Below are positions 1 to 24,000 of a DNA stretch of 24,000 nucleotides, in pieces. Numbering within the stretch: position 1 is the first letter of the stretch; each line of letters starts with the position of its first letter. The notes under the pieces were generated by a model, which saw only the letters and a program-made list of their open reading frames with translations, did no database searches and was not told where the DNA came from. The translations under genes were made by a program, and so were the position numbers. Location: contig LM994625.1 of assembly GCA_000752675.2 (NCBI GenBank), positions 130,734-154,733 on the forward strand, read 5' to 3'. Source of the stretch: a bacterium OL-1 (lineage in GTDB: Bacteria; Actinomycetota; Coriobacteriia; Coriobacteriales; Atopobiaceae).

Positions 1-347
1 AGCGCCGCGGAGCGCTTCTCGCCAAGGGAATGGTCACGGGCATCCAGTTTGAGACGCTGCTCGACGATGGCCTCTACCAGCAGATTGGCGCTCAGGCAGT
101 AGCGCAGGCAGAGCGAGTTTCCCAGGCCCTCAAGGCCGCGGGCTGCGAGCTCATGCACCCGCAGGAGACCAACCAGGTGTTTGTCGCACTTGACGAGAAG
201 CTCTATGCACAGCTTTCTGCCCGCGTGGAGATGAGTTTCTGGGAGCAGCTGGCCGACGGCCGCACCGTCGTGCGCCTGGCCACGAGCTGGGCGACTGCGG
301 ATGAGGACGTAGATGCGCTTGTTGAGCTACTTGGCACGAGCCAATAG
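1..347 (+). CDS. ltaE: Threonine aldolase / beta-eliminating lyase family protein, C-terminal part (5' end outside window)
   Basis: The frame is open from the window edge to TAG at 345-347. The C-terminal pattern ETNQVF...VVRLATSWATADEDVD resembles LtaE-type C-termini (TNMLF...VRLVTHLDV in E. coli, from memory). Local GC is about 65%. Confidence 0.6.
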   Translation, partial: RRGALLAKGMVTGIQFETLLDDGLYQQIGAQAVAQAERVSQALKAAGCELMHPQETNQVFVALDEKLYAQLSARVEMSFWEQLADGRTVVRLATSWATADEDVDALVELLGTSQ

Positions 348-391
348 ATCTCGCGGGCGGCTCCATGCCAGACGAAACCTCAAGGGTGGGC

Positions 392-479
392 GACAACAGC
401 CCCCCAACGGGTCGGTAACAACGAGCGAGTAAGCCGGACGGGGCAAACGGGATTATGTTGCCCGGCAAACTGATTGCAT
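392..479. repeat. Long copy of the dispersed repeat (..CGGTAACAACGAGCGAGTAAGCCGGACGGGGCAAACGGGATTATGTTGCCCGGCAAACTGATTGCAT), left copy
   Basis: By hand alignment, 413-465 matches 18072-18125 in 48 of 54 columns, in the same orientation. It ends in the short GGGATT..TTGCCCGGCAA..TTGCAT motif shared with five other sites. A 9-bp tandem (GATTGCATC/GATTGCATG) follows at 472-489. Confidence 0.7.
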
Positions 480-492
480 CGATTGCATGAGT

Positions 493-531
493 GCGCAGTA
501 CGGCCTACGTATCCAGCAGGCCGTACTGCGC
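493..531. terminator. Perfect 13-bp-stem hairpin between convergent genes (factor-independent terminator candidate, no U-tract)
   Basis: GCGCAGTACGGCC (493-505) and GGCCGTACTGCGC (519-531) are exact reverse complements with a 13-nt loop. The hairpin overlaps the stop codon and last 8 codons of the 505..699 ORF. Confidence 0.45.
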
Positions 532-699
532 GTACTTGTCGAGCATCATCTTGTAGAACATGCGGTTGGAGAAGTACTGGCGGTACGTGACCGTCTTCAC
601 CTTGCCCTCCGCCTTGAGCCTGTCCATCTCGGCCTGCTCGAACGCCGCTTGTTTCTGAACGTCCGCGAGCATCTCTTCGAACGCAGCCAGCCTGTCCAT
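505..699 (-). CDS. Hypothetical small protein (64 aa, predicted helical or coiled-coil)
   Basis: The ORF-track entry 505..738 starts at TTG. The internal ATG at 699 (MDRLAAFEEML...) is preceded by a purine-rich GGGGGTGTGACAGGA. I recognise no family. Confidence 0.4.
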   Translation of the reverse strand: MDRLAAFEEMLADVQKQAAFEQAEMDRLKAEGKVKTVTYRQYFSNRMFYKMMLDKYAQYGLLDT

Positions 700-955
700 T
701 CCTGTCACACCCCCAGTAGACGGCTCACCCCGGGACAACAGGACAGATGCGGGAGGTCTGCCCTACTCCGCCGGCTAGCGCTTGGAAACTGTCTACGCCA
801 TTCTCGCACGTTAAGCCATGGCTAGATTGCGGCTTGGGGGCTTTAGCCTCCAGGTTCGACCCTAAATAGCAAGCCGGGCTTGATGTTCCCAATTGCCTTC
901 GAAAAGTAAATTGAAATTGCCAGGCAAGGAGAACCAACAACAGAAAGGAAACGCC

Positions 956-1585
956 ATGGCTATCCAAATCAAGCGCTTTGAAGTATCGGAGAACTGCAAG
1001 GACATCGACACGGAAGCAATGCTCGCGGAGGTGGCCAAGCTTCGCGAATACGCACTGAATGGCATTGAGTCCGACTCGGACCTCATGGGGTCAATCCAGG
1101 CAATTGTGGCCTTCCAGCTGCCTGATGGGTCCTTCCCCGTGACTGTGGGCACTCCCTTGCCGTCCGACGCAAGCGTTGACCTTGTCTTCCGGCCGACCTA
1201 CTCCTGCTGCCAGGCCCTCGTCCACGCGCTGTCGCTCGGCATCAAGCCTGACGACGTTCGCGAGCCCCTCTCCCGCGGGCTAGCCGCTTGCTGCCGACGC
1301 AATCTGGAGGGACACGGCTACGAGGCCCTCGAGCGCCAGGCAGAGGACCTCGCGGACTTTGGCCATTGCGGACTTGCCAAGCTCCTCGACGAGGAGCCCG
1401 GCCTGTGCCCGGCATTCACACGCCTTGTTGGAAAGACCGTCCAGAGCTACAAGCACTCCCTCGAGACCGGCCACGTCGTCGATGCATGGGGCAAGGACCT
1501 CACGTCCAAGGTCTCGGCGGCAGTAGATGCCCTTGGCTGCGCGGACAGCAATGCACGAGAGGCCCTCTGGGCGGCTGCCGTCTAA
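956..1585 (+). CDS. Hypothetical protein, Cys-rich, 209 aa
   Basis: ATG at 956 is in frame within ORF 893..1585 and preceded by AAAGGAAAC. The QLPDGSF motif is reminiscent of prenyltransferase/terpene-cyclase alpha-alpha repeats, but I cannot assign a family. Confidence 0.55.
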   Translation: MAIQIKRFEVSENCKDIDTEAMLAEVAKLREYALNGIESDSDLMGSIQAIVAFQLPDGSFPVTVGTPLPSDASVDLVFRPTYSCCQALVHALSLGIKPDDVREPLSRGLAACCRRNLEGHGYEALERQAEDLADFGHCGLAKLLDEEPGLCPAFTRLVGKTVQSYKHSLETGHVVDAWGKDLTSKVSAAVDALGCADSNAREALWAAAV

Positions 1586-1616
1586 TGTGACCTCAGCGTC
1601 AGGCAAGTCTCGAATA

Positions 1617-1651
1617 CACTTGGTGTCCTGCCATCGGCGGGACACCAAGTG
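1617..1651. terminator. Perfect 12-bp-stem hairpin downstream of the 956..1585 CDS
   Basis: CACTTGGTGTCC (1617-1628) and GGACACCAAGTG (1640-1651) are exact reverse complements with an 11-nt loop and no U-tract. It covers the GTG at 1649 that opens the ORF-track entry. Confidence 0.45.
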
Positions 1652-1681
1652 CATCCCGTGGAGAAGGGAGTCGCGTTGAAC

Positions 1682-2269
1682 ATGGCCTTCGGAGTCCTTA
1701 GGTCGAGCGAGAACACGGCTAGACAGCGCAGGTCTGACCTTCGCGATGGCGTACGCATTGGGGACATGTGCGTGCAAGCCGATTTTGGCTACGGTGGTTC
1801 ATTCGAGTCGTCCGTGCATCCCATCATGCTGCCGCTCAACCTCTCCGAAGTCTACGTTATGCTCGTTGCCCTCAAGAAGTACGAGCTTGCCTGCGGAGAG
1901 GGCGACCCTCACGCCACGCTGGCAGCACGTTTGGCAAACATGGCATATGGCGAGCTCAGTGCCTACGCAAAGAAGAAGCTCGCTGACCGTCTCAGCGAGG
2001 CTGGATACGTTTTCCGTCCCGAGGGACCCGCATTCCGCGACGACATGCACGGGTCCTCGGAATGGGTCAAGTTTGAGAAAAGTGGCGTACGCGTAGCAGT
2101 TGAGCTGGATGAGGGCCAGTCGCTCGTGGGTGTGATTGTGGGCGTGGGCAGGTGCCGAGGTGACAAGCCAGGAGACCGTCGCCCGGGACTCACACTGCGC
2201 CTGGATGACGGAAGCGAGATATCTGTACCTTGGTCCCAGGTGGTTAGCATCGATAAGACAGAGGGGTAG
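1682..2269 (+). CDS. Hypothetical protein (195 aa)
   Basis: This is the ORF 1649..2269 frame. ATG at 1682 has GAAGGGAG about 11 nt upstream, whereas the GTG at 1649 sits inside the hairpin stem. I recognise no family. Confidence 0.5.
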   Translation: MAFGVLRSSENTARQRRSDLRDGVRIGDMCVQADFGYGGSFESSVHPIMLPLNLSEVYVMLVALKKYELACGEGDPHATLAARLANMAYGELSAYAKKKLADRLSEAGYVFRPEGPAFRDDMHGSSEWVKFEKSGVRVAVELDEGQSLVGVIVGVGRCRGDKPGDRRPGLTLRLDDGSEISVPWSQVVSIDKTEG

Positions 2270-2303
2270 TAATCGCAGGCGGCGCCCCAGAGCGTTGCAT
2301 CAC

Positions 2304-2336
2304 GCGGGATTGATTTGCCGAGTAACTCAATCCCGC
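2304..2336. terminator. Perfect 10-bp-stem hairpin between convergent genes; also a palindromised copy of the dispersed motif
   Basis: GCGGGATTGA (2304-2313) and TCAATCCCGC (2327-2336) are exact reverse complements with a 13-nt loop. GGGATTGATTTGCCGAGTAACTCAATCCC resembles the GGGATTGAGTTGCCCGGCAACT.. motif. It overlaps the pepV stop codon at 2327-2329. Confidence 0.5.
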
Positions 2337-3730
2337 AGCACCGACAGCCGCTCCAAGGCACTGATGTAGGTGCAGAGCGCCCGCCTTAGCGACCCCTCAG
2401 ATGCCGCCTCGTTTGGTCCGTGTATCCCGCCGACCCAAGACGGGGTACTCTCATCGGGGTCGCCAATCGGCCCAAATCCCACGGCGTACGGAAAGCGTTT
2501 CGCATAGGTTCCGCCGCCAAGAGTTACAGGCTTGGCCGCATCGCCAAACCACTCCGCGTAGCAGTCTAAAAGCACTTGCACCTCGCGCCTCTCGGGATCA
2601 ACGTAGAGCAGCGAGCCCCTATGTACCTCTGCATACTCGACTCCGTACTCCACGCACACCTTCTCGATACCAGCGGAGATGGCATCAGGGCTAGTCGACT
2701 TTGGGTATCGGCAGTCGGTGGTCTGTACGAAATGCCCGTCCCTTGTCTCAATTGTCCCGCTAATGATGGTCAGCGGCGTGAATAGGTCGTCCGTCGCGTT
2801 GATACCAAACGCCGAGCCATCCGTGGACGAGAAGACAATGTTCTCGAACTCGAGCCATCGCCGCTCGCGCACTGAGCCAACGCCATTCTGCAGCAAGTAC
2901 CTCACCAGCACGCCAATTGCGCTCACGGTGCCTTCGGGTTCCGCTGCATGTCCACCCGTGCCCCGTGCCAGAACCTCAGACAGCCCTGCTCCGGCTGCCC
3001 TCACCGTAACGCCTTTCTCTGCCGGAAGCTCATCAGCGCTCACGCGGACAATCGCCCTGGCAGACGCGGCAACCGCATTCCTAACCGTCCCTCCGGCGAT
3101 CTCGACGATCTTCCCCTGTGAATCGCACTTCCAGGCAAGCTCGGCATTGTGAGAGCCCTTCTCACCACAAACCACGGGCCATGCAGAATCCGGAGTGAAC
3201 AGGAAGTCTGGCGCGGCATAGTTGCGAACGTACCACCGCGCGTCATCCATTCCTGTTTCCTCGTTCGCTCCAAGCAGGATGCGGACGGCCTTTCGATCTG
3301 CCGCACAGTCGTGCGTCGAAAGGAAGCGTGCTGCCCACAGCGTCAGAACAGCCGGTCCCTTGTCGTCAAGCACTCCCCTTCCCACAAGATAGCCTTCGCG
3401 CCGTTGCAGAGCGAGGGGATCCGAACTCCATCCAGGACCCGCAGGCACTACATCCAAGTGCGCGATTGTCGCCACCTGGCCATCACGCTCGCCCGGAACA
3501 TCGGCAAAGCCGATAATCCCGCCGCAGTCGTGAGCCTGGAGACCAAGCCTCGACGCCATTCTCAGCGCACAGTTGAGGGCATCCCGCGGTCCCTTGCCCC
3601 ATGGCGCATCGGGCCCTGCAGTGGCCGAATCCCCAATACTCTGAATGCTGACAAGCTCTGCGATGTCGGCAACAATCGCCGACCAGTTGTTGTCAACAAA
3701 ACGACTAATGCACTCTTTGCTTGATGCCAT
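2327..3730 (-). CDS. pepV: M20-family dipeptidase, PepV/Sapep type
   Basis: 467 aa counted from ATG 3730, which has a GGAGGG RBS 8 nt upstream. Motifs HLDVVPAG, DDKGP, GANEETG and GEKG match PepV-type M20 metallopeptidases. Confidence 0.85.
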   Translation of the reverse strand: MASSKECISRFVDNNWSAIVADIAELVSIQSIGDSATAGPDAPWGKGPRDALNCALRMASRLGLQAHDCGGIIGFADVPGERDGQVATIAHLDVVPAGPGWSSDPLALQRREGYLVGRGVLDDKGPAVLTLWAARFLSTHDCAADRKAVRILLGANEETGMDDARWYVRNYAAPDFLFTPDSAWPVVCGEKGSHNAELAWKCDSQGKIVEIAGGTVRNAVAASARAIVRVSADELPAEKGVTVRAAGAGLSEVLARGTGGHAAEPEGTVSAIGVLVRYLLQNGVGSVRERRWLEFENIVFSSTDGSAFGINATDDLFTPLTIISGTIETRDGHFVQTTDCRYPKSTSPDAISAGIEKVCVEYGVEYAEVHRGSLLYVDPERREVQVLLDCYAEWFGDAAKPVTLGGGTYAKRFPYAVGFGPIGDPDESTPSWVGGIHGPNEAASEGSLRRALCTYISALERLSVLRD

Positions 3731-5459
3731 CAGAGTTTCCCTCCAGCACCTCAAGTAGTTCCTGATACCTCATGCCGGAATGGGGAGAGGCAACGGTCCC
3801 AAGCATTGAGTAGAGGTACGAGAATATCGAGCTCTTATCCTCCTGGCGCTTGCTAACCAGCACCACGATAATCAGGCTAATGGGTTCATCCTCGACTTTG
3901 ACAGGTGTGTCAAGCGTGAGCGCAAGTAGCCGTGGCCTGTCTGCCGGCGTTAAGGTAATGCAATGCGGTACCGCAACGCCGTTGAAGCGCAGACACTGGC
4001 CCTGACACTCTCGCGCCATTATGGACGCGACCTCTTCCTTTCGGATAACTCCCCTCTCGAGGAAAAGCTCGAGGCCGCAAGAGAGCATGGAAAGATATCC
4101 GTCACCGGCAACTCCAATCTCCGCGAAGGAGACTTCGGGGAGAATGTCTGGAAGCGACGTACGGTACTGTGAGTCCGTAACTGCGCGCTTTAGAGCTGCC
4201 AAGTCTGCATCGCTCAGAATCCCCCGACAAACAAGATTCCAAGGGAGCCTCTCGAGGCCCTTGTCCGCGAAGGAGTCGTCTCTGATGAGTATCGAGTACG
4301 CACCCGTGCCATACTCCCTTTCTGCCGATTGAACGTCATACACGGAAGTAACCGTCACGTTGTCAAACGTATTCTCGAGCATGGCTCGGTTCACTGACTC
4401 AAGTGACCTTCTCCCGCAGAGCAGCAGAATCGCAAGGGACTGTCCTGTCGAGCAGAGCCCTGTACCTATCACGTAGAGGGCACAGAGCTCGTGCTCCAAG
4501 AACACGTCCTTGCGCAGTGACTCAAGGTACTCGCAGAGGTCCTGGGCAAAGTCGAACTCAATGGGATGATCTATGCGAATGCGGTTAACCTGAGTTCTAA
4601 ACTCATCTGTCATGAGCGTGGTGAACATTGCAGAGCGGGCAATGTGCTCGAACATGACGGTGGGAAGGTCGGGCCGCGATACCCTCATACCGTGTGAGGC
4701 GAGAAGATCGGAAGCTCTGCCAATCAACTCGTAGCGATGCGCAAGGAGCCACGAGTGGAGGTCGCGCTTCCTCGAGATGAGCCTGTCGATTGACGCGCGC
4801 GCAACAGTGAGCGAGAGGGGCTCTCCAAGCTCGAACGGGGCTGTGACGATTGCCGCATAGACCTGCGTGCGTGCTTCCTGGAGCGTCAGCCAGGGCTCCA
4901 TTTCCTGCTGGAAGGACTCTATCTCCTGTGACATAAGCCCGGCGGCAGTCATCCAGGGACCAGCAAGCGTCTGGAGCTCAGTGAGCACTGCACGATCGCG
5001 GGCAGCGAGCGCTGCGACAAAGTCTGCCGGTGAAGACTTCTCGAACACAACCTCTATACCCCGCCCACTCTTCATCTCGATAGAGAGCGTGCGGGAGTAT
5101 CGACGGTTTGCGGAACCAACGCATGCCCTCACGGTGGCATTCGAGAGCCCCGTGCGCTCCTCGACGTCCATCACGGTAGGACGAGGAGAGCTAAGGATTG
5201 CCAGCAGCATAGCCGTCTCATCATCGAAGACCGAGGAGAGAAGTGCATCGAGGGCGTCTTGAGACTGGATTGAGAGCCTGTAGATTGGCTCGGCCTCGAT
5301 AAGTCCGGCCCCGGTCCTCCGCAAGATGTCATTCGCCCGTGCTATGTCACGAAGTACCGTCCTCCTAGAGACGCCTAGGCGAGTGGCCAATTCGGCGCCG
5401 GATGCCGGTCCCTCTCGCAGCGCGAGCACTATAGAGCGTTCTCGACCGCTGAACCTCAT
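3705..5459 (-). CDS. PTS-controlled transcriptional regulator with HTH, PRD, EIIB-like and EIIA-like domains (MtlR/LicR/ManR type)
   Basis: 584 aa counted from ATG 5459. There is an N-terminal winged HTH (GAELATRLGVSRRTVLRDI), a second HTH-like segment and central PRD-like repeats. An EIIB(Gat)-like Cys segment (AILLLCGRRS) and a C-terminal EIIA(Mtl/Fru)-like domain with VAVPHC complete the protein. Confidence 0.8.
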   Translation of the reverse strand: MRFSGRERSIVLALREGPASGAELATRLGVSRRTVLRDIARANDILRRTGAGLIEAEPIYRLSIQSQDALDALLSSVFDDETAMLLAILSSPRPTVMDVEERTGLSNATVRACVGSANRRYSRTLSIEMKSGRGIEVVFEKSSPADFVAALAARDRAVLTELQTLAGPWMTAAGLMSQEIESFQQEMEPWLTLQEARTQVYAAIVTAPFELGEPLSLTVARASIDRLISRKRDLHSWLLAHRYELIGRASDLLASHGMRVSRPDLPTVMFEHIARSAMFTTLMTDEFRTQVNRIRIDHPIEFDFAQDLCEYLESLRKDVFLEHELCALYVIGTGLCSTGQSLAILLLCGRRSLESVNRAMLENTFDNVTVTSVYDVQSAEREYGTGAYSILIRDDSFADKGLERLPWNLVCRGILSDADLAALKRAVTDSQYRTSLPDILPEVSFAEIGVAGDGYLSMLSCGLELFLERGVIRKEEVASIMARECQGQCLRFNGVAVPHCITLTPADRPRLLALTLDTPVKVEDEPISLIIVVLVSKRQEDKSSIFSYLYSMLGTVASPHSGMRYQELLEVLEGNSDGIKQRVH

Positions 5460-6616
5460 AGGCTCCGCACCCCCGCCAAAAGGCCTTTGAGACCCTCCTC
5501 TAGTTTTGACCGCGGACATGCCACGCACATTCTCAGGTACTTGTCATCGCCGTAGGCAGCACCGTTCATGATGCCAACATGCCCCACGTGCACCAACGCG
5601 TCCTGCAAACGCGCAGCGCTCACGCCAAGTGCCGAGGCGTCCATCCAAGCAAGATACGTCCCCTGAGGAACCGAGAACCTAATCTCCGGAATGTTCGTCG
5701 AGAGGAACTCCCCAATGGCATCCATGTTCGCACGAATGTAGGAGCGCAGGTCGTCGACGTACTGGTCGCACTTGCGATAACCTGCCGATTGAGCGTACAT
5801 TCCCAGGATGCTCGTGCTAGATAGCGCGTTGCGCTGCTTGAGCTCAAAGAGAAATTCCTCACGCAGGCCCTTCTCGGGAAAGAACGCGTACGACCCAATA
5901 AGCCCAGCGGTGTTGAACGTCTTCGATGACGAGCAGGCAAGCGCGGTGTTCTTCTCGGTAACCTCTGTGATAGGCGTATAGGGCACATCGCCAATGATGA
6001 TGTCGCGATGGATATCGTCTGAGATAAGGAAGGTGTTAGTCTCAGCGCATATCGAGGCAATTCTCTGCAGCTCGGCCTTCGTGAACACCTTGCCAGTTGG
6101 ATTGTGGGGGTTGGTCAGGAGAAACACCTTTGCAAGGGGATCAGTGCATGCCCGTTCGAGACCATCCCAGTCAATCTGGTAGTCATCCATGGCAGACGAG
6201 AGGCTAACAGGAACTAGTACCCTCCCGTTTCCGCGGATAGCGCCAAAGAACGCATCATACATTGGGGAGAAGGTTACAACCGCATCCCCAGGGTTTGACT
6301 TGAGCCTGATCAGCGTTGCGACCGTAAAGATAACGCTAGGACTGTAGACAATCCATTCGGGATTGACGCGTGCCCCTCCCCTGCGGTCAAACCACTCCAC
6401 GATGGGCTGCTTGAACCCATCGTGATTCCAACGCGTATAGCCAAGTATGGGGTGGTCGAGACGACTTTTAATGGCGGTGAGAATCTCATCGGGAACCGAA
6501 AAGTCAGCATCGGAAATGGAGAAGGGAATCACGTCTGAAGACCCAAAACGGTCTGCAGCGTAATCCCACTGTGTGCAATAGGTTCCATGCCTGTCAATGA
6601 CCTCATTGAAGTCCAT
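5456..6616 (-). CDS. MalY/PatB-family PLP-dependent C-S lyase (class I/II aminotransferase fold)
   Basis: 386 aa. The N-terminus DRHGTYCTQWDY and the motifs LLTNPHNPTGKVF and SSSKTFN (PLP lysine) are typical of MalY/PatB cystathionine beta-lyase-like enzymes. Confidence 0.85.
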   Translation of the reverse strand: MDFNEVIDRHGTYCTQWDYAADRFGSSDVIPFSISDADFSVPDEILTAIKSRLDHPILGYTRWNHDGFKQPIVEWFDRRGGARVNPEWIVYSPSVIFTVATLIRLKSNPGDAVVTFSPMYDAFFGAIRGNGRVLVPVSLSSAMDDYQIDWDGLERACTDPLAKVFLLTNPHNPTGKVFTKAELQRIASICAETNTFLISDDIHRDIIIGDVPYTPITEVTEKNTALACSSSKTFNTAGLIGSYAFFPEKGLREEFLFELKQRNALSSTSILGMYAQSAGYRKCDQYVDDLRSYIRANMDAIGEFLSTNIPEIRFSVPQGTYLAWMDASALGVSAARLQDALVHVGHVGIMNGAAYGDDKYLRMCVACPRSKLEEGLKGLLAGVRSL

Positions 6617-6648
6617 ATTGCGCTCGACCCCCTTGATTTCATTGGCGA

Positions 6649-6680
6649 GCTGGCACCCGCCTCACAGGACAGGTGCCAGC
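6649..6680 (-). other. Intercistronic perfect 9-bp-stem hairpin between PTS EIIBC and the C-S lyase gene
   Basis: GCTGGCACC (6649-6657) and GGTGCCAGC (6672-6680) are exact reverse complements with a 14-nt loop. It lies in the 98-nt gap between the two genes. Confidence 0.5.
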
Positions 6681-6714
6681 GTACCAGCAATCAGTTACAT
6701 CACGAGATGACGTC

Positions 6715-8154
6715 CTATGCGGCCTGCTGCGCCTTCTCGGCCTGGCGCTTAAGCCAGATTGACTTGAAGATAATGATCAGAGCCACGTTAAGCACAAGCC
6801 CCACTGCGACTGCGATGTAGTAGGCCCACGCAGGAGAAATCAGTCCGAGAAGAGGATCGAAGATGCCAATCCCGGGGGCAATGCGCTGCACACCCAGTGC
6901 CATGGAGATTGCGCCAGCAACGCCACCGGCAATGACGTTCGCAGAAATCATTGGCAGGGGAGCGGCAAGTGCATACGGGATGGCGGGCTCGGTTGCGACC
7001 GTAGCGCCAACGATAAGTGCAGGAATCGCAGCGTCACGCTCGCCCTCGGTGAACAGGGAAGGACGAATCCAAGTTGCGATGGCGGCTGCCATGGGCGGCA
7101 GGATGGTCACAACGCCAACGATGCCATACCAGTCGTAGACGCCAGAAGCAACCAGCGAGAAGGAGAAGAACCACGCAGCCTTATTGACAGGGCCACCCAT
7201 GTCGAAGGCAAGCATGGCGCCAACCAGGAAGGCACCCGCAAGCTTTGCACCCTCAGGAATACTCGAAAGCATGACGACCAGGCCGTTCATAAGGGCAGCG
7301 GCGATGGGTCCAATGAAGTAGTAGGTCAGAAGCGCAAAGACGAGCAGACTGACAAACGGGATAATAAGGAAACCCATCAGGCCGTGCATGTTCTTAGGAA
7401 GCTGAATCTTCCTCAGGGCGTTAGCAAAGTAGCCAACGAGGATGCCGATGATCACCGCGCCAATGAAGCCGGCACCCGTCTGGGTACCCAGCAGGTCAGC
7501 GCTGTTCGCAAGGTAGGAGCAGATGAACGCGGGGGCGAGTGCGGGCTTGCCGCCAATGGACTGTGCAATCCACGCGCCCATGACGGGAACCATGAAGGAG
7601 AAGCCCAGCGAACCAATGGTGTTGAGCACCCACGCTATGGATGCAACCTGGCCATCGGCCGGCTCGATGTTGGGGGCACCAAACTGAATCATGATCGAGC
7701 CGATGGCCATGAGAAGGCCGCCGCCAATCACGAACGGCAGAGCAGCGGAAACACCAGCCATCAGGTGGTTCATGAACCCGGTCACAGCGCCGGTGCCATT
7801 ACGACCACCGAGGTCAACCGAGGTGGCTCGATACAGCTTTGCCTCTCCCTCGAGATTGCCCATCACGGAGTCGATGTTCTTCAGGGCCTCGGACACCGGG
7901 AGCTCGATGACCTTTTTGCCATCGAAGCGCACACGGTCATCCTCGTCCATACCCTTGCCAAGGGCGAGGATGACATAGTCGGCATCCTTAATCTGGTCCT
8001 TGGTCAGCTGGTTCTCGACACCATTGGCACCCTGGGTCTCGACGTGAACTTCGTAGCCGAGGGCCTCACCTTTGGTTTTAATCGCCTCCGCCACCATGTA
8101 GGTGTGCGCGATGCCAGCTGGACAGTTGGTCACCGCAACGATCGATTTGGACAT
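6715..8154 (-). CDS. PTS fructose-family transporter subunit EIIBC
   Basis: 479 aa counted from ATG 8154, preceded by an AAAGGAG RBS. The N-terminal EIIB(Fru) motif is NCPAGIAHTYMVAEA, followed by a polytopic EIIC domain. Confidence 0.9.
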   Translation of the reverse strand: MSKSIVAVTNCPAGIAHTYMVAEAIKTKGEALGYEVHVETQGANGVENQLTKDQIKDADYVILALGKGMDEDDRVRFDGKKVIELPVSEALKNIDSVMGNLEGEAKLYRATSVDLGGRNGTGAVTGFMNHLMAGVSAALPFVIGGGLLMAIGSIMIQFGAPNIEPADGQVASIAWVLNTIGSLGFSFMVPVMGAWIAQSIGGKPALAPAFICSYLANSADLLGTQTGAGFIGAVIIGILVGYFANALRKIQLPKNMHGLMGFLIIPFVSLLVFALLTYYFIGPIAAALMNGLVVMLSSIPEGAKLAGAFLVGAMLAFDMGGPVNKAAWFFSFSLVASGVYDWYGIVGVVTILPPMAAAIATWIRPSLFTEGERDAAIPALIVGATVATEPAIPYALAAPLPMISANVIAGGVAGAISMALGVQRIAPGIGIFDPLLGLISPAWAYYIAVAVGLVLNVALIIIFKSIWLKRQAEKAQQAA

Positions 8155-8221
8155 TGCCCGCTCCTTTCTACTGGCCGACAACGGTCGGCACGCCATTCAG
8201 ATAAGCCCCGTCCCCTCGTCC

Positions 8222-8674
8222 TCAGGAGGCGTTGCCCGAAAGCACTCCATCGATTGCCTCGAATACCTCATCATCAGTGCCCTTGTTGAGTATCTCTACG
8301 AACTCGGGGTGCACGAGCTTGCGGCTAAGCGATGAGAGCAGCCGGAGGTGCTCAGAGTTCGCCCCGCTGGGAACCAGGATGGAGATAACGGTCTGGACCG
8401 GCTTGCCATCAATCGAGTTCCACTCGACAGGTTGGGACAGCCGCGCAAAGAGCACCGTGGGCTCAGAGACATCATCAGTCTTGGAATGAGGAATGGCGAT
8501 GCCTCCTCCAAAGCCAGTCGATGCCTCCTCCTCTCGCTCCTTGTAGTCACGCACTATTGCCTGCGCATCGTGGGCAAGCCCCAAGCTCACCGCACGTTCC
8601 GCGAGCCTCTCGAAAACCTCTTCCTGGGTTTTCACATCAATTGTTCCGAGAATGTTTCCGCGAGTGAAGAGCAT
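8222..8674 (-). CDS. PTS EIIA component (fructose/mannitol, PTS_EIIA_2 type)
   Basis: 150 aa counted from ATG 8674, preceded by a GGAGGGG RBS. It carries the phosphorylatable-His motif GIAIPHSK. Confidence 0.85.
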   Translation of the reverse strand: MLFTRGNILGTIDVKTQEEVFERLAERAVSLGLAHDAQAIVRDYKEREEEASTGFGGGIAIPHSKTDDVSEPTVLFARLSQPVEWNSIDGKPVQTVISILVPSGANSEHLRLLSSLSRKLVHPEFVEILNKGTDDEVFEAIDGVLSGNAS

Positions 8675-8747
8675 GTCCCCTCCCCTTCCACATGGCCTCA
8701 CCCAGCCGACGGCCAGTAAATTGAGGTGCTCCGCTTGGACTTGCCTG

Positions 8748-8805
8748 AGTATCCCATCATCGAATCCACACCTTAAGAGTGGTTTTGTCGCAGCCCCTGT
8801 GACAA
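8748..8805 (-). promoter_or_regulatory. Candidate promoter and upstream 21-bp imperfect palindrome for the block A PTS operon
   Basis: On the minus strand, TTAAGG (8771-8776), a 17-nt spacer and GATACT (8748-8753) form a weak sigma-70-like pair. The palindrome TTGTCGCAG-CCC-CTGTGACAA at 8785-8805 (8 of 9 arm positions pair) lies 8 nt upstream of the -35 element. Confidence 0.3.
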
Positions 8806-8857
8806 AGGCTGGCCGTTATTTAGGACTGGGATGCCCCAGGCGGGGGGCGAGATAACT

Positions 8858-8900
8858 TTGCCCGGCAATGGGATTCCATCGCCGGGCAACGGAGTTGCAT
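8858..8900. repeat. Dispersed motif copy: TTGCCCGGCAA half-site plus GGGATTCCATCGCCGGGCAACGGAGTTGCAT
   Basis: It shares GGGATT, the GCC(C/G)GGCAA core and GAGTTGCAT with the copies at 449-479, 9322-9352 and 17875-17905. Confidence 0.6.
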
Positions 8901-8991
8901 AAGCGGACTAAGCGACTGATGATTGCGACGTTATCTCTCCTCCGTGGCCACTGATACAATTCCTCTACCGCCTCCGAGGAGGGCAGCGCCC

Positions 8992-9312
8992 ATGGACGAG
9001 AAATGCAAAGATTCCAGCGACCGCACGACCATCGACCTCTCTCAGGAGGGAAGACCCTCCCTCGCCGTGAGCGACGTCCGAATCAAAAGCATGATCTACA
9101 CCGTTCGCGGCGAGCAGGTCATGCTCGACAGCGACCTCGCGAAGCTGTACGGCGTGGAGACCAGAACGCTCAACCAAGCCGTCACGAGGAACCCCGACCG
9201 CTTCCCGGAGCGCTTCTGCTTCAGACTCACAAAAAAATGGGATGGTGATCCGCGGGCATGTCCGTCACGATATGGACGCACCCAAAGACCGAACTCACTG
9301 GACGCGACGTAG
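8992..9312 (+). pseudogene. Truncated or frameshifted ORF6N-domain (KilA-N-like DNA-binding) gene
   Basis: IYTVRGEQVMLDSDLAKLYGVETRTLNQAVTRNPDRFPERFCFRLTK matches the ORF6N domain. Similarity stops right after an A7 run at about 9230-9236, and the remaining reading frame looks unrelated. Confidence 0.6.
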
Positions 9313-9321
9313 AAGCTCGAC

Positions 9322-9352
9322 GGGATTGAGTTGCCCGACAATTGAGTTAGAT
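9322..9352. repeat. Dispersed motif copy GGGATTGAGTTGCCCGACAATTGAGTTAGATGC
   Basis: Direct match to the motif consensus. It has the same orientation as the other copies. Confidence 0.6.
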
Positions 9353-9436
9353 GCAGAAAATGCTACTGGGTGATTTGAGGAATCCAATCTGCCAAAGTTC
9401 CCAACTACGCCGATAAAAGCTGCAATCACATTAGCA

Positions 9437-9724
9437 GTGAAGAGGACCAAGCTGAACGAGCGCAGCATCCCCGTTGACGACGACGGGAGGCCCTGCTCCC
9501 GCAGCAACAGGCGCAGGCGGGTGTGCAGACACTACGTCGGGCCCCACTTCCACGAGCTGCAGCGCACGAGCATCTCGCTATTGATCGCAAACTGCGTGGA
9601 CTTCCGAATCGCCAGCAAGCAAGCCGGACACAGCAAAGTCTCTACCACGATGGACATCCACAGCGATGCCTTCTCCGAAAACGACAGAACATCCGCGAAC
9701 GTGGTTGGAAAGTTTCTAAACTAA
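9437..9724 (+). pseudogene. Tyrosine recombinase (phage integrase family) C-terminal remnant
   Basis: FHELQRTSISLLIANCVDFRIASKQAGHSKVSTTMDIHSDAF aligns to the integrase box II region (HDLRHT...GHSxxxTTxxxYxH). The HxxR motif reads HELQ and the catalytic Tyr position is His. Most of the protein is missing. Confidence 0.7.
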
Positions 9725-9765
9725 ATAACAAGGTACCGAACGGCGTCGAGAGCCGAACGGTACCT
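9721..9765 (-). terminator. Rho-independent terminator of the block B operon
   Basis: AGGTACCGAACGGC/GCCGAACGGTACCT forms an 8-bp plus 4-bp stem with a 2x2 internal mismatch at 9731-9765. On the minus strand it is followed by TGTTATTTAGTTT. Confidence 0.6.
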
Positions 9766-9798
9766 CAAAGGAGTTTCCCACCGCAAGAATTGCAATAG

Positions 9799-11439
9799 TT
9801 AGCTCAACACAGCACCGGTCTTCGCAGAAGCCACCTGCTTCGAGTAACGTTCGAGCAGATGTCCTCCGTTCTCGTGAATAACCGGCTCCCACGATGCGCG
9901 ACGTGCACTCAGCTCCTCGTCTGAGACGTTCAGCTCGATGAGGTTCTTGTTGAGGTCAACATGGATTTCGTCGCCATCCCTCACGAGGGCGATTGTCCCT
10001 CCCTCAAACGCCTCGGGGCAGAGATATCCCACCGAAAGGCCGCCAGAAGCGCCTGAGAAGCGACCATCCGTAATAACTGCCGAATTCGGAATGCCCTTCA
10101 TTATCTCGGTGACGCGGTGCAGTTCCTTCATTCCGGGTCCCCCCTTGGGGCCCTCGTAACGCACGACTACACCGGTGCCAGGCTTGATGGCATGCGCATT
10201 GTACGCAGCAAACGCTTCCTCCTCAGATTCGAAGACCTGGGCCTTGCCTGTCCAAACATGCTGCTCGGCCGGCACGGCGCTGGTTTTCACGAGTGCACCT
10301 TCGGGAGCAAGGTTCCCGTAAAGCACCTGTATTCCATTGCAAACTGAATCTGAATCATCCTGCGTCCGGATGACCGAGCGGTCAACAGGAACGTCCCTGT
10401 CGAGGTTCTCACCCAGCGTCCGTCCAGTAACGGTCATCGCCGAGGTGTCGAGGTCCCCCTCTATGGTCTTGAGCACAGCGGGAACTCCGCCCGCCTTGTA
10501 GAGGTTGATGCAGCTGATGTCACCATTGGGGACGACGTTGCACACGACGGGAGCGTGGCTAGTGATGTCGGCAACCTTGTCCCAGGTGACCTCCAGTCCA
10601 AGCTCATGCGCGAGGGCCGGAAGATGCACCATCGCGTTGAGGGACCCGCCGATAGAGGCAAGGAGCTTTACCGCATTGTCAAGCGCCCCCTGGGTCATGA
10701 TGTCGGAAGGGCATATCCCCTTGCGGACAAGCTCGACGACACGCGCACCGGTCTGCCGTGCGCTGAATCTCCGTTGACTTGTTGAGCTCGGCCAGAGGGC
10801 ACCGTACGGAAGCATCATACCAAGCGCTTCCGAGAGGCATCCCATGGTGTTCGCGGTGCCCAAGAACGGGCAGATGCCAGGCCCGGTGTAGTACTTGAGC
10901 GTTCCCTCTATCACGTCGCGCTCCGAAGCCTCACCACGCAGAAACGCCGCACGAAGAACCTTGGATTGCGAGGGCTTTATCTCGTCATAGCAGGGTCCTG
11001 CGGTAACGATGGCGGAGGGGAGGTTAATACGCGCTGCAGCGTTGAGCATACCCGGGATGATCTTGTCGCATGATCCCATGTAGACGACTCCGTCGAAGAC
11101 CCCCTCTCCCACAATCATGGCCTCGCAGGAGTCGGTGATGAGGTCGCGGTGCGGCAGGCAGTAGCGCATACCGGGATGCCCTTGGGCAACACCATCGCAC
11201 ATACCAATAGTGTTGAACTCTATTGGCTCCCCACCGGCCTCGAGCACGCCCTTCTTAACCTCGGCAGCAAGCTGTCGGAGTGGCTCGTGGCCGGGGCAGA
11301 CCTCATTCCAGCTGTTTGCGATCGCAATGAGCGGCTTATCGGGGTCCTCCAGCGAGTCAATCGCAATTCCTGCCGACGCAAGGTGCGCCTTTGATATGGC
11401 CCTCTGGAATGGTTCGAGCTGATCGATCTTACGTTGCAT
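9799..11439 (-). CDS. IlvD/Edd-family dehydratase (sugar-acid or phospho-sugar-acid dehydratase candidate)
   Basis: 546 aa with a GAAAGGGA RBS. Family motifs are NSWNEVCPGH, GMCDGVAQGH, GSCDKIIPGM and GICPFLGTANTM, including three Fe-S cluster Cys positions. Confidence 0.85.
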   Translation of the reverse strand: MQRKIDQLEPFQRAISKAHLASAGIAIDSLEDPDKPLIAIANSWNEVCPGHEPLRQLAAEVKKGVLEAGGEPIEFNTIGMCDGVAQGHPGMRYCLPHRDLITDSCEAMIVGEGVFDGVVYMGSCDKIIPGMLNAAARINLPSAIVTAGPCYDEIKPSQSKVLRAAFLRGEASERDVIEGTLKYYTGPGICPFLGTANTMGCLSEALGMMLPYGALWPSSTSQRRFSARQTGARVVELVRKGICPSDIMTQGALDNAVKLLASIGGSLNAMVHLPALAHELGLEVTWDKVADITSHAPVVCNVVPNGDISCINLYKAGGVPAVLKTIEGDLDTSAMTVTGRTLGENLDRDVPVDRSVIRTQDDSDSVCNGIQVLYGNLAPEGALVKTSAVPAEQHVWTGKAQVFESEEEAFAAYNAHAIKPGTGVVVRYEGPKGGPGMKELHRVTEIMKGIPNSAVITDGRFSGASGGLSVGYLCPEAFEGGTIALVRDGDEIHVDLNKNLIELNVSDEELSARRASWEPVIHENGGHLLERYSKQVASAKTGAVLS

Positions 11440-11494
11440 TATGGTTTCCCTTTCCTGTAAGACAATGAGAGCAAGGAAGTGCTTTTCGGAGGGA

Positions 11495-12400
11495 TTACGA
11501 CCAATCTAGGACGTGCATGGGATTCTCCACGAGCATCCGCCAGTAGTCCTGTTCGTCAATCTCCTTGAGGAGTTGCTCTTTGAGGCCTGTGAGGATGTAG
11601 TCAAGGCCGGGCGTACCACCATATGACTTGAAGTAATTCTTCTTGCCCATGTCTCCTGCTAGGCAAACTTGGCCGCCGAAGCCAGAGCAAACAAAGTCCT
11701 TCAGTAGCGACACCCGGACGGAGTCATGCCCCACCAAATCCCTACCAACATGATCGAAGGAGAGGAACGCTCCTCTTTTCATCAAGGTTTTCATGTAGGC
11801 GGGGTCAAGAGTTAGGTCCGTGTGCGAGAGGCACACGTGCGCCAAGTTCATACCCTCAGCCTCAAGCAGGTCGAGTTGCTCCATGCCCATCGTGCCCTTG
11901 TCGCAATGCGTAATAATTGGGAGATGATGCCTGGACGCAACTTGGGCGGCGATTCTAATCGCCCGCCTCTCCCGCTCCGTGACCTTTCCCAAGGACGTGC
12001 CAATCTTGACAGCCGCCGGCTTGACCTTCGAAAAGCCTATTCCTTCTTCGATCTCGCGTGTCAGCTCGCGAGCAATCTCTGCATCAGACAGACTGTCAAA
12101 CCAACGCGGAAGCCAAAGGTCCTTGTGAAATCCCGTGACGCAGAGCACGTTGATGCCAGCTTGCTGAGATATCAAGCGGAGAGCTTCGGGATTTCGACCA
12201 TATGCAAGTGGCGTCATGTCCACGATGGTGCAGCCACCCGCCGCCTTGAACAGCTCGGCCTCCTCGATGCTTTTCGAGGGCACGTCGAGAGTGTAATCGT
12301 AGTAGCATTCGAGCTCGTCGGGAGAGACGTAGAGGTGCTCATGAATGTAGGTTGTCCCCAGGTCTTGGGGGTCAATCTCTCCGAGGACGGTGTTGATCAT
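11495..12400 (-). CDS. Phosphotriesterase-family (COG1735, PHP-like) amidohydrolase; probable phospho-sugar lactonase
   Basis: 301 aa. Binuclear-metal ligand positions all appear present: HEH (TYIHEHL), Lys in AAVKIG, His in ITHCD, His in LSHTD and Asp in LAGDMG. The start lies 6 nt after the dgoD-like stop. Confidence 0.8.
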   Translation of the reverse strand: MINTVLGEIDPQDLGTTYIHEHLYVSPDELECYYDYTLDVPSKSIEEAELFKAAGGCTIVDMTPLAYGRNPEALRLISQQAGINVLCVTGFHKDLWLPRWFDSLSDAEIARELTREIEEGIGFSKVKPAAVKIGTSLGKVTERERRAIRIAAQVASRHHLPIITHCDKGTMGMEQLDLLEAEGMNLAHVCLSHTDLTLDPAYMKTLMKRGAFLSFDHVGRDLVGHDSVRVSLLKDFVCSGFGGQVCLAGDMGKKNYFKSYGGTPGLDYILTGLKEQLLKEIDEQDYWRMLVENPMHVLDWS

Positions 12401-12406
12401 GGCTAC

Positions 12407-13552
12407 CTACCATTCCGCTATGGTTCCGTCATAGTTCTTCCAGCTGGGATTTCTCCAGACAAGGCCCTCGGCAGAAACCGCCTTTACTATCTCCTCGTCG
12501 ATTTCCAGTCCCAGCCCAGGCCCGCTGGGAACATCAACGTATCCGTCCGAATACTGAAAGACCTCTTTGTTCTTAACAAAGTCGAGAAGATCGAAGCCCT
12601 GATTGTAATGGATGCCTAAGCTCTGCTCCTGAATGAACACGTTGGGTGAGCACGCATCGACCTGAAGGGTTGCAGCAAGAGCGATGGGCCCATAGGGAGC
12701 GTGAGGTGCAGCAGCCATATCGAACGCCTCGGCCATCGCGATAATCTTACGCATCTCGAGGATGCCCCCGCAGAGCGACACGTCTGGCTGGATAATATCA
12801 ACTGCCCCCTGCACAAACAGGCGCTTGAACTCCCAGCGCGAATACAGGCGCTCTCCCGTGGCGATAGGGATGGGTACCTCCCGGGAGATGTCATCAAACG
12901 ATTCCCAGTTCTCCGGAAGAACAGGCTCCTCAATGAACATGGGGTGATACGGGGCAAGGGCATACGCGAGAACCTTTGCCATTGGCTTGTGGACGCGGCC
13001 ATGGAAGTCGATACCGATTTCGATTTCGTTCCCGCAAGCACTCCGGATTGACTCTACCCTGTCGACAACCTGCTGAACCTTGTCGTAGGTATCAACGTAA
13101 TGAAGCTCTTCCGTTGCGTTCATCTTCACGGCGCGGAAACCCTTCGCCAGCCTGTCCGCGGCGCCATTCGCGACATCAGACGGCCGGTCCCCGCCAATCC
13201 AGGAATATACCCGCACGCGGTCGCGCGCCTTCCCTCCCAGAAGCTGCCAAACTGGGACGCCGAGAGCCTTACCCTTGATGTCCCATAGCGCCATCTCGAG
13301 TCCAGAAACAATGGTCCCGTTAATCGGGCCACCACGAAAGAAGGATCTGTGCAGCTCTTGCCAAATCCTCTCAATCTCGAAGGGATCGCGACCGATGATT
13401 CGCTGGGAAAGCTCCCTTGCTCCCTCGACGACTGTTCGCGTTTTGGTCCCTGAGACCATTTCTCCCCACCCGCTGACACCCTCGTCTGTCTCGACCTTGC
13501 AGAAAATCCATCTTGGTTTTACCTCGTAAATCTGAACTCCGGTGATCTTCAT
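12407..13552 (-). CDS. dgoD: D-galactonate dehydratase-like enolase-superfamily enzyme
   Basis: Similarity to E. coli DgoD (recalled from memory) runs end to end: MKIT..., ETDEGV.GWGE, ALWDIKGK, VWQLLGG, DFHGRV, MFIEEP, ATGER, IIQPD, APH.PYGPIALAA, QEQSLGIHYN, LLDFVKNKE, WRNP and the C-terminal AEW. I prefer ATG 13552 (GAGGA 5 nt upstream) over ATG 13558. Confidence 0.9.
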   Translation of the reverse strand: MKITGVQIYEVKPRWIFCKVETDEGVSGWGEMVSGTKTRTVVEGARELSQRIIGRDPFEIERIWQELHRSFFRGGPINGTIVSGLEMALWDIKGKALGVPVWQLLGGKARDRVRVYSWIGGDRPSDVANGAADRLAKGFRAVKMNATEELHYVDTYDKVQQVVDRVESIRSACGNEIEIGIDFHGRVHKPMAKVLAYALAPYHPMFIEEPVLPENWESFDDISREVPIPIATGERLYSRWEFKRLFVQGAVDIIQPDVSLCGGILEMRKIIAMAEAFDMAAAPHAPYGPIALAATLQVDACSPNVFIQEQSLGIHYNQGFDLLDFVKNKEVFQYSDGYVDVPSGPGLGLEIDEEIVKAVSAEGLVWRNPSWKNYDGTIAEW

Positions 13553-13633
13553 TGCCATCCTCGCTATTCGTTGGAAAGAGAGGGGCAGAGCGTGATGCTC
13601 CGCCCCTCATGCGGGTACTGCGTGTATAGGGAA

Positions 13634-14902
13634 CTAGGCAAGGAAGCCTGCGAGCCACTGCAGGCAGAAGCCGATAAGGTGCTCGCCAGCGTCCTCGGTG
13701 GAGATGAACTGCATGCCATCGGGGAGTACGAAGCCGCCGGCAATCGCGAGCTGGGTATGAACCGGCGCAAGGGCGGTAGCAATCCACAGCACGATGCAGG
13801 TAATAATGGTCGTGGAGAGAATACCACGGAAGATGTTGCCCTTACCAAACGCAACAGGCCACGCAGCGAGCCACATCGCCTGGTAAGCAATATCGGCGAT
13901 GGGGAGAAGCTTGTTGCCGGGCAAGACTGCAGCAAGCAGGAGCGTGATAGGAACCATGATGATTCCAACCGTGATGGCGGACTCATTGGCGACGGTCAGG
14001 GCAGCGTCGATACCCATTACGAAGTCGGTACCGGGGAAGCGCTTCTGGAGAATCTCCTTCACGGCGTTTGCGAAAGGAAGGAGACCTTCCATGAGAATCT
14101 GCATCATCTTGGGGGTGAGGACCATCGTTGCGGAGGTGCTCATGGCAACGATAAGGACCTTGTCAATCGAGTCGCCTGCCAGAAGGCCGATTGCCGCGCC
14201 GATGATGAAGCCCATGAACATGGGTTCACCGACGAAGCCGAACTTCTCCTGAACTCCCTTGGGGTTGATGTCGATCTTGTTAATGCCGGGGATGACATCC
14301 CAAAGCTTGTTCAGCGCGTATGCAACCGGAGCCCAGATTGCGGAGTTAGAGGTCGGGAAGTTGACACCCTCGAGCTCGAAGTAATCTTCGACGACAGGAG
14401 TGGTCCAGTCCGCAATCTTGATTGTGATGATGAAGTCAACAGCAGAGGCGATGATGGAAATCCAGGGATTGCCATTGGTGGCATACCAAACCAGAGCGCC
14501 TGTGAAAATGAAGTGGTTATAAGACCAGAAGTCGACCATGACCGTCTTGGTCGTCTTGGTAATCAACATGAGGGCGTTCACGCCGAGAACGACGAAGACA
14601 ACAATTGCGGCAAGGGGGAACGCCCAGGTCGCAGCGGCCCTAGCGGGCCATCCCACATCCATGATGGAGGTCTGGATTCCCCAGTTCGCAACCATGTTGG
14701 TTACGGAATCGGCGACCTGGGCAACAAACCAGTTGATCACCATGTTGACGCCCGCGAAGCCAATACCCACCAGCAAGGCAGACTTTAGTAAAACATTGAT
14801 TTTCACACGGAAGATGAGGCCGAGAATCAAGATGATGATTGGCATCATGACCATAGGACCCATCGAAGCGATGGTTTGGAGACCAGTTACCACAAAGTCC
14901 AT
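13634..14902 (-). CDS. PTS galactitol-family EIIC permease (GatC/SgcC-like)
   Basis: 422 aa, polytopic, with an AGGAGG RBS. The overall sequence has EIIC-GAT family character (my recognition, not a search). Confidence 0.8.
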   Translation of the reverse strand: MDFVVTGLQTIASMGPMVMMPIIILILGLIFRVKINVLLKSALLVGIGFAGVNMVINWFVAQVADSVTNMVANWGIQTSIMDVGWPARAAATWAFPLAAIVVFVVLGVNALMLITKTTKTVMVDFWSYNHFIFTGALVWYATNGNPWISIIASAVDFIITIKIADWTTPVVEDYFELEGVNFPTSNSAIWAPVAYALNKLWDVIPGINKIDINPKGVQEKFGFVGEPMFMGFIIGAAIGLLAGDSIDKVLIVAMSTSATMVLTPKMMQILMEGLLPFANAVKEILQKRFPGTDFVMGIDAALTVANESAITVGIIMVPITLLLAAVLPGNKLLPIADIAYQAMWLAAWPVAFGKGNIFRGILSTTIITCIVLWIATALAPVHTQLAIAGGFVLPDGMQFISTEDAGEHLIGFCLQWLAGFLA

Positions 14903-14932
14903 TGCGTCTACCTCCTAGGTTGCAGTTTTCGC

Positions 14933-15232
14933 TTACGCCTTAAGCTGAGCCTCTATTTCGGCCTTTGCCTTATCCTCGCCAACTCCCGTGACGAAGGCAG
15001 TCCCCTTAATTACGGGCGCATCTCCCGTCTCCACACCCTTGAGTTTGCCCGTAGGAACAATGAAATCCACGTGATTCGAAGCGAGGTTGCCCTGAACCTC
15101 GGAGAACTTGCACTGAATAATGCGAGGCTCAGGCGCACCACAAGCAGCGGCAATTTCCTTCACCTTGGCAACCGCCATAGTCGACGTAATCATCGATGAG
15201 GCGCAGCACACGATAACCGTCTTTTTCTCCAT
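14933..15232 (-). CDS. PTS EIIB component (galactitol/lactose-type small IIB)
   Basis: 99 aa with an N-terminal Cys motif KKTVIVCCASSMITS and a GGAAGGG RBS. Confidence 0.8.
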   Translation of the reverse strand: MEKKTVIVCCASSMITSTMAVAKVKEIAAACGAPEPRIIQCKFSEVQGNLASNHVDFIVPTGKLKGVETGDAPVIKGTAFVTGVGEDKAKAEIEAQLKA

Positions 15233-15245
15233 GCTTTTACCCTTC

Positions 15246-15692
15246 CTAATTGAATAGCTCTATTACCTGTTGCGCGGAATCGGCGTCAGCGATTTGTGCA
15301 ACGAGTTCCTGGTTTTGCAAGACACCCATAATTTTCTGAAGGGCTTCAAGCTGGTGCTCGGGCTTATCGAACACGGAAAGAACAACCACGCTTACCGGAA
15401 TCGACTCATCAGAGTCCTCCATGTTGTGCCACTCGACTGGCTTCTTTAGCGTTGCGACCAGCAGCTGAGTGGTATTTGCGTACTGGTAGTCGGTGTGGGG
15501 AATTGCGACGTTGATGCTTCCGAGGGCGAGCCCCGTCGGATATTCCCTCTCCCGGCTCACCAGATGTTCCTCGTAGGATTGCTTAACCTTGCCCTCGCCA
15601 AAGAGGTGGGTTGATACCAGGTGAAGAACTTCCTGGCAGCTCTCTGCGTCAATGTTGAGGAGAATGTCCTCTGGAAAAAGATTGAGTACCAT
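15246..15692 (-). CDS. PTS EIIA component (PTS_EIIA_2, GatA/mannitol-fructose type)
   Basis: 148 aa with the His motif NVAIPHTD and a GGGAGG RBS. Confidence 0.8.
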   Translation of the reverse strand: MVLNLFPEDILLNIDAESCQEVLHLVSTHLFGEGKVKQSYEEHLVSREREYPTGLALGSINVAIPHTDYQYANTTQLLVATLKKPVEWHNMEDSDESIPVSVVVLSVFDKPEHQLEALQKIMGVLQNQELVAQIADADSAQQVIELFN

Positions 15693-15714
15693 CGGAACTT
15701 AGCCTCCCTACCCG

Positions 15715-16344
15715 CTACCAACGGACCTTCTGCTCGAACGCCTCAATGTCGGCCTTAAGCGCACCCTCATCCATCTCGATGATGTGCTTGGGATCGAAGA
15801 TGCCGGACCCGATGCCGGCATATGAGGCACCTTCGTCGAAGAACTCCTGGCAGTTGTCACCATTCACGCCGCCAACAACCATGATTGGCATGGGATTAAG
15901 AGGGGCCTGGATGTCCTTGATGTACTTTGGGCCAAGCGTGCCTGCGGGGAAGACCTTCACGATGTCCGCGCCCATCTCGAACATGTTCCAGACCTCAGAA
16001 GGCGAGAAGGCCGAGGGAACGGTTAGAAGGCCGTTTGCCTTGCAGATGCTAAAGATCTCCTCGGTAAAGCAGATTGGGGAGAGCGCGAAGCGAGCCCCCG
16101 CCTCGACGGCCGCGTAAGCACGCGCAGTAGAGATGACGGTTCCCGCGCCGACGAGAACGTCATCGCCAAACTCATTTGCGACTTTCTCGATGGTCTGGGC
16201 CGCACCGGGCGTGTTCATCGCAACCTCAACGGCGCCCAGCTTGGTTCCGACCATGCTCTTCACAACGCATCGAACTTGTTCGTAGTTGTATCCGCGAAGA
16301 ATGACCGTCACCTTGGGAAACTTTGTAAGACTGAGGTCTATCAC
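15715..16344 (-). CDS. eda: 2-dehydro-3-deoxy-phosphogluconate/phosphogalactonate (KDPG/KDPGal) aldolase family
   Basis: 209 aa with a GTG start at 16344 and AGGAGGG 5 nt upstream. It has the Eda-type motifs VEVAMNT (Glu), GAGTV and the Schiff-base Lys in VKVFPA. Confidence 0.85.
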   Translation of the reverse strand: MIDLSLTKFPKVTVILRGYNYEQVRCVVKSMVGTKLGAVEVAMNTPGAAQTIEKVANEFGDDVLVGAGTVISTARAYAAVEAGARFALSPICFTEEIFSICKANGLLTVPSAFSPSEVWNMFEMGADIVKVFPAGTLGPKYIKDIQAPLNPMPIMVVGGVNGDNCQEFFDEGASYAGIGSGIFDPKHIIEMDEGALKADIEAFEQKVRW

Positions 16345-16700
16345 GTCTTCCCTCCTGCTTTCGATATTTGTGATGCAAGCTAGGAATGTATTTATCTTGC
16401 TTGTTGCTCATATTTGAACATAGTTTCATCACATTAACAAGCAGTGTTTTAGAAAAGGCATTATTTGTATTTAATTAGGGGTATTTGTGGCATTTTAACT
16501 GCGTGTTTGAAATTTAATATGTATATTTTTCTTTATGAACGATTATTACTACATAGTTTCTACATATAATTTTGCTCACCAGACACACGTATGTCTGCGA
16601 GTAATTGATTAATTTTACTATGAAGGTGAATAACCTAATTCTTCGGAGTGGAGGCCCTCCGGCGCTTGTGCATTGCTCCTCAAGAGCATGGCACCATGCC
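16345..16700 (-). promoter_or_regulatory. AT-rich leader and promoter region of the block B operon, with phased direct repeats and a palindrome
   Basis: GC is about 30% in my count of 16441-16500, against over 50% in the flanking genes. CTACATA-GTTT-CTACATA sits at 16549-16566, ACATAGTTTC recurs at 16418-16427 and 16551-16560, and the palindrome CAGACA-cacgta-TGTCTG is at 16580-16597. Several -35/-10-like pairs are possible and I cannot resolve them by eye. Confidence 0.55.
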
Positions 16701-17711
16701 CTACTCGCTATCTGCCGACTGTCCCATCACCATCATGGACTCATACAGGTGCTGGGGGGTTATGGGATCCGGTGGTTCGACGCCAGACTTAACAGCAAGG
16801 ATGTTGTCCACGACGATATTGCCCATCCGGCGGCTACTCTCGTAGGTATTGCCCGCCACGTGCGGGGTAACGAGCACGTTGTCGTAGTCGTAGTAGGGCT
16901 GGTGCTCTGGCGGCTCCTTGGAGAAGACGTCTATCGCAAAGCCTGCAAGCCTCCCCGACTGGAGCGCGCTGTCAAGCGCGCCATGGCGCACGATCCCCGC
17001 GCGGGCGGTATTGATGAGAATGGCACCCGGTTTCACAAGCCTAAGCTCGCGTGCACCAATGAGGTTCTTCGTCGACTCATCAAGCGGAAGGTGAATCGTA
17101 ATGATGTCTGATCTTCTCAGCAGGTCATTCAGTGTGGTGTAGACAACGCCATAAACCGTTGCCTCATTGCGTTGCACAATGTCGTAGCCCAGGATGTCCA
17201 TGCCGAAACCCATGGCCCTGCGGGCGACGGCGCATCCAATCTGCCCGACGCCGATGATGCCGATGGTCTTGCCGTATAGGCTCGTGCCCGTCAGCTTGGT
17301 CCAGCCGCCCGACCGCGTGTCTATGACCATCTGCGAGATGTGCCGCTCCAAGTCGAGAATGAGCCCAAACGTGAAGTCCGCAGTCTCCTCGCGGTTAGAC
17401 GCAGGGGCATACGTGACCTCGATGCCCAGGTCACGGGCCTCAGCCACGTCCACACCGTCAAAGCCGACACCGTAGCGTGCGATGATCTTTAGCTTCTTGA
17501 GCCGCCGGATAACGCTAGCGGGCAGGTCATCGTTGCCGAGAATGATGGCATTGGCATCTCCCGCAAAGTCCAACATCTCCGCCTTTGTCAGCGGACGCCC
17601 ATAGGGATTGAGTCGAACCTCGCAGCCGGCAGCCTTAAGACGCTCGATGGGTTCGTCCGAACCGCGCCCAAAGGTCACAGCAGTAGAGCAAACAACCCAA
17701 TTGGAACCCAT
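16701..17711 (-). CDS. D-isomer-specific 2-hydroxyacid dehydrogenase (phosphoglycerate dehydrogenase/GhrB-like), NAD-binding
   Basis: 336 aa with the Rossmann motif GIIGVGQIGCAVARRA. The catalytic-region motifs ILINTARAG and TPHVAG are present, and GGAGAA precedes the ATG at 17711. Confidence 0.85.
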   Translation of the reverse strand: MGSNWVVCSTAVTFGRGSDEPIERLKAAGCEVRLNPYGRPLTKAEMLDFAGDANAIILGNDDLPASVIRRLKKLKIIARYGVGFDGVDVAEARDLGIEVTYAPASNREETADFTFGLILDLERHISQMVIDTRSGGWTKLTGTSLYGKTIGIIGVGQIGCAVARRAMGFGMDILGYDIVQRNEATVYGVVYTTLNDLLRRSDIITIHLPLDESTKNLIGARELRLVKPGAILINTARAGIVRHGALDSALQSGRLAGFAIDVFSKEPPEHQPYYDYDNVLVTPHVAGNTYESSRRMGNIVVDNILAVKSGVEPPDPITPQHLYESMMVMGQSADSE

Positions 17712-17874
17712 GTCATTCTCCGCAGGATGTTGGTGTGGCGGCGTGAGGTCAAGTCACTGCCCAGATACCCCCATATAATAATGGAGAAAGCCACGAGAGA
17801 GACATTCCCACCGTCATGGTCGGAAGCCTTCACAGAAACTTTTTCAGCGCCAAAGCACTGCCCTCAAGATGAGC

Positions 17875-17905
17875 GGGGTTGAGTTGCCCGGCAACTGAGC
17901 TGCGT
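17875..17905. repeat. Dispersed motif copy GGGGTTGAGTTGCCCGGCAACTGAGCTGCGT, with an exact 15-bp palindromic core
   Basis: AGTTGCC-C-GGCAACT at 17882-17896 is a perfect palindrome. It has the same orientation as the other copies. Confidence 0.65.
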
Positions 17906-17963
17906 TGATGGGCCTTGTTACCGGGCCGTCGCGATGCCCGAGCGTTTTCCCAGGTAACAGCAC

Positions 17964-18017
17964 AGTCCCCCAACGAGCCGGTAACAACGGCAATGGCCGC
18001 GTGGCGGTTGTTACCGG
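17964..18017. repeat. Partial copy of the long-repeat 5' part, fused to an 11-bp-stem hairpin
   Basis: AGTCCCCCAACGAGCCGGTAACAACGG (17964-17990) resembles 398-424. CCGGTAACAAC (17978-17988) and GTTGTTACCGG (18007-18017) are exact reverse complements with an 18-nt loop. Confidence 0.55.
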
Positions 18018-18045
18018 CCAGCAGCTTTCGCCAGACCTCACCTGC

Positions 18046-18139
18046 GAAAACAGCCAGCTGACAAGACGGGCCGGTAACAACGGGCGAGTGAGCCGGACGG
18101 GTGCAAACGTGATTGAGTTGCCCGGTTATGAGCCTATGT
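18046..18139. repeat. Long copy of the dispersed repeat, right copy
   Basis: 18072-18125 matches 413-465 in 48 of 54 hand-aligned columns. GAAAACAGCC at 18046-18055 matches GACAACAGCC at 392-401. It ends in GTGATTGAGTTGCCCGG. Confidence 0.7.
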
Positions 18140-18247
18140 CACGCAGCCTGGCATCACTGCGCTAGCGCTAGCCATTGGCTTCCCCAATAAACGATCGGCT
18201 GCATCGTTCAGATCGTCCACCGCCACGGGCGAACATACGAGTTCCAT
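18134..18247 (-). pseudogene. Probable truncated ParE/RelE-type toxin remnant (37 codons)
   Basis: The ATG at 18247 immediately follows the antitoxin stop (TAGATG). My hand translation is MELVCSPVAVDDLNDAADRLLGKPMASASAVMPGCVT*. The first ~20 aa fit the ParE/RelE N-terminal pattern (x-x-SP-x-A-x-x-DL), and the ORF ends at the edge of the repeat at 18134. Confidence 0.35.
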
Positions 18248-18511
18248 CTAGGCCTCCTGCGCAAAGCGCCCCTCGAAGATGCCTTTAACCTGTTCGGTCG
18301 TGAGAGACCCACGCTCGTCAGCAACGCGCTTGCCGTAATCGAGCTGGGCAAGGAGGGTCTTCTCGGCCTCATTGCGCTCGTAGTCGGGGATGTCCTGAAT
18401 GACGTAGCGCCCGCGCCCATTCTTAGTGAGGAACACCGGCGATCCCTGCGCCACCTCGTCGAGCACTGCCGTGTAAGAACGGAGGTCGGATATCGGCCTG
18501 ATGTTGGGCAT
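18248..18511 (-). CDS. Type II antitoxin, Phd/YefM family
   Basis: 87 aa. MPNIRPISDLRSYTAVLDEV..GSPVFLTKNGRGRYVIQDIPDYE is the typical Phd/YefM N-terminal fold signature. Confidence 0.8.
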   Translation of the reverse strand: MPNIRPISDLRSYTAVLDEVAQGSPVFLTKNGRGRYVIQDIPDYERNEAEKTLLAQLDYGKRVADERGSLTTEQVKGIFEGRFAQEA

Positions 18512-18521
18512 GTCACGCCCG

Positions 18522-18548
18522 CAATACTGTTTCCAATACTGTTACTGT
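18522..18548 (-). promoter_or_regulatory. Tandem direct repeats upstream of the antitoxin gene (candidate autoregulatory operator)
   Basis: CAATACTGTT occurs at 18522-18531 and 18534-18543 with a 12-bp period, plus a third ACTGT at 18544-18548. The first repeat begins about 10 nt upstream of the ATG at 18511. Confidence 0.45.
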
Positions 18549-18575
18549 CGCCGAGAATCAACGGCCTTCAAAGCA

Positions 18576-18607
18576 AAAACCCTGACCTGTTTTCGCAGGT
18601 CAGGGTT
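18576..18607 (-). terminator. Rho-independent terminator downstream of the tRNA
   Basis: AAACCCTGACCTG (18576-18588) and CAGGTCAGGGTTT (18595-18607) form a perfect 13-bp stem with a 6-nt loop. On the minus strand it is followed by TTTTTGCTTT. Confidence 0.75.
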
Positions 18608-18615
18608 TGAATTTA

Positions 18616-18692
<77 letters not shown>

Positions 18693-18719
18693 ATGGGTTG
18701 CGCCTCAGCGCAAGAAGTA

Positions 18720-18748
18720 ACTATATGCTCAAGCCCACTCTCGGTCAA
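18720..18748 (-). promoter_or_regulatory. Sigma-70-type promoter for the tRNA
   Basis: On the minus strand, TTGACC (18743-18748), a 17-nt spacer and TATAGT (18720-18725) sit about 30 nt upstream of the tRNA 5' end. Confidence 0.6.
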
Positions 18749-18816
18749 CACCGCAGCGCGTCTCCATAGAGAAGACAAAAGTGCGCCGAGACACGCAAGG
18801 AGACGCCGCAGTCGCC

Positions 18817-19614
18817 CTACCCCAGCTCCTCGAGGATCCTGCGCATCTCCGCCTGCACGCCGTGCTCGACGTTGGTGCCCACGACCTTCTCGGCAATCTG
18901 CTTCACCGCGTAGCGCGCGTTGCCCATCACGTACGGATGCCCCACGTAGCGCAGCATCGCGTAGTCGTTCATCGAGTCGCCAAACGCCACCACGTCCGCA
19001 CGGTCAATGCCGTAATAGCCAAGCAGCGCCTCCAACCCCGTGGCCTTGCTTATCCCGCGCGGCGTGACGTCAATCCAGGTGTTACCAGACGGCATGAACG
19101 AGAAGACATCGCCCAGCTCGCGCTCGAGCACGTAGACCATGTCCATGATCTCGTGCGGGCGGTCGTAACAGATGGCTGCCTTGATAATGCTCACGTCCGG
19201 CGACGGCGGGTCGTACACGCGCTCGGCGTTGGGAAGGTCCTTGTCCAGCTCGCGCACATAGCTGCTCTGGTCGTTAAGCAGGTAGGTGTGCGTGCGATCA
19301 TAGAGCACCAGGTGGAAGCAGTCGAACTCCTGGCACGTGCGGAAGAGCCTCAGCACCGCGCGCGTCGAGAAGACCTCGCGGTCGAGAAGCACGCCGTCGG
19401 CATAGACCTGCGTGCCAAGGGACCCCACGTAGTCCATCCTGTCGGCAACCGGTTCGAACATCCAACGCAGCGTCTCGTACCTACGCCCGGAGCTTGCACA
19501 GAAGATGACCCCGCGGTCGCGCAGCTTCTCGATGAGCTCGAAGGTCTCCTCGGGGAGCAGCGAGTTCTCGTCGAGCAGGGTTCCGTCCATGTCAGCCGCA
19601 ATCAGCCGTACCAT
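18817..19614 (-). CDS. Cof-type HAD-IIB family hydrolase (sugar-phosphate phosphatase-like)
   Basis: 265 aa with motif I (DMDGTLL) and motif IV (GDSMNDYAML). The start overlaps the upstream stop (TAATG). Confidence 0.85.
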   Translation of the reverse strand: MVRLIAADMDGTLLDENSLLPEETFELIEKLRDRGVIFCASSGRRYETLRWMFEPVADRMDYVGSLGTQVYADGVLLDREVFSTRAVLRLFRTCQEFDCFHLVLYDRTHTYLLNDQSSYVRELDKDLPNAERVYDPPSPDVSIIKAAICYDRPHEIMDMVYVLERELGDVFSFMPSGNTWIDVTPRGISKATGLEALLGYYGIDRADVVAFGDSMNDYAMLRYVGHPYVMGNARYAVKQIAEKVVGTNVEHGVQAEMRRILEELG

Positions 19615-20462
19615 TAGCCCTCCCTTAGGAACGCCGGGACCTCATGCGCACGCGCCGCACGGGCAATCTCGAACAGTGCGTCCGCCACGCCCTCGTCCGC
19701 AGACGCGCCGCAGCTAAAGTTGCAGATTCCCTTGACCTCGTCCGTCGCGTTTGCCACAGCGACGGAGTAGTGGACCTCGCTCAGGATCGCAACGTCATTG
19801 CCCGAGTCCCCAAAGACCACTACCTCGTCGCGCGTGGCGCCCACCGCATCGAGGATGGTGTCGAGCGCAGAGGCCTTGTTGACCCCACGCGGCAGCACGT
19901 CGAACCAGTTGGGAACCGACATGATGGTCTCCACCTCGGGGCATGCCTCGGCAACGAGCTGCTGGCAGTAGGCATGGCGCTTCTCGTCACCGTTGCAGGC
20001 GATGGCTGCGGCAATGAAGTCGATGTTGGGAACGTCCTCCACGCGACCGCCGTTGAAGTGGACGAGCCTCTCGTACTTGCTCATCTCCTCCTCGGAGGCA
20101 CCCACCGCGTAGCCAGGGTTAAAGAGGTTGGTGTCCAGGGGGAAGCAGACAAGGAACATGCCACGCTCGGGCTTGAGCGCGTCAGCTACGCGCTGGAGCC
20201 AGTCGTGCGGTATCGAGTAGGTCCACACGTCGCGCCCGTCCACGCGCACGCGCTTGCCGTTGGACATGATGCCCGTCATGAAGCAGGACTCGTCCATGTG
20301 GAAGAAGCGCATGAGCTCCACGTAGTCGCGCCCAGTGTCCGGGCCAAAGTGAATCCCGACGTTGATCACGTCGTGGATTGCCTCGAGCGTGCGCGGCGAG
20401 ACGTGGCGCGCGCCAAACGGGATGAGCGTGTTGTCCATGTCAGAGAGAACGAGCTTGATCAA
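19614..20462 (-). CDS. Cof-type HAD-IIB family hydrolase
   Basis: 282 aa with motif I (DMDNTLI) and motif IV (GDSGNDVAIL). Confidence 0.85.
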   Translation of the reverse strand: MIKLVLSDMDNTLIPFGARHVSPRTLEAIHDVINVGIHFGPDTGRDYVELMRFFHMDESCFMTGIMSNGKRVRVDGRDVWTYSIPHDWLQRVADALKPERGMFLVCFPLDTNLFNPGYAVGASEEEMSKYERLVHFNGGRVEDVPNIDFIAAAIACNGDEKRHAYCQQLVAEACPEVETIMSVPNWFDVLPRGVNKASALDTILDAVGATRDEVVVFGDSGNDVAILSEVHYSVAVANATDEVKGICNFSCGASADEGVADALFEIARAARAHEVPAFLREG

Positions 20463-20612
20463 GGCGATAACCCCCGGAAAACGCAGTTGTGCGGCTACGT
20501 ACCATCATAGGGGCACGAAGCCGCAGGGCGAATGTCATACGTCAGGTTCAGGCAAGCTCCGCGAAAGCTGCCGCCATGGGGGCGGCGCCGCGCGCAGGCG
20601 AGAGACCCCCAG

Positions 20613-21170
20613 CTAGCGCCGCTGTGGCATGCCACCAACCAGCGCGTCGTCGCGATCGATGCGCACGAGGATGTGCTCCAGGTCGAGCACGCCCGGCAGC
20701 TTCACTGGGAGCTCCCCCGCTGGGTAGATCACGAGGCTCCTAAAGCCCGTCCCGCAGCGCACACCAGTCCACTCCATGCGCTCAATCTGGTCGTACTTCA
20801 CGGTGCGCATGTGGCCAATGTAGGGCCGCACGTCCATGAAGTCGTCGTAGAGCGAGACGCGGTAGCGCCGCATGAACGCCCACAGCACAAAGACCACGAC
20901 CACGAAGGACGAGAAGAACGGCACCACCACGTCCGCGCTGGCGTCAAAGCCTCCCACGTCGCAGAGCCAGCCCAGCATGAGCCCAATGGCCCCCATGAGC
21001 ACCATCGCAAACGCCAGCGAGCGCGAGAGCGCCGAAGAAATCACGTAGGTGTCGTGGTGGCTGTGGTGGCGCTCCGAGATGCCAACGCTGCCAGCCCACT
21101 CGACAAGGCAGGCAAGCACGGGCAGCACGGCTGCGGCCACCGAGAAGAGATCTGCCACCTGGGGGCTCAT
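20613..21170 (-). CDS. Hypothetical membrane protein (about 3 TM segments plus a C-terminal soluble domain)
   Basis: 185 aa counted from ATG 21170, whose ATGA overlaps the pepT stop. The longer ORF-track start at 21332 would overlap pepT by 166 nt. Hydrophobic segments include FSVAAAVLPVLACLV, LAFAMVLMGAIGLMLGWL and VVPFFSSFVVVVFVLWAF. Confidence 0.6.
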   Translation of the reverse strand: MSPQVADLFSVAAAVLPVLACLVEWAGSVGISERHHSHHDTYVISSALSRSLAFAMVLMGAIGLMLGWLCDVGGFDASADVVVPFFSSFVVVVFVLWAFMRRYRVSLYDDFMDVRPYIGHMRTVKYDQIERMEWTGVRCGTGFRSLVIYPAGELPVKLPGVLDLEHILVRIDRDDALVGGMPQRR

Positions 21171-22444
21171 CGCGCCACCTGCTGGCCGGCCGCTTGCTTG
21201 CCGGCCGTCTGCGGCACGGCGAACTTGGCGACAAGGTTCTGCAGGATGTCGACCGTGATCTCGAGCGAAGACACGGGAATGAACTCGCGCACCGAGTGCG
21301 CGTTGTAGCCACCGGTGGCGATGTTGGGGCACGGCAGGCCACGCAGCGAGAGCTGCGAGCCGTCAGTACCACCGCGCACGGCGATGACTTGCGGCTCCAC
21401 GCCCGCTTCGCGGTTTGCGTCAAGGGCATTGTCGATGAGGAAGGGGCAGTCGCCAAAGGCCTCGGCCATGTTGCGGTACTGCTCGTGCAGGGTCACGCTG
21501 ACGGTTCCCTCGCCGTAGCGCTTGTTCAGGAACGCGGCGATGTCCTTGAGCGTCTGCTGGCGCTGCGAGAAGATCCGCGAGTCGTGGTCGCGCACGATGT
21601 AGGAGAGTGTGACCTCGGACGCCGTGCCGCGAATCACCGTGGGGTGGAAGAAGCCCTCGCGACCGCTGGTGTGCTCGGGCCTCTCGGCAGCGGGCACCAG
21701 CTGATCGAACTCGGCAGCAACCGTAATGGCGTTCACCATCACGTTCTTGGCCGAGCCCGGATGCACCATCACGCCACGCACGCGCACCAGGGCCTCGGCG
21801 GCGTTGAACGTCTCGTAGTTGAACTCGCCCAGCGCCTCGCCGTCAACCGTATAGCCCCAGGCCGCGCCGAGCTTCTCAAGGTCGAGCAGAGCCGCGCCAT
21901 GGCCAATCTCCTCGTCAGGAACAAAGGCCAGTTTGAGCGTGGGGTGCAGGATGCTCGGGTCCTTGAGGAGACGAGCCGCCAGCGAGCAGATCTCTGCAAC
22001 GCCGGCCTTGTCGTCCGCACCGAGGAGCGTCGAGCCGTCGGAGCACACGATGTCCTTGCCCACAAAGCCCGCGAGATCCGGCACCTGCTCGGGCGTGGTC
22101 TCGATGATCTGGCCGTCAACGACGCCCGCCACGAGGCTGCCGCCCTCGTAGCGCACCACGTGCGGGCGCACGCCCAGGGAGGGGGCGTCGGCCGTGGTGT
22201 CAAGGTGCGAGCACAGGCAGAGGGCAGGGAGGTTCTCGGCGCCAGCGGAGGCGGGAACGGTACCCAGCACGTAGGCGTGCTCGTCCACACTCACGTCCTG
22301 GCAGCCCATGGCGGAAAGCTCATCCGCCAGGAGTCGCGCCATGCCGTGCTCCAGAGGGCTCGAGGGCACCTCCTCCTCGTTGTCCGGGTCGGAGGGGGAA
22401 TCAACCTGCACGTAGCGCAGGAAGCGCTCAAGAACGTCGCTCAT
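21167..22444 (-). CDS. pepT: Peptidase T (tripeptide aminopeptidase, M20B)
   Basis: 425 aa. The N-terminus VLERFLRYVQVDSPSD plus SHLDT, GADDKAG and PDEEIG match PepT. A GAAAGGAAG RBS is present. Confidence 0.9.
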   Translation of the reverse strand: MSDVLERFLRYVQVDSPSDPDNEEEVPSSPLEHGMARLLADELSAMGCQDVSVDEHAYVLGTVPASAGAENLPALCLCSHLDTTADAPSLGVRPHVVRYEGGSLVAGVVDGQIIETTPEQVPDLAGFVGKDIVCSDGSTLLGADDKAGVAEICSLAARLLKDPSILHPTLKLAFVPDEEIGHGAALLDLEKLGAAWGYTVDGEALGEFNYETFNAAEALVRVRGVMVHPGSAKNVMVNAITVAAEFDQLVPAAERPEHTSGREGFFHPTVIRGTASEVTLSYIVRDHDSRIFSQRQQTLKDIAAFLNKRYGEGTVSVTLHEQYRNMAEAFGDCPFLIDNALDANREAGVEPQVIAVRGGTDGSQLSLRGLPCPNIATGGYNAHSVREFIPVSSLEITVDILQNLVAKFAVPQTAGKQAAGQQVAR

Positions 22445-22514
22445 GCGGTCTTCCTTTCGGATTGCCGTGTGGTGGCCCGCCGCGTGCGGGCCGTTTTGCT
22501 CACCAGCCGAAAGT

Positions 22515-23351
22515 CTACACCCTTGCGGAGAGAGGAGCCCCCTCCCTCATGAGGTAGCGCGCCACACCGGAGTCCTTGCAGCTTGCCGTCACGTGATCCG
22601 CCGCGGCCAGGCATTCCGGGGTGGCGTTTGCCATGGCCACGCCGTCACCGGCGGCGCGCAGCATGGCGATGTCGTTTGACGAGTCGCCAAAGGCAACGGC
22701 ATCTGCGGTCGAGAAGCCCAGGTAGTGGCAGAGCCATGTGAGGCCTGCGCCCTTGTCGGCACCCGCGTGGGTAATCTCGACGTTGCAGGGCAGCGACGAC
22801 GCGCGCGTGAGCTCCGGGCGCGCGTCCACGGCCTCCCACACGGCGCGTTTGTCATTCTCGTTGAGGTAGAAGACGTTCACCCGGCAGATGGAGCCCACCG
22901 CGTCAATCATCTGGTCCACGCTCTTGTCGCAGCAGGTGCGCACGGAGGTCACCACATAGCGGGTGGCCTCGGAGACGTCCATCTCGTCGATGATGTGCCA
23001 GCGGTCGCGCGCCGTGAAGACGCCGCCGTCGGCAAAGAGGTCGAAGGTCACCTCTCGGTCCTGGAGCTCGTGCCAGAGGTCGTGGACAAGTGCGTGGTCG
23101 AGCGTGACCTCACGCAGGTTGCGGTTCTCGCGCAGGTCGCGGACGATTGCCCCGTTGCAGCACACGGCATAGCGCACGCTGGGATGGCGCACCAACTCCT
23201 CCGGAAGACCGGTGTGGTTGCGGCCGGTGCACGGCACAAACTGGATGCCCCGCTCGTACGCAAGGTCGAGGGCCTGGCGGTTGAGCGGCGTGATGGTCTT
23301 CTCGGGCGTAAGGAACGTGTCATCCATATCGACAAAGACGAGCTTGAGCAC
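22515..23351 (-). CDS. Cof-type HAD-IIB family hydrolase
   Basis: 278 aa with motif I (DMDDTFL) and motif IV (GDSSNDIAML). Confidence 0.85.
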   Translation of the reverse strand: MLKLVFVDMDDTFLTPEKTITPLNRQALDLAYERGIQFVPCTGRNHTGLPEELVRHPSVRYAVCCNGAIVRDLRENRNLREVTLDHALVHDLWHELQDREVTFDLFADGGVFTARDRWHIIDEMDVSEATRYVVTSVRTCCDKSVDQMIDAVGSICRVNVFYLNENDKRAVWEAVDARPELTRASSLPCNVEITHAGADKGAGLTWLCHYLGFSTADAVAFGDSSNDIAMLRAAGDGVAMANATPECLAAADHVTASCKDSGVARYLMREGAPLSARV

Positions 23352-23446
23352 TACCTCTCCTCTCCTACTGAAAATCCAGTGCCATGATACTCGAGCAACT
23401 CGTGCTGCGCGCGAAGAGACTCATCGCATTGGATTCACGCTCATCC

Positions 23447-23481
23447 ATAGAAAAGCCGGACGCGCAAAGAGCGCGACCGGC
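23447..23481 (-). terminator. Rho-independent terminator (minus strand) just inside the chromosomal side of the IS junction
   Basis: GCCGGACGCGC (23455-23465) and GCGCGACCGGC (23471-23481) form a stem with one A:A mismatch and a 5-nt loop. On the minus strand it is followed by TTTTCTAT. Confidence 0.6.
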
Positions 23482-23508
23482 TTGTCAGGCAACGTCTTTG
23501 TCCTCTAG

Positions 23509-24000
23509 GGAAACGATGATTAATGCCCTTCCAGCACCGCGGCAGCCCGGCTGCCAACGCTGACGCTGCCGGGCATGGGGGCAGGGCCCCCGTCCGGCCC
23601 GGGCAGAGGCCGCCTTTCCCCGGCCGCCCTGCCGGCGCCGTGCATGCAGCCAGGCGGAGCGGAGCCTCTCAGGCAGCTTCGGGCCGGGAGGCGAGGGACC
23701 TGCCTGCGGAGATGCACATGGCCAGGTTCGCGAGGGCGAAGGATACGCAGAGCATGCAGGAATTCTTCCCGGTCCCCCTGTAGCGCGTCCTCAGATGCCC
23801 GAACCGGCGCTTCACGATGAGGAAGGGATGCTCCACCTTGGAGCGGACGGATGCCTTCCTGGATTCGATGCCCTTCTCTGCCGAAAGCGTGCAGTCCAGG
23901 CCCTTTATGGTGGAGGGCTTCCTGGCGACGGTCCAGCGCATCGAGGAGAGGTGGGGATCGGAGGCGACTTCGGGGCGCTTCGCCACGCCCGTGTAGCCGG
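23509..24000 (-). mobile_element. IS5-family insertion sequence, partial (continues beyond the window)
   Basis: Called from the transposase C-terminus below. The tentative element end is at 23509: CTAG (23505-23508, an IS5-type target tetranucleotide) is followed by GGAAACGATG.., which recalls GGAAGG-type IS5 termini. The other end is not in the window, so the boundary is unverified. Confidence 0.5.
23669..24000 (-). CDS. IS5-family DDE transposase, C-terminal part (5' end outside window)
   Basis: RSKVEHPFLIVKRRFGHLRTRYRGTGKNSCMLCVSFALANL is the conserved IS5/IS4-like C-terminal signature (VEHxF..K..FG..K.RYRG..KN). The frame stays open to the window edge. Confidence 0.85.
   Translation of the reverse strand, partial: GYTGVAKRPEVASDPHLSSMRWTVARKPSTIKGLDCTLSAEKGIESRKASVRSKVEHPFLIVKRRFGHLRTRYRGTGKNSCMLCVSFALANLAMCISAGRSLASRPEAA

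Follow-up and report, generated by a model that had tools for sequence, protein, structure and literature searches.

The window, that is, the whole 24,000-nucleotide stretch of DNA that was analysed, contains an interval between the 3' end of a threonine aldolase (ltaE) gene and a tRNA-Met gene, in which operon-sized modules and gene remnants are interspersed with two kinds of related intergenic repeats:

1-347, plus strand: threonine-aldolase-like gene (Beta_elim_lyase; PF01212 in L218-L227), 3' end; left core flank
378-481, unstranded: composite repeat copy A, short form (the 5' portion of one unit joined to unit 3, with a REP-like cap), between the convergent aldolase gene and orf64
505-699, minus strand: orf64, a conserved backbone gene for a small coiled-coil-like protein (GC3 0.91)
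956-2269, plus strand: two hypothetical genes (209 aa, 206 aa)
2303-2337, unstranded: REP-like hairpin GCGGGATTGA..TCAATCCCGC (inverted repeat I24) separating convergent genes; left boundary of the variable region
2327-8701, minus strand: module 1, with M20 peptidase, HTH/EIIA regulator, aminotransferase, PTS EIIBC and EIIA (Pfam)
8849-8899, unstranded: REP-like array of two units (repeat search)
8923-9312, plus strand: remnant of an ORF6N-domain gene (Pfam PF10543, E=6e-21, positions 2-50 of 86 only)
9321-9354, unstranded: single degenerate REP-like unit within a window-specific filler (9251-9379)
9437-9724, plus strand: tyrosine integrase C-terminal remnant, a pseudogene of 95 aa (weak Pfam match, E=0.006)
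9799-17711, minus strand: module 2, with IlvD/Edd-type dehydratase, phosphotriesterase-family protein, enolase-superfamily protein, PTS EIIC-GAT/IIB/EIIA, KDPG aldolase and 2-hydroxyacid dehydrogenase (Pfam)
17861-17905, unstranded: REP-like unit with its 5' flank CCTCAAGATGAGCG (motif search)
17905-18124, unstranded: composite repeat copy B, starting in unit 1 (right arm only) and running through all of unit 2 and unit 3 to a truncated REP core (alignment, nhmmer)
18140-18247, minus strand: parE toxin remnant in which the 3' end directly follows the first ~17 codons (judged against the intact phd-parE pair of L008)
18248-18511, minus strand: phd/yefM-type antitoxin gene without its toxin (Pfam PF02604, E=1.8e-7)
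18519-18608, unstranded: conserved flank downstream of the tRNA, containing AATACTGTT direct repeats and a terminator-like hairpin; right boundary of the variable region
18609-18661, minus strand: 53-bp sequence made of the 3' part of the tRNA plus 7 nt, the att core of a sister-strain island (direct-repeat comparison)
18616-18692, minus strand: tRNA-Met (CAT), initiator type (ARAGORN and Rfam)

The PTS operons, ORF6N remnant and integrase fragment called in the original prediction were confirmed. The aldolase gene, whose window part has a GC of 0.63 and a GC3 of 0.75, is full length (350-361 aa) in L218-L227, and orf64, for which there was no Pfam match, is listed in 1128 blocks of the collection and occurs also in the sister lineage (L077). 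The second hypothetical gene differs among strains in start and length (167, 147 and 206 aa) and carries an extra 336-bp segment in L077. The full-length ORF6N gene encodes 326 aa in L005 and L237, and the window lacks ~720 bp of it; the phd/yefM-type gene is missing in L005 and L007. The interval had been described as poorer in GC than its surroundings on the strength of four 60-nt spot counts, which are exact (0.483, 0.533, 0.650 and 0.633) but exaggerate the contrast. Over 392-18139 GC is 0.568 (module 1, 0.578; module 2, 0.554), against 0.642 in the left core (L218) and 0.647 in the right core, a moderate drop (56.8% versus ~64%), and GC3 is 0.61-0.72 inside the interval versus 0.85-0.88 in the right core.

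Alignment to related strains bore out the expectation that the ltaE-to-tRNA interval is strain-variable, revealing eight architectures among ~25 related contigs, in none of which the bracketed 17.6 kb behaves as a unit. The earlier view that everything between the long repeats is accessory holds for 2335-18518, which is exchanged piecemeal, but not for 482-2335 (the 64-aa ORF and the two hypothetical genes), which is conserved in all strains examined and in the sister lineage; the two hypothetical genes at 956-2269, being kept in all these strains, are therefore not accessory. L004 and L222 carry a type I restriction-modification system in place of module 1, and the homology of L222 to the window stops at 2335. 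Module 2 is missing in L007 and L163, which lack 8900-18518 and whose homology stops exactly at 8899, and in L001-type strains other genes occupy the place of its inner part (11458-15702). Homology to L005 and L008 stops at 17895-17898, within the REP-like unit at 17861-17905, and starts again at 18518-18525 for L005, L007, L008, L163 and L171. Six of the 11 breakpoint classes fall within or at the edge of REP-like palindromes or hairpin units (407/423, 2335, 8899, 9250/9380, 17895-17898 and 18124); the exchanges at 9451, 11457/15703 and 18519 involve no REP.

The long direct repeat on which the original prediction was built is real. Local alignment of 390-465 with 18043-18125 gives 67 identical columns out of 82 and a score of 86, compared with 17.7±2.6 (maximum 27) for 200 dinucleotide shuffles, and the 48/54 identity given previously agrees with a best-conserved stretch of 33/36 plus 20/23 around a 1-nt indel. 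Repeat families D9, D13 and D18 of the window connect 396-465 with 17962-17989 and 18066-18125, and copies A and B lie in direct orientation. The right copy had, however, been misdelimited: its homology to full-length ltaE-side copies covers 17905-18124, ending at 18124 and not at 18139. A full copy spans ~280 bp in four parts, namely a short leader (CCTCAAGnnGAGCG), two ~93-nt tandem units, each around an 11-bp inverted repeat (CCGGTAACAAC...GTTGTTACCGG), a third related unit, and, as a cap, palindromic REP-like units of 20 nt (GGGATTnnnTTGCCSGGCAA), which in many cases end in nnnAATCCC.

All strains examined, and the sister lineage as well (L077, L194, L197), have copy A on the ltaE side, with one unit in the window, two in L007 and three in L227, L132 and L077. 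The window allele is a one-unit deletion form, lacking the 186 bp between two CCGGTAACAACG repeats, and this short form is common to nine of the ten strains L218-L227. Copy B, in which the nhmmer unit model matches 17910-17959 and 17963-18052, is 87.9% identical to copy A of L227 and 89.3% to that of L077 over 214 bp; pairwise identities among copies A and B range from 83 to 89%, with no separation by locus. It is missing from L005, L007, L008 and L171 and present in L165, and it lies together with the orphan phd antitoxin gene inside a 620-bp indel (17899-18518), not at the indel edge. In L005 the 93-nt unit forms a further array, upstream of a TetR gene, bringing the genomic sites found so far to three. 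The 17-mer CGGTAACAACGRGCGAG of the long repeat, a pattern specific to unit 3, is not a generic high-copy element of the kind considered in the original prediction: it has 85 matches in 185,579 representative genomes, of which 84 are chance 17-mers and a single one, the ltaE-side copy of L077, is real.

The short motif is likewise authentic, its 15-mer matching the window seven times at ≤3 mismatches against 0.96 matches expected, and the copies previously noted at internal module borders stand, at 8849-8899, 9321-9354 and 17875-17905. A further copy, overlooked earlier, lies at 2303-2337, where L007 and L227 carry two units. REP-like units are found at non-border or unrelated intergenic sites, including 2303-2337, L005 6184-6260 and other Coriobacteriia-like contigs (L123, L151, L196 and L216), and in L005 and L008 they have a BcrAD-type gene on one side and a HAD gene on the other. 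Six clusters lie within the 18 kb of the variable region, and the neighbouring core, over ~21 kb, has no copy in most strains. The family is thus sparse and looks enriched in the variable interval, so that a more specific connection with recombination is conceivable; no published description of this REP-like family was found.

The tRNA gene is of the initiator type, as first proposed. Read by eye, it has a U1·G72 end pair and three G:C anticodon-stem pairs (GGG/CCC), the latter being a mark of initiator tRNAs. The proposal of a tRNA-linked integration hotspot was substantiated at this very tRNA by a sister strain (contig_6319), in which perfect 53-bp direct repeats (510424-510476 and 483498-483550) surround a 26.9-kb island with an intact 433-aa tyrosine integrase, an HTH_17 excisionase-like gene and MobC/NikA-type mobilisation genes. 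The attachment site seen in use there is the 3' end of tRNA-Met, and its 53-bp sequence, of which the window holds one copy only, is unrelated to the long repeats and short motifs; no relic second att copy that would mark entry of module 2 via the tRNA site was found in the window. In L171, a ~140-bp duplication (window 18518-18660, the flank and the tRNA 3' half) around a 2.1-kb insert constitutes a second att-type duplication. The integrase inside the interval has decayed, as previously suggested. The fragment shares 74% identity over 89 aa with the C-terminus of the intact island integrase (for the 129-aa version carried by L004, E=1e-35 against residues 344-432), and DNA identity is 84%. 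Two motifs are altered, HELRHT to HELQRT and DIYSH to DIHSD; the catalytic Tyr and the catalytic Arg are thereby lost, and the fragment is catalytically dead.

These observations bear directly on the proposal of a composite island whose attL and attR are the long repeats, with the short motifs as relic att sites of serial integration. The proposal draws on the direct orientation of copies A and B around lower-GC DNA, on short motifs at several module junctions hit by strain-to-strain breakpoints, and on the integrase remnant within the interval. It is nevertheless largely refuted, and we regard it as very improbable: the integrase family represented here uses the 53-bp core at the tRNA 3' end and not the repeat motifs, the intact sister-strain island has no REP-like unit at its ends, and the motifs also occur at unrelated sites. 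Moreover, the bracketed 17.6 kb is never one unit and includes the universally conserved 482-2335, copy A is present regardless of the interval's content, copy B sits within an indel, and the two copies are only 82-89% alike, with indels, against 97-99.9% for orthologous flanks.

A dedicated system, such as a REP-associated Y1/HUH transposase or a REP-targeting IS110-type recombinase, could instead use the palindromes as crossover sites to move operon-sized cassettes, making the interval resemble a large-cassette array. The breakpoints at REP or hairpin units, one of them between TTGCCCGG and CAA at the core centre (18124), and the concentration of clusters in variable DNA are compatible with this, as is L165, where the same ~35-bp REP unit stands on both sides of a ~200-bp hairpin-unit body and L008 has a single unit. 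REPs are also documented insertion sequence targets (Tobes and Pareja, 2006, and Wilde, 2003, as cited in PMC7771070). We consider such a system unlikely, however, since no such recombinase gene was found in the window or the flanks examined, a deletion at a CCGG microhomology (~100 bp versus L165 and L008) accounts for the junction at 18124, the PFL module has no flanking REP remnants where it replaces a REP array, and REP-free exchanges occur. It is likewise unlikely that the long repeat functions in transcripts, as a 3' UTR, a terminator or a small structured RNA or antisense element common to orf64 and phd-parE and conserved for that reason. Both copies present their reverse complement directly downstream of a small minus-strand gene, form strong nested hairpins (plus-strand fold z-score -2.4) and are 83-89% conserved across lineages, but the minus-strand z-score is only -1.1, and Rfam returned no family, the sole match being to mir-449, a chance hairpin that falls far short of the threshold. 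With their sequence conserved, the stems offer no informative covariation, the number of units is free to vary between one and three, and L008 and L171 do without the element downstream of phd-parE.

We therefore favor, with a probability of roughly 0.72, the reading that the repeats are copies of a palindrome-rich, modular intergenic family and not island borders, and that the interval is a plasticity zone. The ltaE-to-tRNA interval is, on this reading, an ordinary tRNA-linked plasticity zone together with a REP-like repeat family. Copies A and B would be paralogous copies of the modular repeat, which may have come about by duplication, gene conversion or independent insertion, and not recombination scars of one island, with copy A resident in the convergent aldolase/orf64 intergenic region and copy B downstream of the decayed phd-parE pair. 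Units are gained and lost via recombination between internal repeats, as the one-, two- and three-unit alleles at the one ltaE site show. The interval itself would be filled in two ways. Tyrosine-integrase islands enter at the tRNA-Met 3' end, as observed in the sister strain, and the integrase remnant suggests such an old entry in the window; later deletions, replacements and allelic exchanges would follow, many with end points in REP-like palindromes. The palindromes may act as dispersed homology patches or hairpin-prone fragile sites, and may build up in dispensable junction DNA, possibly serving also as terminator or insulator hairpins at operon ends.

Several known systems offer partial parallels. 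The structured imperfect palindromes between co-oriented gene modules, with a toxin-antitoxin pair among the modules, recall integron attC sites and chromosomal cassette arrays, but there is no IntI-type integrase or attI site in the window system, its modules are 6-8-kb operons with their own promoters and not single promoterless ORFs, and its palindromes lack the R''-L''/L'-R' organisation and GTTRRRY core of attC. Closer in form are the REP/BIME elements of Enterobacteria and Pseudomonas, which are short (~20-35 nt), imperfect, extragenic palindromes, often at gene 3' ends or between convergent genes, single or clustered with alternating orientation, varying in unit number per site between strains and coinciding with rearrangement and insertion points. 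The window family differs from them in its unrelated sequence, its high-GC Gram-positive gut host (probably Coriobacteriia), an apparently low copy number in the sequence sampled, the inclusion of a longer ~93-nt hairpin unit, and no associated RAYT transposase seen. With BOX of Streptococcus pneumoniae (boxA, boxB repeated n times, boxC) and the ERIC, RUP and Correia MITE-like repeats it shares a variable internal unit number with fixed ends, strong predicted hairpins, intergenic location and length polymorphism between strains at one site, although there is no sequence similarity, only three 93-nt-unit sites are known, and no terminal inverted repeats with target-site duplication were recognised in it. 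The long repeats do not belong to the tRNA-targeting integrase system, whose textbook form, with 53-bp repeats at both ends and the integrase at the distal end, is that of the sister strain. The window departs from this form in having no surviving second att copy and a dead 95-aa integrase remnant; this remnant belongs to the same integrase family, and the older cargo lies further from the tRNA, as in tandem island accretion at one tRNA gene.

The long direct repeat that the original prediction placed on either side of a low-GC segment is confirmed by alignment: 390-465 and 18043-18125 are identical in 67 of 82 columns, scoring 86 against 17.7±2.6 for dinucleotide shuffles, and the best-conserved part reaches 53 of 59 identical columns with one indel. 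The short copies of the motif at 8849-8899, 9321-9354 and 17875-17905 are likewise genuine (7 matches against 0.96 expected), and one more, beyond those originally listed, lies at 2303-2337. The interpretation of the long repeats as the borders of a 17.6-kb island is not borne out. Strain comparison places the attachment site in use, documented in the sister-strain contig contig_6319, at the 3' end of the tRNA, and shows that the repeats belong to a family found between genes. The interval is a plasticity zone linked to tRNA-Met, and the flagged repeats are intergenic elements of a modular, REP/BIME- or BOX-like kind. The features below were identified by Pfam scans, ARAGORN and Rfam:

1-347, plus strand: threonine-aldolase-like gene (ltaE), 3' end
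505-699, minus strand: orf64, a 64-aa ORF
956-2269, plus strand: two hypothetical genes
2327-8701, minus strand: module 1, with M20 peptidase, HTH/EIIA regulator, aminotransferase, PTS EIIBC and EIIA genes
8923-9312, plus strand: ORF6N remnant
9437-9724, plus strand: integrase fragment
9799-17711, minus strand: module 2, with IlvD/Edd dehydratase, phosphotriesterase-family, enolase-superfamily, PTS EIIC-GAT/IIB/EIIA, KDPG aldolase and 2-hydroxyacid dehydrogenase genes
18248-18511, minus strand: phd antitoxin gene
18616-18692, minus strand: tRNA-Met (CAT), with an anticodon stem (GGG/CCC) that by eye is typical of initiators
18817 onward, minus strand: HAD-hydrolase and M20 genes

The compositional break is present over the full interval, which has 56.8% GC against 64.2% in the left core and 64.7% in the right core, with GC3 values of 61-72% inside and 85-88% in the right core. 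The four GC spot counts on which the original prediction had relied were exact, but are unrepresentative of the interval as a whole. The idea that orf64 is a phd/parE relative, under which the repeat would belong to a duplicated cassette, was dropped after no likeness was seen by eye and no Pfam match was obtained.

About 25 related contigs, retrieved through three window proteins and compared to the window by BLAST, fall into eight architectures:

Type i (L003, L009, L010, L232-L234): window type
Type ii (L001, L006, L228): other genes in place of 11458-15702 within module 2
Type iii (L004/L222/L230): type I restriction-modification in place of module 1, with breakpoints at 2335 and 9451
Type iv (L007, L163): without 8900-18518
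Type v (L005): without 17899-18518, and with a full-length ORF6N
Type vi (L008): intact phd-parE and a REP array, without the hairpin units
Type vii (contig_6319: L002, L219, L229): window type with a 26.9-kb island at the tRNA
Type viii (L171): a 2.1-kb Fic-domain islet at the tRNA

Considered as attL and attR, copy A (378-481, aldolase side) and copy B (17905-18124, tRNA side) show none of the four properties that define such a pair. Over 82 columns they reach 82% identity with three indels, and their full-length forms reach 83-89%, whereas the island repeat of the sister strain is a perfect 53 bp. Copy B ends 492 bp from the tRNA and has nothing in common with it or with the 53-bp core. The whole bracketed 17.6 kb is gained or lost in none of the eight architectures, and the stretch just inside the left repeat (482-2335) is found in every strain examined and in the sister lineage. 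Lastly, all that is left of an integrase is 95 aa of its C-terminus (9437-9724), and each repeat lies some 9 kb from this remnant. The indels that are observed comprise 8900-18518, 17899-18518 and 2336-9450, and copy B is internal to an indel rather than at its edge. Of the 11 breakpoint classes, six map to REP or hairpin units (407/423, 2335, 8899, 9250/9380, 17895-17898 and 18124) and five fall outside them (9451, 11457/15703, 18185-18207, 18519 and 18609); the shared right breakpoint (18518-18525) marks the border of the conserved tRNA flank.

The middle of module 2 (11458-15702, against L001 13914-19440) is swapped in several strains for a different gene set, comprising a second 2-hydroxyacid dehydrogenase, a zinc alcohol dehydrogenase and other IIB and EIIC-GAT genes, while the flanking dehydratase and aldolase genes remain 99% identical; this looks like a within-operon allelic exchange by homologous recombination. 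The second hypothetical gene also varies, with called lengths of 147, 167 and 206 aa among strains (206 aa in the window) and a 336-bp extra segment in the sister lineage (1681/1682 against L077 3079-3414), where the ORF has 318 aa.

The attachment site is documented in contig_6319, which departs from the window 7 bp beyond the tRNA 3' end. The tRNA 3' part plus 7 nt recurs there as a perfect 53-bp copy at a distance of 26.9 kb, ahead of the usual tRNA-downstream flank and phd. The gene of an intact tyrosine integrase of 433 aa (PF00589, E=1.6e-12) lies 277 bp from the distal 53-bp repeat, together with an HTH_17 gene, and the tRNA-proximal end of the island bears CopG-like and NikA/MobC-like genes, an IS21 helper gene and a type I restriction system. 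This pairing of a distal tRNA 3'-end repeat with a tyrosine integrase marks contig_6319 as an occupied hotspot. The window holds a single copy, no second tRNA-derived att copy being found there besides the tRNA itself with a 32-mer at up to 3 mismatches or with 25-mers of the 53-bp core at up to 5. The cargo found at this one tRNA also differs among strains, as is characteristic of a hotspot, and includes PTS operons, type I restriction-modification, phd-parE, a Fic-domain islet and the 26.9-kb mobilizable island. In its 129-aa form from L004, the integrase remnant matches residues 344-432 of the 433-aa integrase at 74% identity (E=1e-35); relative to the tRNA, it is oriented like the intact gene. 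It carries HELQRT for HELRHT and DIHSD for DIYSH (catalytic Tyr to His), changes which, from what is established for tyrosine recombinases, eliminate a catalytic arginine and the tyrosine nucleophile. Around the 2.1-kb insert of L171, about 140 bp (window 18518-18660) are duplicated, the second such att-type case.

The L171 insert (527-2621) encodes a 394-aa protein in which the Fic motif HPFTDGNGRTGR can be recognized by eye, together with a small membrane protein. Tandem GGGAGGAATTT(T) repeats near both ends of the 26.9-kb island (L002 11060-11095, L229 9700-9735) are candidate arm-type integrase binding sites. Furthermore, two direct repeats of the form AATACTGTT(T/A)C occur in 18519-18560, exactly where the conserved tRNA flank ends distally and all variable content starts, and variants of them are present in both copies of the L171 duplication; they may be protein-binding sites of an att region. 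The parE toxin gene of the window (18140-18247) is cut to its first ~17 codons joined to its own 3' end (compared with L008 11480-11797), leaving phd as an orphan antitoxin; parE is more complete or whole in L008, L171 and L165.

Comparison with other strains reveals that the long repeat is itself a modular array. The full aldolase-side form, found in L227, L132 and the sister lineage (L077, L194, L197), consists of a leader (CCTyAAGnnGAGCG), two tandem units of about 93 nt built on CCGGTAACAAC...GTTGTTACCGG, a third related unit and a REP-like cap, the cap units being 20 nt long (GGGATTnnnTTGCCSGGCAA) and often ending in nnnAATCCC. The ~93-nt period was shown by MAFFT and nhmmer, and the unit profile scores E=1e-18 to 1e-24 in every array; Tandem Repeats Finder did not pick up this period, the units being too divergent. 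The aldolase side has two units in L007 and one in the window and in nine of ten further strains, the one-unit form lacking the 186 bp between two CCGGTAACAACG repeats. As these alleles show, unit number shifts by recombination between internal repeats. Copy B, the longer of the two copies in the window, shares 88-89% identity over 214 bp with full copies from the ltaE side. Its 3' end is a REP core truncated directly after TTGCCCGG, corresponding, in comparison with L165 and L008, to a ~100-bp deletion between CCGG microhomologies. Identities of 83-89% gave no clear pattern by which the A and B copies could be grouped by locus or lineage.

The short motif constitutes a palindrome family of its own, occurring as simple hairpins, such as that at 2303-2337 between convergent genes, or as arrays of up to four units (L005 6184-6260; L008 6099-6175, between BcrAD-type and HAD genes; L007 17894-17943). 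Two features place it with REP/BIME elements. On the one hand, a TTGCCSGGCAA core lies between GGGATTnnn and nnnAATCCC arms (2303-2337, L005 6184-6260, L007 17894-17943). On the other hand, all six window clusters are intergenic, the cluster at 2303-2337 reaching just ~10 nt into the 3' end of the M20 peptidase gene, and arrays of one to four units occur on both strands. Covariation among the triplets that vary in the REP arms was considered but dropped, the arrays being nested and the triplets lacking a simple pairing.

The long repeat and the palindromes differ in their spread. The 17-mer CGGTAACAACGRGCGAG, specific to unit 3, has 85 matches in 185,579 representative genomes; by BLAST, 84 of these are chance matches alike in the 17-mer alone, and the single real one is the ltaE-side copy of L077, a MAG labelled Olsenella sp., so the long repeat as such, as sampled through unit 3, is not high-copy. 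Among the sequences compared, the 93-nt unit occurs at three loci, the third upstream of a TetR gene in L005. Among the metagenome matches listed, the REP-like 20-mer is found in at least ~13 Coriobacteriia-like contigs, including sites unrelated to this locus (L123/L169, L151/L217, L196, L216), the remaining listed matches being mostly isolated chance hits within coding sequence of unrelated organisms; viral contigs gave four isolated matches. A further unrelated site is that at L005 6186. Each of the 7-14-kb contigs with unrelated sites carries a single cluster, and in most strains six clusters lie in the 18-kb interval against none in ~21 kb of flanking core. The family is apparently dispersed yet sparse in the sampled sequence. 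No RAYT (Y1 transposase) gene was found in ~60 kb around the locus.

The third array in L005 (1-560) has at least four hairpin units (CCGGTAACAAS...STTGTTACCGG), and its counterpart in L008 is unrelated in sequence, making this site polymorphic as well. Elsewhere, exactly one and the same slot holds either a ~6-kb module encoding a pyruvate-formate-lyase-like enzyme, an activase, a GntR regulator and a PTS EIIBC, or a 75-bp array of REP-like palindromes (L001 262-6263 against L005 6184-6260 and L008 6099-6175). The slot extends from the stop codon of a 1562-aa BcrAD/BadFG-type gene to the ribosome-binding site of a HAD gene; the module has no flanking REP remnants.

The clustering of breakpoints in palindromes raises the question of a dedicated REP-directed recombination system, in which the REP-like palindromes (GGGATTnnnTTGCCSGGCAA) would be recognition or crossover sites of a putative recombinase moving operon-sized modules, the ~230-bp hairpin-unit body being one such module. 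The hairpin-unit body of L165, flanked on both sides by a REP unit of one kind, is consistent with such a system, but no recombinase candidate was seen in the window and its flanks and several exchanges occur without REPs, and we regard this scenario as very improbable. If it were true, the tRNA-Met-linked interval of this gut Coriobacteriia lineage would be a cassette array of whole operons instead of single genes. An integron cassette array was also considered and rejected. Known integrons combine IntI and attI with single-ORF promoterless cassettes, each with a terminal attC and a GTTRRRY core, whereas this locus has no IntI, its modules are multi-gene operons and its palindrome cores read GTTGCCC and GTTGTTA. 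The repeat might instead be a structured RNA, a reading with positional support but weak fold statistics: the fold of copy B gives z = -1.1 (minus strand) and -2.4 (plus strand), values too modest to make the case for a structured RNA. In Rfam 15, searched at gathering and permissive thresholds, the tRNA alone reaches threshold, and the repeats return just a chance mir-449 hairpin at 19-25 bits against a gathering score of 60.4. It is possible that the palindromes act as terminator or insulator hairpins.

In the preferred model, a tRNA-linked hotspot populated by modular intergenic repeats, islands would enter by tyrosine integrase at the tRNA 3' end, as seen in the sister strain, and the integrase remnant suggests that module 2 of the window entered by the same route. 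Older cargo would subsequently have been eroded and exchanged. The presence of repeat members at many junctions may reflect the tolerance of dispensable junction DNA for such repeats, and the palindromes could in turn supply homology or fragile hairpins favouring deletions and exchanges. Both tRNA-linked island hotspots and REP-like repeats are well-known kinds, and the locus represents no new kind of system; the particular repeat family of this gut Coriobacteriia lineage may be new. We found no description of it in the literature searched, and nothing specific on REP elements or genomic islands in Collinsella. The main value of the analysis resides in a corrected annotation, given that direct repeats around low-GC DNA beside a tRNA are easily taken for att sites, and in a documented att site. 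The locus also documents, in a very common human-gut bacterium, one hotspot at which sugar-uptake operons, restriction systems and toxin-antitoxin genes vary, and its modular repeats could serve as strain-typing markers and may bias the positions of rearrangements.

Two further observations concern the right flank. The largest direct-repeat family of the window (D1, 69-76% identity; 18949-18999, 19779-19829 and 22656-22706) is accounted for by the paralogy of three Cof-type HAD hydrolase genes on the right core side. From 23509 the window diverges from all related strains, and a minus-strand frame in 23510-24000 reads ...KVEHPFLIVKRRFGHLRTRYRG..., a sequence that to the eye resembles the C-terminal end of an IS5-family transposase. 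An IS specific to this strain may therefore have inserted between the PTS EIIBC gene of the pyruvate-formate-lyase (PFL) module and the third HAD gene.

Follow-up and report, generated by a model that had tools for sequence, protein, structure and literature searches.

A frv-type PTS block with a MalY-clade lyase and a PepV-type dipeptidase in a gut Atopobiaceae bacterium

Why should the genes of a PTS transporter lie in one block with a C-S lyase and a dipeptidase, and with none for a sugar-phosphate enzyme? The question is raised by a locus on contig LM994625.1 of a gut Atopobiaceae bacterium, analysed here within a window of 24,000 nucleotides to which all positions refer.

Organization of the block

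Five minus-strand genes (2327–8805) run in the order FrvA-like EIIA, FrvB-like EIIBC, MalY-clade PLP lyase, FrvR-like regulator and PepV/Sapep M20 dipeptidase. Number, order and strand agree with the first-pass annotation, and profile matches confirm the families. As that annotation also noted, no kinase, isomerase or aldolase acting on sugar phosphates is encoded within the block. The EIIA (8222–8674, 150 aa) matches NF007389 (FrvA; 158.8 bits, above the cut-off of 151) and PF00359, and is 34% identical to E. coli FrvA. Its phosphorylatable residue is His63, in GIAIPH, and its ATG is preceded by the RBS GGAGGGG. The EIIBC (6715–8154, 479 aa) is placed in the fructose PTS family by profile matches. 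It scores 745.8 bits against NF008493 (FrvB), below the cut-off of 806, and shares 58% full-length identity with E. coli K-12 FrvB; MngA is its third-best NCBIfam match. EIIB Cys11 lies within TNCPAGIAHTYM, and both cysteine and motif are unchanged across 13 clade members. EI and HPr are encoded in the genome.

The PLP-dependent beta C-S lyase (5456–6616, 386 aa) scores 334.6 bits against TIGR04350 (PatB family; cut-off 340), and among solved structures E. coli MalY is its closest relative (1d2f, E = 1e-101). In a tree, 27 PTS-linked lyases form a single clade (support 95/99): 21 are frv-linked, five accompany a Lac-type PTS together with peptidases of the M42 and M24 families, and the last is E. 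coli MalY. The analogy to malX-malY drawn earlier thus holds phylogenetically. Catalytic residues are intact, with the PLP lysine, Lys232, and Tyr120, Asp200 and His203 unchanged in all 27. Invariant residues diagnostic of the clade number 13, among them Arg62, a position held by Asp or Glu in most other lyase paralogues. MalY/PatB enzymes are promiscuous, acting as cystathionase, cysteine desulfhydrase and, in L. sakei, racemase too (PMC5845896).

The best match of the regulator (3705–5459, 584 aa) is NF007366 (FrvR, 241.9 bits), and HTH_11 and PTS_EIIA_2 are also found. The protein combines a pair of winged HTH domains with a helical region resembling a PRD and with EIIB-like and EIIA(Mtl/Ntr)-like domains, the latter containing His499; H272, R275 and H499 are unchanged in 17 orthologues. 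Its AF2 model (pLDDT 87.4) matches the folds of Mga-family MgaSpn and 3sqn, of AtxA and of EIIA-Ntr/Mtl. The original label was an MtlR/LicR-type regulator, and the link to the frvABXR variant discussed below had been missed. The M20A dipeptidase (2327–3730, 467 aa) scores 263.2 bits against TIGR01887 (Sapep), above the cut-off of 207.95, and is matched by PepV 1lfw at E = 3e-43. Its catalytic residues are intact: it aligns with PepV at HxD, DDKGP, NEET, PD and the C-terminal His, the motifs of metal site and catalysis. Its RBS is GGAGGG. A second PepV paralogue, 46% identical, is encoded elsewhere in the genome.

The last three genes had been described as linked by overlapping start and stop codons. 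This is so for the lyase stop and regulator start, which have ATGA (5459–5456) in common, but the regulator and dipeptidase genes have 26 nt (3730–3705) in common, more than a simple start/stop overlap. The 98-nt gap between EIIBC and lyase contains a GC-rich hairpin (6649–6680; 13-bp stem, 6-nt loop), located 34 nt past the EIIBC stop and 33 nt ahead of the lyase ATG. It lacks a U-tract and is a single copy within the window; the gap folds at -44.1 kcal/mol (z = -2.6). In each of the 12 lyase-type cassettes that were folded, a strong hairpin stands at the equivalent place, and T-runs make several of these hairpins resemble intrinsic terminators. Because a terminator-like hairpin separates PTS genes and lyase in every lyase-type cassette, the PTS genes and the lyase/regulator half may be expressed differently.

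Upstream of the EIIA start, at a distance of 130 nt, lies an inverted repeat, TGTCACAGGGGCTGCGACA (8786–8804, minus strand), of the form TGTCAC-N7-GCGACA. The cross-phylum form is TGTCAC-N7-GTGACA. One copy per locus, 96–130 nt 5' of EIIA, is found in four Atopobiaceae loci besides the window and in L. plantarum and L. casei; variants occur in Listeria, Granulicatella and an enteric frv locus. We read the palindrome as a candidate FrvR box. About 10 nt past the repeat, a CTTAA motif is kept in most aligned lineages. A candidate promoter (8748–8776, minus strand) with -35 TTAAGG (8776–8771), a 17-nt spacer and -10 GATACT (8753–8748) is our own reading of the hexamers; a consensus scan gave no sigma-70 match on the minus strand.

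The block moves between strains as a unit. In blastn comparison with gut metagenome contigs, 2306–8899 (or a stretch reaching further left) directly adjoins 18519–23509 in three of them (L069, L071 and L099). The neighbouring sugar-acid cassette (9799–16344) is a separate insertion and is missing from these contigs, which join 8899 to 18519.

Conservation of the cassette

In a sample of 201 Atopobiaceae genomes, 12 from six genera encode a lyase with at least 60% identity to that of the window, and each such orthologue belongs to this cassette. The order EIIBC-lyase-FrvR-M20 is kept in all 11 fetched neighbourhoods except one, whose contig breaks off just upstream of the lyase; the EIIA gene is also present in eight of the 11. 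Arrangements elsewhere vary. L. plantarum and L. casei (Lactobacillaceae) have EIIA-EIIBC-lyase-FrvR and no peptidase, Listeria has EIIA-EIIBC-M42-lyase-FrvR, and Granulicatella has EIIA-EIIBC-FrvR-lyase followed by an M20/M28-type peptidase. One Mycoplasmatales genome carries RpiR-EIIABC-M42-lyase, without FrvR. E. coli has frvA-frvB-frvX(M42)-frvR, and enterics retain the M42 peptidase only. In 80 metagenome loci with an FrvB-clade EIIBC, a lyase, an M42 peptidase or both were found wherever downstream DNA was sufficient.

The first-pass annotation had proposed a neighbourhood comparison of EIIBC with MalY and the peptidase, and the pairing does recur: PTS and lyase stay together in Actinomycetota, Bacillota (Lactobacillaceae, Listeria, Granulicatella) and the one Mycoplasmatales genome, joined in most lineages by a metallopeptidase (M20 or M42). 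Judged from these gene neighbourhoods, the partnership of transporter with lyase or peptidase extends to four bacterial phyla, and since it recurs across phyla the grouping is far beyond chance. PepV itself, named earlier as an operon partner, is present in the window and in Atopobiaceae cassettes, but is a lineage-specific addition outside the conserved core. The lyase tracks the PTS and peptidases, not the regulator: genes are arranged in varying order, and FrvR is missing from the Mycoplasmatales genome.

A proposed route and its alternatives

We propose, tentatively and with somewhat less than even confidence, that the five genes form a catabolic module of the frv type, whose PTS substrate bears an amino-acid part and is either a glycosyl-amino acid or a glycopeptide of very short length. 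The link of PTS, lyase and peptidase had already suggested a conjugate of a sugar with an amino acid or peptide. That link is much strengthened by cross-lineage conservation; the substrate class, the order of steps and the lyase as deglycosylating enzyme are what we infer. FrvA and FrvB, supplied by the genome's EI and HPr, would take up the compound, phosphorylating its sugar. The PepV-type dipeptidase would take off a flanking residue, leaving a sugar-bearing amino acid with free amino and carboxyl groups. The lyase would then beta-eliminate the amino acid to give pyruvate, ammonia and sugar-phosphate, or, from an S-linked conjugate, a thio-sugar-phosphate instead. Such products could reach central metabolism with no need for a kinase, isomerase or aldolase of their own. 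FrvR would act as a PRD-type activator with an EIIA-like domain, binding the TGTCAC-N7-GTGACA box 5' of frvA under the control of PTS phosphorylation.

To our knowledge, no glyco-amino acid is an established PTS substrate, and the searchable literature yielded no functional study, assignment or substrate for a frv-type PTS. Further points against the module reading are the hairpin between its two halves, the promiscuity of MalY/PatB enzymes, and the fact that E. coli MalY is best known as a regulator, an inhibitor of MalT. Precedents are available for related chemistry. PepV and then PatB act on Cys-Gly-3M3SH (PMC11742315). LmbF carries out beta-elimination of S-glycosyl-L-cysteine (PMC11794154); for PLP beta-elimination of an O-glycoside, no precedent was found in the literature. 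The Salmonella dga PTS supplies a PLP ammonia-lyase (PMC9529869), and C. difficile malY lies within a PTS operon and is co-regulated with the PTS (PMC6143707). An M20 PepV and a PLP enzyme are both encoded in alf-2, a glyco-amino-acid cluster of L. casei, and the lack of phenotype of its pepV mutant counts against the proposed module (PMC6960285). The recurrent partnership points to an uncharacterised route by which sugars linked to amino acids or short peptides are consumed.

The lyase could instead be mainly a regulatory partner that binds and modulates FrvR as MalY does MalT, with an ordinary sugar imported by the PTS and the dipeptidase a passenger. E. coli MalY, the closest solved relative, falls inside the same clade; lyase and frvR are translationally coupled in most cassettes (by ATGA or with no more than 19 nt between them), and the terminator-like hairpin sets this pair apart from the transporter genes. 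We nevertheless consider this unlikely. The Mycoplasmatales cassette combines lyase and M42 with RpiR, not FrvR, the order in Granulicatella is FrvR-lyase, and Lac-type clusters place the lyase at the end opposite the regulator. The catalytic residues are all invariant, and the recurrence of peptidases would be left unexplained.

Quite unlikely is an aminoacyl-amino-sugar or a cysteine sugar thiol (bacillithiol-like Cys-GlcN-malate or its S-conjugates), whose amide the M20 or M42 enzyme would cut while the lyase only disposed of cysteine or the S-conjugate. Hydrolysis is not a universal release step, because Lactobacillaceae cassettes carry the lyase without a peptidase. A GlcN-malate product would need a glycosidase, which is not present, and the cassette hosts are not known to produce bacillithiol. 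Enteric cassettes with only the M42 aminopeptidase nonetheless suggest that no step beyond hydrolysis is needed to release the sugar. Desulfhydration of cysteine is an activity of MalY-type enzymes (PMC6143707), and the alf-2 PLP enzyme works on the released amino acid (PMC6960285). PTS transporters of the fructose family can accept glycosides with small acid aglycones, and MngA is among the matches of the EIIBC.

A fructosyl-amino acid or -peptide (Amadori or Heyns compound), taken up by a fructose-like PTS and trimmed by peptidases, would suit the fructose-family EIIBC and the recurrent peptidases, yet is improbable. A SIS-type deglycase (FrlB/FraB type) or related enzyme is absent from every examined cassette, PLP enzymes require a free alpha-amino group that an N-alpha-fructosyl amino acid does not offer, and N-blocked peptides are not cut by aminopeptidases. 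Chance neighbourhood, with a PTS for plain fructose or mannose whose transcript could end at the hairpin, and with lyase and dipeptidase, families that do have housekeeping members, serving general sulfur-amino-acid and peptide metabolism, is very improbable: conservation argues strongly against it, as the pairing is kept in several phyla with varying gene orders and non-orthologous peptidases, the genome has its separate PepV paralogue, 2306–8899 moves as a unit, and a PTS EIIC adjoins just one of 14 other Atopobiaceae lyase paralogues (at most 36% identity to the window lyase; 1.5-kb flanks, three EIIC queries).

Comparison with known systems

By sequence comparison, the block is a variant of the cryptic frvABXR operon of E. 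coli. The K-12 operon has the same order of EIIA, EIIBC, one enzyme and FrvR-type regulator. The two regulators share 21–28% identity in two segments and the same HTH...EIIA layout, and one enteric frv locus is preceded by a related palindrome. The M42 peptidase FrvX, however, occupies the place of the MalY-type lyase, the E. coli genes overlap after EIIBC where the window has a hairpin-bearing gap, and the window adds an M20 dipeptidase past the regulator. In malX-malY, a PTS permease gene is likewise followed by a lyase of the same supported clade, but MalX, an EIICB, belongs to the glucose family, control is by the LacI-type MalI, and there is no peptidase; MalY inhibits MalT, which has no counterpart in the window cassette.

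The Salmonella dga (D-glucosaminate) system includes an aldolase and is under sigma-54-dependent control. There too, DgaE, a PLP-dependent eliminating enzyme, receives a phosphorylated amino compound from the PTS, but the PTS is of the mannose family and the enzyme unrelated, so that the likeness is an analogy only (PMC9529869). The thioalcohol pathway of Staphylococcus hominis similarly employs an M20A PepV and then a PatB-type C-S lyase, on a Cys-Gly S-conjugate (PMC11742315, PMC7385124). It differs in being sugar-free and in uptake by a peptide transporter, and the window M20 enzyme scores only 144 bits against the S. hominis PepV equivalog (cut-off 1025). L. casei alf-2, a proven glyco-amino-acid catabolic cluster for fucosyl-GlcNAc-Asn, likewise has an M20 PepV, along with a PLP enzyme from the aspartate-aminotransferase family; there, uptake is by an MFS permease, a glycosylasparaginase cuts the sugar-amino-acid bond, and PepV is dispensable (PMC6960285). 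The MalY cluster of Latilactobacillus sakei LT-13 (PMC5845896) and matching Atopobiaceae clusters differ in their lactose/cellobiose-family EIIA, EIIB and EIIC, their M42 and M24 peptidases, an RDD membrane protein and a regulator with a recognisable PRD domain. Like the window, these clusters unite a PTS, peptidases (here aminopeptidases) and a MalY-clade lyase, 46–48% identical to that of the window, without a glycosidase.

Gene content and predicted expression of the cassette

The window (C9:130734-154733) belongs to the 2.46 Mb genome of an Olsenella-like member of the Atopobiaceae, which also encodes the general PTS components EI and HPr. The first-pass annotation described five minus-strand genes without a sugar-phosphate enzyme, and gene calls and profile matches bear this out: no kinase, isomerase, aldolase or glycosidase is found within the cassette. 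(i) The first gene (8674..8222, minus strand) encodes a FrvA-type EIIA that scores above the cut-off of its model (NF007389, 158.8 bits against 151) and carries His63 in the motif GIAIPH. (ii) A FrvB-like EIIBC follows (8154..6715, minus strand), just below the cut-off of the equivalog model NF008493 (745.8 bits against 806); its EIIB cysteine, within TNCPAGIAHTYM, is invariant. (iii) The third product (6616..5456, minus strand) is a MalY/PatB-type PLP lyase, marginally below the TIGR04350 cut-off (334.6 against 340 bits). (iv) The regulator (5459..3705, minus strand) matches the FrvR model NF007366 best by a wide margin, at 241.9 bits and thus below the cut-off of 426. (v) The last gene (3730..2327, minus strand) encodes an M20 dipeptidase of the Sapep subfamily (TIGR01887, 263.2 bits, above the cut-off of 207.95).

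EIIA and EIIBC are separated by 67 nt, and EIIBC and the lyase by 98 nt. Good ribosome-binding sites precede the starts of EIIA, EIIBC and the dipeptidase. The last three genes had been described as joined by overlapping start and stop codons. This holds for the lyase and the regulator, which share an ATGA, and not for the regulator and the dipeptidase, where the overlap extends over 26 nt.

The dipeptidase keeps the di-metal ligands and the catalytic Glu in alignment with PepV (1lfw) and Sapep (3khx). It falls below the cut-offs of both PepV equivalogs (NF005591, 278.9 bits against 435; TIGR01886, 193.5 against 632), and is a member of the PepV/Sapep M20A family other than the housekeeping PepV. 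A PepV paralogue 46% identical to it is encoded elsewhere in the genome, so that the cassette copy is an additional, dedicated enzyme. The regulator had been called MtlR/LicR-type. A search of PDB sequences gave no match for it, and Pfam models detect HTH_11 and PTS_EIIA_2 domains but no PRD. An AlphaFold (AF2) model built from 17 orthologues (pLDDT 87.4) comprises two winged helix-turn-helix domains, a long helical region, an alpha/beta domain and an EIIA-like domain. Fold searches with this model return the PRD-containing MgaSpn and 3sqn (Mga family) and AtxA, with a probability of 1.0 yet a global TM of about 0.3, and the C-terminus matches EIIA-Ntr/Mtl. The original label is therefore reasonable at the level of fold, though sequence does not show it. 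His272, Arg275 and His499 are invariant among the 17 orthologues.

An inverted repeat, TGTCAC-N7-GTGACA, is present as a single copy per locus, 96-130 nt before EIIA; the window copy is TGTCACAGGGGCTGCGACA at 8804..8786. Atopobiaceae, L. plantarum and L. casei share the repeat, with variants in Listeria, Granulicatella and an enteric frv locus, and it is a good candidate for a FrvR box in an activator position. The conserved CTTAA motif that follows it is a candidate -35 element, a promoter proposal based on cross-species conservation; a sigma-70 and terminator consensus scan of window positions 2100-9100 gave no minus-strand match. Each of the 12 lyase-type cassettes folded has a strong hairpin after the EIIBC stop; several of these hairpins, with T-runs, resemble intrinsic terminators. 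The window hairpin has a 13-bp stem without a U-tract and, when sought as a dispersed repeat with up to three mismatches, is present in a single copy in the window. It ends 33 nt before the lyase ATG. This distance leaves no room for a promoter and so favours read-through from the frvA promoter, the likeliest predicted source of mRNA for the lyase, FrvR and the dipeptidase in the window, with the hairpin setting the ratio. A cross-species comparison of the gap before the lyase found neither a shared 9-mer nor a second FrvR box, and so gives no support for a second regulated promoter there. In Atopobium fossor and a relative (loci L046, at ~8785-8820 in oriented cassette coordinates, and L049) the EIIBC-lyase gap is longer. 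It holds an AT-rich 16-bp perfect palindrome, GTCTAGTCATTATTAA-N4-TTAATAATGACTAGAC, after the terminator-like hairpin. This palindrome has no window counterpart and may be the operator of a second promoter in some species. ARAGORN did not bear out a suspected tmRNA-like stretch upstream of the cassette in one relative.

Distribution and mobility of the neighbourhood

The association of PTS and lyase genes is kept across genomes of Atopobiaceae, Lactobacillaceae, Listeria, Granulicatella and a member of the Mycoplasmatales, in most of these lineages together with a peptidase gene. Lyases at least 60% identical to that of the window occur in 12 of 201 Atopobiaceae genomes (an even sample), representing six genera. 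For the window's own genus the same sample gives a count of three in 14, one of them merely a 48% Lac-type paralogue. A match at E <= 1e-110 was found in none of 400 other Actinomycetota genomes sampled across the phylum. The 11 fetched Atopobiaceae loci share the constant order EIIBC-lyase-FrvR-M20, except for one contig whose sequence stops shortly before the lyase, and eight of them also carry the EIIA gene. Identity to the window in these loci is 76-80% for EIIBC, 60-67% for the lyase, 45-57% for M20, 48-60% for EIIA and 35-44% for FrvR. A separate EIIA is missing from two genomes (G044, locus L048; G117, locus L052) and two metagenome contigs (L075 and L088). In these four loci the C-terminal domain of FrvR is the sole EIIA-like sequence nearby, and this prompts the question of what phosphorylates EIIB at such sites.

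Gene order varies in other families. The L. plantarum and L. casei cassettes read EIIA-EIIBC-lyase-FrvR and lack the dipeptidase, Listeria newyorkensis has EIIA-EIIBC-M42-lyase-FrvR, and in Granulicatella EIIA-EIIBC-FrvR-lyase is followed by an M20/M28-type peptidase. A Mycoplasmatales MAG carries RpiR-EIIABC-M42-lyase. Scanning metagenomes with an alignment of the FrvB clade yielded 80 loci, and all those with sufficient downstream DNA carry the lyase, FrvX or both. EIIBC identity is at least 64% in the lyase-bearing loci and 58-60% in the FrvX-bearing (enteric) ones. The L. plantarum cassette is flanked on one side by genes for MurNAc-type utilisation (MupG, a MurQ-like SIS protein, EIIBC, RpiR) and on the other by a beta-glucoside PTS with a GH1 gene (flanks at L011:780-5614 and 15682-16770). 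These surroundings are probably a plain sugar island; a link to peptidoglycan fragments is possible.

Strain comparison indicates that window positions 2306-8899 behave as one block. On three gut metagenome contigs, position 8899 joins 18519, beside tRNA-Met (18616-18692), and the stretch 8900-18518 is missing. This stretch, inserted independently between the tRNA and the frv-like block, holds an ORF6N remnant and a sugar-acid PTS cassette comprising dehydratases, a lactonase-like PTE, a Gat-family PTS and a KDPG-type aldolase. Its absence from these contigs shows the neighbouring aldolase and dehydratases to be foreign to the frv-like system. Further along, the window carries three Cof-type HAD hydrolase genes (18817-19614, 19614-20462 and 22515-23351) flanking another M20 peptidase gene, with a dimerisation domain (21167-22444). 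A further fructose-family EIIBC is encoded just past the window end (positions 155584-156993 of the contig, C9).

The lyase clade and its possible substrates

Among solved structures, the nearest relative of the lyase is MalY of E. coli (1d2f, E = 1e-101). The PLP lysine K232 (SSSKTFN) and active-site residues Y120, D200 and H203 align with those of MalY and are invariant across PTS-linked lyases. The enzyme belongs to the MalY/PatB C-S lyase family, and beta C-S lyase activity on cystathionine or cysteine S-conjugates is predicted. A maximum-likelihood tree places 21 lyases encoded beside FrvAB-type systems, five beside lactose-family systems and E. coli MalY in one clade (support 95/99), with 16 other paralogues outside. 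A PTS gene adjoins one of 14 Atopobiaceae paralogues outside the clade (at most 36% identical to the window lyase; short flanks searched). Atopobiaceae homologues at 46-48% identity, found by tblastn, are not beside FrvAB; they are encoded in the module with a Lac-family PTS described below. The PTS-linked clade has 13 invariant diagnostic residues. Among them are Arg62-Trp63 of a GYTRW motif, a site at which the other paralogues mostly carry Asp or Glu; the GYTRW loop is presumably part of the neighbouring subunit's active site in this enzyme class. The Atopobiaceae lyases split into two groups, one of which is sister to the Lactobacillaceae group. These two groups and the patchy distribution fit horizontal exchange with Lactobacillales.

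What the module transports and degrades can be framed as a tentative general model, in which it serves PTS-imported sugars that we infer to bear an amino-acid part. Variable gene order and one lineage without FrvR indicate that the lyase follows the PTS and peptidases, not the regulator. Peptidases of related clan-MH families (M20, M42) replace one another as the partner, and in Lactobacillaceae cassettes the lyase is the only enzyme. Taken together, this gene-content pattern makes the PTS product itself the most likely substrate of the lyase. In chemical terms, the simplest case would be a serine or cysteine whose beta-carbon carries an O- or S-linked sugar. Peptidases would set free the sugar-bearing amino acid, and PLP-dependent beta-elimination by the lyase would yield pyruvate, ammonia and a (thio)sugar phosphate. 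This would amount to deglycosylation without a glycosidase: FrvAB would import and phosphorylate O- or S-glycosyl Ser/Cys, or a dipeptide containing one, and the lyase would release sugar-6-phosphate. We regard this specific version as somewhat unlikely. Candidate sources are mannoproteins, mucins and other glycoproteins. Several precedents are relevant. S-glycosyl-L-cysteine is a substrate of LmbF (PMC11794154), and Cys-Gly-3M3SH is handled by PepV and then PatB (PMC11742315). The glyco-amino-acid cluster alf-2 of L. casei combines an M20 PepV with a PLP enzyme (PMC6960285), the dga PTS delivers its product to a PLP lyase (PMC9529869), and in C. difficile malY and its PTS operon are regulated together (PMC6143707).

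Other readings can be set beside this one. The lyase could have a MalY-like regulatory role; with a lyase that tracks PTS and peptidases across lineages, such a role is unlikely. It is rather improbable that the substrate is an aminoacyl-amino-sugar or a sugar-thiol and that the lyase acts only on the released amino acid. The Lactobacillaceae cassettes, which have the lyase without a peptidase, argue against hydrolysis as a general release step. Amadori compounds are quite improbable substrates. Mere coincidence of neighbouring genes is scarcely credible, the neighbourhood being conserved far beyond chance.

Relationship to frv, fry and malXY

The window cassette is classed as a variant of the frv operon of E. 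coli, a relationship missed in the first-pass annotation. The K-12 order is frvA-frvB-frvX-frvR, whereas in the window the lyase occupies the FrvX slot and the M20 dipeptidase follows the regulator; the M42 peptidase found between frvB and frvR in E. coli is absent. The window EIIBC is 58% identical to K-12 FrvB over its full length, and EIIA is 34% identical to E. coli FrvA. The regulator is 21-28% identical to E. coli FrvR, with matches in both the N- and C-terminal parts, the same layout and the same position after the enzyme gene. Three predicted EIIBC::M42 fusions (P0213, P0216 and P0231; 828-836 aa) were given no weight as Rosetta-stone evidence. The one inspected (L065:7001-9487) has exactly the rha-frv-yiiG gene context of E. 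coli, in which frvB and frvX overlap; rather than a natural domain fusion, it may reflect a frameshift at strain level or an error of assembly.

A second Atopobiaceae module comprises a PRD regulator, an M42 peptidase, Lac-family EIIA, EIIB and EIIC, an M24 peptidase, a MalY-clade lyase and an RDD protein. It is present at loci L055-L059 (genomes G168, G200, G176, G033 and G152; e.g. L058:4648-10761), with an HTH-Mga-PRD-EIIA regulator present at L055. The module resembles E. coli fry, whose genes include ypdE (M42) and ypdF (M24). It is the same cluster type as that around MalY of L. sakei LT-13, whose PTS neighbourhood was remarked on and left without explanation (PMC5845896). E. coli malXY pairs its lyase with the glucose-family EIICB MalX and the MalI repressor; the window cassette, in contrast, has a fructose-family EIIBC and a FrvR-like, not LacI-type, regulator.

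A literature search on frv, FrvX and PTS-linked MalY clusters returned no functional study assigning a substrate and no description of the PTS-lyase-peptidase module as such. The window cassette is a variant of a known but uncharacterized kind of operon. To our knowledge, neither malX-malY nor the E. coli PTS operons frv and fry, which encode M42 and M24 'peptidases', have had a physiological explanation in some thirty years. The comparison brings them together as one recurring module, in which three PTS families are each paired with a single MalY-type lyase clade, usually with metallopeptidases, and none of the clusters has a glycosidase or a sugar-phosphate enzyme. The old puzzle becomes a testable hypothesis, that amino-acid-bearing sugars are PTS substrates. 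For this purpose there are hosts amenable to experiment (L. plantarum, L. casei), a candidate operator to use in reporters, and clade-specific active-site residues for mutation. Were the lyase the deglycosylating step, gut, oral and food bacteria would have a new route to glycoprotein fragments. Beta-elimination, if that reading is true, would provide the MalY clade, and the cryptic frv, fry and malXY loci of E. coli, with a role in physiology.

Follow-up and report, generated by a model that had tools for sequence, protein, structure and literature searches.

A candidate PTS-dependent, kinase-independent De Ley-Doudoroff variant on a horizontally transferred cassette of the Atopobiaceae bacterium OL-1

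The locus described here raises the question of how a sugar acid can be prepared for cleavage by a KDPG/KDPGal-family aldolase when no sugar-acid kinase is encoded alongside. It comes from a gut bacterium and lies within a stretch of 24,000 nucleotides (the window), which was analysed as a whole. The reading we favour, and consider probable on the strength of sequence comparison, is a PTS-dependent and kinase-independent De Ley-Doudoroff variant, running via 6-phospho-D-galactonate and encoded on a horizontally transferred cassette. If this is true, the sugar acid enters the cell already phosphorylated and a kinase is unneeded before aldolase cleavage. No description of a PTS-fed, kinase-less sugar-acid route was found in the literature searched.

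Organization of the gene block

Seven closely packed open reading frames were confirmed on the minus strand between positions 9799 and 16344, and the Pfam and NCBIfam assignments place all of them in the families claimed by the initial annotation of this DNA (Table 1). The intergenic gaps, from the aldolase gene to the IlvD-like gene, measure 22, 13, 30, 75, 6 and 55 nt, which agrees with the 6 to about 80 nt given there. The shared terminator it had described corresponds to a hairpin with a T-rich tail 3' of the IlvD-like gene; the fold of 9715-9800 reaches -33.5 kcal/mol (z = -5.4), a stability equalled by none of 200 shuffles. The internal hairpin between the IIC and DgoD-like genes folds at -29.3 kcal/mol over 13559-13633 (z = -4.1, 0/200 shuffles equally stable); a role in attenuation or mRNA stability is conceivable. 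The aldolase gene has a GTG start with an AGGAGG ribosome-binding site 7 nt ahead. A direct-repeat search revealed TATGTAG/ACATAG boxes 5' of this gene, repeated at 16411-16434 and 16544-16567, and the TATGTAGAAA box in the same region is also kept in Collinsella, Olsenella uli and another Atopobiaceae lineage (locus L027).

Table 1. Features of the OL-1 locus (positions within the window)
Feature	Position	Strand	Basis or remark
ORF6N-domain ORF beside integrase remnant	8923-9312		
Imperfect direct repeat of ~30 nt, core of distal copy (CGGGCAACTCAA)	9326..9337	-	other copies 17879-17890, 18113-18124
Tyrosine integrase C-terminus remnant, adjoining operon end	9437..9724	+	weak PF00589, E = 0.006, C-terminal catalytic part
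Intrinsic-terminator-like hairpin with T-rich tail, operon end	9715..9767	-	fold + shuffles
IlvD/Edd-family dehydratase	9799..11439	-	ILVD_EDD N- and C-terminal domains, PF00920 + PF24877
PTE-family (COG1735) binuclear-metal hydrolase	11495..12400	-	PF02126 169 bits
DgoD-like enolase-superfamily dehydratase	12407..13558	-	MR_MLE N- and C-terminal domains; NF010624 616 bits vs cut-off 311
12-bp GC-rich hairpin between IIC and DgoD-like gene	13580..13608	-	fold + shuffles
PTS EIIC, Gat family, 422-aa 'type A' subtype	13634..14902	-	PF03611 (EIIC-GAT) 227 bits; TIGR00827 369 bits
PTS EIIB, Gat type	14933..15232	-	PF02302 weak; GatB model NF007643 49 bits, E = 6e-13, under its cut-off
PTS EIIA, Gat/fructose-mannitol type	15246..15692	-	PF00359 (PTS_EIIA_2) 107 bits; top NCBIfam model GatA
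Class I aldolase, KDPG/KDPGal family	15715..16344	-	PF01081; predicted KDPGal-type
AT-rich promoter/operator region of aldolase-led operon	16345..16700	-	TATGTAG/ACATAG boxes
D-isomer-specific 2-hydroxyacid dehydrogenase (HADH)	16701..17711	-	PF02826 + PF00389
Terminator after tRNA-Met	18577-18608		terminator scan
tRNA-Met (CAT) edging the block	18616..18692	-	ARAGORN; Rfam tRNA 66 bits

The initial annotation had overlooked that the locus is a mosaic with horizontally transferred parts, and it had also missed the HADH gene. This co-conserved eighth gene, a recurrent accessory of the cassette, is located 356 nt upstream of the aldolase gene, and its product falls under every NCBIfam equivalog cut-off. 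Among the orthologues (58-91% identity), those of Collinsella, O. uli and L027 lie 5' of the cassette and those of loci L029 and L030 lie 3' of it. The block as a whole is framed by the tRNA-Met, the integrase remnant and the imperfect direct repeats, the core of which gives three matches against 0.14 expected, a number attained in none of 100 shuffles.

Recurrence and mobility of the cassette

The absence of a DgoK/KdgK-type kinase, already claimed for the operon, holds for the entire window: tblastn with three DgoK and two PfkB-family sugar kinases returned no match in the 24 kb, and a Pfam scan of its other large ORFs detected no kinase domain. The combination also recurs. A unit composed of the aldolase, IIA/IIB/IIC and one dehydratase was found at about 25 loci of Coriobacteriia, Lactobacillales and Clostridia, two of them plasmid-borne, with no kinase inside any of these cassettes. 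In its DgoD-like form the unit is present in Atopobiaceae, Collinsella and O. uli; in Oenococcus oeni, Loigolactobacillus, Lacticaseibacillus (rhamnosus and paracasei) and Latilactobacillus curvatus; and further in Enterococcus faecium, Lachnospiraceae, Gemmiger/Subdoligranulum and Caproicibacter. An equal gene set seen again across two phyla is no chance arrangement. Neither DgoK nor PfkB is encoded within or next to these cassettes; the sole kinase match is a PfkB in L018, at a distance of 4.5 kb, and it belongs to another cassette, of fructose type. Canonical DgoDs do adjoin DgoK, in E. faecium (L023), on an E. coli plasmid (L024) and in Deinococcus (L025).

No regulator gene adjoins the cassette at the OL-1 locus itself. 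Firmicutes cassettes are headed and controlled by regulators that contain PRD and EIIA, either of MtlR/LicR or of sigma-54 LevR type, and these regulators are in turn under PTS control; ptsI lies immediately 3' of the cassette in two loci. On the conjugative E. faecium plasmid p1818-a the cassette is located between IS1216 copies, and in L. curvatus it is also found on a conjugative plasmid. Given these IS1216-bracketed and plasmid-borne copies, the cassette moves as a self-contained module. The OL-1 locus is a mosaic with a horizontally transferred cassette, in which an older Atopobiaceae frame of HADH-aldolase-PTS-IlvD would have received a PTS-DgoD-PTE module by exchange.

Enzymes, transporter and competing substrates

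The DgoD-like dehydratase keeps all catalytic residues (D184, H186, E211, E236, D259, H286, E311). Its identity to canonical DgoDs amounts to 52-60%, and that to PTS-linked DgoDs from other genera to 72-84%. In order to compare both groups, 17 context-verified PTS-linked DgoDs and the best 120 database matches were set against six canonical DgoDs, three with an adjacent DgoK and three without. The PTS-linked set shares a signature whose residues are nearly all invariant and are absent from all six canonical enzymes. It comprises K14, S36-G37-T38-x-T40 (canonical V/I-E-G-x-A), R57, R64 (canonical D), N80-G81, H153-Y154, L/M262 (canonical H), A287/Y289 beside the catalytic H286, F322 and N375-Y376; acidic residues are lost, and basic and hydroxyl ones gained. 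Judging from enolase-superfamily topology, these positions would sit in loops adjoining the catalytic residues. The protein is placed in a PTS-linked clade and predicted to be a 6-phospho-D-galactonate dehydratase; a phosphorylated aldonate would be a new substrate for the DgoD-like family, to which the signature lends support. In experiments, a DgoD-type enzyme dehydrated 6-deoxy-6-sulfo-D-galactonate, which bears an anionic C6 group; the gluco isomer is handled by an IlvD/Edd-type enzyme (PMC12421959).

Since the DgoD-like protein passes the equivalog cut-off (616 vs 311 bits) and shares such identity with true DgoDs, it could still work on free galactonate. In an unlikely alternative, free D-galactonate would be its substrate, a KDGal/KDG kinase encoded elsewhere would phosphorylate the product, and the PTS would serve to import galactitol or some other polyol or sugar unrelated to the pathway. 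Galactitol models are indeed the best matches of IIA, IIB and IIC, and several E. faecium plasmids have two DgoD-like places while others harbor the canonical DgoD-DgoK cluster (L023), so that a kinase may act in trans in some hosts. However, the IIC stays short of the galactitol-specific cut-off (369 vs 542 bits) and the L. paracasei 'galactitol' cassettes of sugar island B show no correlation with galactitol growth (PMC3716772). In the cassette loci examined, neither a galactonate permease (DgoT, GntP) nor a polyol-phosphate dehydrogenase or tagatose-pathway gene for a PTS-delivered polyol was present. The PTS, dehydratase and aldolase were moreover transferred together between phyla, also within the IS1216-flanked unit, and the signature sets the PTS-linked DgoDs apart from the kinase-linked ones. 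The PTS proteins themselves display an AIPH66TD motif (EIIA) and an N-terminal Cys9/Cys10 motif (EIIB), and the IIC is 58-73% identical to those of PTE-containing Firmicutes cassettes, against 36-41% for the ~458-aa subtypes. To our knowledge, phosphorylation of aldonates by a PTS is known for gluconate or glucosaminate-type substrates alone.

A gluco substrate appears rather improbable. D-gluconate or D-glucono-1,5-lactone would then be converted through 6-phosphogluconate (lactone) to KDPG in a PTS-fed Entner-Doudoroff shunt, with the PTE as 6-phosphogluconolactonase analogue, Edd-like dehydratases and cleavage of KDPG by the aldolase. Gluconate and galactonate are alike in C2/C3 stereochemistry, the superfamily includes bifunctional gluconate/galactonate dehydratases (model NF040790 is matched at 263 bits), and the IlvD/Edd family comprises Edd and the sulfo-gluconate dehydratase. 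The aldolase, with R17, E40 and K130 conserved, scores almost alike on KDPG and KDPGal models, its nearest PDB match being the E. coli KDPGal aldolase (2V81, 1.8e-26, vs 1WA3, 4.4e-25). Its I15 and V157 nevertheless correspond in the alignment to I12 and V154, the stereo-determinants for KDPGal; every cassette aldolase has Ile at the first position and Val, Ala or Ile at the second, without the Pro/Thr of Eda (PMC4915726). The enzyme is 44% identical to that of the E. faecium DgoD-DgoK-aldolase cluster and predicted to be of KDPGal type, its family being established and its stereochemistry deduced. Galactonate-specific DgoDs are also the closest kin of the dehydratase, and the transporter belongs to the galactitol, i.e. 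galacto-configured, PTS family.

Also speaking against a gluco substrate, the IlvD-like protein lies far from Edd (268 vs 708 bits); it falls under both IlvD cut-offs as well (550 vs 644; 526 vs 618) and possesses the cluster/Mg/Ser motifs C48, C124-D-K, C190 and S462. The initial annotation had put both dehydratases in one route, and this part was not upheld. A second, sequential step for the IlvD-like enzyme was rejected: its gene is absent in Collinsella and all Firmicutes versions, truncated in O. uli, and a 90% identical orthologue stands in place of DgoD+PTE in L027/L028. IICs that are 76-77% identical are paired with the IlvD-like enzyme in L027 and the DgoD-like one in L029 and L030. 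As far as the sequences tell, the two are alternatives in a non-orthologous displacement, and in OL-1 the IlvD-like enzyme would be a lineage-specific alternative or second dehydratase.

The top PDB match of the PTE-family hydrolase is Lmo2620 (3PNZ, E = 1.7e-45), and its metal ligands H20, H22, K132, H165, H193 and D250 are present. Four residues of Lmo2620 are taken to be phosphate ligands, and 3PNZ shows exactly K, K, R and Y at their numbers. Three are retained in type: R220, K253 and Y256 align with K242, R275 and Y278, and 117/117 homologues conserve them. K/R is also found in E. coli Php at two of these sites. A phospho-aldonolactone lactonase is predicted. Many sister cassettes lack the gene (L. 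rhamnosus, L. paracasei, E. faecium, L. curvatus, L030, L027), so lactone entry is an optional branch rather than part of the core. KguD-type 2-keto-6-phosphogluconate reductases share the Pfam family of the HADH, which may, speculatively, be a 2-keto-aldonate(-6-P) reductase that broadens the substrate range. The least probable alternative is that the system serves another acid sugar, for instance a 2-keto-aldonate that the HADH reduces after PTS uptake (the Pseudomonas Kgu route in a PTS form), a pentonolactone phosphate as with Lmo2620/MS53_0025, or a lactone of plant or host origin. It draws on this KguD kinship, on the three arrangements in which the HADH accompanies the cassette, on the C5 lactone phosphates used by characterised PTE-family phospho-lactonases (PMC10971088) and on the PTE score with the phospho-furanose lactonase model, just 102 bits. 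Neither HADH nor PTE can define the core substrate, however, because Firmicutes cassettes do without them; a pentonate would yield glycolaldehyde phosphate, no substrate for KDPG-family aldolases, and the dehydratase's resemblance to DgoD speaks for a hexonate whose C2-C4 stereochemistry is that of galactonate.

The proposed route and known systems

The favoured 6-phospho-D-galactonate route can be summarized as follows. The Gat-family PTS would take up a galacto-configured C6 aldonic acid, most likely D-galactonate, plus its 1,4-lactone where the lactonase is present, and phosphorylate the terminal hydroxyl to give 6-phospho-D-galactonate or the 6-phospho-lactone. The ring of the latter would be opened by the PTE-family hydrolase, as homology to Lmo2620 suggests. 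The DgoD-like enzyme would convert the phosphorylated aldonate to KDPGal, which the aldolase would split into pyruvate and glyceraldehyde-3-phosphate. The non-homologous IlvD-like dehydratase may perform the same task or act on a related epimer, e.g. 6-phosphogluconate. From the linear lactone route proposed initially, the core of PTS, dehydratase and aldolase is preserved; the lactonase becomes optional and the dehydratases are no longer sequential. The accompanying idea that the PTS provides the phosphate instead of DgoK/KdgK is well backed comparatively by the kinase-less loci, the PTS-type regulators, the clade signature and the location of DgoK beside canonical DgoDs.

A precedent is offered by the Salmonella Dga system, in which a PTS yields a 6-phospho sugar acid that is processed by an elimination enzyme and KDPG aldolase (PMC9529869). 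The textbook De Ley-Doudoroff route needs a kinase, whereas in the route proposed for OL-1 the phosphate would arrive at PTS uptake instead.

Organization and surroundings of the operon

The seven minus-strand open reading frames of the initial annotation were confirmed exactly at their places, and Pfam and NCBIfam searches agreed with every family that had been named for them. The cluster is real and non-random, with intergenic gaps of 22, 13, 30, 75, 6 and 55 nt. The terminator that the genes were said to share is supported by a stable hairpin with a T-rich tail (z = -5.4), located 3' of the IlvD-like gene at the end of the operon. This assignment is based on folding and not on the terminator scan; a scan of the window for sigma-70 promoters and terminators performed no better than on shuffled sequence, and an Rfam scan returned the tRNA as sole match. 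The proteins of the window are 98-100% identical to those of a human-gut Atopobiaceae MAG, with Tractidigestivibacter and Olsenella as close relatives. A megablast search of E. coli genomes with the window returned no match; the window is not enterobacterial.

Features located in the window, in order of coordinates
Feature	Coordinates	Strand	Remarks
M20 peptidase	2327-3754	-	second PTS cluster
HTH/Mga/EIIA regulator	3705-5528	-	second PTS cluster
Class I/II aminotransferase	5456-6616	-	second PTS cluster
FrvB-like IIBC	6715-8196	-	second PTS cluster
FrvA-like IIA	8222-8701	-	second PTS cluster
ORF6N gene	8923-9312	+	
Integrase C-terminal remnant	9437-9724	+	
IlvD/Edd-family protein	9799-11439	-	PF00920 and PF24877, both domains full length
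PTE-family protein	11495-12400	-	PF02126
MR_MLE enzyme (DgoD-like)	12407-13558	-	galactonate dehydratase model NF010624, 616 bits (cut-off 311)
Hairpin in the IIC/DgoD-like gap	13580-13608	-	perfect, 12 bp, GC-rich; z = -4.1
EIIC-GAT	13634-14902	-	PF03611, 227 bits
IIB	14933-15232	-	Pfam 20 bits (weak); GatB model E = 6e-13
EIIA-2	15246-15692	-	PF00359, 107 bits; top NCBIfam model GatA
Aldolase	15715-16344	-	PF01081
AT-rich region	16345-16700	-	upstream of the aldolase gene
D-isomer 2-hydroxyacid dehydrogenase (HADH)	16701-17711	-	356 nt upstream of the operon
Phd/YefM-like antitoxin ORF with truncated toxin stub	~18295-18510	-	
Terminator of tRNA-Met	18577-18608	-	
tRNA-Met	18616-18692	-	borders the HADH-to-IlvD block
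Cof-type HAD sugar phosphatases (three paralogs)	18817-19614, 19614-20462, 22515-23351	-	clustered upstream of the tRNA
Another M20 peptidase	21167-22444	-	clustered with the HAD phosphatases

The HADH gene, the hairpin of the 75-nt gap and the island-like borders had been overlooked in the initial annotation. The hairpin could act as an internal attenuator or as an mRNA-stabilising element setting the ratio of transporter to enzymes. At the borders, an imperfect direct repeat of about 30 nt occurs in three copies (9326-9337, 17879-17890 and 18113-18124; core CGGGCAACTCAA), and three matches were found in 0 of 100 shuffles. Taken together, the tRNA, the antitoxin, the integrase remnant, the ORF6N gene and the repeats resemble the scar left by an integrative element. 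The AT-rich region carries repeated TATGTAG(A/T)AA / ACATAGTTTC boxes, which are kept in Collinsella (locus L014, 5576-6067), in an Olsenella uli-like locus (L019, 6820-7193) and in a type-C Atopobiaceae locus (L027, 6643-6904). The Coriobacteriia loci are devoid of the PRD regulator found in Firmicutes, and the boxes are a candidate operator of some regulator.

The second PTS cluster (2327-8701, minus strand) is separate from the operon; for a fructose-like PTS to stand together with genes for an aminotransferase and a peptidase is unusual. In L027, a HAD gene related to those upstream of the tRNA (37% identity) lies directly 3' of the IlvD-like gene.

Kinase-free cassettes and the mosaic locus

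The DNA surrounding homologues of the PTE, DgoD-like and IlvD-like enzymes was surveyed. A constant core, composed of the aldolase, IIA, IIB, IIC and one acid-sugar dehydratase, was found in three types of cassettes. Two further high-GC loci read ald-PTS-DgoD-PTE-HADH (L029) and ald-PTS-DgoD-HADH (L030), and their IIC proteins are 76-77% identical to the type-C IIC.

Cassette types found around the homologues
Type	Gene order	Occurrence
A	[PRD regulator]-ald-IIA-IIB-IIC(~422 aa)-DgoD-PTE	window, Collinsella, Olsenella uli, Oenococcus oeni, Loigolactobacillus, several Clostridia (order shuffled in Clostridia)
B	PRD regulator-ald-IIA-IIB-IIC(~458 aa)-DgoD-small 2-TM protein; no PTE	L. rhamnosus, L. 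paracasei, conjugative L. curvatus plasmid, conjugative E. faecium plasmid (between IS1216 copies)
C	HADH-ald-IIA-IIB-IIC(459 aa)-IlvD-like; no DgoD, no PTE	another Atopobiaceae lineage

The absence of a sugar-acid kinase, initially reported for the operon, extends to the 24 kb window, where neither a DgoK nor a PfkB-type kinase was detected by Pfam scans or by tblastn, for which three DgoKs and two sugar kinases of the PfkB family served as queries. The same five tblastn queries found none in any PTS-type cassette, and no DgoK/PfkB gene adjoins them; this holds for types A, B and C and for both high-GC loci. The canonical DgoDs on plasmids of E. faecium, E. coli and Deinococcus differ in having DgoK and an aldolase as immediate neighbours. 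The operon contains neither an MFS (DgoT-type) nor a GntR (DgoR-type) gene, and its sole transporter is the PTS, in place of a permease. The Firmicutes cassettes are under PRD/EIIA regulators and, in two loci, ptsI directly follows the cassette. Comparative genomics thus supports the core idea of the initial annotation, according to which the PTS supplies the phosphate. On each of seven E. faecium megaplasmids there are two DgoD-like places, of which one is presumably a PTS-linked cluster and the other a canonical, kinase-linked one.

The locus has a mosaic make-up. HADH, the aldolase and the IlvD-like protein of the window are 84%, 77.5% and 90% identical to those of the type-C frame, whereas its IIA, IIB and IIC share only 33%, 28% and 40% with the type-C PTS and match type A instead (73% for the Oenococcus IIC). 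Either the PTS of an HADH-ald-PTS-IlvD locus has thus been exchanged for a PTS-DgoD-PTE module, or the replacement went the other way. Depending on the genome, HADH stands on one side of the cassette or on the other, a recurrence that speaks for a functional link. The same dehydrogenase family is associated with galactonate genes a second time, independently, on E. coli plasmid pRHB31-C01_3 (L024, 6572-7504), where a 2-hydroxyacid dehydrogenase 38% identical to that of the window follows a canonical dgoR-dgoK-dgoA-dgoD-MFS operon.

In type B, the DgoD-like gene is followed by a gene for a conserved protein of 160-200 aa displaying two predicted TM helices and a basic C-terminus (L017 11186-11785; L018 11258-11860; L020 9173-9664; L021 9204-9806). 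It was considered as a lactonase taking the place of the PTE and rejected, being a two-helix membrane protein without match in Pfam and NCBIfam searches. A correspondence between the 422-aa IIC and the PTE (lactone import) on one side, and the ~458-aa IIC and lack of PTE (acid import) on the other, was equally rejected, as a 456-aa IIC occurs together with a PTE in L029, and L030 contains this IIC subtype but no PTE. The PTE is an optional module of the cassette, whichever the PTS subtype.

Enzymes and predicted route

The PTS is encoded as separate IIA, IIB and IIC proteins of the Gat (galactitol-type) family, with His66 of IIA and Cys9/10 of IIB both present. The galactitol equivalog models were not matched (GatA 78 vs 139, GatB 49 vs 95 and TIGR00827 369 vs 542, score vs cut-off), and neither galactitol-1-P dehydrogenase nor tagatose-pathway genes were found near the operon. 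In the L. paracasei pan-genome, six 'galactitol' PTS cassettes have been described without correlation to growth on galactitol (PMC3716772).

The DgoD-like enzyme is 55-60% identical to 3RR1 and 52-60% identical to the DgoD family of the dgo pathway, and falls in a distinct PTS-linked clade. A signature, almost all positions of which are invariant, is common to 17 context-verified PTS-linked homologues and the 120 best database matches, and occurs in none of the six canonical DgoDs compared, three of them DgoK-adjacent. The catalytic residues are the same in both groups. Judging from the topology of the enolase superfamily, the changes would lie in capping-domain loops and next to the catalytic residues of the barrel end, which determine specificity in this superfamily. 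Acidic side chains are lost while basic and hydroxyl groups are gained, a pattern that fits the expectation for a putative phosphate pocket. A precedent is provided by SfcF, a DgoD-type enzyme shown to dehydrate 6-deoxy-6-sulfo-D-galactonate, in which the C6 of galactonate bears an anionic group, while the gluco isomer (sulfo-gluconate) is handled by an IlvD/Edd-type enzyme (PMC12421959).

Signature residues of the PTS-linked DgoD clade and their canonical counterparts
PTS-linked clade	Canonical DgoD
K14	P
S36-G37-T38-x-T40	V/I-E-G-x-A
R57	K/D/Q
R64	D
N80-G81	L-M
H153-Y154	Q/G-I
L/M262	H
A287, Y289 (beside catalytic H286)	C, L
F322	N/T/A
N375-Y376	H-A/E

The top PDB match of the aldolase is 2V81; it scores below every NCBIfam cut-off (137 vs 207) and shares 44% identity with its counterpart in the E. 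faecium DgoD-DgoK-aldolase cluster. At the I12 and V154 positions, described as determinants of KDPGal versus KDPG aldolases (PMC4915726), the aldolases of all cassettes display Ile and Val/Ala/Ile, respectively, with no Pro or Thr. By these residues, their pattern is of the KDPGal rather than of the KDPG kind.

In the initial annotation, the PTE was linked to phospho-sugar lactonases such as Lmo2620. Lmo2620 (3PNZ) is the nearest solved structure (E = 1.7e-45) at only ~35-40% identity, and the binuclear-metal ligands H20 and H22 (HxH), K132 (carboxylated Lys), H165, H193 and D250 all align with those of Lmo2620 and Php; the score against the phospho-furanose lactonase model NF045706 is 102 bits for a cut-off of 630. 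We take the phosphate ligands of Lmo2620 to be K242, K244, R275 and Y278, and at exactly these positions the sequence of 3PNZ has K, K, R and Y. R220, L222, K253 and Y256 of the PTE align with them, and on this presumed ligand list the basic/basic/Tyr trio (R220, K253, Y256) is kept in 117/117 homologues while the K244 position is Leu.

The IlvD-like protein scores below the equivalog cut-offs of TIGR00110 (526 vs 618), NF002068 (550 vs 644) and TIGR01196 (Edd, 268 vs 708), much nearer dihydroxy-acid dehydratases than Edd (550 vs 268 bits). It retains C48, C124-D125-K126, C190 and S462 (GRFSG motif), which cover the Fe-S cysteines, the Mg site and the catalytic Ser. Its gene stands at the end of PTS/aldolase cassettes and not in an ilv operon. 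Among the matches listed, all 120 homologues are at least 90% identical and from Atopobiaceae, with no distant contexts among them; one homologue, P0332, led to the type-C cassette. The gene is absent in Collinsella and all Firmicutes cassettes, is the sole dehydratase gene of type C and, downstream of the PTE in the O. uli-like locus (L019, 12382-13074), is cut to a 230-aa N-terminal fragment among otherwise intact cassette genes, which suggests a redundant dehydratase undergoing loss. The DgoD cassette can do without it. Since loci whose IICs are 76-77% identical contain one dehydratase or the other, the preferred reading takes the two enzymes as alternatives in function (non-orthologous displacement) and not as consecutive steps. 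The lactone-first route through both dehydratases put forward initially is therefore only partly supported, the PTE being optional and the dehydratases alternatives.

The predicted route can be summarized as follows. The PTS would take up D-galactonate and/or its 1,4-lactone with phosphorylation at O6, and the PTE would open any phospho-lactone. The DgoD-like (or IlvD-like) enzyme would convert 6-phospho-D-galactonate to KDPGal, which the aldolase would cleave into pyruvate plus glyceraldehyde-3-phosphate. The analysis establishes gene content and its conservation, the lack of a kinase, the families to which the proteins belong and the clade-specific residues. The substrate, the phosphorylation site, the action of the enzymes on phosphorylated intermediates and what the IlvD-like protein and HADH do are inferred. 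The kinase-less, PTS-fed model is fairly probable. Galactonate or its lactone is proposed as substrate tentatively, at somewhat less than even likelihood. The nearest characterised relatives of the DgoD-like enzyme are galactonate dehydratases, and the PTS of the operon is a member of the galactitol family; the C2-C5 configuration is common to galactitol and D-galactonate. The substrate may alternatively be gluconate, which shares the C2/C3 stereochemistry of galactonate, and the aldolase scores alike on the KDPG and KDPGal models.

With galactonate as substrate, the mobile cassettes of Gram-positive bacteria from gut and food, among them Coriobacteriia, Oenococcus oeni, L. rhamnosus and L. 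paracasei (Lacticaseibacillus) as well as plasmids of E. faecium, might represent a 'phosphorylative De Ley-Doudoroff' pathway, a possibility just short of an even prospect, in which a Gat PTS phosphorylates D-galactonate or its lactone during uptake and DgoD-derived and IlvD-derived clades were each recruited as 6-phospho-D-galactonate dehydratase. D-galactonate is a gut nutrient for E. coli, and we know of no route for it described in lactic acid bacteria or Coriobacteriia; full-text literature searches found no description of the cassette or pathway. If true, a new enzyme activity, 6-phospho-D-galactonate dehydratase, would have arisen in two unrelated folds, and hundreds of database proteins would be re-annotated ('galactonate dehydratase', 'dihydroxy-acid dehydratase', 'aryldialkylphosphatase', 'galactitol PTS'). 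One orphan 'galactitol' PTS cassette of L. paracasei and L. rhamnosus would gain a function, and a nutrient-utilisation module would be carried on conjugative, IS1216-flanked E. faecium plasmids. The hypothesis is directly testable in L. rhamnosus, O. oeni and E. faecium, which are cultivable and genetically tractable hosts.

Comparison with known systems

The enzymes of the cassette derive from the De Ley-Doudoroff pathway of E. coli (dgoRKADT), with which they share a DgoD-family dehydratase, a class I aldolase predicted to be of KDPGal type and identical predicted end products, pyruvate and glyceraldehyde-3-phosphate. The operon nevertheless lacks its defining features DgoK, DgoT and DgoR; transport and phosphorylation would be ensured by a Gat-family PTS, and dehydration would take place on the 6-phosphate instead of the free acid. 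The locus also recalls the Entner-Doudoroff pathway (Edd/Eda), in which a 6-phospho-aldonate is the substrate of an IlvD/Edd-family dehydratase and a PF01081 aldolase comes next, but the IlvD-like protein is nearer dihydroxy-acid dehydratases and the aldolase determinants are KDPGal-type, not KDPG-type.

Cassettes with a PTE resemble the L-ascorbate system (UlaABC and UlaG) in the predicted import of a lactone by a PTS and the subsequent action of a cytoplasmic lactonase on the phospho-lactone, and the IIC of Ula belongs to the same Pfam family, EIIC-GAT, as that of the window. UlaG has a metallo-beta-lactamase fold and not a PTE fold, however, and Ula continues with decarboxylation and with epimerisation to xylulose-5-P, where the cassette would use dehydration and aldol cleavage. 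Among the phospho-sugar lactonases of the PTE family (Lmo2620/Bh0225 and MS53_0025/MAG_6390), Lmo2620 has its metal ligands in common with the PTE, which also carries residues of like kind at three of the four presumed phosphate-ligand positions of Lmo2620. The known substrates of these lactonases are C5 1,4-lactone 5-phosphates; the predicted lactonase is an optional add-on here.

Sulfofucolytic and sulfoglycolytic Entner-Doudoroff pathways likewise employ a DgoD-type enzyme (PF13378/PF02746) for galactonate with an anionic C6 and an IlvD/Edd-type enzyme (PF00920) for the gluco isomer, the lactonase being optional in some clusters, but differ by a sulfonate in place of the phosphate, ABC uptake, an intracellular lactone made by a dehydrogenase and an HpcH-type PF03328 aldolase (PMC12421959). 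Pfam searches found no EIIA-man, EII-Sor, EIID or aminotransferase-fold lyase in the operon. The D-glucosaminate system of Salmonella (DgaABCD-DgaE-DgaF) is equally kinase-free and proceeds from a PTS to a 6-phospho sugar acid, a single elimination enzyme, a 2-keto-3-deoxy-6-phospho acid and a KDPG-family aldolase (PMC9529869). It relies on a mannose-family PTS and a PLP-dependent ammonia-lyase for a gluco-configured amino acid sugar, whereas the window encodes a Gat-family PTS with an enolase-superfamily and/or IlvD-family dehydratase, and the two have pathway logic alone in common (PMC9529869).
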